A stretch of 64,000 bases of DNA from an uncultured Gammaproteobacteria bacterium (GTDB lineage Bacteria; Patescibacteriota; Microgenomatia; 2-02-FULL-39-11), in contig CAZJBV010000002.1 of assembly GCA_964544585.1 (NCBI GenBank), positions 3,468-67,467 of the forward strand, in the 5' to 3' direction. Below, one piece after another: positions 1-64,000 of the stretch (positions are counted from its first letter, which is position 1; each line of letters begins with the position of its first letter). The notes under the pieces are model-generated. The model did not search any database. It was given only the letters and a program-made list of their open reading frames with translations, and was not told where the DNA came from. A program made the translations under genes and the position numbers.

Positions 1-880
1 CTCCTTTCAGGTGAAGGAATCGGGAAATCCTACAATGGTGAGTTTATTTCTCTACTCTTTAGGCCTTTTGACAAACGAATTAGTCATTACTCTCCCGGCT
101 ATCCTCTTTGCCTACGAATTAATCTTAGGTAGTAAAAATCTCAAAAAGGCAGTCCCATTCGGTCTACTCTCTCTTTTCTATCTAGGCCTTCGTTTTTTCC
201 TCTTTGCACCACCTACAAAGGGCGATTATATTCAGTCAATAGGCATTAATATAATTCATAATGCCAAAGCTTATTTTCTTTGGTCATTTAATCTCCCCGA
301 CGAAATCAAAGCCCAATTTTTAAATTTCTTTCAAATAAACCCTCAATTTATAAAAGATTTTCCCTCTTTTACCACCATCCTTTTAGTTACCTTTTTTATT
401 AACCTCATAATTTATCTTCTGGGAGCCTACAAAAATCCCAAAATATTCTTCTTTGGTTTCTCCTGGTTTTTACTAGGACTTACTCCCGTTATTTTTTTCC
501 CAAAACACAGCTTTTCTTATTATCTTGAGATATCTCTCATCGGACTTCTTTTGCCTTACGCCCTTTTTATCAGCCGTTTTAGCCTCCTAAATTTTTCCCT
601 ACTTTCCCTTTTCCTCCTTACTTGGGTTATCTCTTCTTTTAATACCATCAAATTCAACGAACTAATTCATTGGGCTCCCCAAAGAGCGGCAAACAGCCTC
701 CGACTAATCACAGAAATTAAAAAAAAATATCCAAATGAAAAAAGTACTGTGTATGTCCTCAATACTCCCGAAAACCGTTATTCCCTAAATGGAGAAGAGG
801 CAGTCAAAGTTTTTTTTAAAAACCCTAAAATAAGAACCATCTATACCCAAGAAGCGCCAGGAAAACATCTAATAAGATGA
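1..880 (+). CDS. 5'-truncated CDS (reading frame enters from upstream of window); C-terminal part of a polytopic membrane protein, GT-C-like; first 25 nt are the right arm of a palindromic element read in-frame (..SFQVKESGN..)
   Basis: Open frame from nt 2 with no stop. The first nt match 'gactcctttcaggtgaaggaat' of the elements at 13649 and 14923, in the same frame. Downstream sequence is hydrophobic and TM-rich. Confidence 0.5.
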   Translation, partial: SFQVKESGNPTMVSLFLYSLGLLTNELVITLPAILFAYELILGSKNLKKAVPFGLLSLFYLGLRFFLFAPPTKGDYIQSIGINIIHNAKAYFLWSFNLPDEIKAQFLNFFQINPQFIKDFPSFTTILLVTFFINLIIYLLGAYKNPKIFFFGFSWFLLGLTPVIFFPKHSFSYYLEISLIGLLLPYALFISRFSLLNFSLLSLFLLTWVISSFNTIKFNELIHWAPQRAANSLRLITEIKKKYPNEKSTVYVLNTPENRYSLNGEEAVKVFFKNPKIRTIYTQEAPGKHLIR

Positions 881-900
881 AATTTTAGTATAATTGGAAT

Positions 901-2364
901 GTGGATGAAACCTATATTCAAGACGTAAAGAAAAAATCAATCATTGGTGTAGCTACCCTCATTGCTCGTACCTTCTTTCTCCAAATTGTTTCTCTCATTG
1001 CCATGTTTATTCTAACCATTCTTCTCTCTCCTAGTGTTTTTGGCATTTATTATATAGTCCTTGCTATTATTAACATTCTCAACTATTTTGCCGATATAGG
1101 ATTGGCATCGGCCCTCATTCAGAAAAAAGATGAACCCGGCTCCGAGGATTATAAAACTACATTTACCATCCAGCAACTTCTCGTTTCAGTCTCTGTCTTA
1201 ATTTTTCTTCTACTCTCCGAGAGTATCGGCAGCTTTTTCAATTTGACCAATGAAGGCATATTTCTCTTACGAGCTCTTCTTATTTCCTTTTTTCTTTCTT
1301 CATTAAAGACTATTCCCTCCGTCATTCTTGAAAGAAAGCTGGAATTTGGCAGAAAAGTAGTCCCCCAGATTCTGGAGGTACTTTCCTTCAATATCGTCAC
1401 CGTCTTTTTGGCCTGGAGAGGATTTGGGCTTACAAGCTTTGCATATGCAGCCCTGGTGCGCGGAGTAGTGGGCGTTGTGGCAATTTATATCCTGTCTCCC
1501 TGGAAATTGGGTTTTGGCATAAGTAGATCCTCAGCAAGGAGTCTTCTCTCATTTGGTATACCCCTCCAGGCAGGCGCAATCTTAGCCCTCGTCAAAGACG
1601 ATTTACTTACAATATACTTAGGTAAAGTCATCCCTATAAAAGCCGAAATTGGCTATATTGGTTGGGCAAAAAGATGGTCGGAGGTGCCCTTGAGACAATT
1701 TATGGACAATATCATCGCCGTCTCTTTTCCCGTATATTCTCGCATACAACACAACAAGGAAGTCCTAAGAAAAGCCCTTGAAAAAACAACTTTTTTTACC
1801 GCACTTTTTATATTTCCGGGAGTTGTGGCCATGGTAATTCTAATAAAACCCGTTGCCCTAGTAATCCCCGGATATTTTTCCAAATGGCAGTTTGCCTTTT
1901 TTTCCTTTTATTTACTCTCTGTTAATGCCATTTTAGCCTCTCTCTCAAGCCCACTGGTCCAGGCTCTAAATGCTTTGGGTAAAGTAAAGACAACTTTTAT
2001 TTTAATGCTAGTCTGGACCTTTCTTACCTGGGCGATTATCCCGATTCTAGTCTCCCGTTTAGGCTTCAATGGTTTTGCCATCGGCTCATTTATCATTTCC
2101 CTGACTGCCTTTTTACCCATTTTTCTTATTAGAAGATACACTCCCTACTCACCTATTAAACCACTCTTAAAACCCACCATCGGGACGATCATAATGGCCC
2201 TCTCAATGTCTATTCCACTTGCAACGATCGGTTCCTCCCTTTTTGGAGTCATTCTCGCAATCATATCTGGTGTAACGCTTTATAGCCTCTTTATCTACAA
2301 AACCTCCAAAGCCGAAGTCGCCCCCCTCTTTTTGCAACTTATAAAAACTATTAAAATGAGGTAA
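901..2364 (+). CDS. Polysaccharide biosynthesis protein, Wzx/MOP-superfamily oligosaccharide flippase-like (about 12 TM, 487 aa)
   Basis: Length, uniformly hydrophobic multi-helix profile, and glycan-cluster context. GTG start at 901 is the first start after the in-frame stop at 886. Confidence 0.55.
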   Translation: MDETYIQDVKKKSIIGVATLIARTFFLQIVSLIAMFILTILLSPSVFGIYYIVLAIINILNYFADIGLASALIQKKDEPGSEDYKTTFTIQQLLVSVSVLIFLLLSESIGSFFNLTNEGIFLLRALLISFFLSSLKTIPSVILERKLEFGRKVVPQILEVLSFNIVTVFLAWRGFGLTSFAYAALVRGVVGVVAIYILSPWKLGFGISRSSARSLLSFGIPLQAGAILALVKDDLLTIYLGKVIPIKAEIGYIGWAKRWSEVPLRQFMDNIIAVSFPVYSRIQHNKEVLRKALEKTTFFTALFIFPGVVAMVILIKPVALVIPGYFSKWQFAFFSFYLLSVNAILASLSSPLVQALNALGKVKTTFILMLVWTFLTWAIIPILVSRLGFNGFAIGSFIISLTAFLPIFLIRRYTPYSPIKPLLKPTIGTIIMALSMSIPLATIGSSLFGVILAIISGVTLYSLFIYKTSKAEVAPLFLQLIKTIKMR

Positions 2365-2384
2365 TTAGTTTTTACCAATATTAT

Positions 2385-2552
2385 GAAGGAGAAATTTCTG
2401 TTACAACAGGCAAGTTAATGGATGGAAAATTGCCACCACGAGCTATGAAGTTAGTTAAGGAATGGATGCAAAACCATAAAGAAGAATTAGCAGAAAATTG
2501 GAGGTTAGCAGAAGAACATAAGAAGTTAAAGAAAATTGACCCTTTGAAATAA
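2385..2552 (+). pseudogene. DUF4160 family remnant lacking the N-terminal about 25-30 aa (no PPHFH box, no start codon)
   Basis: Translation ..YYEGEISVTTGKLMDGKLPPRAMKLVKEWMQNHKEELAENWRLAEEHKKLKKIDPLK* matches the C-terminal two-thirds of DUF4160 proteins (..LEGSLPRRAL.LV.EWA..H..EL.ENW.LA......I.PL). Upstream in frame is a stop inside the flippase 3' end. Confidence 0.6.
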
Positions 2553-2554
2553 GT

Positions 2555-2800
2555 ATGACGCCTAAAATAAAAGAAATACAATACAAGGAAAAATATACTT
2601 ACTATATACGTTTCGATAATAATCGCGAAGGAAGTGTGAACTTTCAATCTTTTCTTTGGGGTGAGGTCTTTGAACCATTAAAGGATGAAAAATTTTTCCG
2701 AAAGGCATATGTTGATCAAACATCAGGTACTATAACTTGGCCAAATGGTGTCGATATAGCCGCTGAAACACTATATCAAAAAATTCTCTCAAATAACTAA
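2555..2800 (+). CDS. DUF2442 domain protein (usual partner of DUF4160)
   Basis: 81 aa. The ..YYIRFDNNREGSVNF.....FEPLKDEKFF....VDQTSGTITWPNGVDIAAETLY pattern is typical of DUF2442. It starts 3 nt after the DUF4160 remnant. Confidence 0.7.
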   Translation: MTPKIKEIQYKEKYTYYIRFDNNREGSVNFQSFLWGEVFEPLKDEKFFRKAYVDQTSGTITWPNGVDIAAETLYQKILSNN

Positions 2801-2930
2801 CCATTCCACCCAGTTCCCATATAGTTTTTCGTCTAGATGTCCTACTACGAATATTTTTACGAAGTAAGATAAATATAAAAAATATATATTTTTTGTTATT
2901 TTCAATAAATTAGATAAAATATGACGATCA

Positions 2931-3224
2931 ATGCATATGAATAACTGTGAATCTGATGCAAGAACTATATACTGTAACGGTGGAAGTGCCCCAAACCGCT
3001 GTGCCGCTTGGAATCTAGCTAGATGGCAAAAGATGAGAAGACAAGAAATTGCTGCAAATGGAGGAGAATTTATTGATATAGATCGACCAAGTTACCGTCC
3101 CGTTGGATGTAAACTTGGATTAAAACCAAATCCAACATGTAGTGCTATGACTAAACCTCTTGATGTGACTATATATTATCTTCCAGCCGAAACCACACAA
3201 AATACAAACCCACAAAATCCTTAG
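2931..3224 (+). CDS. Hypothetical small Cys-rich protein (97 aa)
   Basis: ORF preceded by a 110-bp AT-rich tract (2820-2930). No recognisable family. Confidence 0.3.
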   Translation: MHMNNCESDARTIYCNGGSAPNRCAAWNLARWQKMRRQEIAANGGEFIDIDRPSYRPVGCKLGLKPNPTCSAMTKPLDVTIYYLPAETTQNTNPQNP

Positions 3225-3263
3225 ACACTTACATCATTTTTGCTATAATCATGCTGACAGATC

Positions 3264-3602
3264 ATGCAATTTTTGGTGATTGGAAAAGACGGAAAGGATA
3301 AAAAAGCTAAGCAGCGAAGAATAGCAGCAAGACAAGCGCATCTTGCTCTTGGCGACAAGATGGAGGAGGAAGGTACCAGGTGGTACGGAGCTGTCCTAAT
3401 GGATGAAAAAAACAACATGATTGGTTCTATGGCAGTCATGGATTTTCCCTCAGAAGAAAAACTTCAAGAATGGCTGAAAAAAGAACCATATGTAACAGGA
3501 AAAGTATGGAAAACAGTAGAAGTAATAAAATGCAACGTCAAAAATCCTTGGAAATTTAATAGGCCACAATCGTTCTTTGAATCGAGGAAAAATGATAAAT
3601 GA
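3264..3602 (+). CDS. YciI-like family protein (dimeric alpha/beta barrel)
   Basis: MQFLVIGKDGKD...RRIAARQAHLALGDKMEEEG...YGAVLMDE...MIGSMAVMDFPSEE.LQEWLKKEPYV.GKVW..VEV fits the YciI-like signature. Confidence 0.7.
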   Translation: MQFLVIGKDGKDKKAKQRRIAARQAHLALGDKMEEEGTRWYGAVLMDEKNNMIGSMAVMDFPSEEKLQEWLKKEPYVTGKVWKTVEVIKCNVKNPWKFNRPQSFFESRKNDK

Positions 3603-3663
3603 TTCAAATCATTTATACATGCAAGACATTGAAAGTTGCCAAAGCATTAGATAGTATCAAACT

Positions 3664-4050
3664 ATGAAAACTATAAAACAAATCTACACAATAAATGCCT
3701 CACCCGAGAAAGTTTGGAACGCACTCGTGGATCCCAAAACGATTAATGAGTGGGGCGGGGGACCGGCCAATATGGACGAAAAGCTAGGCACAAAATTTAC
3801 TCTCTGGAGAGGAGATATCCATGGAAAAAACATAGAGGTTGTCCAAAACAAAAAAATCGTTCAAGAATGGTTTGGTGGAGACTGGGAGAAACCTTCAAAA
3901 GTGACCTTTACACTGACAAAAAAAGGTGAAACCACAGAACTAAGTCTACTTCACGAAGATATCCCGGATAACAGCGCAAAAGATATAGACGACGGCTGGA
4001 AAACTTACTACCTGGGTCCCCTCAAAGCATTATTAGAACATTATGAATAA
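3664..4050 (+). CDS. SRPBCC superfamily protein (AHSA1/Activator of Hsp90 ATPase homolog 1-like domain)
   Basis: ..I.ASPEKVWNALVDPK.I.EWGGGPA......G.KF.LWRGDIHGKN.EVV.NKKIVQEW..GDW..PS.VTF.L..KG..T.L.L.H..IPDN... is the typical AHSA1-domain profile. Confidence 0.75.
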   Translation: MKTIKQIYTINASPEKVWNALVDPKTINEWGGGPANMDEKLGTKFTLWRGDIHGKNIEVVQNKKIVQEWFGGDWEKPSKVTFTLTKKGETTELSLLHEDIPDNSAKDIDDGWKTYYLGPLKALLEHYE

Positions 4051-4076
4051 ACGAACTAACACTAGACCACCAGAAT

Positions 4077-4433
4077 ATGTGGGTATTTTTTTTCAAAACG
4101 CCAATGGGCGGAGGAATACGTCCAACTGTGGATGATATAGAAAATACTTATTTAAAAAGGGGGCGCACTTACTTGGAGTTATATTTAAAATCTCCATTGC
4201 CACCATCACAAAAAAAGAGGTGGGTTGAAATCGGGCTTCCGAGTATTAGCGAAGGAATAGGCTTAGCCGAAGTATTTGAACTACATCCAAATGAGAATTT
4301 ACTTAAAGAATGTAAAGACCTTATGGAAAATGAAAAATTAAGGCCAATTATTGATGAAATCCGCGCAGAAGAAAGACGTAGACAGGAAGAAGAAAGAGAT
4401 AGAATTGGCTTTAGAGGCTTATCTCGCAAATAA
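4077..4433 (+). CDS. Hypothetical protein with charged ER-rich C-terminus
   Basis: ORF only. Start uncertain (alternative Met at 4104). Confidence 0.25.
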   Translation: MWVFFFKTPMGGGIRPTVDDIENTYLKRGRTYLELYLKSPLPPSQKKRWVEIGLPSISEGIGLAEVFELHPNENLLKECKDLMENEKLRPIIDEIRAEERRRQEEERDRIGFRGLSRK

Positions 4434-4500
4434 TAGTCGCCTTGTTATTCAGACGTAAAAAGACTATACTCATTGTCCTATAAATTAAATAAATAAAACT

Positions 4501-4968
4501 ATGGGAGATTTCAATCCAAATTTCCGATCAGGAGGAGGAAGAAGTGGCGGCTTCCGAGGAAGAAATTTAGGTGGACGTGGTTTTGAGCGAAGAGAAGAAG
4601 GACCTCGAATGATGCACAAAGCCGTATGTGCCAATTGCGGAAGGGTTTGCGAAGTCCCATTTCGTCCTAGTGGTGACCGGCCAGTTTACTGCAGTGATTG
4701 CTTCGAAAAGAGAAGTAACGAGGGGGCAAGATTCCAGTTTCAAGACAGACGATGGGGAGAGCGACCAGGTGGCGATAGAGGAGGCGGGCAGAGAAGTAAT
4801 ACCCAACTCACACAAGAGCTACGTAACCTCAATGCCAAACTGGACAGAATTCTTAGAGTATTAGAACCCCAAACTCCAAAAGGACCGGAATCTATAATTA
4901 CAGAGCCCAAAGCCAAAAAACCAAAAGACACAAAGAAAAAAACCACAGAAGAAAAGACCAAAGAGTAA
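4501..4968 (+). CDS. CxxC-x17-CxxC zinc-ribbon domain protein with RGG-rich N-terminus and Lys-rich tail
   Basis: CANCGRVCEVPFRPSGDRPVYCSDCF is the exact CxxC-x17-CxxC spacing (TIGR04272-like). The low-complexity RGG/K-rich flanks are typical of this family. Confidence 0.7.
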   Translation: MGDFNPNFRSGGGRSGGFRGRNLGGRGFERREEGPRMMHKAVCANCGRVCEVPFRPSGDRPVYCSDCFEKRSNEGARFQFQDRRWGERPGGDRGGGQRSNTQLTQELRNLNAKLDRILRVLEPQTPKGPESIITEPKAKKPKDTKKKTTEEKTKE

Positions 4969-5015
4969 ATCAGCCTCAAAAACAAGTTTTTCTCGCAAAG
5001 TGCTACAATAGAGGT

Positions 5016-5915
5016 ATGATTTCAGCCGTCATCAATACCTACAACGAGGAAAAGAATATCGAGCGCTGCCTCTCGTCTTTATCTTCTTGGGTTTCGGAGA
5101 TCATAATCGTTGATATGGGCTCAAAAGATAAGACGCTAGATTTAGCTAGGCATTTCAAAACAAAAATATACACCCATCCTCACACTGGTTTCGTCGAACC
5201 AGCCAGAAACTTTGCACTCACCAAGGCTCAAGGCGACTGGATCCTCCTAATTGACGCAGACGAAGAAATTCCTCATCTACTCTCGGAACTTCTTCTTTCT
5301 TATATGAAATCAACCATATCTTTCCTTCGCATTCCTAGAAAAAATATTATTTTTGGCCGTTGGATGCGTCACGCCCAGTGGTGGCCGGATTATCAAATCA
5401 GATTTTTTAAAAAAGGAGCCGTCTTTTGGAGCGACAAAATCCATAGCATCCCCCTCACACGCGGAGAGGGGATAGACATAGAAGCAAAAGAAGAATATGC
5501 CATCGTTCACCACAACTATCAGACAATCGAACAGTTTTTAGATAGACTCAATAGGTATACTACCATCCAAGCAAAAGAAATGTATCTCGAAGGAAAAAAA
5601 TTTTCCTGGAAGGATCTTCTCCACGAAGGTACCCGTGAATTCGTCAGTCGTTTTTTTGCCAACGAAGGATATAAAGACGGCGTTCATGGTTTGGTTGCAT
5701 CGCTGTTGCAAAGCTATTCCATCAGCGTGATCTATGCCAAACTCTGGGAACTGGAAGGATTTAACGAAGGCAGAATCGATCTGGACGAATTCAAAGCCGA
5801 AGAGACTGCTCGATCAAAAGAAGAAACTTATTGGATTTTGGAAAAACAATTGGAAAAAGAACCCCCTCTTATCTCAAAGCTAAAACTTAAACTAGAAAAA
5901 AGGCTCCAGACATAG
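5016..5915 (+). CDS. Family 2 glycosyltransferase (GT2); paralog of 6829 and 33393
   Basis: The ..VINTYNEEKNIERCL.S...V.EIIIVDMGSKDKT.. N-terminal GT-A motif and LLIDADEEI (DxD). Confidence 0.8.
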   Translation: MISAVINTYNEEKNIERCLSSLSSWVSEIIIVDMGSKDKTLDLARHFKTKIYTHPHTGFVEPARNFALTKAQGDWILLIDADEEIPHLLSELLLSYMKSTISFLRIPRKNIIFGRWMRHAQWWPDYQIRFFKKGAVFWSDKIHSIPLTRGEGIDIEAKEEYAIVHHNYQTIEQFLDRLNRYTTIQAKEMYLEGKKFSWKDLLHEGTREFVSRFFANEGYKDGVHGLVASLLQSYSISVIYAKLWELEGFNEGRIDLDEFKAEETARSKEETYWILEKQLEKEPPLISKLKLKLEKRLQT

Positions 5916-5920
5916 ACTCA

Positions 5921-6829
5921 ATGGTAAATTTAGGTATTATTATAGTCCACTATAAAAGTCCGGATATCACAGAGAAAGCCATTATTTCTCTAAATAAAGC
6001 AGATTTAAAGTCTTTGAACGCACAAATTATACTCATCAATAATTCCAAAGATAATCTCCCTTTTTTAAAAAGAATATCTACAATACCTTTAACTACAATC
6101 AACAACAGTCAAAATTTAGGATTTGCCGAAGGTTGCAATGTTGGCATCCGTACAGCCATGGAAAAAAAAGTTGATTACCTCCTCTTTTTAAATCCCGATA
6201 CTTTTGTTGCCCAAAATACACTTCAAGTGCTCATAGAATCATTTGACAAAGAAAGAGTTGGCCTAGTCTCACCCAAAATTTATTTTGCCAAAGGACACGA
6301 ATTTCACCACAAGAGATATACAAAAAAAGATTTAGGCAGAGTCATTTGGTATGCAGGGGGTACGATCGACTGGAAAAATGTCTACGCCCACCACAGGGGA
6401 GTAGACGATGTTGATAGAGGCCAATTCAACAATCGTATCGAAACCGACTACGTCACGGGATGCTGCATGATGGTACACCATAAAGTCTTTCAGGAAATTG
6501 GACTTCTTGATCCAAATTATTTCGTCTACTATGAAGACGTTGATTTATCAGTAAGAGCAAAAAAAAAGGGATTCAAAATAATGTACGAACCCAAAACCCA
6601 TATTTTTCATAAAAACGCTCTCTCATCAAATAAGCCTGGATCTGCCTTGCATGTCTACTTTCAGACCAGAAATCGCTATTATTTTGCCCTAAAATATGCT
6701 CCAACAAAGACTAAATTGCATATCCTCAAAGAAATCATTATAAAACTAATGTCCGACGACAGAAATATAAGACTTGCATCATTCGATATCATTCTCGGCA
6801 AAATGGGAAAAGGATCTTATATTTTATAA
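5921..6829 (+). CDS. Family 2 glycosyltransferase (GT2; rhamnosyltransferase/WbbL-like subfamily)
   Basis: IIIVHYKSPD.TEKAI.SL... and LFLNPDTF (DxD-like). Confidence 0.75.
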   Translation: MVNLGIIIVHYKSPDITEKAIISLNKADLKSLNAQIILINNSKDNLPFLKRISTIPLTTINNSQNLGFAEGCNVGIRTAMEKKVDYLLFLNPDTFVAQNTLQVLIESFDKERVGLVSPKIYFAKGHEFHHKRYTKKDLGRVIWYAGGTIDWKNVYAHHRGVDDVDRGQFNNRIETDYVTGCCMMVHHKVFQEIGLLDPNYFVYYEDVDLSVRAKKKGFKIMYEPKTHIFHKNALSSNKPGSALHVYFQTRNRYYFALKYAPTKTKLHILKEIIIKLMSDDRNIRLASFDIILGKMGKGSYIL

Positions 6830-7569
6830 TGAATCTTTCAGCAGTCGTCATTACATACAACGAGGAAAAAATGCTTCCAGGTTGCCTGAAATCTCTTACT
6901 TTTGCCGACGAGATTATCGTTGTAGACAGTGGTTCAAAAGATAAAACCATCGATATAGCCAAAAAATACAATGCCAAAATATTTGATTTTAAAGGAAAAA
7001 GTTTTTCCCAAAGACGAAATATGGGATTTAAAAAAGCTCTGGGAGAATGGATCCTTTATATTGACGCTGATGAACGAGTGACTGAAAAGTTAAAGGAAAG
7101 CATTTTAAAGGTAGTAAACTCATCAAATCAAATAAAAGCTTATAAAATCGATAGAATTAATTACTATCTTGGTAAACTCTGGCCTGGGAATGAAAAAATT
7201 CTCAGACTGTTTTATAAAAGAAATTTTATGAGTTGGGAGGGTCTTCTCCACGAATCTCCTACCTTCGAAGGTCAAGTCGGGCAGCTTGAGGGAGAATTAT
7301 TACATTACTCCCATAGAAGCCTGGAAGAGATGATAAATAAAACAAATGACTGGTCCGAAATTGAAGCCGATCTGCGTCTTGCTGCCAACCATCCACCTAT
7401 GAGTCAGTGGAGATTTTTCCGAGTCATGGTATCCACTTTTTTGGACTATTATTTCAATAAAGGTGGCATTAAAGCTGGAACAATCGGGATAATAGAAAGC
7501 ATCTACCAATCATTTAGTCAATTTATTACCTACGCCAAATTATGGGAAAAACAAAAAATAAAAAAATAG
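6829..7569 (+). CDS. Family 2 glycosyltransferase (GT2)
   Basis: LSAVVITYNEEKMLPGCLKSL.FADEIIVVDSGSKDKT and LYIDADERV. Confidence 0.8.
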   Translation: MNLSAVVITYNEEKMLPGCLKSLTFADEIIVVDSGSKDKTIDIAKKYNAKIFDFKGKSFSQRRNMGFKKALGEWILYIDADERVTEKLKESILKVVNSSNQIKAYKIDRINYYLGKLWPGNEKILRLFYKRNFMSWEGLLHESPTFEGQVGQLEGELLHYSHRSLEEMINKTNDWSEIEADLRLAANHPPMSQWRFFRVMVSTFLDYYFNKGGIKAGTIGIIESIYQSFSQFITYAKLWEKQKIKK

Positions 7570-8615
7570 GAATTTATTCCCCATACCTTGATATATCCGG
7601 GGGAGGCGAGCGCTATATTTTGTCAATCGCCGAATACTTAAGTCAGGAAAACGAAGTCTACCTTTTTTGGCCGGAATCGGATTCTCTAAAGAATTCAGCT
7701 AAGATTACATTGAATATTTCCCTAGATAGAATACATTTTGTATCCAATGAAATATTTAGTTCAAAAAATTTATTCAATACTTTAAAAAGTCTCTTTACTT
7801 TCGATATATTCTTCCATATGACTGATGGAAGTGTATTCTTGAGTCCCGCACGAAAAAATTTTCTTATAATCCAGTCTCCGGCACACTGTCCCGAAAAAAA
7901 CATTACCAATATTTTAAAGCTTCTTAAATGGCGCGTTCTCTGCTATTCAGATTTTGTAGCTGATATAATAAAAAAAAGACTTGGAACTTCTGCCATTGTT
8001 TTACCTCCACCAGTTGACGTAGAAAAAGAACCCGAATTAGCAAAAGAGAATAATATTCTAAGCGTAGGTAGATTCTTTACCGGTCTTCACAATAAAAAAC
8101 AGGACATTCTTTTAGAAGAGTTTATAGATGGTGCTAAAAGTGTCTATAAAGGCGTAACCCTTACTTTTGCTGGTGGTCTGACCGAAGAGTCGGGAAAAAC
8201 GTATCTCGAATCACTTAGGGAAAAAGCCAAAAATTTTTCAGTAGATTTTCAAGTCAACATGGCCTACAAAGATTTAATGACGCTTTATGAGAAAGCCAAA
8301 GTTTATTGGCATGCGGCCGGCTTTGGCGAAAACCTTGAACTCAACCCGGAAAGGGCAGAGCATTTTGGCATCACTACAGTCGAAGCCATGTGCCATGGTT
8401 GTCTTCCTATAGTTTTTAACGCAGGCGGCCAGAGAGAAATCATTCAAGACAAAGAAGATGGATATCTCTGGACCACTACAAGGGAGTTACGCGAAAAAAC
8501 CAATATTATTTTGACAAACGAGGAGAAAAGATTGATTATGGCACAGAAAGCTCGACAAAAGGCTAGAAATTATTCCAAAGTCTCATTTTATGAAAAACTT
8601 GATGCACTTCTTTAA
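7542..8615 (+). CDS. Family 4 glycosyltransferase (GT4, glycosyl transferase group 1)
   Basis: C-terminal E..G.T.VEAMCHGCLPIVFNAGGQREII motif (EX7E-like). Confidence 0.8.
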   Translation: MGKTKNKKIGIYSPYLDISGGGERYILSIAEYLSQENEVYLFWPESDSLKNSAKITLNISLDRIHFVSNEIFSSKNLFNTLKSLFTFDIFFHMTDGSVFLSPARKNFLIIQSPAHCPEKNITNILKLLKWRVLCYSDFVADIIKKRLGTSAIVLPPPVDVEKEPELAKENNILSVGRFFTGLHNKKQDILLEEFIDGAKSVYKGVTLTFAGGLTEESGKTYLESLREKAKNFSVDFQVNMAYKDLMTLYEKAKVYWHAAGFGENLELNPERAEHFGITTVEAMCHGCLPIVFNAGGQREIIQDKEDGYLWTTTRELREKTNIILTNEEKRLIMAQKARQKARNYSKVSFYEKLDALL

Positions 8616-10848
8616 AAAAAATCCTCCCCTTATTTTATTCACTGTCATTGTGCTCTTTTTTTTCTACCCCCTTATTCTCCAAGGTAAAATTCCTATTCCG
8701 GCGGATACGATTGTCGGTATGTTCCATCCATTCAGAGATGTTATTTGGGATAATTTTACTACCGGAGTGCCTTTTAAAAACTTTCTCATTACAGACCCAG
8801 TCAGACAGCAGTATCCCTGGCGAAGTCTTTCTATGGAACTAATTAAAACGGGACAACTTCCTCTGTGGAATCCCTATTCTTTTTCCGGAACTCCGCTTCT
8901 TTCAAATTTCCAATCAGCCGTATTTTATCCCCTGAATATTCTTTTTTTTCTCCTCCCATTTCCCTTGGCGTGGGCAATATTAATTCTTCTTCAGCCTTTG
9001 CTCGCCGGATTTTTTCTCTATTTATATTTGCGCAATTTCAATGTATCAAAAACTGGCAGTATAATAGGAATGCTAGCATTTTCCTTTTCCGGCTTTTTTA
9101 TCGCCTGGCTTGAGTGGAATACGGTAATCCAGACCATTTTATGGTTGCCCCTTATTTTGCTCTCAATCGAAAGGATAACTTCACAGAATAGAAAATTTAT
9201 TTGGAGTTTGATTTTTATCTTTTCACTTTCTTCTTCATTCTTTGCCGGCCACCTCCAAGTATTCTTTTATTCTTTTTTGCTAATCCTGGCATATATTATC
9301 TCAAGAATTATTATCCTTAAAGCAGATAGATTCAAAATCTTTTTATCTTTTATCTTTTATCTTTTATCTTTTATCTTTTTAACCTCAATCCAATGGCTGC
9401 CGACTGTCCAATTCATATTACACTCAGCCCGCGAATTTGATCAGGGACTATATACAAAAGAAGGATGGTTTATTCCTTGGCAAAACCTGATTCAGTTTCT
9501 TGTGCCCGATTTTTTTGGCAACCCCTCAACCGGAAATTACTGGGGAGTCTGGAATTATGGCGAATTTATTGGCTACATCGGAATTCTACCGCTTATATTT
9601 TCCATTTACACTCTTGTCTTTATCAAAAGTAAAAAAGTTCTATTTTTCGGATGTTTTCTTTTTTTAGCCCTTTTATTTTCTCTCCCAAATTTTGTTAGTT
9701 TTATTCCCTACAAGTTGGGTCTTCCGGCAATTGCCACATCACAGCCAACGCGTTTACTTTCAATCACCGTATTTTGCCTGAGCATTTTGGCAGCCCTTGG
9801 ATTTGATCATCTTCTAAAAAACATTGCCAAAAAAGAATCGAAAAAGCAAATATTGACTATTTTAGGAGCCTTTTTCCTTACATTTCTCTTTTTATGGATA
9901 ATTATCTTTGCTAATCACCTTACTATAAGTCAAAGAAATCTTCTACTACCCACAGCGTTATTTATGCTTTCTTCGATAACTCTCTATATATTAACTGTTA
10001 AAACCAAAGTTCATCTCACCAGGTTTGCTATCTATTTGATTATATTTATTACTATAGTTGATCTCCTGCGCTTTGGCTGGAAATTTACCCCTTTTTCCGG
10101 AAGTTCATGGCTTTATCCCGACACCAAAATCCTTGACTATTTAAGGACAAATAGTCAAAACCATCGCTTCTTATCAATCGATCGTCGCATCATGCCCCCA
10201 AACTTTTCCATCATGTATAAATTACAAGACGTTTCCGGTTACGATCCCCTCTATCTTAAAAGATATGGAGAATTTATTTCTGCCTGGGAAAGAGGAAAAC
10301 CAGATATCTCTCCCGCCTCCTTCAATCGCATCATCACTCCCACCAATATCTCTTCTCCCATCACCAATCTTTTGGGCATAAAATATATCTTATCATTAGA
10401 CGAAAGAAAAGAGACTTTCTTAAAACTTGTCCAAAAAGAAGGGGAGACTCGAGTGTACGAAAACACACTTGTTTTTCCACGTGCATTCTTTGTTTCCAAA
10501 GTAATTTTTTCAAAGGACGATCAGGACGAGATTGAAAAAATATATGAGAATATCAACTCACTTGCAACAAAGGTAACGACGCAGGAGACGATCAATATTG
10601 ATTATGACCCGATTGGCAAAAACGAATCCGCATCAATAATTAAGTACGGGGAGAATCAAATAACACTCAAGACAAATTCCTCCAAAAAAAGACTTTTAAT
10701 TATCACCGATATATACTACCCTACGTGGAAAGCTTACATAGATGGTTCAGCAGAGAAAATTTATAAAGTCGATTACACCTTCAGAGGCATAGTTGTTCCT
10801 CCAGGAAAACATACAGTTATTTTAAAAGATAATCTTTTGCTACAATAG
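8590..10848 (+). CDS. YfhO-family polytopic membrane protein (GT-C type glycosyltransferase candidate)
   Basis: 752 aa, N-terminal about 500 aa multi-TM, soluble C-terminal domain ending ..DIYYPTWKAYIDGSAEKIYKVDYTFRGIVVPPGKHTVILK, the hallmark YfhO C-terminus. Contains a (TTTTATC)5 repeat at 9338-9380. Confidence 0.65.
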   Translation: MKNLMHFFKKNPPLILFTVIVLFFFYPLILQGKIPIPADTIVGMFHPFRDVIWDNFTTGVPFKNFLITDPVRQQYPWRSLSMELIKTGQLPLWNPYSFSGTPLLSNFQSAVFYPLNILFFLLPFPLAWAILILLQPLLAGFFLYLYLRNFNVSKTGSIIGMLAFSFSGFFIAWLEWNTVIQTILWLPLILLSIERITSQNRKFIWSLIFIFSLSSSFFAGHLQVFFYSFLLILAYIISRIIILKADRFKIFLSFIFYLLSFIFLTSIQWLPTVQFILHSAREFDQGLYTKEGWFIPWQNLIQFLVPDFFGNPSTGNYWGVWNYGEFIGYIGILPLIFSIYTLVFIKSKKVLFFGCFLFLALLFSLPNFVSFIPYKLGLPAIATSQPTRLLSITVFCLSILAALGFDHLLKNIAKKESKKQILTILGAFFLTFLFLWIIIFANHLTISQRNLLLPTALFMLSSITLYILTVKTKVHLTRFAIYLIIFITIVDLLRFGWKFTPFSGSSWLYPDTKILDYLRTNSQNHRFLSIDRRIMPPNFSIMYKLQDVSGYDPLYLKRYGEFISAWERGKPDISPASFNRIITPTNISSPITNLLGIKYILSLDERKETFLKLVQKEGETRVYENTLVFPRAFFVSKVIFSKDDQDEIEKIYENINSLATKVTTQETINIDYDPIGKNESASIIKYGENQITLKTNSSKKRLLIITDIYYPTWKAYIDGSAEKIYKVDYTFRGIVVPPGKHTVILKDNLLLQ
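9338..9380 (+). repeat. (TTTTATC)n heptanucleotide microsatellite, about 5 units, inside the CDS (encodes FLSFIFYLLSFIFL)
   Basis: Direct reading: tcttttt atcttttatcttttatcttttatcttttatcttttt. Confidence 0.85.
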
Positions 10849-10862
10849 AACTCATACAAAAT

Positions 10863-12530
10863 ATGACCGGAAAAGGACGCTGGTTTTTCATCGCAATTAT
10901 TATTCTTGCGGCAATTTTGCGCTTTTATAAACTAGGTGATATTCCTGTCGGACTTGAATGGGATGAAGTAGCTTTAGGCTACGACGCATACTCTATCTCC
11001 CAAACAGCAAAAGACCAGTTTGGTACATTTCTTCCCCTTACTTTTCGTTCTTTAGACGATTATAAACCTCCAATTTACATTTACGCTACGGTTCCCGGTG
11101 TAGCCCTTTTTGGCCTAAACGACTTTACCACCAGATTTCCCGCAGCCTTTTTCGGGACAGCCGCAGTCATTTCTACATTTTTTTTAGCCCAAGAACTTAC
11201 AAAATCTAAAAAAATTGCCCTTATAGCTTCTCTTTTCCTAAGTTTCTCCCCCTGGCATCTCCAGTTTAGTCGGGCTGCATTCGAAGTAAACATTTCAGAC
11301 GCGATTACCATTGCCGCGGTGGCCTGCTTTCTCATCGGCCTCAAAAAACCTAAAATATTCATTCTTGCGGCAATACTTTTTGGTCTAGACCTCTTTTCTT
11401 ATCATTCCACCCGCGTCGTTGCTCCAATTATTATGCTGACTTTATTTGTATTATTTAATAAAAGACTCCCCTCCAAAAAATATATCACGATCTTTTTTAT
11501 CGTCTTTGCAGCTTTCTTTTTGGCAGTACTTCCCATCCTCCGCTCAAAAGAGGCACAAATTAGATTTATTGCCACCAACATCTTTACTCCAGGAGCACGG
11601 TATCTGGACGATAAAGATTTGGAAAAAGTTTTCCTGGAAAAAAGGCTGGAAGATACCAAAGCAGGATTCGAAACAGCCGGAAAAATATTTCATAATCAAA
11701 GACTTAAATATCTTGACTACGATACTTTAAAAAAAGCGTTCAACAACTACATCTCAAATTTCGGCTTTGATTATCTTTTTATTAAAGGCGACGTCCCCCT
11801 TCACCACGCTCCCGGATTTGGCCTCTTATACATCGCCGAGCTTCCCTTTATTCTTATTGGTTTGGGGTACATACTTTTAAAAGCCCGTAGCCCATATACA
11901 CTCTTGATTCTTATCTGGATGCTAATCGTTCCACTTCCCAGTGCAGTCACCCGGCAGGCGCCCCACGCGGTCCGCACAGAGCTATTTTTACCCACCTACC
12001 AAATTCTTTCGGCTTTAGGACTTTTTGCTATTTATTCGCTTGCTAAAAAGCAATCTCTTTGGGTCTATTTAACAAGCTTAAGTGCAATTACTACAATCCT
12101 CTCTGTAAATCAATCATTTTATCTCCACCAGTATTATGTCCACACCAATTACGAGCTCTCAAAATACTGGATATATGGGAGAAGAGAGGCGGTCGAATTT
12201 ACCGAAAAAGAAAAAAATAATTATGAAAATGTCACCGTTTCGCTCAATGCAGATATGCCCTATATTTTCTGGCTATATTATTCAAAATATCCTCCCAAAG
12301 AATATCTTAAAAAAGGTGGCACCGTATCCGGTGGTTTTGCCGACCAAAGAAATTCCTTTGACAAATATCTATTCCGAAATTTTAATTATGAGGAAGAAAA
12401 AAAACTATCAAAAAAGCAACTTCTTATCGGTACTAAAAAAGATTTTCCACCCGATATAAATCCCCTAAAAATAATAAAGTACATCAATGGAGAAGAAGCT
12501 TTATTTATAGTAAAGACGGATGGGTCATAA
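10863..12530 (+). CDS. GT-C fold membrane glycosyltransferase, family 39 (PMT/ArnT-like, PMT_2), paralog 1 of 8
   Basis: N-terminal ..L.WDEVALGYDAYSISQTAKDQFGTFLP (periplasmic-loop DE motif), about 11 TM, C-terminal soluble domain, 555 aa. Confidence 0.75.
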   Translation: MTGKGRWFFIAIIILAAILRFYKLGDIPVGLEWDEVALGYDAYSISQTAKDQFGTFLPLTFRSLDDYKPPIYIYATVPGVALFGLNDFTTRFPAAFFGTAAVISTFFLAQELTKSKKIALIASLFLSFSPWHLQFSRAAFEVNISDAITIAAVACFLIGLKKPKIFILAAILFGLDLFSYHSTRVVAPIIMLTLFVLFNKRLPSKKYITIFFIVFAAFFLAVLPILRSKEAQIRFIATNIFTPGARYLDDKDLEKVFLEKRLEDTKAGFETAGKIFHNQRLKYLDYDTLKKAFNNYISNFGFDYLFIKGDVPLHHAPGFGLLYIAELPFILIGLGYILLKARSPYTLLILIWMLIVPLPSAVTRQAPHAVRTELFLPTYQILSALGLFAIYSLAKKQSLWVYLTSLSAITTILSVNQSFYLHQYYVHTNYELSKYWIYGRREAVEFTEKEKNNYENVTVSLNADMPYIFWLYYSKYPPKEYLKKGGTVSGGFADQRNSFDKYLFRNFNYEEEKKLSKKQLLIGTKKDFPPDINPLKIIKYINGEEALFIVKTDGS

Positions 12531-14197
12531 TGGTTAAAAATATTATTTTGATCTTTATTCTTCTTCTTGCCCTCATTCTGCGAATATTTCGTGTCGATAC
12601 AAATCCTCCCGCTCTTTATTGGGACGAAGTAGCGATGGGTTACAATGCCTACTCAATTATCAAAACCGGGGCCGACGAATACGGACACAAACTACCCTTT
12701 TTCTTCGAATCATTTCAGGATTACAAACTTCCTGGATATATATATTCTCTGATTCCGGGAATCCTACTTTTTGGAGTAAGTCCATTAACGATCCGTCTTC
12801 CTTCTATTTTGTTTGGCTTCATTAGTATTATCGGAATTTATGTTCTTGGTAAAAATATTCTGGGAACAAGAGTTGGATTATTATCAGCGTTTATAGTAAG
12901 TATCATCCCCTGGCACATCCAATTGACTAGGGTAGGTTTTGAAGTCAGCGGTGGATTTGCCCTTCTCATTTTTGGCCTCCTTTTTCTCTGCCTCGGTAGA
13001 CAAAAAAAACTCCATCTTTATATTGGTGTCTTTTTGCTTATTCTCTCCCTATCTTTTTATAATGGCCTAAGAATCATCGTCCCCGTCGTTCTCATTTCCT
13101 ATTTGCTTTTTTTTAGCAGAAGTCTTCAACTATCAATAAAAGATTTACTCTGGGGGACGATCACGCTGATATTGCTAAGTCCAGTTATTTATCAATTTAT
13201 GAATCCTGATGCTCTCGTAAGATTTAGATATACCAGCATTTTTAGTGACCCGACACTTCTCGAAGAATCGATAAATAAAAAAGAATCCGTCAACAATTTT
13301 TTAGGTAAAGTATGGTACCACCGGTATAGGGTGTATGGAGAAAAAATTGCCAGGAATTATTTTGCCCACTTTTCTCCTGATTTTCTTTTATTTGATAGCG
13401 GAGAAAATGTTCGCCACAAAGTATCGGGGATTGGCCTTCTCTATCTTTGGACCGTGCCTTTTTTAATATTTGGACTTTATACTCTCATTCACCAAAGAAA
13501 TGAGTCTTTAAAACTGATTCTTCCTTTACTACTTGCCGCCCCAATTGCCTCTTCTTTTACCATTCCCTCTCCCCACGCTCTTCGTTCATTTCCACTTCTC
13601 ATTCCCCTTATTTTCATCATCGCCTTTGGAATAACGAGTCTCGTCAAGCACCTGAAAGGTGGCAGGAATGCCTACCTGCCGGCAGGCAGGGACTCCTTTC
13701 AGGTGATGGAATCTGCATTTATAATCCTCATATTGGTATTTGCTGCTACAAGTCTTTCCAGATATTTATTCGAATTTTATTTTTTCTATCCCAAACACAC
13801 TAGTAGAGATTGGGCATACGGCTATAAAGAAGTATTTGAAAAAGCAAAAAAATTTGAGGCAAGGGCAGACACCATATTTATATCTGGAAGATATTGGCGC
13901 CCATACATTTTTGCCTTATACTATCTCGACATTGACCCAAAAACATATCAAAAAAATCCCACTCATTCCCAAATTGGCAAGTTTATATTTGGACACGCCG
14001 ATTATGACGTGTCCGATCCGTTTTATGATTATAAAACTTATGATAATAATATAGTTCACAAGCTGCGCCAAAAAGGAGGAAATAACTATCTCTTCCTTTC
14101 TCCCCAAGAAACAAAAGCTGGGGATATAGTTATTGATAATATTCAGGATCTAAAAAGGGAGACGCTTTTCAACATTACCAAGAGCAGAAGTAAATAA
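12530..14197 (+). CDS. GT39/PMT-family GT-C glycosyltransferase, paralog 2, carrying an in-frame palindromic element insertion
   Basis: YWDEVAMGYNAYSIIKTGADEYGHKLPF motif. ATGA overlap with the previous gene. Element at 13649-13706 is translated as HLKGGRNAYLPAGRDSFQV. Confidence 0.75.
   Translation: MVKNIILIFILLLALILRIFRVDTNPPALYWDEVAMGYNAYSIIKTGADEYGHKLPFFFESFQDYKLPGYIYSLIPGILLFGVSPLTIRLPSILFGFISIIGIYVLGKNILGTRVGLLSAFIVSIIPWHIQLTRVGFEVSGGFALLIFGLLFLCLGRQKKLHLYIGVFLLILSLSFYNGLRIIVPVVLISYLLFFSRSLQLSIKDLLWGTITLILLSPVIYQFMNPDALVRFRYTSIFSDPTLLEESINKKESVNNFLGKVWYHRYRVYGEKIARNYFAHFSPDFLLFDSGENVRHKVSGIGLLYLWTVPFLIFGLYTLIHQRNESLKLILPLLLAAPIASSFTIPSPHALRSFPLLIPLIFIIAFGITSLVKHLKGGRNAYLPAGRDSFQVMESAFIILILVFAATSLSRYLFEFYFFYPKHTSRDWAYGYKEVFEKAKKFEARADTIFISGRYWRPYIFALYYLDIDPKTYQKNPTHSQIGKFIFGHADYDVSDPFYDYKTYDNNIVHKLRQKGGNNYLFLSPQETKAGDIVIDNIQDLKRETLFNITKSRSK
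13649..13706. repeat. GC-rich nested palindromic element (type 1): CACCTGAAAGG-[CCTaCCTGCCGGCAGGCAGG]-CCTTTCAGGTG, in-frame inside the CDS
   Basis: Outer 11-bp inverted repeat plus inner 20-bp palindrome, read directly. The GC-rich island contrasts with an AT-rich gene. Confidence 0.9.
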
Positions 14198-15108
14198 TGA
14201 AGAAATTCTTTATTTTAGTTCTTCTAAATGCTATTACAATCCATTTCTACAAACTAACTACCATATCACCTTTAAAGACTGGGTCAATCTTTTTTAGGTA
14301 TTTTTCCAGTCTTTCCTCAATATTTTCTATTTTTTTACTTTATAAAATTGTCTTTTATTACTCTAAAAATAAAAAAATAGCCTCTCTTTCTGCACTTATA
14401 TTTTCCCTACTTCCATGGACAATATGGGAAGGAAGAATAGCATCCGAAGTAAATATCTCTTTATCATTAATTCTTGCGATTTTATTTTTAGCATCAAAAA
14501 TACATGGAATAAAAAAGTTTTTTTTACTGGGGATAATACCTCTGATTATTTATTTTTTTTATCCTTCCTTTTGGCCATTTCGTCTGAGCACAAACTTAAG
14601 AGATTCTTCTCTTTCAGACTTTGTCAACAATATTTTCTTCCTTTCTTCCCTGGAAACATTATTTTTTAAAAATCCGACATTTTGGTGGGGAGGAGTTCGG
14701 CAGTGGGGGATAAGCCTTTCTGCTTTTATCCCATTTTTTTTCATCGGTTTTTTCACCACGATAGTTCAAAAAAATATTAAACTTATTTTTATTTTAATCG
14801 GAATTCTTCTACTTGCCTCTTTATCTCCTTTTCTTCCCGAAAGTAGAGAATTTTATTTTGCCACCCCAATAATAAGCTATTTCGTTTCAAAGGGTATGCT
14901 CACTGTATGTTATGCCTTAAAACACCTGAAAGGTGGCCGGAATGCCTGCCTGCCGGCAGGCAGGGACTCCTTTCAGGTGAAGGAATTTGCAATTGCTCTT
15001 TTCATTTTTTTATTTATTTATGAATACCAAAATTTTCTCCATTATTACATGGTCCATTTTCCCCAAAATGTGAAAGGACATCTCTATGATATCAAAGGAA
15101 ATTTCTAA
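14197..15108 (+). pseudogene. Decayed GT39 paralog (303 aa). Internal deletions remove the DE-motif loop, the central helices and the C-terminal domain. Retains the palindromic element at the position homologous to paralog 2.
   Basis: ..SLSALIFSLLPWTIWEGRIASEVNISL.. aligns with ..LLSAFIVSIIPWHIQLTRVGFEVSGG.. of 12530. The tail ..ALKHLKGGRNACLPAGRDSFQVKEFAIALFIF matches ..LVKHLKGGRNAYLPAGRDSFQVMESAFIILIL. No DE motif. Ends where the next paralog begins. Confidence 0.5.
14923..14979. repeat. GC-rich nested palindromic element (type 1), in-frame inside the truncated paralog
   Basis: CACCTGAAAGGTGGCCGGAATGCCTGCCTGCCGGCAGGCAGGGACTCCTTTCAGGTG read directly. Confidence 0.9.
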
Positions 15109-16732
15109 AAGAGAAATAATTTTATTAATTTTTATTCTTATTTTTTCTGCCATCGTCAGACTATACCGAATTGACACTATACCTCCATCTCTATATTCTG
15201 ACGAGGCAAGTCAAGGTTACAATGCCTATTCCATCCTAAAGACCGGCAAAGACGAACACGGAAATTTTCTCCCAGTTTCCCTTCGCTCATTTGGAGATTG
15301 GAAACCACCCCTGCCTACTTATCTCATGATTCCTGGTATTGCTCTATTTGGCCTAAACGAATTTTCAGTCCGAATACCCTCTGTTGTACTCGGAATTGGC
15401 AGCGTTTATATTGCCTATCTTCTCATCAAAGAATTAATTAAAGAAAAGGGCTCAGAAAAAATTGCCCTTTTGGGAGCATGGGCAATGAGCATCTCTCCCT
15501 GGCATATCCTCCAAAGTCGCGCAAGTATGCTGGTTATCGTCTCACTTTTTTTTGTCGAAGCAGGTATATTATTTTTTCTAAAAGTAAGCCAAAATCCCAA
15601 AAATCTAATTTTCTCATCCATAATGTTTGCCCTTTCTATTTATGCTTATTATGGCACAAGAATTGTTACGCCTCTTATTATTATTGTTTTTCTTTTTTAC
15701 TCGCGAAAATGGATTTTAGAAAATAAAAGAGTTTCACTAGCCGCATTCTTTATTGGAGTAATTATTTTATTTCCACTTTTAGTCTCTTTTATCGGAAATC
15801 AAAACGTTATTTTTGGCCGGGCCAAAACAGTCAGTGTTTTTTATGATCAAGGCGTAAAATTAAAACAATGGGAGCTGATTACTCAAGACGGAACACAACA
15901 AAATCCAAAAGTTACTCTTTATTTTCATAATGATACTTATCTATACGCCAAAGATATACTAGAGCGATATTTATCCCATTTTGACCCTAGATATCTCTTT
16001 TTTAAAGGAGATGGAGCCTATCCTTTCAAGATCCCCAATATGGGAATTTTATATTTCGTTGAAGGAATATTAATAATTATAGGAATTACATATTTATTTA
16101 ATAGAAAATTAGAGACAAGGTTTATAATTATATTTTTAATACTCATCTCAATCATTCCCGCTTCACTAACCTTTGCTACTCCGTCATCTAACAGAACATT
16201 TCATTTGCTATTCCCAGCTTCTATACTCATTGCTTTAGGTTTGTATAGAATTTCAACCTCGAAAATTATTGCTGCACTCAGCGTTCTAATATACATTACT
16301 AGCATCAACTATTTTTTTGTCCAGTATTTCCTCGTTCTCCCCAAAGATTATACTTTCGTGTGGAATTTCGGCTGGAAAGAGGTTTTTGCTGCCACCAGAA
16401 AATATGAAAAAGACTCTCAATATATATTAGTCTCTGACGTCAATGGCATGCCCTATATATATTATCTCTTTTACAACCAGTACGATCCTTTAAAGTTTCA
16501 AAAAAAAGTCGTCCGCACAAATATTGCAGATCGCTTCGGTTTTGAACACATTAACAGTATCGATAAATATATTTTCCTTCCCGAGTTCGACTGGAATAGC
16601 ATAAAAGATAGCCCCCTACCAAATAGCATATACATAGCTTCCCAAAAAGAAATAGAGAATAATGCGGGTATCACCGAAATAGTATATTATCCAAATGGAA
16701 AAGAGGTCTGGAAAATAGTCAAATCACCATGA
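15086..16732 (+). CDS. GT39/PMT-family GT-C glycosyltransferase, paralog 3
   Basis: SLYSDEASQGYNAYSILKTGKDEHGNFLPV motif, 548 aa, multi-TM plus C-terminal domain. Confidence 0.75.
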   Translation: MISKEISKREIILLIFILIFSAIVRLYRIDTIPPSLYSDEASQGYNAYSILKTGKDEHGNFLPVSLRSFGDWKPPLPTYLMIPGIALFGLNEFSVRIPSVVLGIGSVYIAYLLIKELIKEKGSEKIALLGAWAMSISPWHILQSRASMLVIVSLFFVEAGILFFLKVSQNPKNLIFSSIMFALSIYAYYGTRIVTPLIIIVFLFYSRKWILENKRVSLAAFFIGVIILFPLLVSFIGNQNVIFGRAKTVSVFYDQGVKLKQWELITQDGTQQNPKVTLYFHNDTYLYAKDILERYLSHFDPRYLFFKGDGAYPFKIPNMGILYFVEGILIIIGITYLFNRKLETRFIIIFLILISIIPASLTFATPSSNRTFHLLFPASILIALGLYRISTSKIIAALSVLIYITSINYFFVQYFLVLPKDYTFVWNFGWKEVFAATRKYEKDSQYILVSDVNGMPYIYYLFYNQYDPLKFQKKVVRTNIADRFGFEHINSIDKYIFLPEFDWNSIKDSPLPNSIYIASQKEIENNAGITEIVYYPNGKEVWKIVKSP

Positions 16733-18525
16733 AGAGTGCCTGGATTAGATATATCATCATAACTATAATTCTTGCCGGCATATTAATCCGCTTTTTAAAT
16801 CTGCTCGAAGGCACCGGATTTAAATGGGATCAGGAAAATTTGGTTGCCTATCCTGCCAAAAATATTATTGCTACCCATCATCTACCCTTAATTGGAGCCA
16901 GAACCTCAATAGGCGATATACATATTGGCCCTCTCTATTCCTATCTTGCTGCTTTTTATTTTTATATTTTTAAACTCGATCCCATTGCCGCTGCATATCT
17001 TTCTACCTCGATAGGCGTAATCTCTGCTCTCACAGGATACATCCTCATCAAAATTTTGTTCGACGACGACACTGCCCTCTTTTTTACTCTTATTTTTGCA
17101 GTGTCCCCATTAATCGTCTTTTTTGATCGCATCCCTTGGAATGTAAATCTACTTTTACCTTCGTCGATATTAGTTCTTGTTGGATTACTATTCATCGGAT
17201 TAAAAAATAGATTATTTATAGGATTTACCCTCCTGGGCTTAGGAATTTTTTTGGGACTTCAGAGCCACTTTAGCATCATAATTATAGGAATAAGTGCACT
17301 ACTTTATCTCCTTTTAAAAAGAAAATTGTATAAAAAACCTTTTTTCCTCACCATTATGTTTATAGCCCTTGGACTCTTGCCTCTTATTATTTTTGACCTC
17401 AGACATGATGCCTATCTTCTTAAAAATATTCTTAAGTTGATGGATAAGAAAGATATATATGCCGGTCATAACCTGCTTAAAAATTTTTTTAGCACAATCT
17501 CTATATCATTTGAAACAGTAGGCAGGTTATTTATTTATGATGGTCCTTCATTCTTACAAAAAACTTTTGCTATTGGATTATTACTAATTTTTATTTTTGT
17601 TAAAAAGACAAAAGAAATGTCGGAAGTTGTCAAAATTATACTTATTTATCTTCTTGGCTTTTTCGGCATACTTGGATTATATAGCGGGCCAAAACCTGAT
17701 TATTATTTTTTTGGCTTATTGCCGCCATTTATATTACTGCTCTCACTCGGCGCCAAAGCTTTGAGCCAGAAAAATACGCCAATAACTTTATTATTAATAA
17801 CTTTTGCCGTCTCCTTATTGGTGCAATCATTTAACAATACAACGAAAAAACCCGGAGACAATCTTTCTGCCATGCAAAAAATTGTCAAAACGATAAAAAA
17901 GACCGCAAAAGAAAAGAAGGTATCAATCGTTTATGAAATGGATTATGGTAATCAATTTGGCTATGACTATCTTTTTGACTTCTATGGAGTAAAACGTCAA
18001 GAAAGAAAAGATGGGATCAATGAATATTGGATAAGTTTCCCTAAAAGTAGATCTCCATTTACTCCAGATTATACATTCGGGCAAATCGGCCTTCTTACCC
18101 CACTCCACACTCCCAAAATATATAATACAAAGAAGTTAACTTTATACAATGGGTTATTTTCCCTTAGAGTTCCTAAAAAGTGGTCTGTCCTGCAATGTCC
18201 TTATATAGACTTCGACACCTATATCATAACTCCAAACGAAGAATCATCATGTTCCTCCGCAAAAGTTGAAAAAGAAGGAATACACATTCTCAATATTCCT
18301 CACTGTAATATTAAGCTTGCTAAAAATAGAAAAAGTCTAAAAGTAAAATCGAAAGTAACTTTCTATCTCATCTCAGTCAACGAAAGGAATAGTGATGTCC
18401 CCATAAATGAAGCAGTCGTTGCCTCATTTGAAATAGATAGATGTATCATATTTATAGATCGTGCGGCAAAAGAAGTGCTTCCTCTAACAAATGATCTGGA
18501 AGATTTATTAAAATCATTAAAATGA
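16729..18525 (+). CDS. Polytopic membrane protein with about 200-aa soluble C-terminal domain (possible GT-C-like). Not a member of the flanking GT39 paralog family.
   Basis: 598 aa. N-terminal two-thirds hydrophobic. Lacks the YxDExxxGYNAYS motif. 4-nt overlaps with both neighbours. Confidence 0.35.
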   Translation: MKSAWIRYIIITIILAGILIRFLNLLEGTGFKWDQENLVAYPAKNIIATHHLPLIGARTSIGDIHIGPLYSYLAAFYFYIFKLDPIAAAYLSTSIGVISALTGYILIKILFDDDTALFFTLIFAVSPLIVFFDRIPWNVNLLLPSSILVLVGLLFIGLKNRLFIGFTLLGLGIFLGLQSHFSIIIIGISALLYLLLKRKLYKKPFFLTIMFIALGLLPLIIFDLRHDAYLLKNILKLMDKKDIYAGHNLLKNFFSTISISFETVGRLFIYDGPSFLQKTFAIGLLLIFIFVKKTKEMSEVVKIILIYLLGFFGILGLYSGPKPDYYFFGLLPPFILLLSLGAKALSQKNTPITLLLITFAVSLLVQSFNNTTKKPGDNLSAMQKIVKTIKKTAKEKKVSIVYEMDYGNQFGYDYLFDFYGVKRQERKDGINEYWISFPKSRSPFTPDYTFGQIGLLTPLHTPKIYNTKKLTLYNGLFSLRVPKKWSVLQCPYIDFDTYIITPNEESSCSSAKVEKEGIHILNIPHCNIKLAKNRKSLKVKSKVTFYLISVNERNSDVPINEAVVASFEIDRCIIFIDRAAKEVLPLTNDLEDLLKSLK

Positions 18526-20165
18526 AAAAAAGATTTGCCTTTATTATCCTCATCTTTATTTATGCTTTAACAGTTCGCTTTTTCAAAATCGACGACATTC
18601 CCTCAGGCTTTTATAGCGATGAGGCCCTTTTTGGCTACGAAGCTTATTCCATATTAAAAACGGGAAAAGATCAGTTTGGAAATATATTACCAGTTTCATT
18701 TAAGGGATTTGGAGACTTTCGCCCAGGGTTATTTATCTACACTACAATTCCTTTTATTTTTTTGTTTGGCCTGACTGAATTTGCTACCCGCCTTCCTAGC
18801 GTCATATTTAGTACTCTTACAATCCTGATAATTATTGCCCTCTCTAAAGAATTATTTGGAAGATGGAAAATAGCTCTTTTAGGAGGATTTATATTTGCCA
18901 TTTCTCCCTGGAGCATCCAGTTTGCCAGAATGTCACACGAAACAAATCTATCCACGGCGATTGCACTGTCTGGGATTTTATTTTTAGTCAAAAGTATAAA
19001 AAATAAAATTTATCTACCAATTTCTTTCATCCTTTTTTCCTTAGCAGCTTATGCATATTACACCACCAGACTTTTCGTTCCCATTTTTCTTCTGGCATCC
19101 CTAATAATTTACAGAAAAGAATTTTTCTCCAAAAAGAAAATCCTTATTTTGGGAGCCGGTCTTGCCCTAATCCTTCTTATTCCTCTTGGATTAAACCTTT
19201 TGGACAAAGAAAGGGGTTGGTCTCGCGTTTCCGGAGTAAGTCTCTGGGGTGACAAAGGTATTAAAGCCAAGCTTATTAACTTTCGACAGGAGGATGCACT
19301 CACCAATACCCTTTTTTCCAGAGTTTTTCATAATAAGCTAGTCGACAATACACACGCATTGCTAGACAGCTTCCTGATCCATTTTGAACCAAAATTTTTA
19401 TTAACGACCGGCGACCCCAATAAACTATACAATACGCCTGGCAATGGTCTTCTCCTATATATCGAACCTATTCTTATTCTTGTTGCTATTGTTTATGTAG
19501 TAAGTACCAAAAATAGTTATAATAAATTATTCCTCGTTTGGCTCTGTCTAGGATTATTACCAGATGCTCTGACACGATTTGCACCTGCTTCTCCACGTAT
19601 TCACCTTGTGCTACCTCTGGTGAGTATTATGGGAGGCTTAGGATTGGCAATTATAGGAGATTATCTGAAAATATTTAAAAGAAGACATATTTGGCTTACA
19701 GGTATAACAATCTTGATTTTATCTAATTTTGCTTACTTTCTCCATTCAAATATTTTTCATGTCCCTATACGATACGCCAAAGAGTGGCAATACGGCATAA
19801 GAGAATTAGTAACGAAAATGAATAAATACCAAAACACACACGACCGAATCTGGATTTCAACTAGAGCAGGATTATGGATTTATTATGTATTTTATCTTAA
19901 ATATCCTCCACAAAATTTACAAAAAGAAATAGTCCTCACACCAAAAGATGAGTTTGGATTCGGAAGAGTAAATGATTTTGGAAAATATCACTTCGAGATA
20001 ATTCCAGGAGCATTCGATTACACAAAAAACATTCTCTACATAGGTGAACCAGATGAATTTAATTCAAAAATAGTGCCCGACGAAATAGTATATTATCCAA
20101 ACAGGGAACCAGCTTATTATATCGTCTCTACAACTAGTATAAAGAAAACACTAGAGATTAAATGA
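18522..20165 (+). CDS. GT39/PMT-family GT-C glycosyltransferase, paralog 4
   Basis: GFYSDEALFGYEAYSILKTGKDQFGNILPV motif, 547 aa. Confidence 0.75.
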   Translation: MKKRFAFIILIFIYALTVRFFKIDDIPSGFYSDEALFGYEAYSILKTGKDQFGNILPVSFKGFGDFRPGLFIYTTIPFIFLFGLTEFATRLPSVIFSTLTILIIIALSKELFGRWKIALLGGFIFAISPWSIQFARMSHETNLSTAIALSGILFLVKSIKNKIYLPISFILFSLAAYAYYTTRLFVPIFLLASLIIYRKEFFSKKKILILGAGLALILLIPLGLNLLDKERGWSRVSGVSLWGDKGIKAKLINFRQEDALTNTLFSRVFHNKLVDNTHALLDSFLIHFEPKFLLTTGDPNKLYNTPGNGLLLYIEPILILVAIVYVVSTKNSYNKLFLVWLCLGLLPDALTRFAPASPRIHLVLPLVSIMGGLGLAIIGDYLKIFKRRHIWLTGITILILSNFAYFLHSNIFHVPIRYAKEWQYGIRELVTKMNKYQNTHDRIWISTRAGLWIYYVFYLKYPPQNLQKEIVLTPKDEFGFGRVNDFGKYHFEIIPGAFDYTKNILYIGEPDEFNSKIVPDEIVYYPNREPAYYIVSTTSIKKTLEIK

Positions 20166-21778
20166 ATAAAAAAATATTTCTTATCCTCATACTTATCCTA
20201 GCGTTTTTTCTCCGGACATTTAGTATTTCAAATTTCCCCAAAACACTTTACGGCGACGAACAGGCTTTTGCCTGGAATGCCTATAGCATCCTCAAAACAG
20301 GCCAAGATGAATATGGCTCTCCCTATCCCTTGCAGTTTCGCTCCTTTGACGACTACAAAGCTCCAATTCCCGTCTATCTTCTCGTCCCATTTGTTCATAT
20401 GTTCGGCTTAAATGCCTATGCAATCCGCTTACCTATATCACTCGCCGGAACCCTTACAATTTTAGTAGCATACTTCCTCTTCAAAATATTCTTTAATAAA
20501 AAAATTGCCCTTCTTGGGACTTTCTTTTTTGCCATATCTCCCTGGCACGTCCATCTTTCCAGAGGTTTTTTTGAATCCACTCTGAGCCTACTTTTCTTTA
20601 CGGCAGGTATTTGGCTTTTCCTAAAAAAACCCATGAGTTTAGGATTTATAATTTTAGGAAGTATTTTATTTATCGCCACTCTCTACAGTTATTTCACTCC
20701 CAGAATCTACCTCCCAATTTTTTTCTTGGGCTTATCAGCCTACTTATTGTATTTCCACAAAACAGAAAGAATTAAAATTGCCAAGAATTTAATTTTTGGA
20801 ATAATTATAATTTTTATTTTATCTCTGCCTCTAATCAAGGCTTCACTCTTTGATAAAGGACTATCAAGAATTGGAAAGCTCGTCGCTACCAACGAGTCTC
20901 AAATTATAGAAACCATAAATCGAGAGCGCAATGCCTCAAATCTTCCCCTCTGGGCAAGGGTAACACTCCACAATAAAGCTACAGGTTGGGTACGTTTTAT
21001 TAGTACAAATTATTTAGAACTTCTCTCTACCAACTATCTTTTTATTACAGGCGACACATCCCTCAGATATTTCCTCGGCAATATGGGCATGCTGTATCTT
21101 GCCGAATTACCCCTATTTCTAATAGGAGTATATTTTATGTTCAGACAAAAAGCCTCCGCTGCCATCTTTTTCTTTATCTGGCTTATAATCATGCCCATTC
21201 CCGCAGCCATTGCCGGCAAACCATTTGGAATAAGAAGTTTAAGTATACTTCCTGCTCCCTTTATCTTTGTGGCTTTAGGGATATATGCCCTGAAAAGAAA
21301 AACCCTTTTTAATATTTTATTATCTATAGTTTTTATAGTCAGTCTTGGAAATTATCTTGTCCGATATTATTTTGAATACCCTGTATATGCCGCCACTTGG
21401 TGGGGATGGGAGAATAAAGCCGCCCTGGATTACGCCAAAGCTAGGCAGTCCAATTATGATAAAATTTTTCTCTCTGATTTCTATACTGGTATGCCCCTTG
21501 CCTTTGCAGTCTACGAAAAAATGGACCCAAATATATATAGGCAGGCGCTCCAAAATAAAATAATTCTCGCCGACGACAGAGGATTCATCAAATTTGGTAA
21601 ATATTACATCGGCTCTCTGGATCTGGATAAAAAACGCCTTTCCCAAAACCTTATCCCAGAAAAAAGTCTTTATATCGGCCGTCCCGAAGAAGCAGAAGCG
21701 GGCATCACTATCAATGCACCAGATGAAGCCGGCAGAATCATATTCAGGATTTATGAAACTTTAAAAAAAAGTGAATGA
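20162..21778 (+). CDS. GT39/PMT-family GT-C glycosyltransferase, paralog 5
   Basis: LYGDEQAFAWNAYSILKTGQDEYGSPYPL motif, 538 aa. Confidence 0.75.
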   Translation: MNKKIFLILILILAFFLRTFSISNFPKTLYGDEQAFAWNAYSILKTGQDEYGSPYPLQFRSFDDYKAPIPVYLLVPFVHMFGLNAYAIRLPISLAGTLTILVAYFLFKIFFNKKIALLGTFFFAISPWHVHLSRGFFESTLSLLFFTAGIWLFLKKPMSLGFIILGSILFIATLYSYFTPRIYLPIFFLGLSAYLLYFHKTERIKIAKNLIFGIIIIFILSLPLIKASLFDKGLSRIGKLVATNESQIIETINRERNASNLPLWARVTLHNKATGWVRFISTNYLELLSTNYLFITGDTSLRYFLGNMGMLYLAELPLFLIGVYFMFRQKASAAIFFFIWLIIMPIPAAIAGKPFGIRSLSILPAPFIFVALGIYALKRKTLFNILLSIVFIVSLGNYLVRYYFEYPVYAATWWGWENKAALDYAKARQSNYDKIFLSDFYTGMPLAFAVYEKMDPNIYRQALQNKIILADDRGFIKFGKYYIGSLDLDKKRLSQNLIPEKSLYIGRPEEAEAGITINAPDEAGRIIFRIYETLKKSE

Positions 21779-23421
21779 TTAAAATAAATAACATTTTAAT
21801 ACTATTACTGTTGGTTTTAGCAAGTCTTTTACGACTTTTTTTTCTGACAGAATATCCTTCAGGTTTCCACATAGATGAGGTAACTCTTGGTTACAACTCG
21901 TATCTTTTATTGCATACGCTCAAAGATGAAACCGGTAAGGTACTGCCTCTTTATTCTCAATCCTTCGGTCTTGATAGAGCTTTAGGAAATTTTCTTCTTG
22001 TGGCAGGGAGCGAAAAATTATTTGGCCTAACCGAACTAGCTATTCGCCTTCCTTTTGCCATATTTGGAATAGGCTCTGTCTTTCTTATGTATCTTCTCTC
22101 CCTAAAATTTCTCAGAAAAAGGCTCTATGCCTTAATTGTAGTTTTTGTGATAACCATCTCTCCTTGGCACATAAGTATAGTCCGGGCAAGTTCTGAAGCA
22201 AGTGTTTCTCTCTTTCTGATCCTATTGAGTCACTATCTCTTTTTCAACTTTCTCGAGGAAAAAAGGATAAAATTTCTTCTAACTTCTTTATTTAGTCTTA
22301 TCCTCTCTATCTTTTTCTACCATGCGGCATTTGGATACGTCCTTATTCTTCTTCCGGCTATCGGAATATTTATCCTATTTACATTGCCTCAAGAAAAAAT
22401 GAAATTGTTTTCACTCCTGGGTGTTATTGGGATAACAGTATTACTTCTAATCTATTTTTTCCTAAGTCGCGGAGGAGCAACAAGGTTAGATCAAGTAGGA
22501 TTTCACAAAGATACAAAAGTTATAATGGAGCAACAGAAAATGTTTTTCGAAGAAGGATCAAATTCCGTTTCTCAAGCAAGATTCTATCATAATAAAGTCG
22601 TCACATATATAAGAGCCATGTTGAATAACTATTCTGAATATTTTTCTCTTTCCTATCTATTTACACAGGGAGGACTACCGCCGCGCTATACAGCACCAGC
22701 CATGGGTTTACTCTATCTATTTGAAATACCCCTCCTTCTCTATGGCCTCTATAAATTATTTTCTAAAGACGTTCACTATGGAAGCTTTCTTGCGCTTTTA
22801 TTGATAACTAGTCCCTTTGTCGCCGCAACTACTTACGAATATTCCCCCAACGTTCAAAGATCTTTCTTCATGCTTCCTTACCTTATTCTTATAGTCGGCA
22901 TAGGTTTATATTACTCAATTAAAAAAGCCCAAAATAATAAAATATTTATTATCCTCATCGTTTTTTTCGTTTTTCTAAATACCCATTACTTCATGCATCA
23001 ATACTTTAAACATTTTCCAGTTCATAATCCACTCTACAGAAACGACGGCGCAAAAGAACTTGTCTCCTATGTTACTCAAAAAGTATCAAAGTATAATAGA
23101 ATTTTTATAACTAACTCTCCTGAATCTCCCTACTACTATTTCTTCTTTTATAATAAGTTGGATCCACAAAAATTTCATAATCTCTATAGTCAAATAAGAA
23201 ATAGTCCCGTCGGCTGGCTGTATGAAAAAAAGATTTTCTTCACCACATTTGAATGTCCATCCTTTTCAAAGGAACTACCTCAATTAAAAAATGCTCTTTA
23301 CATAGACAGCGGGGAATGCAAATACACTACAGATATAGAAACAGATTTTCATATAGAAAAAGAAATTTTAAGGAAGGATAATTCAGTAGCTTATCGATTG
23401 CTTATAAGAAAAGAAGAATGA
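21775..23421 (+). CDS. GT39/PMT-family GT-C glycosyltransferase, paralog 6 (most divergent)
   Basis: GFHIDEVTLGYNSYLLLHTLKDETGKVLPL motif, 548 aa. Confidence 0.7.
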   Translation: MIKINNILILLLLVLASLLRLFFLTEYPSGFHIDEVTLGYNSYLLLHTLKDETGKVLPLYSQSFGLDRALGNFLLVAGSEKLFGLTELAIRLPFAIFGIGSVFLMYLLSLKFLRKRLYALIVVFVITISPWHISIVRASSEASVSLFLILLSHYLFFNFLEEKRIKFLLTSLFSLILSIFFYHAAFGYVLILLPAIGIFILFTLPQEKMKLFSLLGVIGITVLLLIYFFLSRGGATRLDQVGFHKDTKVIMEQQKMFFEEGSNSVSQARFYHNKVVTYIRAMLNNYSEYFSLSYLFTQGGLPPRYTAPAMGLLYLFEIPLLLYGLYKLFSKDVHYGSFLALLLITSPFVAATTYEYSPNVQRSFFMLPYLILIVGIGLYYSIKKAQNNKIFIILIVFFVFLNTHYFMHQYFKHFPVHNPLYRNDGAKELVSYVTQKVSKYNRIFITNSPESPYYYFFFYNKLDPQKFHNLYSQIRNSPVGWLYEKKIFFTTFECPSFSKELPQLKNALYIDSGECKYTTDIETDFHIEKEILRKDNSVAYRLLIRKEE

Positions 23422-25034
23422 AGAAAGTCATATTTTTTTTATTGATTGTTGTTTTATCTCTCGCTTTGCGATTGTATAATCTATCCACCAATCCTCCATC
23501 TCTCTACTGGGACGAAGCTTCCCTGGGTTACAACGCCTACTCCATTCTTACTTCCGGCAAAGACGAACACGGAGAATTCTTCCCCCTGGCCCGCTTTATT
23601 GCTTTCGGCGATTTCAAACCACCCGGATATATTTATGCCGCGGCTTCTTCAATTGCCCTCTTTGGTTTAAATGAATTTGCCATCCGCTTTCCCTCATTTC
23701 TTTCCGGAACTCTATTGGTTCTTGGCGCATATCTTCTCACATCAAAGCTCCTGGGAAACACAAAAATTGCCCTCATTGCCGCATTTATAATGTCGATCTC
23801 ACCCTGGGGAATCCATTTTTCCCGCGCCGCCTTCGAAGCAAATATGGCTGCTACTCTAAACCTCTTTGCCATTTATTTTTTTATTTGCCAAAAAAAAAGA
23901 AGTTGGTATCTGGTTCTTTCTTTAATTTTCTTTATTCTTGCATTTTATACATTCAACGCCAACAGAATAATTTCTCCACTTCTAATAATAATTCTCTCTT
24001 TCTTATTTTGGCGTGATACTTTCAAAAATTGGCGCTGGGCAATTGCCGGAATTATTATTTCGGTATTTTTGCTATTACCTAGTGCCAAATATCTTTTAGA
24101 TAGAGAGAGTAGAATTCGTTTTCAGGAAGTCTCTATCTTCAACAACCTTGAAACTGTCAAAACGTCAAATGAAAGAATAGAAAGAGAAGGAGGGAACGTT
24201 ATCGCCAGGGTTCTTTACAACAGAAGAGTTTTATTTAGCCTTGATTTTTTAAAACATCTCACAGACAATTTTAACCTTCGCTTTCTTTTTACCCAGGCAG
24301 ACGCAAATCCCAGACTTTCTATAGAGGGGTTGGGTCTTCTTTATTTTTATGAATTACCATTTCTTATTATCGGAATAATATATCTATTAAAAACCAATCG
24401 TAAAGCCGCACTTTTAATTTTCACATGGATGATAATAGCGGCAGTTCCAGCTGGAACTGCTAGAGAAACACCACATGCGCTGCGCACCATTTCCATTCTT
24501 CCCACCTATCAAATCCTTATAGCTTCTGGCGTTTTGGCTCTATATTATTGGGTTAAAAATCTATCTGGCAAAAAAATACTGCCCATTAGTATAACTACCC
24601 TGACTATAGTAATCGCCTTTCATCTATATTATTTTCTTCACATGTATCTTATCCATTATCCCGTAAACTGGCCCGCTCAGTGGCAATATGGATATAAAGA
24701 GATGGTTCGATTTGTCCTCCAAAATAGGCAAAACTACGATAAAATTTATGTAACAGAAGCGCTTGGCCGTCCCTATATTTATTTTGCTTTATTTACGCCA
24801 TATAGCCAAGACGATTTCCAATTCAGACGCGATGCCTCTCGCGACTGGTTTGGTTTTTGGACAGTTCATTCACTAGATAATATCTATTTTAGTATCCCCC
24901 AAAGTCAGGAGTTAAAAGGCAAAGTCCTTTTAGTTGAGGGCAGAGACGCAATACTTCCACCAGACTTTATAATTATAAAAGAAATAAAAGAGCCAAACGG
25001 GAACGTAGTCTTTAAGATCGCCCAAAAAATATGA
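23418..25034 (+). CDS. GT39/PMT-family GT-C glycosyltransferase, paralog 7
   Basis: SLYWDEASLGYNAYSILTSGKDEHGEFFPL motif, 538 aa. Confidence 0.75.
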   Translation: MKKVIFFLLIVVLSLALRLYNLSTNPPSLYWDEASLGYNAYSILTSGKDEHGEFFPLARFIAFGDFKPPGYIYAAASSIALFGLNEFAIRFPSFLSGTLLVLGAYLLTSKLLGNTKIALIAAFIMSISPWGIHFSRAAFEANMAATLNLFAIYFFICQKKRSWYLVLSLIFFILAFYTFNANRIISPLLIIILSFLFWRDTFKNWRWAIAGIIISVFLLLPSAKYLLDRESRIRFQEVSIFNNLETVKTSNERIEREGGNVIARVLYNRRVLFSLDFLKHLTDNFNLRFLFTQADANPRLSIEGLGLLYFYELPFLIIGIIYLLKTNRKAALLIFTWMIIAAVPAGTARETPHALRTISILPTYQILIASGVLALYYWVKNLSGKKILPISITTLTIVIAFHLYYFLHMYLIHYPVNWPAQWQYGYKEMVRFVLQNRQNYDKIYVTEALGRPYIYFALFTPYSQDDFQFRRDASRDWFGFWTVHSLDNIYFSIPQSQELKGKVLLVEGRDAILPPDFIIIKEIKEPNGNVVFKIAQKI

Positions 25035-26635
25035 AAAAAATAATTATCCTTTCTATTTTTCTTCTTGCTTTTATCCTTCGTTTTTTCCATCTCGGACAAA
25101 ACCCTCCTTCCCTTGATTGGGACGAAGCTTCTCTCGGTTACAACGCATTTAGCCTCCTCAAAACTGGCAGAGATGAATATGGAGAGTTTCTCCCGCTTTC
25201 AATTCGTTCCTTTGGAGACTACAAACCTCCGCTTTATACCTATTTATCAATACCATTTGTAGCAATTTTCGGCCTCAACGAATTTTCAGTCCGATTTATT
25301 TCTGCATTATTCGGTACATTAACTACACTTGTTGTTTACCTTCTTGTCAAAAAAATATTTCCCGGAAAATCCTATATCTTTTATCTCTTATCTTTTATCT
25401 TTTTCGCCCTCTCGCCTTGGCATATCCAATTCTCCCGCATCGCCTTCGAAGCCAATCTCGCCCTCTTTTGGTTTATATTTGGAATTTATCTTCTCTTCAA
25501 AGGATTAGAAAAGGGACCATTTTTATTCATTGCATCATTTTCATTTGCTCTTTCCATGTATTCCTATCACAGTCCCAGGCTTCTTGTGCCTTTTCTTTTA
25601 GTTGGTTTTTCTCTCATCTTTAGAAAGTCGATAAAACAAAATTTAGCCTGGGCGGCAGTAGGCGCCATAACGATTATTTTATTAATCCTGCCAATTATTT
25701 ATCAGTTGACCTCAACCTCCGCAAGGCTAGGATCAGTCACTCTCTTTAATCCTTATGAAAGACTGGGGTCATCAATAAGAGATTTAGAGTACGATATGAA
25801 AAGAAATGATAACTTTGGCAAAATTCTCCATAACCGTCGCCTAATTTATGCCAAAGAGGCTTTCGCAGGATATTTAGATCACTTCAATTTTGACTTTTTG
25901 TTTTTGATAGGTGATCCACCCGGTAGACACCACGCGGCCGGCATGGGCATGCTCTATTTATGGGATTTCCCCTTTATTATTTTAGGTCTTGTCTATTTTC
26001 TCAAACATAGGGATAAGAGCGTTTCTTTCTTATTTTTATGGTTTCTCATTTCCCCCTTGGCATCTGCTATCACCACTGGTACTCCCCATGCAGTCCGAGC
26101 CATCTTTTATCTCCCTACATACCAGATTTTTTCCGCAGCTGGTGTAATTTTCTTTCTTACGTGGATCAAAAATCTTAACAAAAATATTAGATATTTTATA
26201 TTTATCTTTTATCTTTTATCTTTTATCTTTAATTTCTATTATTATCTCCGCATGTATTATATTCATACTCCAGTAGAGTACTCCTCGTGGTGGCAATACG
26301 GCTATAAACAAGTAGTTGAAGAAGTTTCAAAAAGGCAAAATCAATACGACAAAATCATCGTTACCTATAAATATGATCAACCCTATATATTCTTTCTTTT
26401 TTATCAAAAGTTCGATCCATCGGTATATCAAAAAAAATGGAGCGAAAGCAAAATAGAGCGAAGCGTTCGCTCATATGGAAAATATGAATTTCGCAACATT
26501 GAATGGTCAAAAGATAGCCAAAGCCCCAATACTCTCATCGTCGGAACCCCAGACGAAATACCAGAAGATATTAGTACCCTAAAAGAAATTAAATTTCTCG
26601 ACGGCACTCCCGCATTTAAGATAGTTGGGACCTAA
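25031..26635 (+). CDS. GT39/PMT-family GT-C glycosyltransferase, paralog 8; contains two (TTTTATC)n tracts
   Basis: SLDWDEASLGYNAFSLLKTGRDEYGEFLPL motif, 534 aa. Confidence 0.75.
   Translation: MKKIIILSIFLLAFILRFFHLGQNPPSLDWDEASLGYNAFSLLKTGRDEYGEFLPLSIRSFGDYKPPLYTYLSIPFVAIFGLNEFSVRFISALFGTLTTLVVYLLVKKIFPGKSYIFYLLSFIFFALSPWHIQFSRIAFEANLALFWFIFGIYLLFKGLEKGPFLFIASFSFALSMYSYHSPRLLVPFLLVGFSLIFRKSIKQNLAWAAVGAITIILLILPIIYQLTSTSARLGSVTLFNPYERLGSSIRDLEYDMKRNDNFGKILHNRRLIYAKEAFAGYLDHFNFDFLFLIGDPPGRHHAAGMGMLYLWDFPFIILGLVYFLKHRDKSVSFLFLWFLISPLASAITTGTPHAVRAIFYLPTYQIFSAAGVIFFLTWIKNLNKNIRYFIFIFYLLSFIFNFYYYLRMYYIHTPVEYSSWWQYGYKQVVEEVSKRQNQYDKIIVTYKYDQPYIFFLFYQKFDPSVYQKKWSESKIERSVRSYGKYEFRNIEWSKDSQSPNTLIVGTPDEIPEDISTLKEIKFLDGTPAFKIVGT
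25374..25410 (+). repeat. (TTTTATC)n-like heptanucleotide tract (imperfect) inside the CDS, encoding ..IFYLLSFIFF..
   Basis: tatcttttatctcttatcttttatcttttt read directly. Confidence 0.7.
26209..26232 (+). repeat. (TTTTATC)n heptanucleotide tract inside the CDS, encoding ..FIFYLLSFIFNF..
   Basis: tttatcttttatcttttatcttttatcttt read directly. Confidence 0.8.
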
Positions 26636-26668
26636 AATTCATTCATGATACAATTATCTAGCCTAAAC

Positions 26669-26755
26669 CACCTCGGACCTGCCTGCCGCCCTGCCTGCCG
26701 GCAGGCAGGGCAGGCAGGTTGGTGGCCCCGCTTAGCAGTGACTCCTCCGAGGTGG
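26669..26755. repeat. GC-rich nested palindromic element (type 2, long), intergenic, ending 13 nt before the start of the next gene
   Basis: CACCTCGGA-CCTGCCTGCCgccCTGCCTGCCGGCAGGCAGGgCAGGCAGG-...-CTCCTCCGAGGTGG. Outer inverted repeat CACCTCGGAG/CTCCGAGGTG, inner duplicated-arm palindrome. Confidence 0.9.
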
Positions 26756-26768
26756 GTGAATCAAAACT

Positions 26769-27695
26769 ATGAAAATCATGGTGACCGGCGGAGCCGGTTT
26801 TATTGGATCAAATATTGTAGATGACTTTATTAAATTAGGCCACCAGGTAGTTGTGGTTGATGACCTAAGCTCTGGGAAAAAAGAGTTCATCAATCCCAAA
26901 GCTAAATTTTACCAAATAGATATTCGCAAAAGGGAAGACTTAAAAGCAATTTTTACCAAGGAAAAGCCAGAAATCCTCAATCACCAAGCAGCCCAAATAA
27001 GCGTCAGAAAATCAGTCGAAGATCCCCATTTTGACGCAGAAATAAACATCTTGGGACTCATAAATCTCTTGGAGGAGGTAAAAGAAAATGGTATCAAAAA
27101 AGTAATTTTTGCTTCATCAGGCGGAGCCATTTATGGAGATGCCAAAACCATTCCTACCCCAGAAGATTACGAACCAAAAATCCCTTTATCCCCCTATGGA
27201 GTCACAAAACTTACCTCCGAATTTTATCTCCAATACTATTTCTCCAATTTTAAAATTCCTTATATTTCTCTTCGGTATGCCAATGTTTATGGACCCAGGC
27301 AAAATCCAGATGGAGAAGCCGGTGTCGTTGCCATTTTTAGTAAAAAACTACTCAAAAATATTCCCCCCACCATAAATGGGGACGGAAAGCAAACCCGAGA
27401 TTATATATTTGTTGGTGACGTCGTCGACGCAAACATAAAGGCCCTTACTTCCAATTTTGTAGGCCTAGTCAATATTGCCACCGGAAAAGAAACAGACGTC
27501 ATAACTATTTTCAATAAATTAGTAAATATGGTCGGAGTAAAAATTAATCCAATTTTTGGCCCTGCCAAACAAGGCGAGCAAAAAAAAAGTTGCCTTAAAA
27601 TTGATCGAGCAAAAAAAGTATTATCCTGGACTCCAGAGGTAAATTTGGAACAAGGTCTCAGAAAAACTATTGACTATTTTAGGACCAGAAATTGA
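26769..27695 (+). CDS. NAD-dependent epimerase/dehydratase, extended SDR (UDP-glucose 4-epimerase GalE-like)
   Basis: MKIMVTGGAGFIGSN Rossmann motif, YANVYGPRQ, and the catalytic S...YxxxK context. 308 aa. Confidence 0.75.
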   Translation: MKIMVTGGAGFIGSNIVDDFIKLGHQVVVVDDLSSGKKEFINPKAKFYQIDIRKREDLKAIFTKEKPEILNHQAAQISVRKSVEDPHFDAEINILGLINLLEEVKENGIKKVIFASSGGAIYGDAKTIPTPEDYEPKIPLSPYGVTKLTSEFYLQYYFSNFKIPYISLRYANVYGPRQNPDGEAGVVAIFSKKLLKNIPPTINGDGKQTRDYIFVGDVVDANIKALTSNFVGLVNIATGKETDVITIFNKLVNMVGVKINPIFGPAKQGEQKKSCLKIDRAKKVLSWTPEVNLEQGLRKTIDYFRTRN

Positions 27696-29161
27696 AAAAA
27701 AATAAGCAAAAAAAAGTAATTATTTTAGGCGGAGGTCTTGCCGGCCTCGCCGCGGGTTTTGAACTAACCAAAAATAAATTCGATGTCACAGTTATTGAAA
27801 AGTGGTCTGAAGTAGGCGGCCTTGCACGCACCATAAAAGTAGGCGATTTTAAATTTGATACAGGCCCTCATCGTTGGTACACCAAAAGTGACATGGTCAA
27901 TAAATGGATGCTAGCTCTTCTTGGGGATGAAGTCATCAAAGTACCCAGACTTACGCGAATTTATTTTGACAAAACATTCTTTTTCTATCCCATCAAACTC
28001 AAAAATGCTCTCCTTGGCATTGGAGTAATCAACGCCTTTATGTCTGTAGTGGATTATTTTTCCGCAAGACTTAAAGCCCGACTATTCCCACCCCCCCTAA
28101 AGACGATGGAAGACGGCTATATAAACCAGTTTGGCCGCAAACTTTATGAAATCTTTTTTAAAAGATATAGTGAAAAACTCTGGGGGGTAGACTGTAGTGA
28201 GATAAGCGTCGATTGGGTAGGACAAAGAACCAGGGGTTTAAGCATATTAACCATCATCAAAGACGCCTTTATCAAATCTCGCCATGTAGTCTCCCTAGTC
28301 GACGAATTTTCATATCCCAAAAAAGGAGTAGGCAGAATTGCCGAAAAGCTAAAAGAAGGAATAGAAAAACACAAAGGTCAAGTCATTCTTTCAGCCGAGG
28401 TAACCAAAATCATCACCAAAGACGATAAAATTATGGGAGTCGAGTATAAAAAAAACGGCAAAATTTACAAACAAGAAGGAGACGAATTTATCTCCAGCAT
28501 TCCCATAACAGATTTTGTGAAGCGCTTAGATCAGAAACCAGATACCCAAACACAAAAAAGTACCAACAAGTTAAAATATAGAGACGAAGTCCAAGTAGTT
28601 CTTTTTATAGGAAAAACCCATATTACTCCCGATACATGGGTCTATGTCCATCCCAAAGATATTTCCTTTATGCGCTTTATGGAAATGGATAACTGGAGTA
28701 ACGTTTTGTCCCCCGAAGGTAAAACTTCAATTGTCTTCGAAATTGCCTGTAATGAGGGCGATAAAATCTGGAATAAAAAGGACAAAGAGCTAATCAAAAT
28801 GGTATCCCAGGAATTTATCAAGGAATTTGGCCTTGTCTCTCCTAAAGACATAATCGGCGGATACGTTCATCGGGTACCAAAAGAGTACCCCGTCTATCAT
28901 ATAGGATATAAAGAGGATGTCGCCGCATTAAAAAATTATCTCCATAGATTCAAAAATCTGCAACTAGTAGGTAGAAATGGCACATTTCGCTACAACAACA
29001 TGGATCATTCCATAGAAATGGGTTTATATGCCGCCTTGAATATAAGAGCTGGGAATAAAAAGTATGATATAGACTCTGTCAATATAGAAAGAGAATATCT
29101 TGAGGAAAAGAAGATAGAAACAATAGAAGATGAAAGAGTAGAAAAACCTATTACATCATGA
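27692..29161 (+). CDS. FAD/NAD(P)-binding oxidoreductase (amine-oxidase/protoporphyrinogen-oxidase-like fold)
   Basis: VIILGGGLAGLAAGFEL...V.V.EK....GG dinucleotide-binding motif. 489 aa. Confidence 0.55.
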   Translation: MKKNKQKKVIILGGGLAGLAAGFELTKNKFDVTVIEKWSEVGGLARTIKVGDFKFDTGPHRWYTKSDMVNKWMLALLGDEVIKVPRLTRIYFDKTFFFYPIKLKNALLGIGVINAFMSVVDYFSARLKARLFPPPLKTMEDGYINQFGRKLYEIFFKRYSEKLWGVDCSEISVDWVGQRTRGLSILTIIKDAFIKSRHVVSLVDEFSYPKKGVGRIAEKLKEGIEKHKGQVILSAEVTKIITKDDKIMGVEYKKNGKIYKQEGDEFISSIPITDFVKRLDQKPDTQTQKSTNKLKYRDEVQVVLFIGKTHITPDTWVYVHPKDISFMRFMEMDNWSNVLSPEGKTSIVFEIACNEGDKIWNKKDKELIKMVSQEFIKEFGLVSPKDIIGGYVHRVPKEYPVYHIGYKEDVAALKNYLHRFKNLQLVGRNGTFRYNNMDHSIEMGLYAALNIRAGNKKYDIDSVNIEREYLEEKKIETIEDERVEKPITS

Positions 29162-29907
29162 AAAAAGTAATTGTGGTTATGCCTGCTTATAACGCAGAAA
29201 AGACGATTGAGAAGACATACTGGGATATTCCTAAAAATGTCATTTCCGAGGTCATAGTCGTAGATGACGATAGTCGTGACAAAACAGTTGAGATTGCTAA
29301 ACGTCTAAAACTCCCGGTCGTAGTCCACCCCAAAAATCTCGGTTACGGTGGTAATCAAAAGACATGCTATAAAAATGCACTGGAAAGGCATGCTGATATC
29401 GTCGTCATGATTCACCCCGATTATCAATACGACGCCACCCTAACCGTTGACCTAATTAAACCAATTAAAGAAGGAAAAGCAGATATCATGCTTGGAAGCA
29501 GAATCCGCTCGAGACAGGAAGCATTGGCAGGCGGCATGCCATTATATAAATACATCAGTAATAGAGTTCTGACTCTTATCGAAAATATTATTCTCGGCCT
29601 AAACCTTTCCGAATATCACACCGGCTTTAGAGCTTTTAAAAGAGAAGTTTTATATAAACTTCCCCTCAAGAATTTTTCCAATGACTTTGTCTTCGACCAA
29701 GAAATTTTAATTTCTGCCCACGCCGCCGGCTTTAAAATGGGCGAAATCGCAGTCCCAGTTCGCTATTTCAAAGAAGCTTCATCAATAAATTTTATTAAGT
29801 CTGTTGTTTATGGAATAATGATCCTTGCAACATTGGCAAAATTTATTCTATTTAAATTAGGCGTCCCAAGCAATCAATTTAAATTCGCAAAGTCATCGCC
29901 CAAATGA
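29158..29907 (+). CDS. GT2 polyprenyl-phosphate sugar synthase (Dpm1/GtrB/CsbB-like)
   Basis: VIVVMPAYNAEKTIEKT.......EVIVVDDDSRDKT..IA......V.....N.GYGGN....... ..DIVVMIHPDYQYD. 249 aa. 4-nt overlap with the downstream YfhO-like gene. Confidence 0.7.
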   Translation: MKKVIVVMPAYNAEKTIEKTYWDIPKNVISEVIVVDDDSRDKTVEIAKRLKLPVVVHPKNLGYGGNQKTCYKNALERHADIVVMIHPDYQYDATLTVDLIKPIKEGKADIMLGSRIRSRQEALAGGMPLYKYISNRVLTLIENIILGLNLSEYHTGFRAFKREVLYKLPLKNFSNDFVFDQEILISAHAAGFKMGEIAVPVRYFKEASSINFIKSVVYGIMILATLAKFILFKLGVPSNQFKFAKSSPK

Positions 29908-31547
29908 AAAAAGATATTTTCGTTATTATTCTTATTTTTGTCATCTCTTTCTTTACCCTCAAAGACCTTTGGAAGCCCGAATTCTATACTAGTCACGATG
30001 GAGCCCATCAAGTCGTCCGTCTTTACTATTGGGATCAAGCCATCAAGGATGGACATATTCCCCCAAGATGGGTAGGAGGGCTCCTCAATGGTGCGGGTTA
30101 CCCTCTCTTTATTTTTTCCTATCATATGCCTTGGATTATTGCCGAGCCATTCGTCCTGGCAGGCTTTTCTATTATTGAGGCAATAGAGATCACTTTTTTT
30201 CTAGGCTTTGCCCTCTCCGGCACAACCATGTATATTCTTCAAAAGGCGCTTTACGGTCGATTTGGAGCTTTGGTGGGTACAACTATCTATCTTTTTGCTC
30301 CCTACCGCTTCTCCAACATTTTTGTTAGGGGTGCCATAGGCGACGCAACCACTTTTATTTTTATACCACTTTTATTTTTATCTCTCTATAAAATTGTTCA
30401 GGAAAAAAGTATTTCCTGGATTTATGTCACTTTAGGGGCTCTTTCACTTGCCGCCATACTTCTTTCTCACGCCATGGTCTTTCTCTTTATTTTTCTCGCC
30501 ATGTTTTTATTCTTTTTTTATTTTTTACCGCATGCTACCAACAAAAAAATATTTTCTCTAAATACACTCTTTATTATTGCATTTGGTTTTGCCATATCAA
30601 GTTATTACTTTTTACCATCGCTTCTTGAAAGAAATTTAACCATGTTTCCGCAAGTTATAAAACAAGTTTTTAGCGGACAGACATTTCTCACCATTCGCGA
30701 TCTTCTCTACACTCCCTGGGGATATGGTTTACTCGACGCCAAAATTGGTCGCATGTCTTTTCAAGTAGGTATAGCTCAATGGATTGCATTCTTAATAAGT
30801 CTTTTAGTATTGGTTTGGGAAATAATCAAGAGGAAAACAAATAAGCTTGCATTATTTTATGTATTACTATTTTTATTATCCATATTTATGATGCTTGAAA
30901 TATCTTATCCAATCTGGTTATTAATAGAAAAAATTGCCATCATTGATTTTTCCTGGCGTATTCTCCCCTTGACAGTATTTTCCGCATCAGTATTGGCTGG
31001 ATTTATCATTTCAAGATCTCGCATAGGAATTATTTTCGGAATCTTATTAATTTCCCTTGCAGTCTATGGAAACAGAAATCACTTACGCATTAATAAGCCT
31101 CTAGATTGGGATATACCCTTTTATTTAACACTCGAAAAGACTACAAATAGCTACGATGAATATACCCCTCTTTCCGCCCGTCAAGATAAAATAAAGGTAA
31201 AACGGCCCAAAATTGACTTAGTTGGCGTCAAAGGTACTTTTAAAATTTTGAAAAATTCATCAAATAAAGTTCTTGCCGAAGTTAATACCGAAACGAGTGG
31301 ACATGTCAGCATAAATAATATCTACTATCCTGGCTGGGAAATAAAAGTCAACGGTATAAAAACCAATATCTTCGACTATTATGGATTTCTAGGTATCAAC
31401 GTCCCACGAGGATTTTCCAAAATCGAAGCAAAATTTACCGAAACTCCCTTACGAAAGGCAGGTAATATAATTACTCTTGTATCCATGTTATTCTTATTTT
31501 ATAAAGTATTTAGATCATTCAAAAAGAAAAAGAAATTACATGCATAA
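29904..31547 (+). CDS. YfhO-family polytopic membrane protein (GT-C candidate), second copy
   Basis: Multi-TM N-terminal region. C-terminus ..NIYYPGWEIKVNGIKTNIFDYYGFLGINVPRGFSKIEAKF is the YfhO signature. Directly downstream of the CsbB-like GT2, as in csbB-yfhO of Bacillus. Confidence 0.6.
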   Translation: MKKDIFVIILIFVISFFTLKDLWKPEFYTSHDGAHQVVRLYYWDQAIKDGHIPPRWVGGLLNGAGYPLFIFSYHMPWIIAEPFVLAGFSIIEAIEITFFLGFALSGTTMYILQKALYGRFGALVGTTIYLFAPYRFSNIFVRGAIGDATTFIFIPLLFLSLYKIVQEKSISWIYVTLGALSLAAILLSHAMVFLFIFLAMFLFFFYFLPHATNKKIFSLNTLFIIAFGFAISSYYFLPSLLERNLTMFPQVIKQVFSGQTFLTIRDLLYTPWGYGLLDAKIGRMSFQVGIAQWIAFLISLLVLVWEIIKRKTNKLALFYVLLFLLSIFMMLEISYPIWLLIEKIAIIDFSWRILPLTVFSASVLAGFIISRSRIGIIFGILLISLAVYGNRNHLRINKPLDWDIPFYLTLEKTTNSYDEYTPLSARQDKIKVKRPKIDLVGVKGTFKILKNSSNKVLAEVNTETSGHVSINNIYYPGWEIKVNGIKTNIFDYYGFLGINVPRGFSKIEAKFTETPLRKAGNIITLVSMLFLFYKVFRSFKKKKKLHA

Positions 31548-33237
31548 AAAAATATTTTTGTGGATAAACAATCATCGAAAACTTTTGTTAATATTTGCCT
31601 TTATTTTTATAAGTTTTTTAGTTAATTCAATTCACACCCAGTTTCCCGACGAATTCGATAATATATTCGGTGGATACCTCATTAACCAAGGAAAGCTTCC
31701 CTATATTGGTTTTTTCACCCATCACAACCCTGGTGCCTACGTACTAGCATCTTTTATTACCATGTTTACAGAAAGAAGCTTCGTATTTTTCCGAATTATT
31801 TTTTCTTTTATTTTATTTATTTGGTTTGTTGTTAGCTTTTTTATAATTAAAAATAGACTAAAAGACCAAAATCCAATTTATTTTATTCTTTATGGAGTAC
31901 TCATCGCCCTGGGAAGTACATACTGGTGGGGACAAATGTTATTGTCAGAAACGATCGTCGGCCACCTTCTAGTTCCCGTAATGCTTATTATGATTGGCAA
32001 GGATCTCATGCAAATTCGATTTGATATAAAAGATATATGGATAATATCTCTTCTTACATTCTTGTCTCTTTTTACATCCCTCACCTATATTTATTTTATT
32101 CCTTTTGTATTACTAATTACTTTTTATTTTTATTTAAGGGATAATAAACCCTTTACCCCCAAAAACATAATTACCCCACTTATTATATTCACTTTCCCTT
32201 ATCTTATCTTTTTTATATACCTTATCTTAACAGGATCATTATTTGAGTTTTATTTTGCCTCAATTTATTACAACGTAAATTATTATATTTACAATTTCCC
32301 CAAGGTTGCAGGTATACATTCACACCACCCTGTTCGATACGCCATCTCAATTGCCAGAAATTCCATAGATGGCATTTCGGCTCTTCTTACCCAAATTCCT
32401 TCATTCAATCTCTCTTATCCCATGAACATTTCTCTAGCCCTAGGAAATCTCATCGCCATTATTTATTTTCTCCTAAAACGTCGCTTTGGCCTGACTTTAC
32501 TCTTAACTAGCATGATGATATATACAAACGCCAGAAGCGAGCCACTCAATATTCATGAAACCGATTTTCATGCCACCGTGTATATCATGCTCACCATCGC
32601 CACCACTATGTATATTTTTTCTAAAATAAAAAATGATTTAGATAAAAAGTATCCTTTTTCATTTAAAAGCATTTTTGCCTTCTTATTTATTCTTGGCGGA
32701 GTATACTGGCTTTTTGCCGCCATGTTTTGGGGCAATAGTTTTATGAATAAAGCCTATGATAAATTAATGGGTAATGCTCCTCTTATTTACGATAGACCTC
32801 AAACTGGACGCATACTAAACACACTCCTTACCAAAGATGATTATTATTGGATAGGACCCTTTGAACTCCAGGAACTATTATTTATAAATGGTCAACAGGC
32901 ATCAAAATACTTTTGGTTTCTTCCCGCCAACAGTCGCGATGAAAAAATTAAAAGGGAAATAATTGCCGATTTTGACAAAACCAAACCAAAAGTCATCCTC
33001 TTTAAAGATTGGTGGTCTAATTTTGGCGTCACACCGGAACAGTTCAACACAACGATTGTCACTTACCTTGACAAAAATTATTTCCAGTTAGAAGATCTCA
33101 AAAACGAAGGTTTAGAATTTACCGTAAATATGCCCCGCGAAAGAGATTTCGATTTTGAGAATGAACTCTATTTTAGAAAAGATCAAAAAGAAAAAATAGT
33201 CGCCGAATTATTTTCTAAAAATTTAATTCAAAAATAG
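31540..33237 (+). CDS. Polytopic membrane protein, hypothetical (N-terminal about 400 aa TM-rich, soluble C-terminal domain)
   Basis: ORF. ATG at 31540 overlaps the previous stop (ATGCATAA). The ORF track extends in-frame to 31477, but that would overlap the upstream gene by 70 nt. Confidence 0.4.
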   Translation: MHKKIFLWINNHRKLLLIFAFIFISFLVNSIHTQFPDEFDNIFGGYLINQGKLPYIGFFTHHNPGAYVLASFITMFTERSFVFFRIIFSFILFIWFVVSFFIIKNRLKDQNPIYFILYGVLIALGSTYWWGQMLLSETIVGHLLVPVMLIMIGKDLMQIRFDIKDIWIISLLTFLSLFTSLTYIYFIPFVLLITFYFYLRDNKPFTPKNIITPLIIFTFPYLIFFIYLILTGSLFEFYFASIYYNVNYYIYNFPKVAGIHSHHPVRYAISIARNSIDGISALLTQIPSFNLSYPMNISLALGNLIAIIYFLLKRRFGLTLLLTSMMIYTNARSEPLNIHETDFHATVYIMLTIATTMYIFSKIKNDLDKKYPFSFKSIFAFLFILGGVYWLFAAMFWGNSFMNKAYDKLMGNAPLIYDRPQTGRILNTLLTKDDYYWIGPFELQELLFINGQQASKYFWFLPANSRDEKIKREIIADFDKTKPKVILFKDWWSNFGVTPEQFNTTIVTYLDKNYFQLEDLKNEGLEFTVNMPRERDFDFENELYFRKDQKEKIVAELFSKNLIQK

Positions 33238-33276
33238 TTCTATAAACAAACTGATTAAGACAAAATTGACTTAAAA

Positions 33277-33377
33277 CACCTCGGACCTGCCTGCCGCCCT
33301 GCCTGCCGGCAGGCAGGGCAGGCAGGTTGGTGGCCCGCCAGCAACTGCGTAGCTGTGGGCGGGACTCCTCCGAGGTG
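33277..33377. repeat. GC-rich nested palindromic element (type 2, longest copy), intergenic, ending 15 nt before the start codon
   Basis: Identical to 26669-26730 over the first 62 nt, then diverges, and re-converges at GGGACTCCTCCGAGGTGG. Followed by AGGAATCAAAACTCATGAAAAT. Confidence 0.9.
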
Positions 33378-33392
33378 GAGGAATCAAAACTC

Positions 33393-34181
33393 ATGAAAAT
33401 TTCAGTTGCAATAGCCACATACAACGAGGAACAAAACATCGGTAGATGTCTCAAAAGCGTTGCCGATTGGGTTTCCGAAATTGTAGTCGTTGATGGAGGA
33501 TCCACCGATAAAACTAGAGAAATAGCCAGGCAGTACAAAGCAAGAGTCATCAAAACAGATAACCCACCCATATTTCATATTAATAAAAATAAGGCCATAG
33601 ACGCATGTCGGGGAGACTGGATATTACAGCTTGACGCCGACGAAGTAGTCACGCCTCCCTTAAAAGAAGAAATACTCAAAACGATCAACAATCGGTTTGA
33701 TGGTTTCTGGCTTCCCCGCAAAAACTTTTTTTTAGGGAAATTTTTGACCAAAGGAGGTCAATATCCCGACTACACTCTTCGGCTTTATAGAAAAGGTAAA
33801 GGCAAACTCCCAGCCAAATCAGTCCATGAACAAGCCGCTATCGTTGGGGAAGTTGGCTTTTTACATAACCCCTTGGAGCATTTCCCTTATCCAGATTTTT
33901 CTCATTACCTGGATCATTTCAACCGCTACACTACTATCCTTGCGACTGAATTTGCCAGCCAAAATGTTTCTTTAAACTTTTTAAATACGATTATTTATAT
34001 GTTCATAAAGCCCAAATTATGGTTTTTGTCTACATATTTAAGGCATAAAGGATTTATAGACGGATTTCCGGGATTGGTTTTTTCATTCTTTTCTGCTCTT
34101 CGATTTCCCACAGCCTATATCAAATATTGGGAAATGTCGGTCAAAGGCCGATCCGCCTTTGGCGGAAATAAAAAGGCATGA
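33393..34181 (+). CDS. Family 2 glycosyltransferase (GT2), paralog of 5016 and 6829
   Basis: MKISVAIATYNEEQNIGRCLKSVADWVSEIVVVDGGSTDKT and LQLDADEVV. The start is taken at the Met just after the palindromic element. The ORF track's 33327 start lies inside the element. Confidence 0.75.
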   Translation: MKISVAIATYNEEQNIGRCLKSVADWVSEIVVVDGGSTDKTREIARQYKARVIKTDNPPIFHINKNKAIDACRGDWILQLDADEVVTPPLKEEILKTINNRFDGFWLPRKNFFLGKFLTKGGQYPDYTLRLYRKGKGKLPAKSVHEQAAIVGEVGFLHNPLEHFPYPDFSHYLDHFNRYTTILATEFASQNVSLNFLNTIIYMFIKPKLWFLSTYLRHKGFIDGFPGLVFSFFSALRFPTAYIKYWEMSVKGRSAFGGNKKA

Positions 34182-35170
34182 AAGTTGCACTTATCAAGCC
34201 CCCCCTGATTGGCCATACAATGCGTGGCACCGGAAAATATACCACAGAATTATTCAAAGCCCTCAAAAAACAAAATATTGATATCGATCTGGTTGAATAT
34301 CATTCCAACCTCAATTCCTTTGACCTGGTTCACTACCCCTATTTTGACCCCTTTTTTCTTACACTTCCATTATTTAAAAAAAGACCAACAATTGTCACAG
34401 TCCACGATCTTATTCCTCTTGTCTTTCCAGAGCATTTCCCTAAAGGCATAAAAGGTAACATAAAATGGCAAATGCAAAAGTTTGCCTTAAAAAACGTAGA
34501 CGAAATAATAACTGATTCAAATGCATCCAAAAAAGATATTATCAGACTCATCCCATACCCTGAAAATAAGATCAATGTTATTTATCTTGGTGTAGGCAAG
34601 GAGTTCAGGCAAATTAAAGACTCAGCAATCCTTTCCAAAACAAAAAATAAATATTCATTGCCAGATCAGTTTATACTTTACGTTGGAGATCGAAATTATA
34701 ATAAAAATGTAGATGGCCTTTTAATGGCTTTCCAGAAGATTGCAAAAGATTATTCCAATATTTATTTGGTATTAATCGGCAAAGGCTTCACTGATCTTCA
34801 AACCCCACCGCATGTTCTCAAATTTCATTCATTAACAAGCGAGGAGATGGTACACATATATAATCTTTCCAGAGCATACATTCAACCATCTTTTGCCGAA
34901 GGTTTTGGTTTACCGGTATTGGAGGCAATGGCTTGCGGCTGTCCCACAGTAGTCAGCAATACCTCAAGTCTTTCTGAAATAAAGGCTCCCAAATCAGTTT
35001 TAATCGATCCAAAAAATGTCGAAAGCATAAAGAGAGGAATTATAAAAGTATTAACAAGTAGTCCACAGCAAATTAACGAAATAATAATTGATGGTCTAAA
35101 AAACGCCCAACAATTTTCCTGGGATAAATGCGCCCAAGAAACAATCAAAATATATAAGATATATGTTTAA
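34178..35170 (+). CDS. Family 4 glycosyltransferase (GT4)
   Basis: ..FAEGFGLPVLEAMACGCPTVVSNTSSLSEI C-terminal GT-B motif. Confidence 0.8.
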   Translation: MKVALIKPPLIGHTMRGTGKYTTELFKALKKQNIDIDLVEYHSNLNSFDLVHYPYFDPFFLTLPLFKKRPTIVTVHDLIPLVFPEHFPKGIKGNIKWQMQKFALKNVDEIITDSNASKKDIIRLIPYPENKINVIYLGVGKEFRQIKDSAILSKTKNKYSLPDQFILYVGDRNYNKNVDGLLMAFQKIAKDYSNIYLVLIGKGFTDLQTPPHVLKFHSLTSEEMVHIYNLSRAYIQPSFAEGFGLPVLEAMACGCPTVVSNTSSLSEIKAPKSVLIDPKNVESIKRGIIKVLTSSPQQINEIIIDGLKNAQQFSWDKCAQETIKIYKIYV

Positions 35171-36311
35171 GCGGATTTTATTAGTATTTAGCATCTGGAG
35201 AATATTACTTTTCCTGCTAGCTTATTTGGCTACTTTTATTTTACCCTTTACACCCCGCTTTCCCTATTCAGAAGCGCTTCTTATTCCATCCCTACTCCCT
35301 CCTTGGATATGGAGCTTTGCCAATTTTGATGGGGTACACTATATTACCATCGCCACCCGAGGTTATAGCGCCCAGTTTACTCAAGTATTTTTCCCCTTAT
35401 ACCCACTCCTTATTAGTCCAATTGTTTATTTATTTTCAGACAAATTCGCCATCATTTCAGGTTTAATAATTTCCAATTTAGCCTTCTTGCTATCTCTTTA
35501 CTTATTTACCAAACTAATTCTTCTTGACTATAGTCCAAAAATAATGTTTTGGACTCTCATATTTTTATTGACATTTCCTACTTCTTTCTATTTTGGCGGA
35601 CTCTACTCCGAAAGCTTATTTTTTCTTTTTATAATTGGTAGTTTTTACGCCGCCCGAAAAAAAAGGTGGTGGTTGGCAGGAATATTGGGTGCGCTAGCAA
35701 GTGCCACCCGTCTAGTAGGTATATTTTTACTCCCCGCACTATTATGGGAATATTATCATCAAAATAAAATAAAAAATAAAAATCTTTTATCTTTTATCTT
35801 TTATCTTTTATCTTCTCCAATTTTATATCTCGTTCCCCTCGGACTAATAAGCTATATGTTATATTTGCAACTAGCCTTCGGCGACTGGCTCTATTTCTGG
35901 CATATCCAACCGATCTTCGGTGCCGAAAGAAGTGGTACTAGCATAATCCTACTTCCACAAGTATTTTTTCGTTATCTAAAAATTCTTCTTTCAGTTCCTT
36001 TCACCATTGAATCGTTTTTTATTCCCCTTACCGAATTATTATCAACTACATTGGCCATCATGTTACTTTTCGTCGCTTGGAAAAAACGAGTCAGAATTTC
36101 TTATATTATCTTTTCATCTCTTGCCGTGTTAGTACCTACTTTGACTGGAACATTTTCCAGTATGCCCAGATACATTCTCATAGCTTTCCCCCTTTATATT
36201 GTTTTAGGATCAATAAAATCTCCCTTCGTAAAGATAATTTTACTAACTGTCGCAAGCCTCCTTTTAGGATTTTTGCTAATCCTATTTACTAGAGGTACAT
36301 GGGTGGCGTAA
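35163..36311 (+). CDS. Polytopic membrane glycosyltransferase candidate (GT-C; PIG-V/DUF2029-like mannosyltransferase family)
   Basis: ..W.W.FANFDGVHYITIATRGY motif near the N-terminus, resembling the 'FD..HY..IA..GY' box of PIG-V/DUF2029 proteins. About 10 TM. Contains a (TTTTATC)n tract. Confidence 0.4.
   Translation: MFKRILLVFSIWRILLFLLAYLATFILPFTPRFPYSEALLIPSLLPPWIWSFANFDGVHYITIATRGYSAQFTQVFFPLYPLLISPIVYLFSDKFAIISGLIISNLAFLLSLYLFTKLILLDYSPKIMFWTLIFLLTFPTSFYFGGLYSESLFFLFIIGSFYAARKKRWWLAGILGALASATRLVGIFLLPALLWEYYHQNKIKNKNLLSFIFYLLSSPILYLVPLGLISYMLYLQLAFGDWLYFWHIQPIFGAERSGTSIILLPQVFFRYLKILLSVPFTIESFFIPLTELLSTTLAIMLLFVAWKKRVRISYIIFSSLAVLVPTLTGTFSSMPRYILIAFPLYIVLGSIKSPFVKIILLTVASLLLGFLLILFTRGTWVA
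35782..35814 (+). repeat. (TTTTATC)n heptanucleotide tract, about 4.5 units, inside the CDS, encoding NLLSFIFYLLSS
   Basis: atcttttatcttttatcttttatcttttatcttc read directly. Confidence 0.85.
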
Positions 36312-36320
36312 AATGGCAGC

Positions 36321-37001
36321 ATGAAATTATTAATAGCCATCCCGGCCTACAACGAAGAATCAACTATCAGAAAAGTAATTAAATCTATTCCTCCAAAAAT
36401 AAAAGACATAAAAAAGATAGAGACTATTATCATAGATGACGGCTCTGAAGATAACACGGGAAAAGTAGCAGAAAAATATGGGGCAATAGTCTTAAGACAC
36501 CTAATCAATAGGGGATTGGGAGGAGCCATCGCCACTGCCTTAGAGTATGCAAAGATCAATAATTATGACTTACTCATTACCCTGGACGCTGATGGACAAC
36601 ATGAACCCAAAGATATTCCTATATTTATAAACTCAATTAGAGTCAACAAAAATGATGTAGTTATCGGCTCGCGATGGTTGAATGGTAGCGATGCACCCCT
36701 GTCGAGAATCTTTATAAATAAAATAGCCAATTTCCTTACTTTTTTTCTTTGCGGCGTATTTTCTACCGATTCGCAGTCTGGTTATCGCGCATTTAGTAAA
36801 AATGCAATTCAGAAAGTCAATCTCCACACCAGCGGTATGGAAGTATCAAGCGAAATATTTAGTGAAATTTATAAAAATAAGTTAAAATATGGTGAAGTAC
36901 CGATAAAGGCAATTTACACTAAATATTCAAAAGCCAAAGGACAACGTTTGTCTGATGCTCCGGATGTTTTAATTCGTTTAATAATAAGAATTTTAAGTTA
37001 G
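36321..37001 (+). CDS. GT2 polyprenyl-phosphate sugar synthase (Dpm1/GtrB-like), second copy
   Basis: LLIAIPAYNEESTIRKVI.......IIIDDGSEDNTGKVAEKYGA.V.RH..N.GLGGA......A......LLITLDADGQHEP. Confidence 0.7.
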   Translation: MKLLIAIPAYNEESTIRKVIKSIPPKIKDIKKIETIIIDDGSEDNTGKVAEKYGAIVLRHLINRGLGGAIATALEYAKINNYDLLITLDADGQHEPKDIPIFINSIRVNKNDVVIGSRWLNGSDAPLSRIFINKIANFLTFFLCGVFSTDSQSGYRAFSKNAIQKVNLHTSGMEVSSEIFSEIYKNKLKYGEVPIKAIYTKYSKAKGQRLSDAPDVLIRLIIRILS

Positions 37002-37006
37002 ATACT

Positions 37007-37363
37007 ATGACGCTAACTCAAATTGTTTTAACCCTCTTTCTCATATTTGCCTTAAGTAGGGTGATACTCAGGTACCAAAGCAAAGAAGTATCTTTCCGTG
37101 GGCTTATATTTTGGACTTGTGTTTTTGGCTTGGCCATAATTGCCGAGCTCTTTCCCAATATCACTACCGAAATTGCCAAAATGTTAGGAATCACCAGAGG
37201 AGTCGACGCCGTAGTTTATACATCCATTGCTCTTTTATTTTATCTTGTATTTAGGCTCTATGTTTACTTAGAGGATATCAGAAAAGAAATTACCGCCCTA
37301 ATAAGAATGATAGCCATAAAAGATAAGTCTTCGCATGATCACAAAAAATCTTCCCAAAATTAG
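37007..37363 (+). CDS. DUF2304 family small membrane protein (usual partner of Dpm1-like GT2s; possible GtrA-like accessory)
   Basis: 118 aa, two TM helices separated by ..FPNIT.EIAKMLGI.RGVDAV.. Located 6 nt downstream of the Dpm1-like GT2. Confidence 0.55.
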   Translation: MTLTQIVLTLFLIFALSRVILRYQSKEVSFRGLIFWTCVFGLAIIAELFPNITTEIAKMLGITRGVDAVVYTSIALLFYLVFRLYVYLEDIRKEITALIRMIAIKDKSSHDHKKSSQN

Positions 37364-38150
37364 CATCATCACTCCCTCATACAACCAAGGAACATTGATA
37401 GAGGAGACTATTAAGTCGGTCCTATCTCAAAAGTATCAAAATCTAGAATATATCATCATCGATGCTCTATCAACAGATGGAACACTTAATATCCTAAAAA
37501 AATATCAAAAATATATTATTTGGAAGAGGGAATTAGATTCTGGCCAGTCAGATGCTCTCAACAAAGGTCTAAAGATGGCTACAGGCGAAATAATCGGATT
37601 TCTCAATGCAGACGATATCTATCTTCCGGAGGCACTAAACACCGTTGCTTCCTATTTTAAAAGTGAAAAAAATATTATGTGGGCCATAGGCGGTTGTGAA
37701 ATTATTGATGATAAAGGGAAAAAGACAAGAAATATAGTCAAATTATGGAAAGACTTTTGCTGGCAAATTGCCAGAGCTTCTAATTTAGAGCAATCAATTC
37801 TTCTTATTCTTAATTACATACCCCAACCGTCTACATTTTGGAGGAAAAATTCAGTAGGCGCATCAAATATATTTGACCAGAAATTAAAATTCACCATGGA
37901 TTATGATTTGTGGTTACGATTGGGAAGGCGATATACTCCGGGAATGATTAAGTATAATCTTGCCGCATTTCGCATCCATAAAGATTCTAAAGGGTCAAAG
38001 TTTTACCCAGCACAGATGCAAGAAGGATTAAAAGTGGCTAGTCGCTATACAAATTCAAAAGCCATTCTCTCTTTACACAAGCTCCATGATAAAGGTACAA
38101 TTGGTCTCTACAAAATATTTAATCAGGAACTCATTTCACAACATGGATAA
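37335..38150 (+). CDS. Family 2 glycosyltransferase (GT2)
   Basis: KISIITPSYNQGTLIEETIKSVLSQKY.NLEYIIIDALSTDGT. Confidence 0.8.
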   Translation: MITKNLPKISIITPSYNQGTLIEETIKSVLSQKYQNLEYIIIDALSTDGTLNILKKYQKYIIWKRELDSGQSDALNKGLKMATGEIIGFLNADDIYLPEALNTVASYFKSEKNIMWAIGGCEIIDDKGKKTRNIVKLWKDFCWQIARASNLEQSILLILNYIPQPSTFWRKNSVGASNIFDQKLKFTMDYDLWLRLGRRYTPGMIKYNLAAFRIHKDSKGSKFYPAQMQEGLKVASRYTNSKAILSLHKLHDKGTIGLYKIFNQELISQHG

Positions 38151-39078
38151 AAGATTTTGGACCAATAAAAAAGTTCTTATTACCGGTGGCGCTGGATTTC
38201 TTGGTACTCACGTCACCAGATTAGTAAAAGACCTTGGGGGAAATGTCTTTGTCCCCAGATCGAAAGAATATGATTTGAGAAACGAATATCTGTGCCGGAA
38301 AGTTGTTAAAGGAAAAGATATAGTTATCCATCTTGCCGCAAAAGTAGGTGGTATTGGATTTAATATGGCACATCCTGCTGAAATGTTTTATGACAATATT
38401 TTGATGGGGGTTCATCTTATAGAAGAAGCTCGAAAGGCAAAAGTAAAAAAATTCGTCTTACTCGGAACAATTTGTGCATACCCCAAATTCACGCCCGTTC
38501 CCTTTAATGAAGATAATCTCTGGAATGGATATCCAGAAGAAACCAATGCTCCATATGGATTAGCCAAAAAAGCTCTTCTCGTCCAAGCTCAAAGCTATAA
38601 AAGTCAATATAATTTTAATATTATCTATTTGCTCCCAGTCAATTTATACGGCCCGGGAGACAAATTTGATCCCAAAGTTTCTCACGTGATACCAGCAATG
38701 GTACGAAAAACTATTGAGGCAATTGAGAAAAAAAAGAAAGAACTAATTCTTTGGGGAACAGGTCGGGCTACCAGAGAATTTCTTTATGTTGAAGACGCTG
38801 CCAAAGGTATAATCCTTGCCACTGAAAAATATAATAAAACCTATCCGGTAAACTTGGGTTCAGGGAAAGAAATCTCTATTCGAGAGCTAGCAGAGATGAT
38901 CACTCAAATATTAGGATTCAAAGGAAATATTATCTGGGATACGACAAAACCAGATGGTCAACCGAGAAGAAAATTGGATACCAGCCGGGCCCAGAAAGAA
39001 TTTGGATTTATAGCCACAACTAAATTCAAAACAGGGCTCAAAAAAACAATCGATTGGTATTTAAAAAATAAGAAGTAA
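38143..39078 (+). CDS. fcl: GDP-L-fucose synthase (GDP-4-keto-6-deoxy-D-mannose 3,5-epimerase/4-reductase)
   Basis: KVLITGGAGFLG.H; ..IHLAAKVGGI..N...PAEMFYDNI.M...LIE.A....VKKFV.LGT.C.YPKF...PF.E..L..G..E.TN.PYG.AK.A.....QSY..QY.FN.IYL.P.NLYGP.D.F....SHVIPA. Start moved to the ATG at 38143, which overlaps the previous stop. The ORF track starts at 38086. Confidence 0.75.
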   Translation: MDKRFWTNKKVLITGGAGFLGTHVTRLVKDLGGNVFVPRSKEYDLRNEYLCRKVVKGKDIVIHLAAKVGGIGFNMAHPAEMFYDNILMGVHLIEEARKAKVKKFVLLGTICAYPKFTPVPFNEDNLWNGYPEETNAPYGLAKKALLVQAQSYKSQYNFNIIYLLPVNLYGPGDKFDPKVSHVIPAMVRKTIEAIEKKKKELILWGTGRATREFLYVEDAAKGIILATEKYNKTYPVNLGSGKEISIRELAEMITQILGFKGNIIWDTTKPDGQPRRKLDTSRAQKEFGFIATTKFKTGLKKTIDWYLKNKK

Positions 39079-40766
39079 TGATAGTTTTAGGTATACATGA
39101 TGGTCATAATGCCGGCGCAGCCTTATTAAAAGACGGAATAGTTTTGGCAGCCATCTCCGAAGAGCGATTAAACAATATTAAAAATTACTCTGGTTCTCCG
39201 CTTCTTGCCATCCAAAAAGTATACGAAATTGCTAAATTAAAACCCCAGGACACAAACCATATTGCTATTGGTTGTCTTGTCAGAGTGGGTCCTCCCTATG
39301 CCGATATCAACCCCCTTGCCCATCTACAAGTCAAAATAGCTCCCTACATTCACTCCCATCTCTTTGCCAAAACTTATGTCAAAATTCTTCATCAATTTCG
39401 CCAAACCAATAGTCTGATCAAATTTTTTAAACAAAGCGGACTCTCCCATATTCCCATCCAATTTGTCGAGCATCATTTGACGCACGCAGCTTGTGCTTAC
39501 TACCAGCGTCCTTGGAAGGATGAAACCCTTATCTTGACCCTTGACGGTTCCGGCGATGGCCTTTGTGCAACAGTATCAGTTGGACGCGGAACCACCATCC
39601 AAAGAATAGCCGAAACCACTTTTTACGACAGCCCTTCCAACAATCTTTATAGCGAAATCACCGGATTCTTAGGCATGAAAAGGTGGGAGCATGAGTATAA
39701 AGTCATGGGCCTTGCTCCTTATGGAAAAGATGACGGATTGATTGACGAGTTTAAAGGAGTAATCCGCATAAATCCTCATAAACCCTTAGAATTTCAAAAT
39801 ACTTACAATGCCTATCTTTACGACGTCACCAAAAAATTGCAAAAAGTATTAGTAGGTAGACGCTTTGACAATATTGCTTGGGCGACCCAGACCTATTTTG
39901 AAGAATTAGTCACAAATTGGGTCAAAAATAGCATTAAAGAAATTGGAGTTCATAAAGTAGTTCTATCCGGAGGTTCTTTCCTAAATGTCAAAACAAACAA
40001 AAAAATTCGCGAGCTTTCAGAAGTTAGGGATGCATTTTTTTATCCAGCAGCAGACGATGGCGGAACACCAGTTGGCGCAGCATTTATTGGTTATATCAGA
40101 GCATGCGTTCAAAAGAGGCTAAAACCTAATCTCTATCCCTTACAAGATTTATACTACGGCAAAAAATGGCACGATAGGGAAATAGAAGAGATAATAACTC
40201 GTACCAAATGGAAAAATAAAGCAGCGTATTTTAAGCAGGGGATCGAAGAACAAATATCACAACTCCTATTAAAAGGAAAAATAATTGCCAGATTTTCGGG
40301 AAGAGACGAGTGGGGTCCCAGAGCACTGGGTAATAGAAGCATACTCGCCGATCCCCGAGATCTAAAAGTCATTCAAAAACTTAATTTTGCCATCAAACAA
40401 CGAGACTTCTGGATGCCTTTTGCCCCTTCCATCCTTAAAAGTGATATAAGAAAATATCTAAAAAACGGTCGATTTTCTCCTTACATGATAGAAGCGTTCG
40501 ATACCACAAAGAATGCTGAGGAAATTATTGCCACTCTCCATCCTTTTGATAAAACGGCAAGGCCCCAAGTCATAAATAGCTGGAACCCCCAATACCAAAA
40601 AATAATCCAAGAATTCAAACGAAAAACCGGAGTGGGGGGGATCCTCAACACCTCATTTAATTTGCACGGATTTCCCATAGTCGGTACGCCAGAAATAGCT
40701 CTTAACACATTTAAAAATTCTGGATTGGACGTATTAGTCTTAGAAAATTGGCTAATCGAAAAATGA
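39078..40766 (+). CDS. Carbamoyltransferase, NodU/CmcH (HypF-like) family
   Basis: MIVLGIHDGHNAGAALLKDG....AISEERL...K...G.P. N-terminus. 562 aa. Length and N-terminal Kae1-like fold signature are typical of O-carbamoyltransferases. Confidence 0.75.
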   Translation: MIVLGIHDGHNAGAALLKDGIVLAAISEERLNNIKNYSGSPLLAIQKVYEIAKLKPQDTNHIAIGCLVRVGPPYADINPLAHLQVKIAPYIHSHLFAKTYVKILHQFRQTNSLIKFFKQSGLSHIPIQFVEHHLTHAACAYYQRPWKDETLILTLDGSGDGLCATVSVGRGTTIQRIAETTFYDSPSNNLYSEITGFLGMKRWEHEYKVMGLAPYGKDDGLIDEFKGVIRINPHKPLEFQNTYNAYLYDVTKKLQKVLVGRRFDNIAWATQTYFEELVTNWVKNSIKEIGVHKVVLSGGSFLNVKTNKKIRELSEVRDAFFYPAADDGGTPVGAAFIGYIRACVQKRLKPNLYPLQDLYYGKKWHDREIEEIITRTKWKNKAAYFKQGIEEQISQLLLKGKIIARFSGRDEWGPRALGNRSILADPRDLKVIQKLNFAIKQRDFWMPFAPSILKSDIRKYLKNGRFSPYMIEAFDTTKNAEEIIATLHPFDKTARPQVINSWNPQYQKIIQEFKRKTGVGGILNTSFNLHGFPIVGTPEIALNTFKNSGLDVLVLENWLIEK

Positions 40767-41626
40767 AGAAGAGAATAATCCTCACTGGCGCGAGCGGCTA
40801 TATAGGCTCGCAATTTTTGAATCTTAAACCAAAAGAATTTGATATCACGGAAGTTACCCACGACAGGTTGGATATTACCGACAGTAGGCTAGTCCATGAT
40901 TTCTTTAGTAAAAACGATGCTCCGATAGTAGTTCATCTCGCGGCAAAAACGCATATAGACGCCTGTGAAACGGATCGACCGCTAAAAAATATAGGTCAAA
41001 CATGGAAAGTAAACATCCTCGGTACAAAAAATATTATCAAAGCATGCCTTGCATTTAATAAAAGACTTATATATCTTTCCACAGAATGCGTCTTTGACGG
41101 AAGGAAGCCTTTTTACACAGAAAAAGACAATCCACACCCCATCAACTGGTACGGAGAAACTAAAAAAATTGCCGAGGAAATGATTAAAAAAGACATGGAA
41201 AATTATGTTATCCTTCGTTCAGTATTAACATATGGTAACCCAAACAATAATAAAAATGATTTAATTAAAACATTCGCCAGAACATTACAGCAAGGCCGTA
41301 AACTCAAGGCCGTTACAGATCAAAGATTATCGATTACTTACATTGATGATCTTATAAACACGATTCACGCCGTAGTCAACAGCAACATGTCAGGAATTTA
41401 CCATTTCGCCGGCAGTGAAATTTTTACTCCTTTTGATATTGCCCAAATTGTCAAAAGAACTCTCCGCTTAACACATGGAGAAATAGTTCCCGTCACTTTA
41501 AAAGAGTTTTTTAATAATAGGAAGAAATTAAGACTAAGGAATGCCGTTCTTTCTTCGGCTAAAATAAGAGAAAATCTCAATGTAAAAACGACACCGCTCA
41601 AAACTGTACTCAATAGAATTCTTTAA
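40748..41626 (+). CDS. NAD(P)-dependent sugar reductase/epimerase, RmlD (dTDP-4-dehydrorhamnose reductase)-like
   Basis: ILTGASGYIGS...; YGETK..AEE. 292 aa without the dehydratase insertion. Confidence 0.55.
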   Translation: MANRKMKKRIILTGASGYIGSQFLNLKPKEFDITEVTHDRLDITDSRLVHDFFSKNDAPIVVHLAAKTHIDACETDRPLKNIGQTWKVNILGTKNIIKACLAFNKRLIYLSTECVFDGRKPFYTEKDNPHPINWYGETKKIAEEMIKKDMENYVILRSVLTYGNPNNNKNDLIKTFARTLQQGRKLKAVTDQRLSITYIDDLINTIHAVVNSNMSGIYHFAGSEIFTPFDIAQIVKRTLRLTHGEIVPVTLKEFFNNRKKLRLRNAVLSSAKIRENLNVKTTPLKTVLNRIL

Positions 41627-41641
41627 TAACATAAAAAATCC

Positions 41642-43078
41642 ATGAAATGGCTTGATAAACTTTTCCTTTTCTCCATTCTTCTCCTCTTTCTTTTTTTGAC
41701 AACACGCAATCTAAAAAAACCATTCTACGGAGCTCACGAATTTAATAGCATCATTTTCCAGGAGGCAGCCAAATCTTATGTTGATTATGGACTACTAAAG
41801 ACTAAACTGGCGCCAATGCCCAAAGCCCCTTTTGAAGATATGTCTCAAGCATATTACTACCTCAATCATCCTATCGGACTTCCTTTGCTTCTCTCATTTT
41901 TCCAAAAAATTTTAGGATTTGACCATTGGGTCGGACGGCTTCTCCCCATTATTTTTTCGTTTGGAAGCCTTATAGTTTACTACTATTTAGTAAAACAGAT
42001 AGAAAAAGGATTCGTCGCTTTCATATCCCTTTTTATTTTTGCCACACTCCCTATTTTTGTTTATTACTCACAAGTTATCGTTCATGAATCTCCCGTTTTA
42101 TTTTTTTACCTCTTAACCACATTTCTTTATTTTTCCAATCGCATCTATTTTCTTGGAAGCCTATTCCTTATGACCCAATTCGGTTGGCCCGGCTATTATT
42201 TCGGAATTATTTTAATCTTTTTGCAATTAATAAAATTCAAGACTATAACAAAATTAACTCTTCTTACCGCGGCAACAATGGCAACTTCCTTAATCATAAC
42301 TCTAACACATTTTATGATTGTCAAAGGTTCACTCTCTTTTCTATTTTCTCAATTTTTAGTCCGTGCAAACATTGTTGCCTTAAACGTCTCATTTCTTGTC
42401 TGGATGAATAAGATACTAAAACACGCTAATAATGGATTTAGCCAAATAGGCATTCTGATCTTCATCATCGCCTTAATATTCACTATCATAAAATGGAAAT
42501 CCCTCGCCAAAAAAGAAAAGGAATTCATTATTCTGCTCTTATTTCTTCCTTTGATCCATATAGCTTTATTTCCCCAAGGAGCGTTTATCCATGATTATTG
42601 GTTATTTTATTTTTCTCCCATATTAGCATACCTTTTCGCCAAAATTTTATATCTCTTTTGGCAGAAAAAAATAATTTTATTGATTATCCTAACCATAATT
42701 CTGACTTTACATACTTACTTAAGTTTCATTAAAATAAGAGACTATTTTACTTTTACTGAAATAACTTTCTATATTTCCTGGGAACAAGCTGAAATAATCA
42801 ATTCCTATATGAGGAAGCAAAAAATAAAAAAAGTTAGCTTATTGACACTGAAACCATCGTTAAATCCCGCCCTTAAATTTTATCTAAAATATCCTTTTTC
42901 TTTTGCTAAAATACCAAAAGATTTAAACAATATAAATATAAATAGAGACAGTGTAAATTTTCTTCTTCTTATAGAAACATTTCCCAGACAAATAGTTGAC
43001 TCAATATGTCAAAAATATAAATGCCAAGTTTTATTGGATAGGGATCTCAATCTTGTCGCCGTTTTGGGAGTTAAATGA
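41642..43078 (+). CDS. Polytopic membrane protein, hypothetical (GT-C-like candidate)
   Basis: 478 aa, about 12 predicted TM helices. No diagnostic motif recognised. Confidence 0.35.
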   Translation: MKWLDKLFLFSILLLFLFLTTRNLKKPFYGAHEFNSIIFQEAAKSYVDYGLLKTKLAPMPKAPFEDMSQAYYYLNHPIGLPLLLSFFQKILGFDHWVGRLLPIIFSFGSLIVYYYLVKQIEKGFVAFISLFIFATLPIFVYYSQVIVHESPVLFFYLLTTFLYFSNRIYFLGSLFLMTQFGWPGYYFGIILIFLQLIKFKTITKLTLLTAATMATSLIITLTHFMIVKGSLSFLFSQFLVRANIVALNVSFLVWMNKILKHANNGFSQIGILIFIIALIFTIIKWKSLAKKEKEFIILLLFLPLIHIALFPQGAFIHDYWLFYFSPILAYLFAKILYLFWQKKIILLIILTIILTLHTYLSFIKIRDYFTFTEITFYISWEQAEIINSYMRKQKIKKVSLLTLKPSLNPALKFYLKYPFSFAKIPKDLNNININRDSVNFLLLIETFPRQIVDSICQKYKCQVLLDRDLNLVAVLGVK

Positions 43079-44253
43079 AAATATTATACGTCATACCACA
43101 TTATTATCCGGCAACTGACTTTGGAGGACCCGTCGTGGCTCTTCATGAGTTGGGAAAAGAACTTCTATCTTTAGGACACGATATCACCGTCTATACAACC
43201 GATGTCTATACCAAGAAAAGACGCGTCACAACTGCCCAAAACATTATTGATGGTATAAAAATACACTATTTTCCCAACATTAGTAATACTTTAGCCTTTA
43301 TATATAATGGATATTTTGCCCCGAACTTCGCCAAAAACTATAAAGATTCGATTGACTCATTTGATCTAGTCCATATACACGAATTTTATTCAATTCTAAA
43401 TTTCCAAGCTGCATATTACGCCGCTAAATTTGGCATTCCCGTTGTCCTCTCGGCCCATGGCAGTTTTACCAAATCTTCTTTCCGCGGGAAAAATATACTG
43501 AAAAATATCTTCCTTTCTATTTTTGGAAACCAGATGTTAAATAAAGTAAATCACTTTATTGCCCTTTCGGATAGAGAATTTTATCAGTATAAAAAATTTG
43601 GCATAAAAGATAATCGTATATCAATAATACCCAACGGCGTCTCGCAAGTTTTAAAAGTAAAAAATAACCTTGGTGAAAAATTAATAACTAAATTAAGAAT
43701 CCCTAAAAACCATAAAATTATTCTTTTTGTCGGTCGACTTCATAAAGTAAAAAATTTAGAGCTTTTAATAGATGCTTTTATAGAAGTCCACAAAAAAGAT
43801 GAAAAAATAAAATTGATAATTGCCGGTCCAGATGCCGGAGAAGAAAAATATTTAAAAGAATATGCCAAAGGTCACGATAAATTCGATAGCACCATTTTTA
43901 CAGGCTTTGTCAATGAACAAGAAAAAGAAGCTCTTTATGAAATGGCAGACGTTTTTGCAATGACATCACATTTTGAAGGGCTTCCCACCGCCGCTCTTGA
44001 AGCATCATCCCATGGACTGCCACTTATATTGACTACATCATGTAGTATAAAAGAGATAATGGAATACTCTGCCGGTTTCATAGTCAAAGAAGATTCCAAA
44101 ATCATTGCTGATAAAATAGATTATCTTCTAAAAAGAGAAAAAACTAGAAAACTTATAGGCAGAAATGGTCAAAGAATGATAAAACAGAAGTTTTCCTGGA
44201 AAATAATAGTTTCAAAATACATTGATCTTTATAACTCTCTATTAAAAAAATGA
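43075..44253 (+). CDS. Family 4 glycosyltransferase (GT4)
   Basis: ..SHFEGLPTAALEASSHGLPLILTTSCS.. Confidence 0.8.
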   Translation: MKILYVIPHYYPATDFGGPVVALHELGKELLSLGHDITVYTTDVYTKKRRVTTAQNIIDGIKIHYFPNISNTLAFIYNGYFAPNFAKNYKDSIDSFDLVHIHEFYSILNFQAAYYAAKFGIPVVLSAHGSFTKSSFRGKNILKNIFLSIFGNQMLNKVNHFIALSDREFYQYKKFGIKDNRISIIPNGVSQVLKVKNNLGEKLITKLRIPKNHKIILFVGRLHKVKNLELLIDAFIEVHKKDEKIKLIIAGPDAGEEKYLKEYAKGHDKFDSTIFTGFVNEQEKEALYEMADVFAMTSHFEGLPTAALEASSHGLPLILTTSCSIKEIMEYSAGFIVKEDSKIIADKIDYLLKREKTRKLIGRNGQRMIKQKFSWKIIVSKYIDLYNSLLKK

Positions 44254-45710
44254 AATATATATTTATCATATTTGTAATATTATTCTCTTTTTTGCGAATC
44301 TCCAGTTTTTCTTCTGGTTATGCCTATTGGGGTGACGATTTTGCCCAATATATTCATCATGCTGTTAACCTCGCTAAAGGAATTAATTATTCCGACACCG
44401 GCTACATATTTAATCTCCAAAGTCCACTCATCGGACCCCAAGTTTATCCTCCCGGCTATCCGATTATCCTGTCTCCCCTTATATTTTTATTTGGACTTAA
44501 CTTCCTCAGCCTAAAAATTCTCAATGTCTTATTATTTGAGATTTTCATACTGATCATATTTTTTCTCACAAAAGAAGCTGCTAAAAACGAAATGCTTGCT
44601 CTATTTATTGCCCTATTTTTACAAACTTCCTCCTCATTTCTTTATCTCGAAACTTGGATCATGCCAGAATTTCTCCTTTTATTATGCGTCTATTTAATGC
44701 TTTTTTTAATTTACAAACTGCAAACGGATAAGTCCAAAAAATCTATCTCGTTGGAAATCTTGCTCTATTTTGTTGCCATACTTACCTCACTTACGCATCC
44801 AATAGGACTGTTGATAACAGGAGGATTGAGTCTCTATACGATTAGTGTGGCAAGGAAGAATTGGATAGTTGGAATCGGACTTTTAATAATCGCCATTCTA
44901 TCGATCATTCTCTACCAGAGGTTGGGAGTTATAGGCTATTACTCTGAAACAAACATCGGATTTAGCTTTTCTTCCCTAAAAGACACTTATTTGGAGAATG
45001 TAATCTATTATTTTCAAGAATTCCGTACTTTCTTAGGAACACCCTTTACAAAACATTTTTCTTTCCTCAATACCTTTTATTCCCTTTTATTTCCGATGAT
45101 TGCAGCTATCTATGCAATCCACTACCTCTTATATAATCGGCGAAGTAGTCTCATCAACCTTCTTTTATTTTTACTTCTCTTTCACACCCAAATTCTTTTC
45201 TTTTGGGATTTTCGCCAAGGGGTAAGATACCTTCTCCCCTCAATCCCCATCATTATCATCTTCTTTTTTCTTGGGATAGAAAAACTAACCAAATTTAAAA
45301 GAAAAATAGCCTTTTTAGGCGTTGCGGTTTTGATATTGCTACAGACACTTCAATCCCGTCATGTTTTAAAGCCAGAATATGATCTTTTTGCCGATAGCAA
45401 AAACCGCCAGTTCCTTTCTTATTTTGCCAAGTTTAATAGAAAAACCGTAGTCGTCTTTGAAAAACCTCGTCTCTTAAGCCTTATGACTCCGGTTTCTTCT
45501 TTGGCAATCGCCGATAGTCTAAAACCTAAAGAAAATCTGGAAATAATTAGAAAAAATAGGACCTGCTTTATTGTCTCTCACAAATTACCAAAAGACATAG
45601 GCGTAGAAAGAGCAATAACTTCTCTTGTCTCCAATACGTCTCTATTTACCAAAGTATTGGAAAATGATGATTTTATCATTTTTAAATTTAGAGACTGCCC
45701 GGAAGGATAG
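44250..45710 (+). CDS. Polytopic membrane protein (PMT_2/GT-C-like candidate)
   Basis: 486 aa, multi-TM. N-terminal ..YWGDDFAQYIHHAVNL..G box in the first loop. Confidence 0.35.
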   Translation: MKYIFIIFVILFSFLRISSFSSGYAYWGDDFAQYIHHAVNLAKGINYSDTGYIFNLQSPLIGPQVYPPGYPIILSPLIFLFGLNFLSLKILNVLLFEIFILIIFFLTKEAAKNEMLALFIALFLQTSSSFLYLETWIMPEFLLLLCVYLMLFLIYKLQTDKSKKSISLEILLYFVAILTSLTHPIGLLITGGLSLYTISVARKNWIVGIGLLIIAILSIILYQRLGVIGYYSETNIGFSFSSLKDTYLENVIYYFQEFRTFLGTPFTKHFSFLNTFYSLLFPMIAAIYAIHYLLYNRRSSLINLLLFLLLFHTQILFFWDFRQGVRYLLPSIPIIIIFFFLGIEKLTKFKRKIAFLGVAVLILLQTLQSRHVLKPEYDLFADSKNRQFLSYFAKFNRKTVVVFEKPRLLSLMTPVSSLAIADSLKPKENLEIIRKNRTCFIVSHKLPKDIGVERAITSLVSNTSLFTKVLENDDFIIFKFRDCPEG

Positions 45711-45816
45711 AACTTAGTTCAGAACCGATTTCGTAGCGAAAGACCATAGGTTCTCGCGAAATTGGTGAAAAGCGACGAAGGAGTATATGGCAATATACTT
45801 CTAGGAGCTTTGAACC

Positions 45817-45836
45817 CTGCCTGCCGGCAGGCAGGC
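45817..45836. repeat. Solo copy of the 20-bp palindrome core CCTGCCTGCCGGCAGGCAGG in the 188-bp intergenic region upstream of asnB
   Basis: Perfect palindrome read directly. No flanking outer inverted repeat. Confidence 0.85.
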
Positions 45837-45898
45837 AATTGCAGCAGAACATATGGACTTGCAGTAGAAATAAGGTTTTGAAATAAGTTCTAATAAAT

Positions 45899-47845
45899 AT
45901 GTGTGGCATCGCAGGATTATTTGATCTTTCAGGAAAAAATATTGATGGAAAACTACTCCACCGTATGGACACGGCCCTATCCCATAGAGGCCCAGACGGT
46001 CATGGAGAATATATAAACAAAAATGTAGGACTCTCAAATAGACGCCTGGCAATTATCGATCCCAGGCCCGAAGGCAATCAGCCTCTTGCATCCGCTGATG
46101 GAAATCTTGTCATCACTTTCAATGGTGAAATATTTAATTATAGCAATTTACGTAACGATTTAGAAAAATTAGGCTACACATTTAAAACAAAAACAGATAC
46201 GGAGACGATTCTTTTAGCATACCGACATTTTGGTAAATCTTGTGTCGAAAAATTACGGGGGCAATTCGCCTTTTGCATTTATGATAAAAAAAGGCAAGAA
46301 TTATTTCTGGCCCGTGATCAAATTGGCGTAAACCCTCTTTACTATACATTAGTCGGAAAAACGTTCTTTTTTGCTTCAGAATTAAAAGGTATTCTTGCGT
46401 CCACCCTCGTCAAGAAAGAGATAAACATCGAAGCACTTCACCATTTTCTTTCTATGTTTGTCATACCGCAACCATTAACCATTATAAAAGGAGTTTACAG
46501 TCTATTACCAGGCCATTTTATGAAAGTTACCCAAAAGGGGATATCAATACAAAAGTATTATTCTCTTCCGGTAGGAAACGTTGAATACAGTCACTTATCA
46601 TTTGATAATTTAAAAAATGAGTTAAAAAATAAGTTAATTTCCGCAGTTGAAAGAGCAAAAGTTGCCGATGTTCCCATCGGCGCATTTCTTTCCGGAGGAA
46701 TAGATTCTTCTCTTGTCGTCTCTCTTCTTGCCAAAACTACCAAAAAGCTCAAAACCTACAGTATATATACAGAAGGGGAAAGCTATTTCGATGAAAGGAA
46801 ATACGCCCAAAAAGTATCCCAAATGTACTCCACCAACCACCACGAATATACGGTCACTCAACCCGAGCTTGTAAAAGAATTTCCCCAAATAGTTTACTTT
46901 TTCGATCAACCCACAGGTGGCTCTCTTGAGACATACTTTGTTTCCAAATACGCAAGTCGCGATGTAAAAGTAGCTCTGTCAGGACTCGGAGGAGACGAAC
47001 TTTTTTCCGGCTACCACACCAATGTCTTAAATACGCTAAAATTTGCCGGCTTTTATAGGAAAATCCCCACCAAAATTCGCCAAACTTTAATTGACGTCTT
47101 AAAAGCTATCCCTTTAGAAAATCGTATGAAAAAAACTATTACAATTGCCGACAGTTTTCTAAGTCTTCCTACACCCCTCTCGCGACTACTTTTTCTCTAT
47201 TTTACCTTCTCCGAAAGAGAAAAGGATAAACTCTATTCAGCAAATTTTAAAAAAGAAGCAAGGAAATACAACACGGAAAATTACTTCAGCCAAATAGAAA
47301 GGGAAATTCCCACAAAAAATCCGGTTGACTTATTTTCATACATTGACCTCAATTCATATACCCGTGACGACCTACTCACTGGTATGAATATGTCAAGTAT
47401 GTCCCATTCTCTGGAATCACGAGTTCCTCTACTTGATGTAGATCTCCTAGATTTTGCCTCCCGTATTCCCCCAAAATATAAATACTTAAATGGTCAAGGA
47501 AAATATATCCTCAAAGAGACTGCCAGAGAGTATCTTCCAAATGAAATTATAGACAGGAAAAAAGTTGGCTTTGCCATTCCCAGAATTAATTACATGAAAG
47601 ACATGCTTTACCCCCATATTCAAAATGTCTTGCGACCAGAATCCATAAAAAAAAGGGGTTTATTTAGAAGTAAGTATGTCAATAAAATAGTTTCGGATTT
47701 TTATAACCAGTCAAAAGGCAGAATGCTTTGGAGTGAGCATCTCCGCGTCTGGAGTCTGTTTGTATTCGAATTATGGTGTCGACTTTATATAGATAGTAAA
47801 GAAATTAGAAAGCCAACCAGCTCACTAGAAGAATTATGCGCATAA
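45899..47845 (+). CDS. asnB: Asparagine synthetase B-type glutamine amidotransferase (likely sugar/uronate amidotransferase in this context)
   Basis: N-terminal MCGIAG (Ntn Cys2). AFLSGGIDSS PP-loop. 648 aa. Confidence 0.8.
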   Translation: MCGIAGLFDLSGKNIDGKLLHRMDTALSHRGPDGHGEYINKNVGLSNRRLAIIDPRPEGNQPLASADGNLVITFNGEIFNYSNLRNDLEKLGYTFKTKTDTETILLAYRHFGKSCVEKLRGQFAFCIYDKKRQELFLARDQIGVNPLYYTLVGKTFFFASELKGILASTLVKKEINIEALHHFLSMFVIPQPLTIIKGVYSLLPGHFMKVTQKGISIQKYYSLPVGNVEYSHLSFDNLKNELKNKLISAVERAKVADVPIGAFLSGGIDSSLVVSLLAKTTKKLKTYSIYTEGESYFDERKYAQKVSQMYSTNHHEYTVTQPELVKEFPQIVYFFDQPTGGSLETYFVSKYASRDVKVALSGLGGDELFSGYHTNVLNTLKFAGFYRKIPTKIRQTLIDVLKAIPLENRMKKTITIADSFLSLPTPLSRLLFLYFTFSEREKDKLYSANFKKEARKYNTENYFSQIEREIPTKNPVDLFSYIDLNSYTRDDLLTGMNMSSMSHSLESRVPLLDVDLLDFASRIPPKYKYLNGQGKYILKETAREYLPNEIIDRKKVGFAIPRINYMKDMLYPHIQNVLRPESIKKRGLFRSKYVNKIVSDFYNQSKGRMLWSEHLRVWSLFVFELWCRLYIDSKEIRKPTSSLEELCA

Positions 47846-48966
47846 TACACCTTATTGATTATTTTCAGCCCAAAATCGGCTATCAAGAAACATTCTTGGC
47901 TAAAGAACATTTAAAAATGGAACATGAGACAATAGTCGTCACTTCTGACAGATATTACCCATTTCCCAACTTTAAAGAGTCCGTAGGAAATGTATTAGGC
48001 AAAAGATATGTAGGTATTGGACCTAAGACAGAAGAAAATATCAATATAATAAGATTAAAATCCCTTGAACTTCCCCATACAAACCTCATCTATCTTTTCG
48101 GTCTTGAAAAAACTATTAAAAAAATAAATCCTGATTTAATTCTTTGTCATGGCATTCATTCTTTGACTTCCTATCGCATCGCCAAATTAAAAGAAAAGCT
48201 TTCGGCAAAGCTAATCTATGATACTCACGCCACATCATTCAATACTAATTTTTCCGCCAATTTATTAAAGAGACTTTATCATTACATCCTAAAGATTTAT
48301 TTTTTTCCTTTAATTAAAAAACAAGCCCATAAAATAATTGCCGTGGGTGATGATGAACAACAATTCCTGGGAAGTGAAATAGAAATTCCAAGAGAAAAAA
48401 TACCCATCATTCGTTTGGGCGTAGATACAAATATATTCAACTACTCTCCCAAAAGAGGGCTAGATGTGCGTCGTACTCTTAATCTTAAAAAAGAAGATAT
48501 TCTTATCTTATACGCAGGAAAGATCACACCCAATAAAGAAGTAGATATTCTCATCAAAGCATTTCGCGTATTAAACAGGAAAAATTCTAAACTTTTAATT
48601 ATAGGCGGCAACTTGCCATCTTCTCCTCATATAATTTTTAAGCCCTTTATCCCAAACAAGGAACTACCTGCTTTTTATTCAGCCGCTGACATTGGCGTCT
48701 GGCCAGGTGATTTTTCCATTACCATCTATGAAGCCCTAGGTTGTGGTTTGCCTACAATAGTTGCCAAAACAGAAAGTACCAAATATATTTTGAGTCATAA
48801 AAGTGCCATGGGATTTAATAGGAGAGACGTGAAAGAACTCGTGCGAAAACTAAATATATTATCTTCAAATAAAAAAAAGAGAGACGAACTGACCAACAAT
48901 GCCCGAAGCTTAGTTTCCCAAAAATTATCATGGGAAAATCTCGCCAAGCAATTCCTAGAAATATAA
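47836..48966 (+). CDS. Family 4 glycosyltransferase (GT4)
   Basis: ..EALGCGLPTIVAKTEST.. and GT-B architecture. Confidence 0.75.
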   Translation: MRIIHLIDYFQPKIGYQETFLAKEHLKMEHETIVVTSDRYYPFPNFKESVGNVLGKRYVGIGPKTEENINIIRLKSLELPHTNLIYLFGLEKTIKKINPDLILCHGIHSLTSYRIAKLKEKLSAKLIYDTHATSFNTNFSANLLKRLYHYILKIYFFPLIKKQAHKIIAVGDDEQQFLGSEIEIPREKIPIIRLGVDTNIFNYSPKRGLDVRRTLNLKKEDILILYAGKITPNKEVDILIKAFRVLNRKNSKLLIIGGNLPSSPHIIFKPFIPNKELPAFYSAADIGVWPGDFSITIYEALGCGLPTIVAKTESTKYILSHKSAMGFNRRDVKELVRKLNILSSNKKKRDELTNNARSLVSQKLSWENLAKQFLEI

Positions 48967-48993
48967 TTTATTGTATAATGTTCGAAGTAAAAA

Positions 48994-49830
48994 ATGAAAA
49001 AAGATAAAATCCAGACCGTAGTAATAACCCCGAATAATAGCTGGAATATTTTCAACTTAAAAGAAATTTTAGATTATCGCGAACTAATTTATATCTTTTC
49101 CTGGCGGGATCTCAAAGTTAAGTACAAGCAAACCCTGTTAGGAATTATCTGGGTAGTATTTCAGCCACTCATTAGCATGATTATATTTACAGTTTTATTT
49201 GGAAACCTGGCCAAAGTCCAATCTGGCAATCTTCCCTACTCCCTATTTGTTCTCATAGGACTGGTTTTTTGGAATTTTTTTTCCGGATCACTTACCAGCA
49301 TAAATGATAGTCTCCTGGCAAATGAAAATATAATTAAAAAAGTTTATTTTCCCAAAATTATACTTCCACTGGCATCATTATTAACCAATTCAGTAGATTT
49401 TATTATCAATACAATTATAGTTATTATATTTGCCATAATTTTAGGCTATCCACCGGGGTTAAATTTTATTATTATTTATCCATTTCTTTTCATACTTGCC
49501 GCCTTTTCCATTCTCGGAATTGGACTATTTATGTCTTCATTAAACGTCAAGTATCGCGATGTCCGCTATATCTTACCCTTTTTTGTGCAAATATTATTCT
49601 TTTTTACGCCGATCATCTATCCCACCTCAATCGTTGCGACCGCGAAAAAATATATTTTGGCTTTAAATCCTATGACTACGGTCATTGAAGGAGCAAGATT
49701 TATTTTCGATCCAGCCTCAAAAGTAAATATCCAGTTTGCCGCCATATCATTATTATCACTAATCATTATCTTTGCCGTCGGCCTTTGGCATTTTAATAAA
49801 ACCGAGAGATTTATCGCCGATATTGTCTAA
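48994..49830 (+). CDS. ABC-2 type polysaccharide exporter permease (Wzm/TagG-like)
   Basis: 278 aa, 6 TM. ..RDLKVKYKQTLLGI.W....P. is the conserved N-terminal box of Wzm/TagG. Confidence 0.75.
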   Translation: MKKDKIQTVVITPNNSWNIFNLKEILDYRELIYIFSWRDLKVKYKQTLLGIIWVVFQPLISMIIFTVLFGNLAKVQSGNLPYSLFVLIGLVFWNFFSGSLTSINDSLLANENIIKKVYFPKIILPLASLLTNSVDFIINTIIVIIFAIILGYPPGLNFIIIYPFLFILAAFSILGIGLFMSSLNVKYRDVRYILPFFVQILFFFTPIIYPTSIVATAKKYILALNPMTTVIEGARFIFDPASKVNIQFAAISLLSLIIIFAVGLWHFNKTERFIADIV

Positions 49831-49840
49831 TTCTAAAAAA

Positions 49841-51115
49841 ATGGAACCAATAATTGAAGTAAACAATCTGTCGAAAAAATACAAAATTGGCAGAATCATG
49901 CCTTATTATTCGTTACGAGACGATATTATGAACTTTTTCCATAAACCAAAAGACTTATTAAATAAGGGTCAAAATAAGAATAACTCAAAGGATGAATTCT
50001 GGGCTTTAAAAAATGTCTCTTTCAAAATCATGCCGGGCGAAGTAATTGGAATAATTGGCAAAAATGGTGCCGGCAAGTCTACTCTTCTCAAGATTCTAAG
50101 CAGAATCACGCCCCCCACAGAAGGTAAGGCCATAATTCGCGGGAAACTGGCAAGCCTCCTAAATGTCGGTACAGGCTTTCATCCCGAACTAACCGGAAGA
50201 GAAAATATTTACCTCAATGGTGTAATTTTAGGCATGAAGGGAAAAGATATTAGAAAAAAGTTAGAGAAAATTATCGATTTTGCCGAAATAGAAAAATTTA
50301 TTGACACACCCGTCAAATATTATTCTTCAGGAATGTATATTAGACTTGCCTTCGCGGTCGCTTCACATCTTGAACCGGACATTCTCCTTATTGATGAAGT
50401 ATTGGCCGTCGGTGATTTTGGCTTTCAGAAAAAGTGCCTCAAGAAAATGGGCGAAATTCAGAAAGAAGGAAGAACAATCCTTCTCGTTTCACATGACATG
50501 TCTGCCATAGAATCATTAGCCAACGGTGTAATTTTATTCGTCAATGGCAAAACTAAAGGAATCACTACAGTCGACAAAGGCGTCGATAAATATCTTCATG
50601 TCCAAAAAAGTATTTTATCTCCACATTTCACTCCAGTTAGATTCGCCACCGATAGAAATGCATATATCATCGAGGCTAATATTATTAACAGAGAAGGCAA
50701 TAAGACTACTCAAATACCCGTCTTTGAACCCTTTTTTGTAGAAATTGTTTGGCAAAATAAAAAGGGAGTTCCGGTAACACCAAATTTCGCCATAGACAAT
50801 CAAAACGGCACAAGAGTAATGGTTGCGGGGGATAATCCTATCGATTGGGACGGAAAGAAAAAAAGAAAAAAAGGAAGATATATAAGTAGGGCCAAAATAC
50901 CAGCAAATTTGTTAAACTCCAATACTTATTTTGTTCACATATCTTTGGATACTGCGCTACCATTCAAAAAAAGTTATGACAATTATAAAGAAGCTCTTTC
51001 TTTCTCCATCCTCGATCCCATGGACGAACGAAGTATAGCCAGGGGCGCTTTTCAACACCTAAGAAAGGAATACGCGCTCTGGTCGGCATTAGAATGGACT
51101 TATAAAAAAATATGA
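49841..51115 (+). CDS. ABC polysaccharide exporter ATP-binding protein (Wzt/TagH-like) with about 170-aa C-terminal extension (putative glycan-binding domain)
   Basis: Walker A GKNGAGKSTLLKIL. LSGG-equivalent YSSGMYIRLAFA. Walker B LLIDEVLAVGD. Start taken at MEPIIEVNNL (the ORF track begins at 49772, overlapping the permease). Confidence 0.75.
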   Translation: MEPIIEVNNLSKKYKIGRIMPYYSLRDDIMNFFHKPKDLLNKGQNKNNSKDEFWALKNVSFKIMPGEVIGIIGKNGAGKSTLLKILSRITPPTEGKAIIRGKLASLLNVGTGFHPELTGRENIYLNGVILGMKGKDIRKKLEKIIDFAEIEKFIDTPVKYYSSGMYIRLAFAVASHLEPDILLIDEVLAVGDFGFQKKCLKKMGEIQKEGRTILLVSHDMSAIESLANGVILFVNGKTKGITTVDKGVDKYLHVQKSILSPHFTPVRFATDRNAYIIEANIINREGNKTTQIPVFEPFFVEIVWQNKKGVPVTPNFAIDNQNGTRVMVAGDNPIDWDGKKKRKKGRYISRAKIPANLLNSNTYFVHISLDTALPFKKSYDNYKEALSFSILDPMDERSIARGAFQHLRKEYALWSALEWTYKKI

Positions 51116-52212
51116 TTTCAATCTTTAATACTTATATAGACAAAAATGCAGCTAAAATAGTAAAACATACGCTGGATTCAACATTTATAAGCGAAGGAAA
51201 AGCTGTCAAGGAATTCGAAGCTGCATTATCTAATAAATTAGGCTGGATAAATCCCTTGACAGTAAATAGCGGCACAAGCGCTCTTCATTTGGCTCTAGCT
51301 ACCATCGGCATAAAAGGCGGAGATGAAGTCATTATTCCACCCCAAACGTTTATTGCCACAGGCCTTGCCGTTTTATATCAAGGGGCAAAACCAGTTTTTG
51401 CCGATATAGACTATATGACAGGAAATATCGATACCGAATCCATAAAATCCAAAATAACTCAAAAAACAAAAGCCATAATTCCAGTTCATTGGGGAGGGTA
51501 TCCTTGTGATATGGACGAAATATTAAAAATTGCCCATGAGTATAACCTCATTATCGTTGAAGACGCAGCCCATGCCTTAGGTGCAGAATATAAAAAAAAG
51601 CCAATTGGCTCAATTTCGCCTCTAACCTGTTTTTCTTTTCAAGCCATAAAACATGTTACTACGGCAGATGGAGGAGCCATCTGTTTTAAAGATAAAAATC
51701 TCTATCAAAAAGCTTTTCGTCTGCGCTGGTTTGGCATAGACAGAGATAAAGATAAATCATCAATTTTGGGCGAAAGACAGTATAATCTCCACGAAATTGG
51801 TTTTAAGTACCACATGAATGATTATGAAGCCTCCCTTGGCCTAGCCAATCTCGAATCTATAAACAAACGATTAAGAAAAAGAAGAAAAATAGCAAAACAA
51901 TATAGGGAAAGTTTGGGAAAGATAAGTGGCATTAAGTTGTTTGACTATCGTCAAGACAGAGAAAGCGCCTATTGGCTATTTGGGATGCATGTCGAAAAAA
52001 GGAATGATTTTATTAAAGCTATGAAATCAAAGAACATAACAGTTTCTGTTGTCCACCAAGGTATTGATAGAAATGATATCTTTGGAGGGTTAAGAAAAGA
52101 CCTCCCCAATCAAAGACTATTCGATAAGACTCAAATACACATCCCAGTGCACGAAGGTTTAACTCCGCCTCAAGTACAATATATAATCAATTCTATTAAA
52201 AAAGGGTGGTAG
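51112..52212 (+). CDS. DegT/DnrJ/EryC1/StrS family PLP-dependent sugar aminotransferase
   Basis: ..NSGTSALHLAL...GIKGGDEVI.PP.TFIAT..AV.Y.GAKPVFADID.. and the downstream ..F.A.K catalytic Lys region. Confidence 0.8.
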   Translation: MISIFNTYIDKNAAKIVKHTLDSTFISEGKAVKEFEAALSNKLGWINPLTVNSGTSALHLALATIGIKGGDEVIIPPQTFIATGLAVLYQGAKPVFADIDYMTGNIDTESIKSKITQKTKAIIPVHWGGYPCDMDEILKIAHEYNLIIVEDAAHALGAEYKKKPIGSISPLTCFSFQAIKHVTTADGGAICFKDKNLYQKAFRLRWFGIDRDKDKSSILGERQYNLHEIGFKYHMNDYEASLGLANLESINKRLRKRRKIAKQYRESLGKISGIKLFDYRQDRESAYWLFGMHVEKRNDFIKAMKSKNITVSVVHQGIDRNDIFGGLRKDLPNQRLFDKTQIHIPVHEGLTPPQVQYIINSIKKGW

Positions 52213-52219
52213 GTACAAA

Positions 52220-53176
52220 ATGGATTTCTTTTTTTTACATTCTTCCAAACTTATTCAAAGCCAATTAATACTTTTGCAAAAAATGAAGAAAGATAATGAT
52301 AAAGCTAAAGCTCCTTTCAGACCCACTCCGATGTGGAAAGAGATTGGGCGGCAGATTGAAAAAGAATTTCACAAGATAGGTATTGAAATAGCAGAACAGC
52401 AAATATACAATACTATGTTTTCTCAAAGCCTTCCTTCCAATAAACGATATTTTCGCTACGCGCTATGGATGTTATATAAAATTGTAAAAAAAAAGGACAA
52501 GTTTGAATTATTGAAGAAAGTACCATCTACTATTGGTATAGATTCAGGTTTAGCTTATGAATTTGAAGGGATCGTTGTTAATTGGGATCTTTTGATATCA
52601 ATTGATAATCTTTACTCAATTTACGAAATTGATAAACGAATTTTCACAAAGCCACTTATCTTTGTAGATTTGGGTTCCGGTTGGGGTAGATTAGGTTATG
52701 TATTAAAGTCTATAAACAAAAAATGTGTGTATATCGCTCTTGATCTTCCTGAAGCATTACTTATATGTATTACAAGATTAAGTAAATTATTTTCTAAACA
52801 AAAAATACTTTCATATGAAAAGTTACAAACTCAAAGATCGTGGACTAAAGATCAATTGCTATCTTATGATCTAGCATTTGGTGGCCCACAAGATTTAGAG
52901 CGTTGTATGAATAAATCCATAGATGTACTCGTAAATATAGGGAGCTTTCAGGAAATGACTCAACCTCAAGTCAATGCCTACTTAAAACTGATTAACCGCA
53001 AATTAAAAGGTGTTTTCTATACTTCACAATATTGGCAACCTCCACGGATAGCTAAAAAATATGATGCAATTGAAGGATATAACAGCTATCGATTTCCAGT
53101 AACATGGAAAAGGAAGTATTTAAGAAACATATCATACTCCGAAAGATACTTTGAAACTGGATACACTGCATATTGA
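52220..53176 (+). CDS. Class I SAM-dependent methyltransferase (putative sugar O-methyltransferase)
   Basis: ..FVDLGSGWGRLGYVL.. (motif I). Start uncertain. Confidence 0.5.
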   Translation: MDFFFLHSSKLIQSQLILLQKMKKDNDKAKAPFRPTPMWKEIGRQIEKEFHKIGIEIAEQQIYNTMFSQSLPSNKRYFRYALWMLYKIVKKKDKFELLKKVPSTIGIDSGLAYEFEGIVVNWDLLISIDNLYSIYEIDKRIFTKPLIFVDLGSGWGRLGYVLKSINKKCVYIALDLPEALLICITRLSKLFSKQKILSYEKLQTQRSWTKDQLLSYDLAFGGPQDLERCMNKSIDVLVNIGSFQEMTQPQVNAYLKLINRKLKGVFYTSQYWQPPRIAKKYDAIEGYNSYRFPVTWKRKYLRNISYSERYFETGYTAY

Positions 53177-53197
53177 CTAAAATTACTAAAATGAATT

Positions 53198-53443
53198 ATG
53201 GCTGAGACAAATAACAAAATTAAAAGGCTAAAAAGAATATTCTCGACTGTTTTAGATATCCCGCAAGATTCGATAACTCAAAACACCAAGCAGGAAAATA
53301 TTGGCAGTTGGGATTCGCTCAATCACCTTCAATTGATTATGGCAATTGAACAGGAATTTAAGGTAAAATTTGATATTCCCAAAATACCCTCTTTGACCTC
53401 ATTTACTTCCATAATAAAAGAACTAAATCATGTCAATCGATAA
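53198..53443 (+). CDS. Acyl carrier protein
   Basis: 81 aa. ..IGSWDSLNHLQLIMAIEQEF.. carries the phosphopantetheine-attachment Ser in a DSL motif. Confidence 0.75.
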   Translation: MAETNNKIKRLKRIFSTVLDIPQDSITQNTKQENIGSWDSLNHLQLIMAIEQEFKVKFDIPKIPSLTSFTSIIKELNHVNR

Positions 53444-54371
53444 GAAACTTATTCAAAAATTAAGGAATTTAAATAGAGGCATTAAGATTCGCAAACTACC
53501 CCTTGCGGAAGCTTCAATCTTTGTCAAGTGTATGAACAATTACTATTCACGCAAAAAAACAAATGATTATTTTAGATGGCAGTTTTACTCATATCCAAAG
53601 TCTATATATTTCGGTGCATTCGATAAAAAAAGATATATTGGAGGTTTTGGTATACAACTTCAGAAAGTTAAGTATTATAACGATATAGTCATTGTCGGAA
53701 AGGGCCTAGATTTAATTGTAGATCCTCATTATCAAAATAGAGGCATAGGCGCACTTCTTGTTTTAAATTGTGAGAAATGGGCAAAGGAAAAAAAAGCATC
53801 TGCCATAATGACTTTATCCAATATCAATGGACAAAGACTTCTATCGAGAATGAACTATAAATTCAAAACTATATACCAAATGGAAAAGAATTTAAAAGGA
53901 AGAATCAAGAAATTTAATTTATCCAAATATCATAAAATAAAGGCAAAACGGAATGAAAAGTTTTATTTCCTAAAAAATGATCAATGGTATACCTGGAGAT
54001 TTTTCCAAAACCCAGAATACAAATATTCGCAAATTAATATATCAGATGAACTCAGGGTTTTCGTCAAGATTTTCAAAGATCCTGAAACTCAAAAATCATT
54101 TGGAGACATCGTTGAAGTAAGTAATACTAAAAATATAGATCTTTTATGGAAAGCATACACAGAAGCTGAAAGATTTTTCAAACAAAAGTCTGTTTCCTCA
54201 ATCACTACCTGGGCATTACCAAATACACTAAATTTTAAAATCACCGGAAGGTTGGGATTTAAAGAGGTAGCAAAGCAGAGATATTTCTGTATTCGTATCT
54301 TAAATAAGAACATTGATCTTGAGAATTTTGATTCTTGGTTTCTAATGCAGTCAGATTCAGAAATATATTAG
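53430..54371 (+). CDS. GNAT-fold acyltransferase (putative ACP-dependent N-acyltransferase)
   Basis: ..LIVDPHYQNRGIGALLVLNCEKWAKE.. (Q/R-x-x-G-x-G/A motif). 313 aa. 14-nt overlap with the ACP gene. Confidence 0.5.
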   Translation: MSIDKKLIQKLRNLNRGIKIRKLPLAEASIFVKCMNNYYSRKKTNDYFRWQFYSYPKSIYFGAFDKKRYIGGFGIQLQKVKYYNDIVIVGKGLDLIVDPHYQNRGIGALLVLNCEKWAKEKKASAIMTLSNINGQRLLSRMNYKFKTIYQMEKNLKGRIKKFNLSKYHKIKAKRNEKFYFLKNDQWYTWRFFQNPEYKYSQINISDELRVFVKIFKDPETQKSFGDIVEVSNTKNIDLLWKAYTEAERFFKQKSVSSITTWALPNTLNFKITGRLGFKEVAKQRYFCIRILNKNIDLENFDSWFLMQSDSEIY

Positions 54372-54378
54372 AACTCAT

Positions 54379-54726
54379 ATGAACCAATCAGTAGGTACAG
54401 ACATTGTTAAAAATAAAAGAGTAATTGAATTATTCAATAAATATAAGGATAATTTTTTAGAGAAGATTCTAACTCCGGAAGAAGTAACAAGATTCAAAAA
54501 AAATAACAATATCCAAAGTTTGGTCGGAACTTTTGCCGCAAAAGAAGCAACGATAAAAGCACTCCATGATTTAGGATTTACTGAAATCACCATGCAGGAT
54601 ATAGTAATAATATCTCGGGCAAACTCATCTCCGCTGGCGTTCGTTAAGTCTAATGTAAAAATTCATATTTCCATAAGCCACGAAACAGAGTATACTATTG
54701 CAATTGCTTTATGCACAACCACATGA
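54379..54726 (+). CDS. acpS: Holo-ACP synthase (4'-phosphopantetheinyl transferase, AcpS type)
   Basis: 115 aa. VGTDIV...R...........F.....T.EE........N.....G.FAAKEA.IKAL............I..........ISISHE..Y..A.A. Confidence 0.7.
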   Translation: MNQSVGTDIVKNKRVIELFNKYKDNFLEKILTPEEVTRFKKNNNIQSLVGTFAAKEATIKALHDLGFTEITMQDIVIISRANSSPLAFVKSNVKIHISISHETEYTIAIALCTTT

Positions 54727-55649
54727 AAATACTTATAACCGGCGGCCATGGTTTTATCGGTAAACACTTAATAAGTGAGTTAAAAAAAAGGGCTTTAAAT
54801 TCAGAAATCATTCCATTATCAAGGAGGGATGGCTTTGATTTAAGGGACCTAAAAATCACCCAAAAATACGTAAAAAAAATAAAGCCGGATTTTATTTTTA
54901 ACCTTTCCTCTCATGTAGGCAGCGTTCACTATTCAACAATACACGCCGCTGACATCATTTATGACAATACAGAAATGTCTTTGAATCTCTACAAAGCAGT
55001 ACAAGAATATGCACCGCTTGCAAAGATAATAAACCCATTGTCTAATTGCTCTTACCCCGGTGATGCTGACATTCATTATGAACCAGACTGGTGGAAGGGA
55101 GAAGTGCACGACAGTGTCATTGCCTCCGGAAATTCAAGGCGGATGCTATATGTTATATCAAAGTGTTTTAATATGCAGTATGGCATAAAAACATATAATT
55201 TCCTCGTTCCAAACTCATTTGGTCCAGGCGACTATACAGATCCGAATAAAACGCATGCCCTAAATGGCATGATCATCCGCATGCTTAAAGCGCACAAAAA
55301 TAAAGAAAAAATTTTTGAAATCTGGGGAACGGGAAAACCAATAAGGGAATGGGGGTACGTAAAAGACATTGTCAGGATTCTTAGCAAAAGTTTAACATTA
55401 AAGACAGATTTAATTTATCCAGTAAATATAGCCCAAAATAAAGGCTATTCAATAAAAGAATCTGCCCATATGATAAAAGAAGCCATAGGTTTTAAAGGGA
55501 AAATTGTCTTTAATACAAAATATCAGGATGGCGCAGCCAGAAAAATCTTGGATAATAGAAGATTCAAAAAAATTTTCCCTAATTTTATGTTTACGGATCA
55601 TAAACAGGGGATAGAAGAGACAATCAAGTACTATAATAAAGTTTTATGA
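54711..55649 (+). CDS. NAD-dependent epimerase/dehydratase family protein (fucose-synthase-like SDR)
   Basis: KILITGGHGFIGKHL Rossmann motif. 312 aa. Confidence 0.6.
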   Translation: MHNHMKILITGGHGFIGKHLISELKKRALNSEIIPLSRRDGFDLRDLKITQKYVKKIKPDFIFNLSSHVGSVHYSTIHAADIIYDNTEMSLNLYKAVQEYAPLAKIINPLSNCSYPGDADIHYEPDWWKGEVHDSVIASGNSRRMLYVISKCFNMQYGIKTYNFLVPNSFGPGDYTDPNKTHALNGMIIRMLKAHKNKEKIFEIWGTGKPIREWGYVKDIVRILSKSLTLKTDLIYPVNIAQNKGYSIKESAHMIKEAIGFKGKIVFNTKYQDGAARKILDNRRFKKIFPNFMFTDHKQGIEETIKYYNKVL

Positions 55650-55666
55650 TATGAATCTTATAAATC

Positions 55667-57241
55667 ATGTTGCAAAAGCTATTCATAATTTTGGCTTTTC
55701 TTCTCTTAGGAATATTTTTTCACTTTATTCCCAATAAAGGAATTCCCTTAAATAGCGACGTCACCTGGATCTTCCGCCTGCAAACAGTTAATGATGCTAA
55801 TCTCCAAAAATCTATCCCTTCTGGCTTAAGACTGATGGGTGCATTTAAACAGAATTTTTGGCAATATTTCATCGACTGGTATCAGCTAACTGGACGTTGG
55901 AATATTTTTGATATTGCCTCATTTCGTCTTTTAGCCATCATAGGAGGAAACAATGCAGATATATGGCGTTTATTTTATATCATTATATTAAGTGGCAGTG
56001 TGAGTCTATTCTATCTAATATCTAAGGAATTAAAAATACCAACTCTCATCTCATTATTCCTTTCTCTAGGATTATTTTTCTATCCACTGGATGCCTGGAC
56101 AGATCATAAAACAGCCGAACCAAAAGCCTTGCTTTTTTTACTTATAGCCATTTATTCATCTTTGAAATGGAAACATCTTCTTGGATCAATTACAGCAAGT
56201 TTGGCTATGCTTTTTTCTATCTTATCAAAAGAGTCGTTCATAATTTTCTGGCTTATTATCCCAGCCATTTCTTTTACCCAAATAAAAATAAGGAAAAAGA
56301 GCTGGAAAGATTTTAATTATTTTTTATTTCCCCACTTAGCAAGCCTTTCTTTAATCTTATTCTATGTAATATTTCTAAAATTGAATTTTCCCCAAGATAC
56401 TCGCGGCTATATTTTAACCAATGCGAATAATGTGATTCCTTTTTTTATATTTTTTCAGAATTATATTTATCAATTATTTCAAGGATTTATTATTCCAAAG
56501 CCCATTATTTATCAAGTAGGACTTCTCTTTCTAACTTTATTAATTCTGATAAAAGCACATCTCAAAATCAAAAAGAAATATTTTTTTGAATATATAAAAA
56601 GATTAAATTTTATACTTTTAGGAACTTTGATAATAACTATAGTATTGCACGGAATGATTTATTATCTAACCGGACGCAATATCTCCGGTAGATATGTAAT
56701 TCCGGCAAATTATATTGCTCTATTAACTATAGTTTTACTTTTTAAACCAATCTTAATAGAAAGTTTAAAGAATATCAGAAGAAAAAAAATGTTTGTCATG
56801 GTAGTTACCCCTCTTTTTTTAATATTCATAATTACTTCAATAAAAATTAGAATTTTACCAAACGCAGCTCAAAATAGGTTAGACCAGGATAAATGGCAAG
56901 GATTAATCGAAGAAGTATCCCAAAAGGCTCCCACCAATAGTCATATTGTCTTAAAATTTGCCGAGCCATATATGATTGAAACCGCTCAAAGTCTTGAAGC
57001 AAATACACTTCTTCGAGGTCGATACGATTTAATCTATCACTTGGAATTTAAAGATACTCAGGCTTATCAACAAGACTCCGGATTTCTGAAATATTTAGTG
57101 GATTCTTATAATAAGTCGAGAAAATTAATTCCTCCCCAAGGAAATCGAAATATTTTATACGTTAAAGCAGATAGAAAAGGTGGAAATGGATTGCCATATC
57201 TCAATTACGAACTGTCACTGGATTCATCTCTACATCCATAG
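55667..57241 (+). CDS. Polytopic membrane protein, hypothetical
   Basis: 524 aa, TM-rich throughout. No motif recognised. Confidence 0.3.
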   Translation: MLQKLFIILAFLLLGIFFHFIPNKGIPLNSDVTWIFRLQTVNDANLQKSIPSGLRLMGAFKQNFWQYFIDWYQLTGRWNIFDIASFRLLAIIGGNNADIWRLFYIIILSGSVSLFYLISKELKIPTLISLFLSLGLFFYPLDAWTDHKTAEPKALLFLLIAIYSSLKWKHLLGSITASLAMLFSILSKESFIIFWLIIPAISFTQIKIRKKSWKDFNYFLFPHLASLSLILFYVIFLKLNFPQDTRGYILTNANNVIPFFIFFQNYIYQLFQGFIIPKPIIYQVGLLFLTLLILIKAHLKIKKKYFFEYIKRLNFILLGTLIITIVLHGMIYYLTGRNISGRYVIPANYIALLTIVLLFKPILIESLKNIRRKKMFVMVVTPLFLIFIITSIKIRILPNAAQNRLDQDKWQGLIEEVSQKAPTNSHIVLKFAEPYMIETAQSLEANTLLRGRYDLIYHLEFKDTQAYQQDSGFLKYLVDSYNKSRKLIPPQGNRNILYVKADRKGGNGLPYLNYELSLDSSLHP

Positions 57242-58898
57242 TCGAAAGATCACCCGCTTCTGTATTCGTTTCTCTCGCGCGCAATACCCGCCTCATAATC
57301 TTCCCACTTCTTGTCTTTGGCAATTTCTTTACAAACTCTATCTCCCGCGGCACTTCAAATGAAGCCAACTTTTCTCTCACATGACGAACCAGAGCCCGCT
57401 TCAAGGCGCTCGTTGGCCGCACTCCAGGTTTAAGTAGTACAAAAGCTTTTACAATCTGACCGAAAATTTTATCTGGCTTACCAATTACACCGGCTTCAGC
57501 CACCCCCGGATGTGCTACCAGCACACTTTCTATTTCAAAGGGACTAATACGTTCCGCCGCACTTTTGATCATATCGTCTTGCCTCCCTTGAAACCAGAAA
57601 TATCCATCATTATCCTGATAAGCCGTATCACCAGATATATACCATTTATTTTTAAAATAAGCCGAAAATTTTTTTGGGTTATTCCATATTGCTTTCATCA
57701 GCCCCGGCCATGGGGTTCTAACCGCCAAGTGGCCGATTTGTCCGCGTGGTAATTCCTTTCCTCTGTCATCAATAATCGCCGCATAAATACCCGGCAAGCT
57801 CTTTCCCATAGAGCCCTTTTTTATTGGCAGACAACGGTAATTATTGATTAATTGATGTCCATTTTCGGTCATATACCATGAATCATGGATAGGAATACCC
57901 AAATTTTCCATTGTCCAGTCGATAAGACTAGGGTTAAGAGGTTCCCCGGCGCTGACAATATGCCGCAGAGTTGATACTTTCTTTCGGTTAAGCGGTACGT
58001 TGTAGTAACGAAGTAATCTAAATACAGTAGGAGTGCTGTACCATACATTTATTTTCATTTTAGACATGAACTTCACCCATTCAATAGGCTGAAATGGTCC
58101 CTGGTAAATATGAGCGGCAATCCCTAATAAAAATGGAGCAAAGAAATTATAGACCATGCCAGTAACCCATCCCGGATCACCTGTATTCCAATAACAATCA
58201 GTAGGTTTTAAATCCAAAACATACTTTGCCGTTACCAGATGACCGATCATAGCTCGATTAGGAAGAAGTACGCCCTTTGGTTTTGCCGTCGAACCTGAAG
58301 TATAGTGAATGATAAAAGGCGTTTCTAAACTGCCAAAATGTATGGTCGAGCCATTAGTCTTAGAATGAAACTTATCAATATTTTTATCCGTCAAAATATG
58401 CTTCACAGAGGGAATAGAGGCAAAGGAGACGTTTTTAATAAGATCGGAAGTCGTATAAAGCCAATTAGCAGTACAATCGTTCAAGCGATCTGAAATTGCA
58501 TCCCGACCAAAAGCCTGAAACAATGGGACAACAATAGCTCCACACTTTATTGCTGAAAGCATAACAACAACATATTGAATTGATTTTGCAGCATAGAGCC
58601 CAAAACGATCGCCCGCTTTTAGCCCAGATAAGTGTAAATGACTAGCCAAACTGCTTGTCTTTTCAGAAAGTTCTGCAAAAGTAATACGTTCAATTTTCCC
58701 AGAAGGAAGTTGAGTAATAATTGCCCACTTTTTTCCGTTACCTTTTAAAACTTGATAATCAGTAATTTCATAAGCATAATTTACCCGTCCGCTCTTATAA
58801 AAAGAGAATTCTTTATGCCAATCCCGCCAAGAAAAATTATTTCTTGTCTCATCATAATTAACCAGGTTTGGCCGCGTATTCAGAATGTCTGATTTCAT
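57201..58898 (-). CDS. AMP-forming acyl-CoA/acyl-carrier synthetase (acetyl-CoA synthetase-like adenylating enzyme)
   Basis: ..IIHYTSGSTAKPKGVL.. (AMP-binding motif I). ..YGPTE-like and ..GD.A..D.DGY.W..GR.DD.IK..G.RI core. The only minus-strand gene. Start taken at MKSDILN (rc ATG 58898); the ORF track extends to 58946. Confidence 0.7.
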   Translation of the reverse strand: MKSDILNTRPNLVNYDETRNNFSWRDWHKEFSFYKSGRVNYAYEITDYQVLKGNGKKWAIITQLPSGKIERITFAELSEKTSSLASHLHLSGLKAGDRFGLYAAKSIQYVVVMLSAIKCGAIVVPLFQAFGRDAISDRLNDCTANWLYTTSDLIKNVSFASIPSVKHILTDKNIDKFHSKTNGSTIHFGSLETPFIIHYTSGSTAKPKGVLLPNRAMIGHLVTAKYVLDLKPTDCYWNTGDPGWVTGMVYNFFAPFLLGIAAHIYQGPFQPIEWVKFMSKMKINVWYSTPTVFRLLRYYNVPLNRKKVSTLRHIVSAGEPLNPSLIDWTMENLGIPIHDSWYMTENGHQLINNYRCLPIKKGSMGKSLPGIYAAIIDDRGKELPRGQIGHLAVRTPWPGLMKAIWNNPKKFSAYFKNKWYISGDTAYQDNDGYFWFQGRQDDMIKSAAERISPFEIESVLVAHPGVAEAGVIGKPDKIFGQIVKAFVLLKPGVRPTSALKRALVRHVREKLASFEVPREIEFVKKLPKTRSGKIMRRVLRARETNTEAGDLSTMDVEMNPVTVRN

Positions 58899-59006
58899 TA
58901 CATGATATAAAATACCATAGTAATCTATAACCAGCAATAGAAACAAAAGACCTGTATTTTTGAAATATTTAGTGGATTCATATAATATGTCAAGAAGAGC
59001 AAATTA

Positions 59007-59807
59007 ATGACGATGATAAAAAAACGTATATCATTTTTATTGGCTACCAAAAACAGAGGCAAGTTTTTGAAAAAAGCATTTGCGTATATTAAAAAAATCA
59101 AAAGCAGAGATGACGAATTAATTATTATCGATGGTTTATCGACCGATAATACCAAAGCAGTCATCAAAAAATATAAAGATTGGGTAGACATATTTATATC
59201 CGAAAAAGACCAAAGCGAAGCTCACGCTTTAAACAAGGGTATTCTTTTATCCCAAGGTAAATATATTAAATTTCTTACCGACGATGACATCATTTATAAA
59301 AGCGGATTAGAAAAGGCAGTTAGGATAATGGAAGAAAATCCTTATGTTGATGTACTATTATGCGGTGGCACAAGACTTGTCGAGGGGAAAAGGAGAAAGT
59401 TTTATGTCAATCCAGGCACAAATTATGGTAAAGATGTCGCAGACGTTTTTAAATACGGAGCATGTGGCATTGGGCTTGTTATCAGAAAAGATATTTTTGC
59501 CAAAGTGGGACTACTAAATAGCAAATCATTTGCCCTAGACATTGATTTTCTCACCCAGGCAATAAGTGGCGGCGCTAACGTCAGATTTTGCCGAATTCAC
59601 CTTTTCTACCACCCAATACTTCCACATAGCGGTACAATTAAAAGCTATCAAAAATGGAAGGCAGATAAAGAAAAAATAAAAAAGAGATATGGCTTAGAAA
59701 ATATAGTTCCCGGCAAAGAAGTTATATCTATCATAAAAGTCTTAAAGCAAAAAATATTAAATAAAAAAAAGCAAACTAAATATATTTGGGATGGTGGTTT
59801 CAGCTAA
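59007..59807 (+). CDS. Family 2 glycosyltransferase (GT2)
   Basis: ..ISFLLATKNRGKFLKKA......S.DDELIIIDGLSTDNT.. Confidence 0.7.
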   Translation: MTMIKKRISFLLATKNRGKFLKKAFAYIKKIKSRDDELIIIDGLSTDNTKAVIKKYKDWVDIFISEKDQSEAHALNKGILLSQGKYIKFLTDDDIIYKSGLEKAVRIMEENPYVDVLLCGGTRLVEGKRRKFYVNPGTNYGKDVADVFKYGACGIGLVIRKDIFAKVGLLNSKSFALDIDFLTQAISGGANVRFCRIHLFYHPILPHSGTIKSYQKWKADKEKIKKRYGLENIVPGKEVISIIKVLKQKILNKKKQTKYIWDGGFS

Positions 59808-61090
59808 TATTTATGAAGCGAATCGATATTTTATGGTTAATTGAACACGTTGCCAGAGAAATGGAAGTTGCCATAATAGCAAAATATTTCCTTGAAAAAA
59901 AATATAATTTTTCGGTAGAAATACGACATATTTATTTACATGCTGAAAATAATATGCACACAATTTATCCCCGCATTGTCTTATTGCCATTTTTTTATAA
60001 AGCAAAAGATTTAGCAGTAGAAGAGTATCTCAATCTTTGGAAAGATGCAATCTTTATCAACCTCGCCTGGGAACAAATGTTTTACAAAGCACACAAACTG
60101 ATCAAAGCTCCGCAAGATAAATGGGCAAGAGAAAAAGTTATCCATCACGCATGGGGAAAGTCATTTAAACAATATTTAATAGACCATGGTGTAAAAAAGA
60201 GAAATATTTTTTTCAACAGTAATCCAATATATGAGCTTTATTCCAACCCTCTGAAGAGGATCTATAAAACCAGAAAAGATCTTGCCAGAATATATAAAAT
60301 CCCTTTAAATAAAAAATGGATCTTTTTTCCTGAAAATTATAGATGGGCATTCTTAAGCCCGACAAAAAAGCAAAAATTTGCCTCAGAAGGCTTATCAACA
60401 AAAAATATTAAAAGTCTTTCAGCCTTTTGTAACAGCTCACTCTACGAAGTATTACATTGGTTTTTGGATAGAAAAAAAAGTAATTACATATTCATACTTC
60501 GACCGCGGCCAGCTACAACGAAACAACAGTTTATGAATATAATTAATAAGATAGCCGGAAAAATTCCCTCGGATGTATTTATCATAAAGAACGAATCAGT
60601 AAGAAATTGGGTTTTGGCAAGCGATGTGGTCGTTTCATCCTACAGTACGACACTTTTGGAGGCGTCAGTTGGGGAAAAACCAAGTTTTATTTTGGAGCCA
60701 AAGCCAATACATCCTTTACTTCGCTATAGTTGGTTCAAATTTATTAAAAGTATAAAAGCAAAAAGGGAACTCGATTCCATAATTGGAAGTAACCCAAATT
60801 CCAAAAATAAGTCATTACAAAAATGGATTGAAAAAGAATATTTTACCAATCCGACACCTATAAAAAACTTATGTAACTATATTGGAAAACTTTCAAGGAA
60901 AAATACCCAGACTATAAACCCTTTTCTCTTTCTTCGTGCGCGTACACTATCGTACTTGTTAAGAATAAGAAACTCTTTGTCAAAAAAACAGTATTTCAAC
61001 TACGAAACTCATGAGAACGATATATTTAATGTTTCTGATATTACAGAAATAAGCCAAAAGTGGAAACCAATATTAAAGATGTATGTCTAA
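59786..61090 (+). CDS. GT-B-like TagF/TagB-family (CDP-alditol phosphotransferase) or 'surface carbohydrate biosynthesis protein' family
   Basis: C-terminal ..ASDVVVSSYSTTLLEASVGEKPSFIL.. resembles the D.LITDYSS...D.....KP.IF box of TagF-like enzymes. 434 aa. Confidence 0.35.
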   Translation: MGWWFQLIFMKRIDILWLIEHVAREMEVAIIAKYFLEKKYNFSVEIRHIYLHAENNMHTIYPRIVLLPFFYKAKDLAVEEYLNLWKDAIFINLAWEQMFYKAHKLIKAPQDKWAREKVIHHAWGKSFKQYLIDHGVKKRNIFFNSNPIYELYSNPLKRIYKTRKDLARIYKIPLNKKWIFFPENYRWAFLSPTKKQKFASEGLSTKNIKSLSAFCNSSLYEVLHWFLDRKKSNYIFILRPRPATTKQQFMNIINKIAGKIPSDVFIIKNESVRNWVLASDVVVSSYSTTLLEASVGEKPSFILEPKPIHPLLRYSWFKFIKSIKAKRELDSIIGSNPNSKNKSLQKWIEKEYFTNPTPIKNLCNYIGKLSRKNTQTINPFLFLRARTLSYLLRIRNSLSKKQYFNYETHENDIFNVSDITEISQKWKPILKMYV

Positions 61091-62009
61091 CCCACAATTA
61101 TCGATCATTATTTGCACCTATAATAGAGAGGAAGAATTGAAAAAATGCCTCTATAGTCTTATAGAGCAATCTTACACAAAAAAAGATTTTGAGGCTATAA
61201 TAGTTGATAATAATTCTACAGACAAAACAAACAAAATATTCCAAGATTTCCAAAAAAAACTAACTAATGCAAGATACATAGTCGAAAAAAAGCAAGGATT
61301 ATCTCATGCACGAAATAAGGGATTTGATGTCAGCCGGGGAAAATATTTAGTCTATTTAGATGATGACGTTATCCTCCCTAAAAATTACATTTCAAATATA
61401 AAAAAAGTTATTAACAAATATAATCCCGACATTTTAGGTGGTCCAATTTATCCATATTATACCACTCCAAAACCCTTTTGGTATAAAGATAGTTATGAAA
61501 CAAGGAAATATGAAAACAAATCAGGTTTTTCTACCTCCTGTAATATTTCAGGTGGTAATTTTATTATCAAGAAAGTAGTCTTAAAAAAAACAGGTAAATT
61601 TAATATTCAATTTGGCATGATAGGAGACAAAGATTGGCTCGGCGAAGAACGAGAAGTACTTGAAATCTATCGAAAAATAATACCCATAAATAAACAAAAA
61701 GTATTTTATGATCTAGACTGTTTTCTTAATCATCATGTACCAAAAAAAAAGATTAAGCTTTTTTATTTAATTAATCGAAGCTTTATAGGAGGTAGGGCAT
61801 TAGCAAGAATTTACAAGAAACATAATATAGACCCCAAAATAGGGAAAAATAAACAACTTGGTTTAATCGGAAAATTTCTGAATAATCTATACGAAATCGG
61901 TAAATTAACTTTAGAAGATATTAAAAATAGCAAAGAGCCATTTGATTTGATCGAAATTATCAGAATTACAGCATTTAGAATCGGATTAAGAATAGAATAC
62001 TTATGGTAA
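61083..62009 (+). CDS. Family 2 glycosyltransferase (GT2)
   Basis: LSIIICTYNREEELKKCLYSLIEQSY......IIVDNNSTDKT and LVYLDDDV. Confidence 0.8.
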   Translation: MSNPQLSIIICTYNREEELKKCLYSLIEQSYTKKDFEAIIVDNNSTDKTNKIFQDFQKKLTNARYIVEKKQGLSHARNKGFDVSRGKYLVYLDDDVILPKNYISNIKKVINKYNPDILGGPIYPYYTTPKPFWYKDSYETRKYENKSGFSTSCNISGGNFIIKKVVLKKTGKFNIQFGMIGDKDWLGEEREVLEIYRKIIPINKQKVFYDLDCFLNHHVPKKKIKLFYLINRSFIGGRALARIYKKHNIDPKIGKNKQLGLIGKFLNNLYEIGKLTLEDIKNSKEPFDLIEIIRITAFRIGLRIEYLW

Positions 62010-62578
62010 AAAAACATCACTCTGCAATTGTATCTAATAAAGCTCATATAGGAGAAAAAACTATAATCTGGCATTTTTCACACATCCGGAAGAATGTAAC
62101 CATTGGCAGAAATTGTATCATCGGTCAATCCGTATATATAGATTCAAACGTCAAAATAGGAAATAATGTCAAAATCCAGAATGGTTGCTATCTCTATCAT
62201 GGATCAAACTTAGAAGATGGTGTTTTTTTAGGACCGGCGGTTATATTGACAAACGACCGCATTCCAAGGGCTATCAATCCGGATGGATCGCTTAAAAATA
62301 AAAGGGATTGGCAGGCAGGAAAGATTTTAATAAAAAAAGGAGCATCTTTAGGAACAGGAGTTATAGTCTTACCCAACATAACAATCGGCAAGTTTGCCAT
62401 GATAGCCGCGGGTTCTGTAGTGACTAAAAATGTGCCAGATCAGGCATTAGTAATGGGAATTCCAGCAAGAAATGTCGGTTTCGTCTGTATTTGCGGTGAA
62501 ACTCTTAGAAAAAAAGATTCGAATGAAAAAAGGATAAAAATTAAATGCAAAAATTGTGGCAATGAAAATCTATTATGA
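62003..62578 (+). CDS. Hexapeptide-repeat (left-handed beta-helix) sugar N-acetyltransferase, WbpD/WlbB-like
   Basis: 191 aa of [LIV]-G-x-x-x-x hexapeptide repeats (IGRNCIIGQSVYIDSNVKIGNNVKIQNG...). Size and pairing with the downstream DegT aminotransferase. Confidence 0.65.
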   Translation: MVKKHHSAIVSNKAHIGEKTIIWHFSHIRKNVTIGRNCIIGQSVYIDSNVKIGNNVKIQNGCYLYHGSNLEDGVFLGPAVILTNDRIPRAINPDGSLKNKRDWQAGKILIKKGASLGTGVIVLPNITIGKFAMIAAGSVVTKNVPDQALVMGIPARNVGFVCICGETLRKKDSNEKRIKIKCKNCGNENLL

Positions 62579-63669
62579 TTCCACTATCAAAACCTATTTT
62601 AGGAAGAGAAGAAGAAAGAGCAGTTTTGGAGGTACTCCGCTCAGGAAAACTTTCTCAAGGGCAAAAAGTCGAAGAATTTGAAAAAAAATTCGCTAAGTTT
62701 ATAGGTAGTAAATATGCCGTTGCTACCTCATCTGGCACCACTGCCCTCCATCTTTGCCTTTTGGTTTTGAACATCGGCCCAGGAGATGAAGTTATTACCA
62801 CCCCATTTTCATTTATTGCCTCTGCAAATGTAATTTTATACGTCGGTGCCCGTCCCATTTTCGTCGACATAAATCCCCAAACATTTAATTTAAATCCACG
62901 ACTTATTGAAAAGGCAATCACCCCCAAAACCAAGGCCATCCTTCCTGTGCATTTATTTGGCTTGCCCGCCGATATGGAAAAAATACTCTACATTGCCAAA
63001 GAATACAAACTATTTGTCATCGAAGATGCCTGTCAATCCCATGACGCCGAAGTAAAAATGGGTGCAGTTTGGAAAAAGGTTGGTTCAATAGGAGATGTGG
63101 GTTGCTTTTCATTTTACCCCACCAAAAATATGACCACCGCCGAAGGTGGCATGGTAGTCACCAACAAGAAAGAAATCGCCCAGAAAATAAAAATGCTTAG
63201 AAATCACGGAATGAGAGTTCGCTATCAGTATGAACAACTAGGATACAATTTCCGCATGACAGAGATCCAAGCTGCAATTGGCATTGAGCAATTAAAAAAG
63301 ATAGCGAAGTTTACTCATAAAAGAATCCAAAATGCAAAAATTTTGTCAAAGCTTCTTTACGGAGTCCAAATTCCGTATGTGTCCGACAATACAAAACACG
63401 TCTTTCACCAGTTCACCATCAAAGTTCCATCAACATTAAGAGATAAATTATCAAACGAATTAAATAAAAAAGGCATCGCTACAGGAATCTATTATCCGAA
63501 GATAATAACCAAATATAATATATATCGAAAGCACAATTCCAAAAATTTATTTCAGGCAGAAAAGGCATGTAAAGAAGTGTTATCCATTCCCATTCATCCC
63601 CAACTTTCCAACAGCGATTTAATGAAAATTGCCAAAATCATTAATACATTCATTAAAAATAATTCATGA
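62575..63669 (+). CDS. DegT/DnrJ/EryC1/StrS family sugar aminotransferase (WbpE/WlbC-like)
   Basis: ..ATSSGTTALHLCLLVLNIGPGDEVITTPFSFIASANVILYVGARPIFVDI.. 364 aa. Confidence 0.8.
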   Translation: MIPLSKPILGREEERAVLEVLRSGKLSQGQKVEEFEKKFAKFIGSKYAVATSSGTTALHLCLLVLNIGPGDEVITTPFSFIASANVILYVGARPIFVDINPQTFNLNPRLIEKAITPKTKAILPVHLFGLPADMEKILYIAKEYKLFVIEDACQSHDAEVKMGAVWKKVGSIGDVGCFSFYPTKNMTTAEGGMVVTNKKEIAQKIKMLRNHGMRVRYQYEQLGYNFRMTEIQAAIGIEQLKKIAKFTHKRIQNAKILSKLLYGVQIPYVSDNTKHVFHQFTIKVPSTLRDKLSNELNKKGIATGIYYPKIITKYNIYRKHNSKNLFQAEKACKEVLSIPIHPQLSNSDLMKIAKIINTFIKNNS

Positions 63670-64000
63670 TTAGAGGAAAAAGAGTACTTGTTACGGGTGG
63701 AGCAGGCTTTATCGGCAGTCACCTAGTCGATGAATTACTTAAATATGATAATAAAGTCATAGTCTTGGATGATTTCTCGTGTGGCTCTACCAAAAATTTA
63801 CAGAATGCTACGCTTAGTAGAAATTACCGACTACAAAAAGGTACTGTTACAGATAAAAAAATTGTTACAAAATTAATTGCGAGACGCGGAGTTGATATTG
63901 TTTATCATCTAGCTGCAGGCAACTTGTTGACCTCCATAAAAAATCCACATCATGATATTGACGTTACTCTTCACGGCACATTAAATATTCTTGACGCTAT
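63666..64000 (+). CDS. NAD-dependent epimerase/dehydratase (3'-truncated by the window end)
   Basis: MIRGKRVLVTGGAGFIGSHLVDEL Rossmann motif. The ORF runs off the window. Confidence 0.7.
   Translation, partial: MIRGKRVLVTGGAGFIGSHLVDELLKYDNKVIVLDDFSCGSTKNLQNATLSRNYRLQKGTVTDKKIVTKLIARRGVDIVYHLAAGNLLTSIKNPHHDIDVTLHGTLNILDA

Follow-up and report, generated by a model that had tools for sequence, protein, structure and literature searches.

The window analysed here, a 64-kb stretch of DNA from a genome of the Gottesmanbacteria (CPR), contains a glycosylation cluster in which short GC-rich palindromic elements lie inside as well as between genes (Table 1). They consist of a core and of an outer hairpin, the scaffold. 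The core is a perfect 20-bp palindrome (CCTGCCTGCCGGCAGGCAGG), which leads to a net addition of 21 nt, i.e. 7 codons. Exact copies of the 20-mer occur at 14945-14964, 26690-26709, 33298-33317 and 45816-45835. A further copy carries one mismatch, a G/A difference that is polymorphic between samples, which gives a window total of five cores. In shuffled sequence no copy of the core is expected, and core plus outer arms also occur far above chance. The GC content of the elements amounts to 61-73% compared to 36% for the whole window, and their RNA folds reach z-scores of -4.2 to -5.8. Hence, a GC content far above the background, as claimed in an initial annotation of this DNA, was found again, and the hairpin folding check proposed there had a positive outcome. 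The core and the main scaffold variants are free of stop codons in all six frames. Short-read contigs end at these palindromes.

Table 1. Palindromic elements and their host genes in the 64-kb window.
Feature	Coordinates	Strand	Context
First type-1 scaffold copy, 3' outer arm CTCCTTTCAGGTG with tail AAGGAATC	1..21	+	453-aa GT-C-like gene ending at 880
Host gene, GT-C / PMT_2 glycosyltransferase, 555 aa	12530..14197	+	contains type-1 composite 13649-13705
Type-1 composite, 57 nt = 19 codons	13649..13705	+	in frame in GT-C gene 12530-14197, residues 374-392
Core with one mismatch (CCTACC...)	13671..13690		within type-1 composite 13649-13705
Host gene, truncated GT-C paralogue, 303 aa	14197..15108	+	no Pfam hit
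Type-1 composite, 57 nt	14923..14979	+	in frame in paralogue 14197-15108, residues 243-261, homologous loop
Exact core palindrome	14945..14964		within type-1 composite 14923-14979
Type-2 composite, intercistronic	26669..26754	+	ends 14 nt before ATG 26769 (epimerase gene)
Type-2 composite, intercistronic	33277..33377	+	ends 15 nt before ATG 33393 (GT2 gene)
Bare core without scaffold	45816..45835		spacer between 44250-45710 and asparagine synthase gene at 45899

In the type-1 composites, one core sits in the apical loop of the scaffold hairpin, which is closed by an 11-bp outer inverted repeat. The two complete copies differ in only 2 of 57 bases, and both are translated in frame as HLKGGRNA(Y/C)LPAGRDSFQV. 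At the window start only the 3' outer arm is present (1-13) and the core is absent; in two related assemblies this copy forms a 36-nt hairpin, which lacks the core and encodes HLKGGRMDSFQV. The gene call of the source contig itself begins with MDSFQV, which needs ATGGACTCC and therefore also indicates the core-less form. Thus, there are five cores and not the six of the initial annotation, and of its three alike type-1 copies only the two inside the GT-C genes 12530-14197 and 14197-15108 carry a core. The type-2 composites are indeed intergenic, whereas their supposedly duplicated inner arms turned out to be one core nested in another. This double core (26678-26718 in the first copy, 33286-33326 in the second one) lies between the 5' stem arm and GGTGGC, i.e. 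5' of this motif, while the core of type 1 is placed 3' of it. Compared to a core-less type-2 copy at another locus (L167, 1543-1586) it adds net 42 nt. The apical module is CCCCGCTTAGCAGTG in the composite 26669-26754; it differs and is longer in 33277-33377. The last copy is a bare core as annotated, located one position upstream of the annotated 45817-45836.

Outside of the window, the scaffold represents a family of its own. It can be written as CACCT-N4-GGTGGC-[variable apical hairpin]-GACTCCT-N4-AGGTG-RA with a length of 35-60 nt, in which an outer stem of 9-11 bp and a fixed internal loop (GGTGGC / GACTCC) carry an exchangeable apical hairpin, followed by the 3' tail RA. A metagenome scan for this pattern revealed at least 120 stretches with 85 distinct sequences, and all contigs that could be named belong to Microgenomates/Patescibacteria, including Roizmanbacteria. 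The outer stem covaries, with 99.2% of positions paired and 41 changes affecting both sides of a pair, in an alignment whose invariant columns were fixed by the search pattern itself. Among the matches listed, 67 of 121 copies are situated inside long ORFs, in three frames and both orientations. The distance from CACCT to AGGTG is often no multiple of 3, even within ORFs. When the arginyl-tRNA synthetase is aligned with its E. coli counterpart, the scaffold segment faces a non-conserved linker without a net gap; it may be an insertion or a replacement. Target-site duplications were not found around the scaffold copies, and some copies are inverted partial doublets. 

Core and outer hairpin are independent of each other and differ strongly in host range. 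The initial annotation had treated all copies as one family defined by the core, which does not hold: the scaffold also exists without core (L156, 3358-3393; L167), and the scaffold covariance model (R1), which finds only the four full copies in the window, gave no match in 707 kb of core-bearing genome loci. Furthermore, residence inside genes is far more common for the scaffold (67/121, among the matches listed) than for the core (9/104, low-GC loci).

At least 120 species genomes from many phyla carry the exact core, including four cultured isolates of the Bacteroidota and, from several phyla, contigs with sizes between 0.36 and 4.4 Mb; a further 35 stretches are viral (phage contigs). The flanks of these copies are unrelated. 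The core resides there in tRNA genes, hairpin loops and coding sequences, and is sometimes nested within itself. A subfamily with the exchange C13T recurs, again with unrelated flanks. In a WWE3 protein the bare core forms a clean insert of seven residues (LPAGRQG) compared to 11 orthologues of 58-78% identity, and the net sizes measured for core additions are +21, +42 and +21 nt. Removing exactly 20 nt rescued ORFs no better than keeping the core. Among the tRNA-associated cores, ARAGORN found clear tRNAs only at two loci (L145, L030); the remaining D-arm cases proved to be 5' halves or pseudo-tRNAs. A perfect flanking stem of at least 6 bp accompanies 11% of the cores compared to 3.4% of control sites. 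The assumption that the core targets hairpin loops exclusively was rejected; the enrichment is real, yet concerns a minority of copies. Direct repeats of 7 bp flank only 13 of 164 cores, which is not explained by a model of two layers. Against cultured plasmids and phages, BLAST with a type-2 copy as query returned only chance GC-rich matches.

Inside the GT-C genes the composites have the character of insertions. Both ORFs read through their palindromes, consistent with the claim that such in-frame elements are tolerated by genes. The insert of the 12530 gene is absent in 13 homologues and in three paralogues of the window, and that of the first gene in 14 homologues; each of the three coding-sequence copies is missing from 13-14 homologues. 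Orthologues sharing the peptide had been named in the initial annotation as the outcome speaking against an insertion, and the opposite was observed. The suggested loop placement was confirmed by the AlphaFold model for the 12530 protein, in which the insert lies in a loop between helices, and the only segment with pLDDT <50 (residues 378-385) falls within the insert. An empty-site allele of the same locus was not found; therefore, movement is deduced from the comparisons with paralogues and orthologues.

We assume with a probability of roughly 0.6 that selfish, non-autonomous palindromic DNA of two unrelated kinds is present in the window, with one kind nested inside the other. The scaffold would multiply within genomes and persist where it is harmless, i.e. 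between genes and in in-frame protein loops. A type-1 scaffold would have gained one core and a type-2 scaffold two nested cores, and the composites would then have been copied as whole units, which is indicated by an extra A common to them, by identical junctions of the double core and by the small difference between the two type-1 copies. The copies would have ended up in loops of two GT-C paralogues and in two spacers between genes of the glycosylation cluster. We infer that the elements are mobile and that selection acts as a filter leaving the in-frame loop copies. As mover we favor a trans-acting nuclease or transposase, which would recognize single-stranded hairpins and whose gene might lie elsewhere or on a phage. 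A Pfam scan of 30 window ORFs revealed neither a recombinase domain nor a transposase domain, including the RAYT type (IS200-like Y1 transposase), and ORF clustering at 155 core-bearing loci gave no recurrent neighbor family, as only phage structural genes were common to related contigs. An IS200-like unit bounded by cores 658 bp apart (L121, L150) was rejected as candidate, because the ORF in between is lipoprotein-like and no transposase.

As the most serious alternative, the hairpins could be functional RNA structures of glycosylation operons that are kept by selection rather than by selfish spread; the intercistronic ones could make the mRNA upstream of them more stable, attenuate read-through or adjust how the following gene is translated. 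Every copy in the window is oriented like the genes, the outer stem covaries, and in-ORF scaffold copies run more often with the gene (48) than against it (20, among the matches listed). Moreover, the end of the type-2 copies is separated from the following ATG by 14-15 nt, the stem is directly followed by GGAGG or GGGTG, and the core-less type-2 copy of L167 precedes an ATG by 7 nt. However, more than half of the family resides in ORFs, in every frame and both orientations (among the matches listed), intergenic copies keep no fixed distance to the start codon, and the elements are absent in homologues. Rfam searches, at gathering score as well as at a permissive E-value, gave only generic hairpin/miRNA noise. 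The elements are also not intrinsic terminators, since no T-run follows them and they are absent from the terminator scan. Generally, the promoter and terminator scan of the window gave results at chance level. We regard a general RNA function as unlikely, while some copies may have been secondarily co-opted as RNA. Somewhat less probable still is that the core serves as binding site for a conserved dimeric DNA-binding protein, as parS does for ParB. Its perfect dyad symmetry, exact identity across phyla and five copies per 64 kb would fit such a role, but the core forms a clean insertion in conserved proteins, occurs also in tRNA genes and nests inside itself. Furthermore, no neighbor gene is common to the loci, and the C13T subfamily with its unrelated flanks rather resembles the result of copying from a master element.

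It is also conceivable that the hairpins are never translated, because they are removed from the RNA like a mini-intron, by a double-strand-specific endonuclease and religation, or skipped by the ribosome. Some yeast mitochondria bypass GC-rich hairpins, an analogy to which the strength and compactness of the present hairpins and their presence in tRNA genes can be added. Nevertheless, the frame is preserved through every coding-sequence copy, and neither a net size in multiples of 3 nor freedom from stop codons would be needed for sequences that are removed, which makes this explanation very improbable. We give even less weight to the possibilities that the palindromes are assembly or sequencing artefacts, as the breaking of short-read contigs might suggest, or that the peptide is an ancient conserved motif. 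The cores at 13671, 14945, 26690 and 45816 were also recovered in Logan assemblies from six other sequencing runs and hence are no chimeras of one assembly, an alternative that had initially been considered. The same sequences, together with the point polymorphism, appear in these assemblies and in a second MAG, and both flanks run continuously through genes. An ancient motif is contradicted by the lack of the peptide in all homologues checked.

In the library searched, no paper with these sequences was found, nor anything relevant on palindromic elements of CPR bacteria. Nested selfish palindromes as favored here resemble several known systems. Like Rickettsia palindromic elements (RPEs), to which they had been compared initially, they are short palindromic hairpins found between genes and in frame within genes, are absent from orthologues, lie in loops and lack an own transposase. 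RPEs have a length of roughly 100-150 nt. The present elements differ from them in host (Patescibacteria) and size (36-101 nt), are modular and nested, and have a high GC content within an AT-rich genome; the analogy concerns their behavior and, judged by host and size, does not extend to membership among the RPEs. With REP/REPIN-RAYT systems they share small GC-rich hairpins of 20-40 nt in high copy number, often in intercistronic position and presumed to be mobilized in trans, as well as some inverted partial doublets. However, GTAG/CGTC is missing at the hairpin foot (the first bases are CACCT in the scaffold and CCTG in the core), the copies have unrelated flanks, many copies lie within genes (3/6 here; 67/121 in the metagenomes, among the matches listed), and REPs are species-specific, whereas the present core is identical across phyla. 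Bacterial MITEs such as Correia and ERIC (PMC10969869) are likewise non-autonomous, with some copies in frame or co-transcribed, and have terminal inverted repeats comparable to the 9-11 bp outer repeat of the scaffold. In contrast to them, the present elements show no fixed target-site duplication and are much smaller (core 20-21 nt), and a parent insertion sequence was not found among the neighbor proteins of the 155 core loci. GC clusters and palindromic elements of fungal mitochondria are GC-rich palindromes in AT-rich genomes. They are considered mobile, with no enzyme known, integrate into each other and in some cases lie in frame in a gene (PMC4478555), but they are organellar and eukaryotic, have other sequences and are not common to distant lineages.

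Confirmation would mean that palindromic invaders kept in frame, which have been described mainly in Rickettsia and organelles, are common in CPR bacteria as well, where they would change the shape of loops in membrane glycosyltransferases and also occur in at least one housekeeping enzyme, the arginyl-tRNA synthetase. The occurrence of an exact 20-bp palindrome in distant phyla and phages as clean insertion of 7 codons would imply that an element whose size leaves no room for coding information spreads horizontally or is served by a common machinery. On the practical side, such palindromes break short-read assemblies, split gene calls and put spurious peptide segments into protein databases. 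More tentatively, and in our opinion rather doubtful at present, the 20/21-nt palindrome and sister palindromes such as CCGCCAGCTGGCGG could form a hitherto undescribed class of ultra-small mobile DNA, distributed over many phyla and phages and copied by a widespread enzyme or a templated process. Being frame-neutral and stop-free, its copies would be maintained within hairpin loops and tRNA genes as well as in coding sequences. No smaller mobile genetic unit that has spread across phyla would then be known. For the elements of the window, confirmation would provide a tractable system for the copy-and-paste of hairpin DNA.

The palindromic elements noted in the initial annotation are confirmed, and the finding is of greater interest than was claimed there. 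What had been described as one family defined by its core resolves into two separate layers, a 20-bp perfect palindrome (the core) and an outer hairpin, CACCT...GGTGGC-apex-GACTCCT...AGGTG (the scaffold), which also exists without the core. Type-1 elements combine the scaffold with one core and lie in genes; type-2 elements carry a core nested in a core and are intercistronic, with 14 and 15 nt between their 3' ends and the next ATG. Six core-bearing copies had been claimed, of which five stand, four with the exact and one with a one-mismatch core, but not the copy at the window start; likewise, two of the three type-1 copies contain the inner core, whereas the window-start copy is core-less in two related assemblies. 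The bare sixth copy had been placed one base off, at 45817 (Table). The core did not occur in any shuffle of the window sequence. All window copies share one orientation, and the four longer ones contain the asymmetric 3' arm GGACTCCTYYSAGGTG, on the + strand each time. The elements are GC-rich compared to the background, as had been noted: the window, at 36% GC overall, has 17 short islands in which GC reaches at least 70% over 30 bp, and the elements are among them. Their predicted folding into hairpins is strong, with z-scores of -4.2 to -5.8.

Table. Positions of cores, composite elements and a second palindrome in the window and in loci fetched from other genomes, metagenomes, viruses and assemblies (L-numbers)
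Feature	Position	Remark
Exact core CCTGCCTGCCGGCAGGCAGG	window 14945, 26690, 33298, 45816	4 copies
Core with one mismatch	window 13671	G-to-A
Type-1 copy, 57 nt	window 13649-13705	in ORF 12530-14197
Type-1 copy, 57 nt	window 14923-14979	in ORF 14197-15108
Type-2 copy	window 26669-26754	between co-directional genes
Type-2 copy	window 33277-33377	between co-directional genes
Window-start copy	window start	outer arm CTCCTTTCAGGTG alone visible, core not seen
Other cores in tRNA genes	L015 4041; L037 2127; L099 5992; L152 515; L122 8616	variable loop or D-arm
Cores with 7-bp repeats	L082 346; L101 1815; L139 3391; L045 773; L080 187; L121 10596/11254; L144 897	
Second palindrome	L011, L015, L016, L032, L040, L108, L110, L177, L195, L243, L251, L254	

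In the two related assemblies, the window-start copy reads CACCTGAAAGGTGGCCGGATGGACTCCTTTCAGGTG, a 36-nt core-less hairpin encoding HLKGGRMDSFQV within a 453-aa protein. The gene call for this first host on the source contig starts with MDSFQV, which requires ATGGACTCC and thus a core-less form at the window start as well. A core-less type-2 copy, CACCTCGGATGGTGGCCCCGCTTAGCGGGGACTCCTCCGAGGTG, lies 7 nt 5' of an ATG in a second MAG. Compared to the core-less forms, type 1 shows a net gain of 21 nt with the core 3' of GGTGGC, and type 2 a net gain of 42 nt with core within core 5' of GGTGGC. Furthermore, both type-1 copies have the same extra A, and the double-core junctions are identical in both type-2 copies. 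Taken together, the differing placements and gains and the shared details argue that the core entered the two scaffold types independently and that the composites were afterwards copied as units. The first host gene (P0191; window 1-880 plus upstream sequence) is called as 294 aa on the source contig, with its start inside the element, and is uninterrupted in the two related assemblies; either the upstream part is perhaps out of frame in the source, or an internal ATG was picked in gene calling.

Both type-1 copies are read in frame without interruption as HLKGGRNA(Y/C)LPAGRDSFQV. That this peptide is an ancient conserved motif is contradicted by the homologues: in the 12530 protein, the GT-C glycosyltransferase of ORF 12530-14197, approximately 16-19 residues are missing at the exact element site in the 13 nearest homologues (40-47% identity) and likewise in three window paralogues, and in the first host 11-12 residues, at approximately residues 153-164 of 453 and thus at a different position, are missing in 14 homologues. 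The truncated paralogue 14197-15108 carries its element in the loop homologous to that of the 12530 protein. With just 2 differences in 57 bases between these elements, but no relationship between the DNA sequences on either side of them, a recent copy is indicated rather than inheritance. This 303-aa paralogue has no Pfam hit and its ORF stops 43 codons past the element, overlapping the start of the next gene; hence, it may be a decaying gene. In the AlphaFold model of the 12530 protein (mean pLDDT 86.8, pTM 0.87), the insert (374-392) lies between helices 354-376 and 387-428 and contains the only segment below 50 pLDDT (378-385), which agrees with the loop position previously proposed. This loop is probably cytoplasmic, since the extracytoplasmic C-terminal domain of GT-C enzymes comes after the last helix.

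In the scaffold, CPR bacteria have a new family of hairpins that invade genes. Metagenomes searched with the pattern CACCT-N(4-34)-GGTGGC-N(5-32)-GACTCCTYYSAGGTG gave at least 120 matching stretches with 85 distinct sequences; judged by contig names, groundwater studies such as Hainich are the source of several matches listed, and named contigs among them belong to Roizmanbacteria and Patescibacteria. Within the outer stem, the inner four base pairs change in step (CGGA/TCCG, GGAA/TTCC, CGAA/TTCG, GAAA/TTTC). Among the matches listed, pairing of the outer stem amounts to 99.2% with 41 double-sided changes, a level reached by no shuffle, where the pattern imposes the invariant blocks and leaves the 5' side of the four covarying pairs unconstrained. 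The element extends 3' as RA (97% and 87%) and has an A-rich 5' flank; no target-site duplication was found in the flanks of the matches listed. The apex is a modular part, occupied by one of several small hairpins, of which some are nested; L183 and L270 carry the apical module of the 33277 copy as its reverse complement. Among the same matches, 67 of 121 copies lie inside ORFs that stay open for 50 codons or more to either side, in all three frames (18/16/14) and 20 in opposite orientation, frequently with lengths that are not multiples of three. In an arginyl-tRNA synthetase (L211 1656-3452, - strand), a 45-nt copy is read as HLGWWRGNDLDSSEV; in the alignment with the E. coli enzyme it faces a linker that is not conserved, and the net length change is zero. 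With a covariance model of the outer hairpin (R1), the four full copies were the only matches in the window, and genome loci with a core, 707 kb in total, gave none. Many scaffold copies (L170, L171, L186, L193, L213, L233, L263 and others) form doublets, in which an inverted partial copy, CACCTCCGAGGAGTC, and a short spacer precede the full element.

The core is a cross-phylum 21-nt palindromic insertion separate from the scaffold. It occurs exactly in at least 120 species genomes, compared to a chance expectation from base composition of few at most, and in 35 IMG/VR viral stretches. Hosts among the matches listed are Patescibacteria, Bacteroidota (including four cultured isolates), Omnitrophota, Planctomycetota, Gamma- and Deltaproteobacteria and Thermodesulfovibrio, and the contigs behind several matches measure 0.36 to 4.4 Mb. 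Flanks are unrelated and biased only at the first outward base (T 41%, A 9%); a perfect flanking stem of at least 6 bp surrounds 11% of copies versus 3.4% of control sites. Core-in-core nesting is found in other phyla as well (L018, L042, L021, L028). A viral tRNA-Met has the core in its variable loop (L145, 2284-2303) and is called by ARAGORN with or without it, whereas a tRNA-Val (L030, 3628-3647) is called only once the 20-mer is removed; several of the other tRNA-site cases are 5' halves, and the tRNAs concerned probably bear introns. The bare core also forms a clean 7-residue insert, LPAGRQG, in a WWE3 protein, missing in 11 orthologues (58-78% identity). Neither the core nor the main scaffold variants contain stop codons in six frames. 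Only 9 of 104 cores in low-GC loci lie in long ORFs, thus most cores are intergenic. Flanking 7-bp direct repeats (6 or 7 positions matching) accompany 13 of 164 cores versus 0.45 in the control. Repeat-flanked cores often sit in heptamer or octamer tandem arrays, which in L121 build long inverted repeats, imperfect in sequence, on both sides of a small gene of lipoprotein-like type. A C13T subfamily, CCTGCCTGCCGGTAGGCAGG, recurs in 14 viral stretches (L302-L314; e.g. L305 12675, L311 13674) with unrelated flanks, as expected of copies of a variant master element. L303 has a doubly changed core that retains the palindrome. The fetched loci, about 2 Mb in total, contain 13 occurrences of a second palindrome, (T)CCGCCAGCTGGCGG(A), likewise GC-rich and perfect, where approximately 0.01 would be expected by chance. 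It is found in different phyla and with unrelated flanks; one scaffold copy, in L251, has it as apical module.

The palindromes are not an assembly artefact. Chimeric assembly had been named as a ground for refutation, but type-1, type-2 and bare-core sequences identical to those of the window were found in Logan assemblies of six other sequencing runs. These contigs (L159-L166, L289-L294) typically terminate inside or at palindromes, as expected of short-read graphs, and one assembly has a perfect core in place of the G-to-A variant of the window, which indicates population polymorphism. The suggested likeness to Rickettsia palindromic elements (RPEs) holds for behaviour, namely in-frame insertion and absence from homologues, and there is a match in behaviour to fungal mitochondrial GC clusters too; membership of the RPEs is unsupported, because host and size differ. 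Assignment to REP/RAYT is unsupported as the GTAG tag is missing, and assignment to MITEs as the scaffold lacks a target-site duplication and no candidate parent element was seen in the window or beside the cores in 155 loci. The scaffold doublets are reminiscent of REPINs.

The window represents a glycan-synthesis cluster with at least ten tandem GT-C paralogues, GT2/GT4 transferases, epimerases, aminotransferases and an ABC exporter. Ten consecutive GT-C/PMT_2 paralogue ORFs, nine of them with the full length of 534-598 aa, occupy 10863-26635 of this 64-kb cluster, which consists almost wholly of glycan-synthesis genes. No transposase or recombinase domain was detected in the 30 window ORFs scanned and no protein family recurred beside the cores in 155 loci. 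The elements matched no Rfam family and showed no terminator signature, and a literature search found no published description matching them. These results favour mobilisation in trans, in which a hairpin-recognising copy-and-paste process would spread the elements and purifying selection would then leave harmless placements only. The finding comprises both a new gene-invading hairpin family of CPR bacteria and a palindromic insertion shared across phyla. Since such elements break up assemblies, they will be under-represented in MAGs.

Follow-up and report, generated by a model that had tools for sequence, protein, structure and literature searches.

The four (TTTTATC)n tracts of the window (the whole 64,000-nucleotide stretch of DNA that was analysed) are genuine, non-random heptanucleotide microsatellites at the DNA level, and they have probably been made and homogenised by slippage in permissive segments of GT-C glycosyltransferase genes, where selection keeps them in frame. 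They are local members of a much larger and apparently undescribed class of heptamer repeats in glycan genes of the Microgenomates (CPR) type. A pattern search together with Tandem Repeats Finder placed all four sites on the + strand (Table 1), with 0 pattern matches in 100 dinucleotide shuffles of the window, which confirms the recurrence and the sites given in an earlier sequence-only reading of this DNA and corrects its exact positions by a few bases. A mismatch-tolerant lag scan of the window recovered exactly these tracts at lag 7 and none at lags 5, 6 or 8-11, and an Rfam scan of the window gave no matches. A fifth array precedes the window start by a short distance, in L206, a locus of the same genome whose overlap with the window is 100% identical, and TTTTATC is the only unit in the five arrays of this genome.

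Table 1. Heptanucleotide arrays and the genes that carry them (window coordinates unless stated)
Feature	Position	Strand	Location or family	Peptide or Pfam support
(TTTTATC)5.6, perfect	9341..9379	+	YfhO, transmembrane helix aa 250-264	IFLSFIFYLLSFIFL
(TATCTTT)4.1, one T>C mismatch	25375..25403	+	PMT_2 paralog 8	SYIFYLLSFIFF
(TTTATCT)4.3, perfect	26201..26230	+	PMT_2 paralog 8, C-terminal-half helix	FIFIFYLLSFIFNF
(ATCTTTT)4.7, perfect	35782..35814	+	Helix of PIG-V-like mannosyltransferase	NLLSFIFYLLSS
Mini-array (AAAATAA)2.4	35766..35782	+	Loop directly upstream of the 35782-35814 array	KIKNKN
Fifth array (TTTTATC)3.6	32-56 nt upstream of window start (L206 9045-9069)		Gene for 453-aa membrane protein	
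YfhO gene, 752 aa	8590..10848	+	YfhO-family GT-C membrane glycosyltransferase	PF09586, E = 3.6e-31
PMT_2 gene, two tracts	25031..26635	+	PMT_2/PMT (GT39/GT83-like) glycosyltransferase	Pfam
PIG-V gene, 382 aa	35163..36311	+	PIG-V-like mannosyltransferase (Mannosyl_trans2)	PF04188, E = 1.3e-08
453-aa membrane protein, C-terminal part	11..880	+	Array upstream of window start	

Pfam supported the hosts proposed earlier (YfhO, PMT_2/GT39-like and PIG-V-like), which amount to three genes rather than the four coding regions that had been counted, as the PMT_2 gene carries two tracts. All three belong to a 64-kb glycan-biosynthesis locus, and in this they resemble contingency loci, which sit in surface determinants. 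There were 4324 homologs of the YfhO protein, with 57% identity for the nearest, labelled Microgenomates, Gottesmanbacteria or Levybacteria in their source records, and the array peptide of YfhO directly precedes a conserved TSIQWLPT motif. The PMT_2 host belongs to a tandem series of about 11 paralogs (10863 to 33237), and its 25375-25403 array lies in the helix N-terminal to the SPWHI motif. Each of the three host proteins was a singleton at 90%-identity protein clustering.

Because 7 shares no factor with 3, a 7-nt repeat of whatever sequence encodes one cyclic heptad whichever frame is read, and each array passes through all three codon phases. The earlier remark that the tracts are always read in the same phase is therefore uninformative, and the identity of the heptad in all frames, though correct, holds for any repeat of this length. 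The forward repeat has no stop codon in any frame, as claimed, and on the reverse strand the repeat, (GATAAAA)n, meets TAA whichever frame is read, so that coding forces the + strand position. Simulated gain or loss of one or two units truncated YfhO to 261-285 aa, PMT_2 to 156-199 or 395-419 aa and PIG-V to 225-261 aa, in agreement with the truncation that had been predicted; as in contingency loci, a non-triplet unit lies inside each of the three ORFs and a change in unit number alters the product.

A survey of 82 related Microgenomates glycan loci (897 ORFs, 1.15 Mb) for perfect arrays of at least three units revealed 47 arrays in coding sequence at period 7 against 0.13 expected from codon shuffles that keep amino-acid and codon usage, about 360 times above expectation inside glycosyltransferase ORFs. 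Under codon shuffling, periods 4 (32 observed vs 26.5 expected), 5 (4 vs 2.6) and 8 (0 vs 0.03) were null. The hosts were glycosyltransferase families throughout, and 46 of the 47 arrays were found within ORFs that were intact, at least 200 aa long and of family-typical length, in helices and hydrophilic loops alike. Arrays comprised 3-5.6 units, with bimodal tract lengths (trough 26-29 nt, mode 30-34 nt) and a sharp ceiling at 39 nt, and about three-quarters of them fell in the first 40% of their ORF by a hand count from the listed positions. Housekeeping DNA (42 kb from two non-glycan loci, a sample too small to gauge glycan enrichment) contained 0 arrays.

These counts bear directly on the reading of the arrays as a compositional or protein-level artefact, a by-product of AT-rich F/I/L/Y helix coding or of selection for a heptad peptide. 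The array peptides are indeed hydrophobic (Kyte-Doolittle hydropathy 1.5-2.6) and lie in helices whose length is conserved among paralogs and orthologs, and at one site relatives keep a similar peptide without a DNA repeat. However, with the excess confined to period 7 and expectation so far below observation, this reading, which the sequence-only account had named as its own possible undoing, is in effect refuted: many arrays lie in hydrophilic loops, ortholog peptides change freely (ISNFQFP, IRNSKFE, IQNSKLK) while the 7-nt periodicity stays, and selection for a heptad peptide would yield 21-nt, not 7-nt, periodicity.

Comparison of homologous sites revealed extensive turnover of the units. 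In YfhO, the ortholog in locus L121 (56-57% identical) harbored a perfect (TTTTATC)5 in the same helix as the window array, and 10 further orthologs had arrays of other units there (TTTGTTA, ATTTACT, ATTCTTA and others), with at least five unit types among orthologs. Lag-7 self-identity of this helix reached at least 0.7 in 12 of 122 orthologs and at any other lag in 0 of 122, and all 122 analysed orthologs were full length. The YfhO of L175 carried (TTTGTTA)5, and its 83% identical ortholog in L152 carried (CTGTTTATTGTTTG)2.5 at the same length. The family consensus of the helix, LLFVIC(Y/F)LLF, is itself the translation of (TTTGTTA)n. Between the YfhO genes of the window and of L121, nucleotide identity was 59.8%, identical residues used the same codon in 44% of cases, and the longest identical run, 38 nt, was the array itself; the process works on DNA and not on the peptide. 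Among the 122 orthologs, the two genes rank second and fifth in each other's order of nearest neighbours, and their arrays may have either a shared ancestry or a convergent origin.

The other host families gave a similar picture. No length change was associated with the 25375-25403 array relative to 8 PMT_2 paralogs, and GAAATTG and CAATTTT arrays occupied the homologous place in the PMT_2 genes of L154 and L167; the helix homologous to the 26201-26230 array held (TTTCTTT)4.3 in L145, and the adjoining loop held arrays in L188 and L154. For GT2, the loop segment had its commonest length (37 aa) in 64 of 120 listed orthologs, and most loops of this length showed a heptad peptide (I-x-N-x-x-x-x-I-x-N) in at least 10 variants. 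All 120 were full length on a list that is score-ranked and would miss truncated proteins, and two of them were exactly 7 aa shorter at the array, that is, by in-frame length steps; the length of array segments was otherwise conserved apart from rare ±7-aa variants. Unit identity was 0.93 within arrays vs 0.71 when orthologs were compared at the same position (0.83 vs 0.33 for the variable unit positions), and this greater likeness within arrays than between orthologs amounts to concerted evolution.

Active re-homogenisation, as indicated by these comparative data, needs strand misalignment. In the slippage explanation, one-unit misalignment during replication or repair would create arrays and keep re-homogenising their units, purifying selection would preserve total length and reading frame, and the peptide, which need only stay hydrophobic in a helix or compatible with a loop, would drift with the unit; a change of three units would add or remove 7 residues. 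Since a slip of one or two units truncates the enzyme, each array constitutes a latent frameshift hotspot. We infer that slippage is the cause of the arrays and that frameshifted cells exist at low frequency. Several observations sit less easily with this explanation, namely that no slippage event was directly observed, that replicate assemblies agree in unit number and close sequence pairs lack 7-nt indels, that the arrays replace helices and loops without the length change predicted by simple stepwise expansion, and that the bimodal tract lengths are not accounted for by plain slippage birth-death.

The single unit of the five source-genome arrays, unlike the units of other loci with 3-4 arrays (L131, L185, L130, L147 and L154), which are all different, requires an extra process, e.g., ectopic conversion. 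Such uniformity would also be expected if a 21-39 nt helix-coding cassette had been spread by gene conversion, template switching or transposition, and a nearly synonymous overwriting of the site in the source genome would fit the non-repetitive DNA with which relatives encode the peptide of the 453-aa protein. As a general account, ectopic copying is nevertheless improbable, explaining at most the uniformity here and not the existence of arrays. Outside the repeat itself the window sites have no sequence in common, and neither inverted repeats nor a target-site duplication accompany them; the absence of common flanks and of length change against paralogs and orthologs sets them apart from MITE-like elements, so that the mobile helix-coding repeat suggested earlier as an alternative finds no footing. 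Moreover, arrays of other units at homologous sites in other genomes indicate that the sites pre-date the TTTTATC unit, and the same unit recurs at the YfhO helix of L121 at 57% protein identity. A separate idea, in which the 7-nt unit is the target-site-duplication footprint of a small GC-rich palindromic element found inside arrays of L153, L175, L152 and L167, was rejected because the L153 array minus its two 24-nt inserts measures 34 nt, the ortholog length, which leaves no 7-bp duplication.

Unit numbers were identical in every consensus assembly spanning an array, minor variants being invisible in a consensus. Logan contigs from 7 runs were 99.98-100% identical to the window; those spanning the PMT_2 arrays came from up to 3 runs and agreed in unit number, with the 25375-25403 sequence identical in contigs from three sequencing runs and the 26201-26230 array identical in L001. 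Each of three Hainich arrays was spanned by 3-6 assemblies, including that of a 2%-diverged strain, with no difference in unit number between replicates that were independent (different wells and runs), and no 7-, 14- or 21-nt indels were detected between the few closely related locus pairs. In the YfhO and PIG-V arrays the Logan contigs stop after about 30 nt because the k=31 graph contains 31-mers common to the arrays, so that the unit number is unreadable there. In practice, the arrays break k=31 assemblies, and an error of one unit would make annotation mistake genes for pseudogenes. An apparently split YfhO gene in L204, considered as a frameshift at the array, proved to be an assembly gap (N run) with duplicated flanks.

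This constancy weighs on the view that the arrays are adaptive contingency loci, kept because reversible ±1-unit slippage turns single glycosylation steps ON and OFF, through which episymbiont-like CPR cells would gain heritable diversity in their surface glycans as protection from phages or host pressure. The view is attractive in that a non-triplet unit lies inside ORFs of surface-glycan enzymes, all of them glycosyltransferases, mostly in the early part of the ORF and with early truncation upon a change of one or two units, and in that heptanucleotide precedents exist (neuO, and hmw1A and HI1369 of H. influenzae). Furthermore, the same sites keep arrays over deep divergence while their units turn over, which would follow most easily from cycles of loss and regain through viable OFF states. 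However, no OFF allele, i.e., no ORF disrupted by its array, was found in the consensus sequences of the 47 arrays, about 30 of which lie in genes not selected for intactness, compared with neuO, which is OFF in 65.6% of genomes (PMC13001214). The tracts, with at most 5.6 units and their abrupt upper limit, also fall short of the 8-53 units of known heptanucleotide loci, taken here as the benchmark for high slippage rates; only 1 of the 11 PMT_2 paralogs of the window has arrays; and L121 and L127 have orthologs of the 453-aa protein in which the peptide is kept and the DNA repeat has decayed, indicating that mutability is not consistently maintained. We therefore regard adaptive contingency as unlikely, and a Microgenomates heptanucleotide 'phasome', with dozens of arrays (YfhO, PMT_2, GT2, PIG-V) cycling ON and OFF by one-unit slippage, as doubtful too. 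The label of classic contingency locus given in the sequence-only reading is not supported for these short, mid-gene arrays in length-conserved segments of intact ORFs, with unit numbers constant among the assemblies that span them, and the data speak more for a feature driven by mutation and filtered by selection than for an ON/OFF switch tuned to high frequency.

Tetranucleotide and homopolymer SSRs are found in the LOS/LPS and capsule glycosyltransferase genes of Haemophilus, Neisseria and Campylobacter; they resemble the present arrays in placing a non-triplet unit inside glycosyltransferase ORFs as a potential ON/OFF glycan switch, and differ in unit length, longer tracts and documented polymorphism. 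A closer likeness is offered by neuO, the CUS-3 prophage O-acetyltransferase of E. coli K1, in which 3-53 heptanucleotide units within the coding sequence of a surface-glycan-modifying enzyme encode a heptad peptide and only frame-keeping unit numbers yield the full-length protein (PMC13001214). Its repeat, however, is at the 5' end and varies between and within strains (PMC13001214), whereas the arrays described here occupy mid-gene helices and loops, are invariant in the assemblies examined and are always ON. Similarly, H. influenzae harbors heptanucleotide tracts in or beside surface-protein genes, including (AATTTTG)14 within the hmw1A ORF, (AACAACC)8-13 in the HI1369 homologue and (TGAAAGA)13-38 in hmw promoters, with observed frameshifts attributed to tract length (PMC2651432). 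Those tracts are long, differ between strains and frequently leave the gene out of frame, in a pathogen whose phasome is known; unlike the present arrays, they do not combine a conserved length at homologous sites with turnover of the unit.

The central part of bacterial coding regions generally shows suppression of SSRs, and heptamer repeats have been known for the most part as curiosities of intergenic DNA. Heptanucleotides are over-represented among long SSRs, for which polymerase slippage has been offered as an explanation, with further cases in cyanobacterial repeats, Xanthomonas (GGGAATC) and Beggiatoaceae (TAACTGA) (PMC4679880, PMC4692102); Mrazek 2007, as cited, likewise found heptameric long SSRs over-represented in prokaryotic genomes. 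The arrays of the survey are like this class in being over-represented at period 7 only, in comparison with other unit lengths and with composition, and in preferring about 4 units (PMC4692102, PMC4679880). They depart from it in position, because long heptamer SSRs are mostly intergenic and under-represented in ORFs, whereas all but one of the surveyed arrays are in frame inside ORFs. In outgroup loci (Bacteroidota and other phyla), the excess was likewise at period 7 only, and 17 of 127 TTTTATC arrays lay in ORFs of at least 100 aa, the other 110 outside; a genome-contig scan detected the (TTTTATC) 21-mer in at least 119 loci, mostly Bacteroidota among the matches listed.

A full-text literature search returned no paper with both Patescibacteria and phase-variable, and with these arrays phase variation in CPR gains a definite candidate that can be put to the test. 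If true, the phasome would give CPR its first described contingency-locus system; it would generate glycan heterogeneity and would explain array persistence, unit turnover and the conserved ON length. Under the favoured slippage explanation, the ORF-internal heptamer arrays of this uncultured CPR lineage, which occupy the same sites in deeply diverged orthologs and evolve in concert, would show clearly, in a natural setting, how slippage of a microsatellite can overwrite segments of a protein and give rise to new peptide sequence.

The window is a single 64-kb glycan-biosynthesis locus with nearly all genes on one strand, encoding a flippase, GT2, GT4, YfhO, tandem PMT_2 paralogs, PIG-V, epimerases, aminotransferases, and a Wzt-type ABC transporter. 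Homologs of its proteins carried the source names Microgenomates, Gottesmanbacteria, Levybacteria or Patescibacteria; the nearest YfhO homolog shared only 57% identity, and the three proteins hosting TTTTATC tracts were singletons in 90% identity clustering. The PMT_2 (GT39/GT83-like) paralogs, which run head to tail and whose stop and start codons overlap, showed 16-39% identity to paralog 8, the PMT_2 ORF carrying two tracts; for a small-genome lineage, this is an unusually extensive expansion of a single membrane glycosyltransferase family. Separately, one divergent PMT_2-like paralog contained two further repeats.

Coordinates of tracts, host genes and neighboring elements (tract units and match from Tandem Repeats Finder)
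Feature	Sequence	Position	Strand	Detail
C-terminal part of the 453-aa protein	window	11-880		ORF
YfhO host ORF	window	8590-10848		E = 3.6e-31; one tract
(TTTTATC)n tract	window	9341-9379	+	5.6 units, 100% match
PMT_2 paralogs	window	10863-33237		about eleven
PMT_2/PMT host ORF (paralog 8)	window	25031-26635		two tracts
(TTTTATC)n tract	window	25375-25403	+	4.1 units, 90% match
(TTTTATC)n tract	window	26201-26230	+	4.3 units, 100% match
GC-rich element, first copy	window	26668-26757		CACCTCGGACCTGCCTGCCGCCCTGCCTGCCGGCAGGCAGGGCAGGCAGG...TCCGAGGTG
Divergent PMT_2-like ORF	window	29904-31547		
Tandem duplication in that ORF	window	30348-30381		17 nt, perfect, ACCACTTTTATTTTTAT x2
Repeat in that ORF	window	30459-30519		27 nt, 2.3 copies
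GC-rich element, second copy	window	33276-33370		
PIG-V-like host ORF	window	35163-36311		one tract
(TTTTATC)n tract	window	35782-35814	+	4.7 units, 100% match
Fifth array	L206	9045-9069		(TTTTATC)3.6
Palindromic insert	L153	5516-5570		
Palindromic insert	L175	3758-3787		
Palindromic insert	L167	13403-13451		
Palindromic insert	L150	13537-14262		
Palindromic insert	L152			
Long (TTTTATC)n	L007	751-860		
(TTTTATC)3	L048	857-879	-	reverse-complemented locus coordinates
(TTTTATC)3	L048	3332-3352	-	reverse-complemented locus coordinates

A pattern match with the 21-mer (TTTTATC)3, allowing up to two mismatches, recovered four sites in the window, all on the + strand, and none in 100 dinucleotide shuffles of it. 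Tandem Repeats Finder recovered the same sites, and a tolerant lag scan of the entire window returned these four tracts and no others at lag 7, and no tract at lags 5, 6 or 8-11. The observation of TTTTATC tracts made in the sequence-only reading is confirmed, far beyond chance; the four coding regions it named are three host ORFs. The tracts encode the peptides IFLSFIFYLLSFIFL, SYIFYLLSFIFF, FIFIFYLLSFIFNF and NLLSFIFYLLSS. Their sense-strand placement is forced, since the complement (GATAAAA)n gives TAA in all frames, and their shared reading phase, remarked on in that reading, carries no information because a 7-nt repeat yields an identical cyclic heptad whatever the frame. The prediction that unit gain or loss would truncate the product held in simulation, where changes of ±1 or ±2 units gave truncated proteins and ±3 units a 7-residue change.

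The excess was specific to period 7 in related glycan loci. Among 80 metagenome loci around YfhO orthologs plus locus L121 (GCA_040960175.1), 1.10 Mb in all, perfect arrays of at least three units numbered 44 at period 7 (30 with at least four units) and 4, 2, 0 and 1 at periods 5, 6, 8 and 9, respectively. With the window included (1.15 Mb of ORFs), codon shuffles gave an expectation of 0.13 for the 47 period-7 arrays observed, and observed versus expected counts were 32 versus 26.5, 4 versus 2.6, and 0 versus 0.03 for periods 4, 5 and 8. These results refute the alternative that the heptamer is a compositional artefact of coding membrane helices in an AT-rich genome. Moreover, the units were diverse (TTTGTTA, AATTTCC, AAATCAA, AAATTGG, AATTTCA, among others), and arrays occurred in helices and also in hydrophilic loops (e.g., ISNFQFPISNFK, IKNQKSKIKNQK). 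The hosts were glycosyltransferase families throughout, the sampled DNA being nearly all glycan genes: YfhO (17), GT2 (12 + 5), PMT_2 (6 + 1), PTPS_related (3), GT4 (1), PIG-V (1), and a PMT-like membrane protein without a Pfam match (1). Two housekeeping loci (42 kb in all) contained no arrays. Across gene families in the coding sequences of L121-L201 and the window, perfect period-7 tract lengths were bimodal: they tailed off between 14 and 25 nt, dipped at 26-29 nt, peaked at 30-34 nt and never exceeded 39 nt.

Arrays also recurred at homologous sites with different units. The YfhO array helix, constant in length in 60 orthologs (consensus ILLFVIC(F/Y)LLFxLITSIQW), showed self-identity of at least 0.7 at lag 7 in 12 of 122 orthologs and at no other lag in any, the units of the 12 being TATCTTT, TGTTATT, TACTATT, CTTAATT and TTTTATT. 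The translation of (TTTGTTA)n, LLFVICYLLF, is the family consensus of this helix; a perfect (TTTGTTA)5 in locus L175 was matched at equal length by (CTGTTTATTGTTTG)2.5 in the 83% identical L152. In protein P0006 of L121, a perfect (TTTTATC)5 lies at exactly the array helix of the window. The two YfhO genes share 59.8% nucleotide identity and the same codon at only 44% of identical residues, and the longest stretch identical between them, 38 nt, is the array itself, which argues that the repeat is maintained on DNA rather than via the peptide. Both arrays of paralog 8 likewise fall in hydrophobic helices, ungapped against eight paralogs in an alignment of 11, and have counterpart arrays with other units in L154, L167, L145 and L188. 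In addition, the DDGSTD-to-NxGKG loop of a 238-aa dolichol-phosphate-mannosyltransferase-like GT2 was made up of 7-nt repeats, 34 nt in length, in at least seven loci (AATTTCC, AATTCGA, AATTTCA, AATTCAA, AATTAAA). The commonest length of this segment was 37 aa (64 of 120 orthologs), most of these showing the heptad peptide I-x-N-x-x-x-x-I-x-N, of which ten or more variants occurred; two of the 120, the 231-aa proteins P0297 and P0329, were shorter by exactly 7 aa, equal to three units, and the longer ones carried GC-rich insert-type peptides. Unit identity was 0.93 within arrays versus 0.71 for units at matching positions in orthologs, or 0.83 versus 0.33 at variable unit positions only. Such recurrence with differing units and higher within-array identity implies that misaligned copying has probably happened repeatedly within arrays.

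A fifth array precedes the window start by 32-56 nt, in the overlapping contig L206 of the same genome, within a 453-aa membrane protein that matches no Pfam family. In L121 and L127, orthologs of this protein retained the peptide (FFFLSYIFYLLS, FFFLSFILYILY) in non-repetitive DNA, indicating that arrays can decay without peptide loss. All five arrays of this genome have one unit in common, whereas multi-array loci elsewhere had all-different units, and ectopic conversion may contribute to this sharing.

The sequence-only reading had proposed a classic contingency locus, in which slippage switches surface-glycan genes ON and OFF. This is the less probable account, and no available comparison supports it. 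None of the 47 arrays disrupted its ORF, and 46 lay within ORFs that were intact and at least 200 aa long. Consensus unit numbers agreed wherever more than one assembly spanned an array. In window-population assemblies (GCA_016186845.1 and Logan contigs of SRR12113383, 384, 419, 420, 422, 424 and 430; 99.98-100% identity to the window), the first array of paralog 8 was identical in three runs and the second in L001, the sole contig spanning it. Contigs of this population stopped inside the YfhO and PIG-V arrays, as expected of a k=31 assembly graph when 31-mers are common to several arrays. A Hainich aquifer population carried four arrays (33, 25, 34 and 29 nt); array positions in locus L223 are 1835, 5821, 10147 and 18938. 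The three that more than one assembly covered had identical unit numbers in all 3-6 covering assemblies, which came from two wells and included a 2% diverged strain. By comparison, the true heptanucleotide contingency gene neuO varies over 3-53 units, with the OFF state in 65.6% of genomes (PMC13001214), and Haemophilus influenzae heptanucleotide tracts have 8-38 units, frameshifted alleles included (PMC2651432), whereas the arrays here have 3-5.6 units. Full-text literature searches found no paper naming both Patescibacteria and phase-variable, and the papers listed for the Candidate Phyla Radiation together with either phase variation or simple sequence repeats were not about this radiation.

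Two kinds of GC-rich element were also observed. A structured element of approximately 90 nt (predicted fold -61.3 kcal/mol, z = -5.5; no Rfam match) is present in two copies in intergenic gaps of the PMT_2 region, which has no other gaps of appreciable size, and L001 terminates within the first copy. Furthermore, short palindromic inserts lie in frame within or adjoining heptamer arrays of GT2 and PMT_2 genes (proteins P0328, P0357, P0259 and P0266), for example the 24-nt CCCTCGGCTTCGCTCGGGGCGAGC present twice in L153. They encode peptides including PLGFARGE, LRSGRA and GFAGQA, made no target duplication, and are similar to selfish palindromic elements that insert in frame, such as the Rickettsia RPEs.

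Outside this lineage, (TTTTATC)n was common, mostly in Bacteroidota, reaching 15.7 units among the matches listed, of which 17 of 127 lay inside long ORFs and most outside. Other units in these loci were also in excess at period 7 only, in agreement with reported heptamer over-representation (PMC4692102, PMC4679880). Arrays of 10-15.7 units (L007, L033, L104, L082 and L042; Chryseobacterium spp. and [Clostridium] fimetarium) lay mostly outside long ORFs or just 5' of gene starts and may be promoter-type variable repeats; the Bacteroidetes MAG Kiruna_bin-02612 had (TTTTATC)n on at least nine contigs. Two tracts in L048 (CAYPJE010000025.1, an unclassified MAG), each located a fraction of 0.05-0.06 into a 413-aa ORF, may represent the same phenomenon of in-frame arrays in a different lineage.

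Taken together, the best-supported reading is that the tracts are slippage-generated and slippage-homogenised heptanucleotide microsatellites in permissive glycosyltransferase segments: slippage would generate the arrays and homogenise their units, and purifying selection would hold them in frame. As such, they are best placed with bacterial SSRs, as a variant of the heptameric long-SSR class, and most plausibly act as latent frameshift hotspots and sources of new peptide sequence.

Follow-up and report, generated by a model that had tools for sequence, protein, structure and literature searches.

Ten overlapping GT-C genes in a conserved order: a tandem array in a predicted surface-glycan locus of a Gottesmanbacterium

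What would a groundwater bacterium (Candidatus Gottesmanbacteria) do with ten same-strand, overlapping GT-C genes in one block, and are these genes enzymes with distinct jobs or surplus copies? The block (10863-26635, + strand) lies in the window, by which we mean the whole stretch of DNA that was analysed (64,000 nucleotides). It consists of eight full-length paralogs (A to H), a distant paralog (y) and a short paralog lacking the Asp-Glu (DE) pair (x). The ORFs of A to H are 534-555 aa long, all on the + strand, and their eight starts in the initial annotation proved exact. Scores refer to Pfam PMT_2 (PF13231; gathering threshold, 26.1 bits) and Pfam PMT (PF02366; threshold, 22.7 bits).

10863..12530, + strand: paralog A, 555 aa, DE-containing full-length GT-C; PMT_2 35.6 bits, PMT 31.6 bits, both over threshold
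12530..14197, + strand: paralog B, 555 aa; PMT_2 43.2 bits
14197..15108, + strand: short paralog x, 303 aa; hhalign against the paralog profile 97.6%
15086..16732, + strand: paralog C, 548 aa; PMT_2 45.0 bits, PMT 37.2 bits
16729..18525, + strand: distant paralog y, 598 aa; PMT_2 38.5 bits
18522..20165, + strand: paralog D, 547 aa; PMT_2 45.8 bits
20162..21778, + strand: paralog E, 538 aa; PMT_2 32.2 bits
21775..23421, + strand: paralog F, 548 aa, most divergent of A to H; PMT_2 19.4 bits, below the 26.1 cut-off
23418..25034, + strand: paralog G, 538 aa, penultimate core member; PMT_2 44.8 bits, PMT 40.5 bits
25031..26635, + strand: paralog H, 534 aa, invariably the final array gene; used for the AlphaFold model

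The nine junctions in the block consist of six 4-nt ATGA overlaps, two 1-nt TAATG overlaps and one 23-nt overlap (14197/15086). Such overlapping stops and starts fit co-translation of the array genes. A promoter and terminator scan of the locus gave no signal above chance; it is therefore the overlaps that argue for the single operon proposed previously. The array showed no recent copies with frameshifts or truncations.

Two of the ten genes had been set apart, x as a decayed copy at 14197 and y as an unrelated 598-aa membrane protein at 16729, and neither label survives. Gene x has no DE loop, no long outer loop, and no C-terminal domain, and it is collinear with residues 99-154 and 309-404 of B. 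Decay is ruled out by 13 homologs of similar length (283-305 aa; 32-43% identity over 92-100% of the length) that share invariant motifs of their own, e.g., NPTFWWGGVR and SPFFPESREFY. An x-type gene lies directly upstream of C orthologs in five loci (L002, L013, L015, L010, and L061), and a 303-aa counterpart adjoins, on the upstream side, the ortholog of 15086 in another genome. Judged by these homologs and their synteny, x is a conserved DE-less family of ∼290 aa that adjoins paralog C orthologs. Gene y has WDQE where the other paralogs have WDE, as well as a separate C-terminal region of ∼230 aa. Because it exceeds the PMT_2 cut-off (38.5 against 26.1 bits) and aligns to the paralog profile with an hhalign probability of 97.9% over 326 columns, y cannot be called unrelated; by these profile matches, it is a ninth, more distant GT-C paralog. 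Descent of all ten genes of 10863-26635 from a single GT-C ancestor is probable on sequence grounds and forms part of what we regard as the best overall explanation.

To which family do these proteins belong? PMT_2 was passed by seven of the eight paralogs A to H (32.2-50.2 bits) and by y, with no match in x. PMT was passed by about five of the eight (31.6-41.4 bits), with no match in B, D, and E and 17.6 bits in F. PMT_2 and/or PMT matches were thus present in 8 of the 10 array ORFs, and the PMT_2 score exceeded the PMT score in every paralog. The curated equivalog models were missed widely: the bacterial Pmt model NF058602 gave at best 16.9 bits over 57 residues (cut-off, 800), and the ArnT model NF009784 gave 16.8 bits (cut-off, 567). 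None of the NCBIfam functional models reached its cut-off, the best being the Agl23 family (43 bits against 126). Pfam STT3 matched no protein in the window, and Pfam MIR matched none of the paralogs, whose long outer loop is ∼83 aa and helical; bacterial Pmt also lacks MIR, so the absence of this domain does not exclude a bacterial-type Pmt. When the paralog profile was compared with the PDB, the sole significant match was ArnT (E = 0.0015; 158 positions), in an alignment that begins at a common KPP motif. The AlphaFold model of H (pLDDT, 92.7) had structural matches to GT-C enzymes only and was about equally close to AglB, ALG12, STT3B, ArnT, and Pmt4. Its membrane core is built of many helices, with a domain in the outer loop that follows helix 1, and the model is superposable on solved GT-C enzymes. 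The profile matches and the model support placing the proteins among the GT-C-fold enzymes of the PMT_2/PMT sequence clan, in agreement with the GT-C assignment made initially. The narrower assignment to GT39/PMT agrees with the clan matches but not with the wide miss of the curated Pmt and ArnT models, and membership in that family is not established.

We then considered which residues are kept and where they lie, using the numbering of the 25031 protein (H). The pair D31-E32, which follows the first membrane helix, is kept without exception by all eight paralogs, as are R17, P25, D48, G51, P55, R88, P129, W130, R136, R232, P352, and R356; F retains every one of these residues despite its subthreshold PMT_2 score. 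In the wider family, D31/E32 occur in 249-250 of 250 aligned members and R356 occurs in 255 of 255. The longer N-terminal loop motif described initially is approximate, since it reads FAWNAYS in the 20162 protein and GYNSYLL in the 21775 protein. The membrane helices number 11, 1 before the DE loop and 10 after it, and not ∼11 after the loop as first counted. The density of Lys plus Arg in the short loops, summed over the eight paralogs, is 0.327 for predicted inner loops and 0.109 for predicted outer loops, and because of this difference, the N terminus is predicted to be inside the cell and the DE loop and C-terminal domain outside. The conserved DE is therefore predicted to be extracytoplasmic; a cytoplasmic DE loop, named at the outset as a finding that would overturn the initial interpretation, is not what the charge distribution indicates. 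In paralog B, the inner loop preceding the last membrane helix carries a GC-rich palindrome that is inserted in frame (∼13650-13705).

The C-terminal domain is a small alpha/beta domain of 120-134 aa, shorter than the 150 aa previously given, without a clear match. Mean identity among the paralogs is 48% in the DE loop, 31% in helices 2 to 7, 25% in the long outer loop, 28% in helices 8 to 11, and 26% in the C-terminal domain. Divergence is thus not concentrated in the C-terminal domain, and the suggestion that it is holds only weakly. Within the H orthogroup, identity is 62% in the outer loop, 57% in the C-terminal domain, and ∼48% in the membrane helices, compared with 25%, 26%, and ∼30%, respectively, between paralogs. 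As the outer loop and C-terminal domain are conserved within orthogroups and differ between them, each paralog probably has its own acceptor site or linkage.

Pairwise identity, a comparison that the initial annotation had called for, and orthology speak to the age of the array. All pairs of A to H are 26-38% identical over 440-560 aligned residues. When members were clustered, each window paralog except B fell into its own cluster with one member per locus, and seven of the eight have one ortholog per genome (about 40-68% identity), these orthologs keeping their order in related Gottesmanbacteria. Clear orthologs were found for A in 7 other loci (42-61% identity), for C in 10 (39-50%), for D in 5 (37-49%), for E in 9 (31-55%), and for F in 3 (e.g., 45% in L006), and the G cluster has a single member in each of 59 loci (38% identity level). 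A clear ortholog of B was absent from every fetched locus. The gene order A-C-(x)-?-D-E-G-H recurs in six loci (L013, L008, L011, L014, L010, and L061); the slot between C and D is occupied by the divergent y in the window versus a regular family member in the relatives. Tandem arrays were present in all 46 of the 46 fetched Microgenomates loci of >20 kb, with 2 to at least 7 members each, counts that are bounded by the fetched flank (per 21.6 kb). Tandem arrays are the rule across Microgenomates, and by its orthologs and their order, the array appears to be old. The family as a whole comprises 7,006 clusters at 50% identity (E ≤ 1e-30). The array had also been called far larger than a Pmt gene family, which does not hold, as budding yeast has seven PMT genes.

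The surroundings of the array bear on the donor and acceptor. The relevant neighbors are as follows.

901-2364: Wzx-like protein; Polysacc_synt_3, 167 bits
8590..10848, + strand: YfhO-family GT-C protein, 752 aa; Pfam YfhO 108.8 bits; ends 14 nt upstream of A
26769..29907, + strand: conserved downstream trio of epimerase, FAD oxidoreductase, and GT2, made up of the next three genes
26769-27695, + strand: sugar epimerase of the short-chain dehydrogenase type; Pfam Epimerase
27692-29161, + strand: FAD oxidoreductase; Pfam Amino_oxidase
29158-29907, + strand: GT2 enzyme with one C-terminal membrane helix; Pfam Glycos_transf_2; AglJ/PpgS-like below threshold
36321..37363, + strand: GT2 (226 aa) and DUF2304 membrane protein (118 aa; gene at 37007)

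Within the trio, NCBIfam NF005548 is matched at 477.7 bits (cut-off, 389), and the three genes also follow H orthologs in L002, L004, and L006; together they are a candidate route for making and modifying the donor. The 36321 protein matches Glycos_transf_2 (97 bits) and aligns end to end with the PpgS model (143 bits, below the 370 cut-off), and its partner at 37007 matches DUF2304 (81 bits); the pair is conserved in L002 and L006. In published work, the DUF2304 proteins GacJ and Rv3632 stimulate their synthases, GacI and PpgS, respectively (10.1101/180810). The pair 36321/37007 is thus a candidate polyprenyl-phosphate sugar synthase with an activating partner, of the GacI/GacJ or PpgS/Rv3632 type. 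The proposal that lipid-linked sugar synthases are encoded nearby (29158 and 36321) is accordingly plausible, and these two are the only such candidates visible for ten or more GT-C genes. The surrounding 64-kb locus also encodes cytoplasmic GT2/GT4 enzymes, a Wzm/Wzt exporter with a Wzt_C domain, and further GT-C-type proteins (YfhO, PTPS_related, PIG-V-like, 41642, and 44250). The Wzx-like protein is the only flippase candidate in the window; no GtrA-type flippase was noticed among the window ORFs, and no candidate acceptor protein is encoded there.

Our preferred reading, to which we assign a probability of roughly 0.6, is that the paralogs transfer sugars from polyprenyl-phosphate carriers outside the cytoplasm, each orthogroup with its own acceptor or linkage, and that the acceptor is more likely a cell wall glycopolymer than protein. 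A full-length paralog would span the membrane with 11 helices from a cytoplasmic N terminus, its first outer loop would present the invariant Asp-Glu, with D48, K65, R88, P129-W130, R136, R232, and R356 likewise facing outward, and the small alpha/beta domain after the last helix would lie outside. In the cytoplasm, the GT2 synthases 36321 (together with its DUF2304 partner) and 29158 would charge the polyprenyl-phosphate carrier, which would next be flipped across the membrane. The paralog would then pass a single sugar from the carrier to an acceptor on the outside of the membrane, by the scheme of the Gtr, GacIJKL, or Pgf-type three-component systems, and the acceptor would most likely be a surface glycopolymer assembled by the surrounding 64-kb locus. 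The homology, fold, conserved residues, synteny, and orthology are observed and the topology is predicted; from them we infer the donor type, catalysis outside the cell, the distinct specificities, and the nature of the acceptor. The chemistry is expected to be that of conventional GT-C enzymes.

The main alternative is that the paralogs are PMT-like protein O-glycosyltransferases, each modifying Ser/Thr in its own set of proteins, secreted or at the surface (pilins, S-layer, or other envelope proteins), while these emerge from the membrane, again with polyprenyl-phosphate sugar donors. PMTs have a DE in the first outer loop and 11 helices in an N-in/C-out arrangement, as predicted here, and about five of the eight paralogs exceed the Pfam PMT threshold. 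There is also precedent for bacterial GT-C enzymes that O-glycosylate proteins in concert with a GT2 synthase and an epimerase (PgfS/PgfE/PgfM1 and GtrB/PgtC2), in which the streptococcal GT-C enzymes PgtC2 and PgfM1 glycosylate proteins by the same three-component logic (PMC12041528). We nevertheless consider this alternative unlikely, though worth serious attention, because the curated bacterial Pmt model is missed so widely (16.9 of 800 bits), PMT_2 outscores PMT in every paralog, the fold is equally near to non-PMT GT-C enzymes, the window holds no candidate acceptor protein, and the context is of the polysaccharide type (Wzm/Wzt, Wzx, many cytoplasmic GT2/GT4 enzymes, and a GacI/GacJ-like pair). 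Overall, the neighboring genes favor a polysaccharide acceptor at least as strongly as protein O-glycosylation.

Much less probable is the transfer of preassembled glycans from a diphosphate carrier in the manner of an oligosaccharyltransferase (OST), or a noncatalytic role as Agl23-like helpers of lipid-linked glycan flipping. The WWDYG motif of OSTs sits directly after the last membrane helix, the very place where the family has a W-Q-Y-G motif; Agl23 is the best NCBIfam match, and two homologs have a precomputed Pfam STT3 match. However, Gln, Ile, Ala, or Asn takes the place of the Asp of WWDYG, the window paralogs carry the motif in degenerate form and none of them matches STT3, there are 11 helices versus 13 in OSTs, the Agl23 score is far below its cut-off, and the near-universal DE and arginines argue for catalysis. 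Similarly improbable, in our view, is that the genes are redundant or diversity-generating copies, e.g., for surface variation against phages or hosts, instead of having fixed, distinct jobs. The variable array size among genomes, the lack of a B ortholog in the fetched loci, and the divergent occupant of the C-D slot would suit such copies. Against them stand a paralog identity of just 26-38%, which indicates no recent duplicate, the one-per-genome orthologs of seven paralogs at higher identity and in conserved order, the retention of every invariant residue in all eight, and the absence of recent frameshifted or truncated copies.

An extension of the glycopolymer reading, which we offer as a tentative and rather doubtful possibility, is that the fixed-order array A-(B)-x-C-y-D-E-F-G-H is an extracytoplasmic assembly line, each enzyme adding the next sugar from lipid-phosphate donors and x serving as a noncatalytic partner of C, much like the ALG3/9/12/6/8/10 series of the ER lumen and the mycobacterial arabinan enzymes. 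If so, the set of glycosyltransferases that Microgenomates dedicate to work outside the cell would be the largest known in bacteria, a bacterium with a genome of ∼1 Mb would spend a continuous block of >60 kb on surface glycans, and the family, with 7,000 clusters or more when grouped at 50% identity, would be a major uncharacterized enzyme group shaping the surfaces of host-dependent bacteria.

The enzyme type is already known; for the size and conserved order of the array, we found no description in the literature searched. Bacteria of this radiation have very small genomes and are believed to attach to other cells or to depend on them for life, which makes surface chemistry central, and very little is known about it. 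Microgenomates keep large, ordered sets of glycosyltransferases, predicted to act outside the cell on lipid-linked sugars, from a very large family without a studied member. The analysis provides defined orthogroups, a conserved catalytic signature, candidate donor synthases, and a candidate noncatalytic partner; its value lies in scale, organization, and unexplored biology rather than in a new mechanism.

How does the array compare with known systems? A matching layout is seen in GT136 (Citrobacter youngae ORF12; Kelly et al. 2024, PMC11127046), in which 11 helices are combined with a catalytic D31 behind the first of them and with a domain at the C terminus that binds the acceptor. [quoted passage not shown] Unlike the array, GT136 is a single gene, and its C-terminal domain is a beta-rich carbohydrate-binding module, whereas the domain here is small, alpha/beta, and without a clear match. 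With GT39 (yeast Pmt1-7 and mycobacterial Pmt), the array shares the DE in the first outer loop, 11 helices, the N-in/C-out topology, PMT matches in about five of eight paralogs, and a multigene organization, in which GT39 members differ in acceptor, as those of the array may also do; it differs in lacking a MIR domain, failing the curated bacterial Pmt model, having an extra C-terminal domain, and standing in tandem in one block. ArnT (GT83) has 13 helices, compared with 11 here, and acts on lipid A, and the paralogs score 16.8 of the 567 bits set for its model; the locus shows no evident lipid A pathway, and an outer membrane is believed to be missing from this bacterial group. Mycobacterial embCAB, three tandem GT-C arabinosyltransferase genes versus ten here, encodes proteins of ∼1,090 aa with large carbohydrate-binding domains and shares the fold with the array, with no further detectable sequence relationship. 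The three-component systems (GtrA/GtrB/Gtr(type) of Shigella/Salmonella, GacI/GacJ/GacK/GacL of Streptococcus pyogenes, and CsbB/GtcA/YfhO of lipoteichoic acid) resemble the locus in having a small GT2 for the polyprenyl-phosphate sugar, here a putative one with a DUF2304 partner as in GacI/GacJ, a GT-C enzyme that finishes transfer outside the membrane, as presumed here, and Wzm/Wzt polysaccharide export in the same locus. Unlike the Gtr systems, the window shows no GtrA-type flippase, and the Wzx-like flippase candidate recalls GacK of the Gac system. Those systems use one or a few GT-C enzymes per donor, whereas eight to ten related ones stand here in one array, with more nearby.

Positions 10863 to 26635 of the window hold ten + strand open reading frames (ORFs) with zero intergenic space, namely, eight similar paralogs, referred to as A to H, and two further members, x and y.

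Members of the array (start, strand, product)
10863, +, paralog A, 534 to 555 aa
12530, +, paralog B, 534 to 555 aa
14197, +, x, 303 aa
15086, +, paralog C, 534 to 555 aa
16729, +, y, 598 aa
18522, +, paralog D, 534 to 555 aa
20162, +, paralog E, 534 to 555 aa
21775, +, paralog F, 534 to 555 aa
23418, +, paralog G, 534 to 555 aa
25031, +, paralog H, 534 to 555 aa

The eight paralogs named in the initial annotation are real ORFs, and they share 26 to 38% identity in all pairwise comparisons over essentially their full length. Neighboring members overlap by ATGA at six junctions, by TAATG at two, and by 23 nt at 14197/15086. The eight-paralog alignment contains 24 invariant columns, including D31-E32, D48, P55, R88, P129-W130, R136, R232, P352, and R356 (H numbering). 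Neither an assembly artefact nor a recent duplication accounts for the array, as the paralogs have low identity, being too divergent at the DNA level for assembler collapse or duplication, and have orthologs elsewhere. Scans of the window found no excess of promoter-like sites (68 versus 59.2 ± 9.0 in shuffled sequence) or terminator-like sites (16 versus 16.3) and therefore speak neither for nor against a single transcript; a search of the window against Rfam returned no RNA family.

The paralogs had been assigned to the GT39/PMT family of GT-C glycosyltransferases. The fold assignment is secure. Seven of the eight passed the Pfam PMT_2 threshold and five also that of PMT, while paralog F fell below both yet retains every invariant residue. 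Membership in GT39, or in any other established family, is not secure. No curated NCBIfam model recognized the paralogs, with scores of at best 43 bits for the Agl23 family model (cut-off, 126), 16.9 bits for bacterial Pmt (cut-off, 800), and 16.8 bits for ArnT (cut-off, 567). In databases, the proteins already appear as "glycosyltransferase family 39 protein," "phospholipid carrier-dependent glycosyltransferase," or "ArnT-like." As a single query against solved structures, H had no match; the profile of all eight paralogs retrieved ArnT as the sole relative (E = 0.0015), in an alignment that starts at a common KPP motif.

The AlphaFold model of H, for which 72 sequences were used, was of high confidence (pLDDT, 92.7; pTM, 0.92). 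We took the helices from this model and counted Lys and Arg in the short connecting loops of all eight paralogs, which superseded a crude hydropathy scan that had given inconsistent counts of 5 to 11 helices. Lys+Arg density was 0.327 in the predicted cytoplasmic loops and 0.109 in the outer ones, supporting a predicted topology of 11 membrane helices with the N terminus inside. The DE loop, for which a cytoplasmic position had been named as incompatible with the initial annotation, would then be outside, together with the C-terminal domain and the long loop that follows helix 7. Directly after the last membrane helix lies the sequence W-Q-Y-G (26291 to 26302; H residues 421 to 424, with equivalent positions in the paralogs), conserved among 255 family members at 209 (W), 161 (Q), 186 (Y), and 212 (G). 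In position and spelling it is reminiscent of the WWDYG motif of oligosaccharyltransferases.

The two remaining array members proved to be other than initially annotated. The supposedly unrelated membrane protein y scored above the PMT_2 threshold (38.5 bits) and was matched by hhalign to the paralog profile across 326 columns (probability, 97.9%), WDQE replacing WDE; y therefore counts as a ninth and more distant paralog, whose C-terminal region of about 230 aa differs from that of the others. The supposedly decayed copy, x, matches two blocks of the neighboring B in collinear order and has no DE loop, long outer loop, or C-terminal domain. That it is a pseudogene is excluded by 13 homologs of similar length (283 to 305 aa; 32 to 43% identity over nearly the whole length of x), which have their own set of 23 invariant positions, e.g., in NPTFWWGGVR and SPFFPESREFY. 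The best reading of x is a conserved, probably noncatalytic relative. In other genomes the C ortholog has a gene of equal size immediately upstream, and x may possibly be a partner of C.

Orthologs of H are 50 to 68% identical, far above the 26 to 38% between paralogs; those with a named source are from Candidatus Gottesmanbacteria, and in every fetched locus the H ortholog is the final gene of the array. Our scan for relatives, which used one genome per species and a 72-sequence alignment and whose patterns are biased toward the H orthogroup, returned 580 relatives, the best 79 loci being from Gottesman-, Levy-, Woese-, Curtiss-, and Chisholmbacteria, i.e., Microgenomates. Within about 21.6 kb, each of the 46 loci longer than 20 kb had two or more strong family members; 12, 11, 11, 4, 7, and 1 of them had two, three, four, five, six, and seven members, respectively, counts bounded above by the 10-kb flank fetched. 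Every window paralog except B forms a separate cluster with exactly one member per locus, and each of these seven has 3 to 28 clear orthologs. At least six further loci repeat the order A-C-(x)-?-D-E-G-H. The core, which is conserved widely, consists of G and H; A, C, D, E, and F are limited to a narrower Gottesmanbacteria clade. The window array is therefore the upper end of a lineage-wide pattern and not a singular event. An exhaustive profile search (E ≤ 1e-30) yielded 7,006 clusters at 50% identity. Many loci, among them L010, L014, L015, L019, L021, and L022, carry 40 to 59% identical orthologs in the same gene order under the title "uncultured Gammaproteobacteria bacterium"; as the contig content fits Microgenomates, such titles seem to be placeholders or taxonomic errors.

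To locate the divergence between paralogs, we compared the eight window paralogs with 65 members of the H orthogroup by region.

Identity by region (window paralogs; H orthogroup)
DE loop: 48%; 76%
Helices 2 to 7: 31%; 49%
Long outer loop: 25%; 62%
Helices 8 to 11: 28%; 47%
C-terminal domain: 26%; 57%

Divergence is therefore not confined to the C-terminal domains, in which the initial annotation had placed its concentration (long outer loop, 25%; helices 8 to 11, 28%). It is in the two large outer regions that conservation within the orthogroup contrasts most strongly with divergence between orthogroups, a sequence pattern that paralog-specific acceptor recognition would predict. Modelled alone, the C-terminal domain is a small alpha/beta domain (pLDDT, 86) with weak structural neighbors.

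The window is an almost unbroken + strand block of surface-glycan genes, encoding nucleotide-sugar enzymes, cytoplasmic GT2 and GT4 enzymes, a carbamoyltransferase, a Wzx-like protein, and a Wzm/Wzt exporter with a Wzt_C domain. With the ten array members and at least five genes outside, its 64 kb contain 15 or more GT-C-type genes.

GT-C-type proteins outside the array
8590 to 10848, YfhO (108.8 bits)
29904 to 31547, PTPS_related
35163 to 36311, PIG-V-like
41642 to 43078, near-threshold PMT_2 (25.8 versus 26.1 bits)
44250 to 45710, hhalign probability of 94% to the paralog profile

The large membrane proteins at 31477 and 55667 and the partial ORF at 11 to 880 gave no matches. For the first (31477 to 33237, 586 aa; no Pfam match), the listed TTG start overlaps the preceding gene by 71 nt, and an in-frame ATG slightly downstream (MHKKIFLW...) is the more likely start. 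At the edge of the glycan block, among small unrelated genes, 4501 to 4968 encodes a 155-aa protein whose ends are rich in Arg and Gly and whose center has a CxxC...CxxC motif resembling a zinc ribbon.

Five copies of a GC-rich palindromic repeat with the core CTGCCTGCCGGCAGGCAGG occur in the window (0.02 expected by chance).

Copies of the palindromic repeat
13650 to 13705, in frame in B
14924 to 14980, in frame in x
26668 to 26725, intergenic
33275 to 33335, intergenic
45800 to 45840, intergenic

The in-frame copies encode HLKGGRNA(Y/C)LPAGRDSFQV, in both genes at the same inner loop, the one that precedes the last helix. The homologs of x lack the insert; the intergenic copies have differing flanks. 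All form strong hairpins (−32 to −47 kcal/mol; z of about −3 to −3.7). The core was found in 0 of 86 related loci. The repeat resembles the in-frame palindromic elements of Rickettsia.

The proposed lipid-linked sugar synthases near the array stand as candidates: the small GT2 proteins at 29158 and 36321 look like polyprenyl-phosphate sugar synthases, the latter aligning end to end with the PpgS model at a score under the cut-off and being followed by a DUF2304 protein (37007). The DUF2304 proteins GacJ and Rv3632 bind to the synthases GacI and PpgS and stimulate them, and the GT-C enzyme GacL transfers the sugar to a wall polysaccharide (10.1101/180810). After H, 26769 to 29907 encodes an epimerase of the SDR type, an FAD oxidoreductase, and a small GT2 that has a single membrane helix. 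The same three genes follow the H ortholog in two other loci, L002 (11639 to 14733) and L006 (11636 to 14751); in L004, the oxidoreductase and GT2 are present without the epimerase. The oxidoreductase exceeded the cut-off of NCBIfam NF005548 (477.7 versus 389 bits), a model named only "hypothetical protein." The occurrence of an oxidase/reductase pair next to a lipid-sugar synthase brings to mind DprE1/DprE2-type epimerization of a lipid-linked sugar.

The best-supported reading is a large-scale version of a three-component system, in which sugars would be put on lipid phosphate inside the cell and flipped across the membrane. The GT-C paralogs would then transfer them outside, every paralog having an acceptor site or linkage of its own. 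We judge the acceptor more likely to be a polymer made by the window locus than a set of proteins, but streptococcal GT-C enzymes glycosylate Ser/Thr-rich protein regions by the same three-component logic (PMC12041528).

We found nothing on these arrays in the searchable literature on glycosyltransferases (GT39, GT-C, mannosyltransferase) of Gottesmanbacteria, Patescibacteria, or the Candidate Phyla Radiation. The enzyme class and general mechanism are already known; new are the distinct Microgenomates subfamily, the conserved multiparalog order, the candidate short partner that lacks DE, and the scale in relation to the genome. The array is of value to specialists in cell-surface glycans and these uncultured bacteria and is not a new principle. 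[quoted passage not shown]
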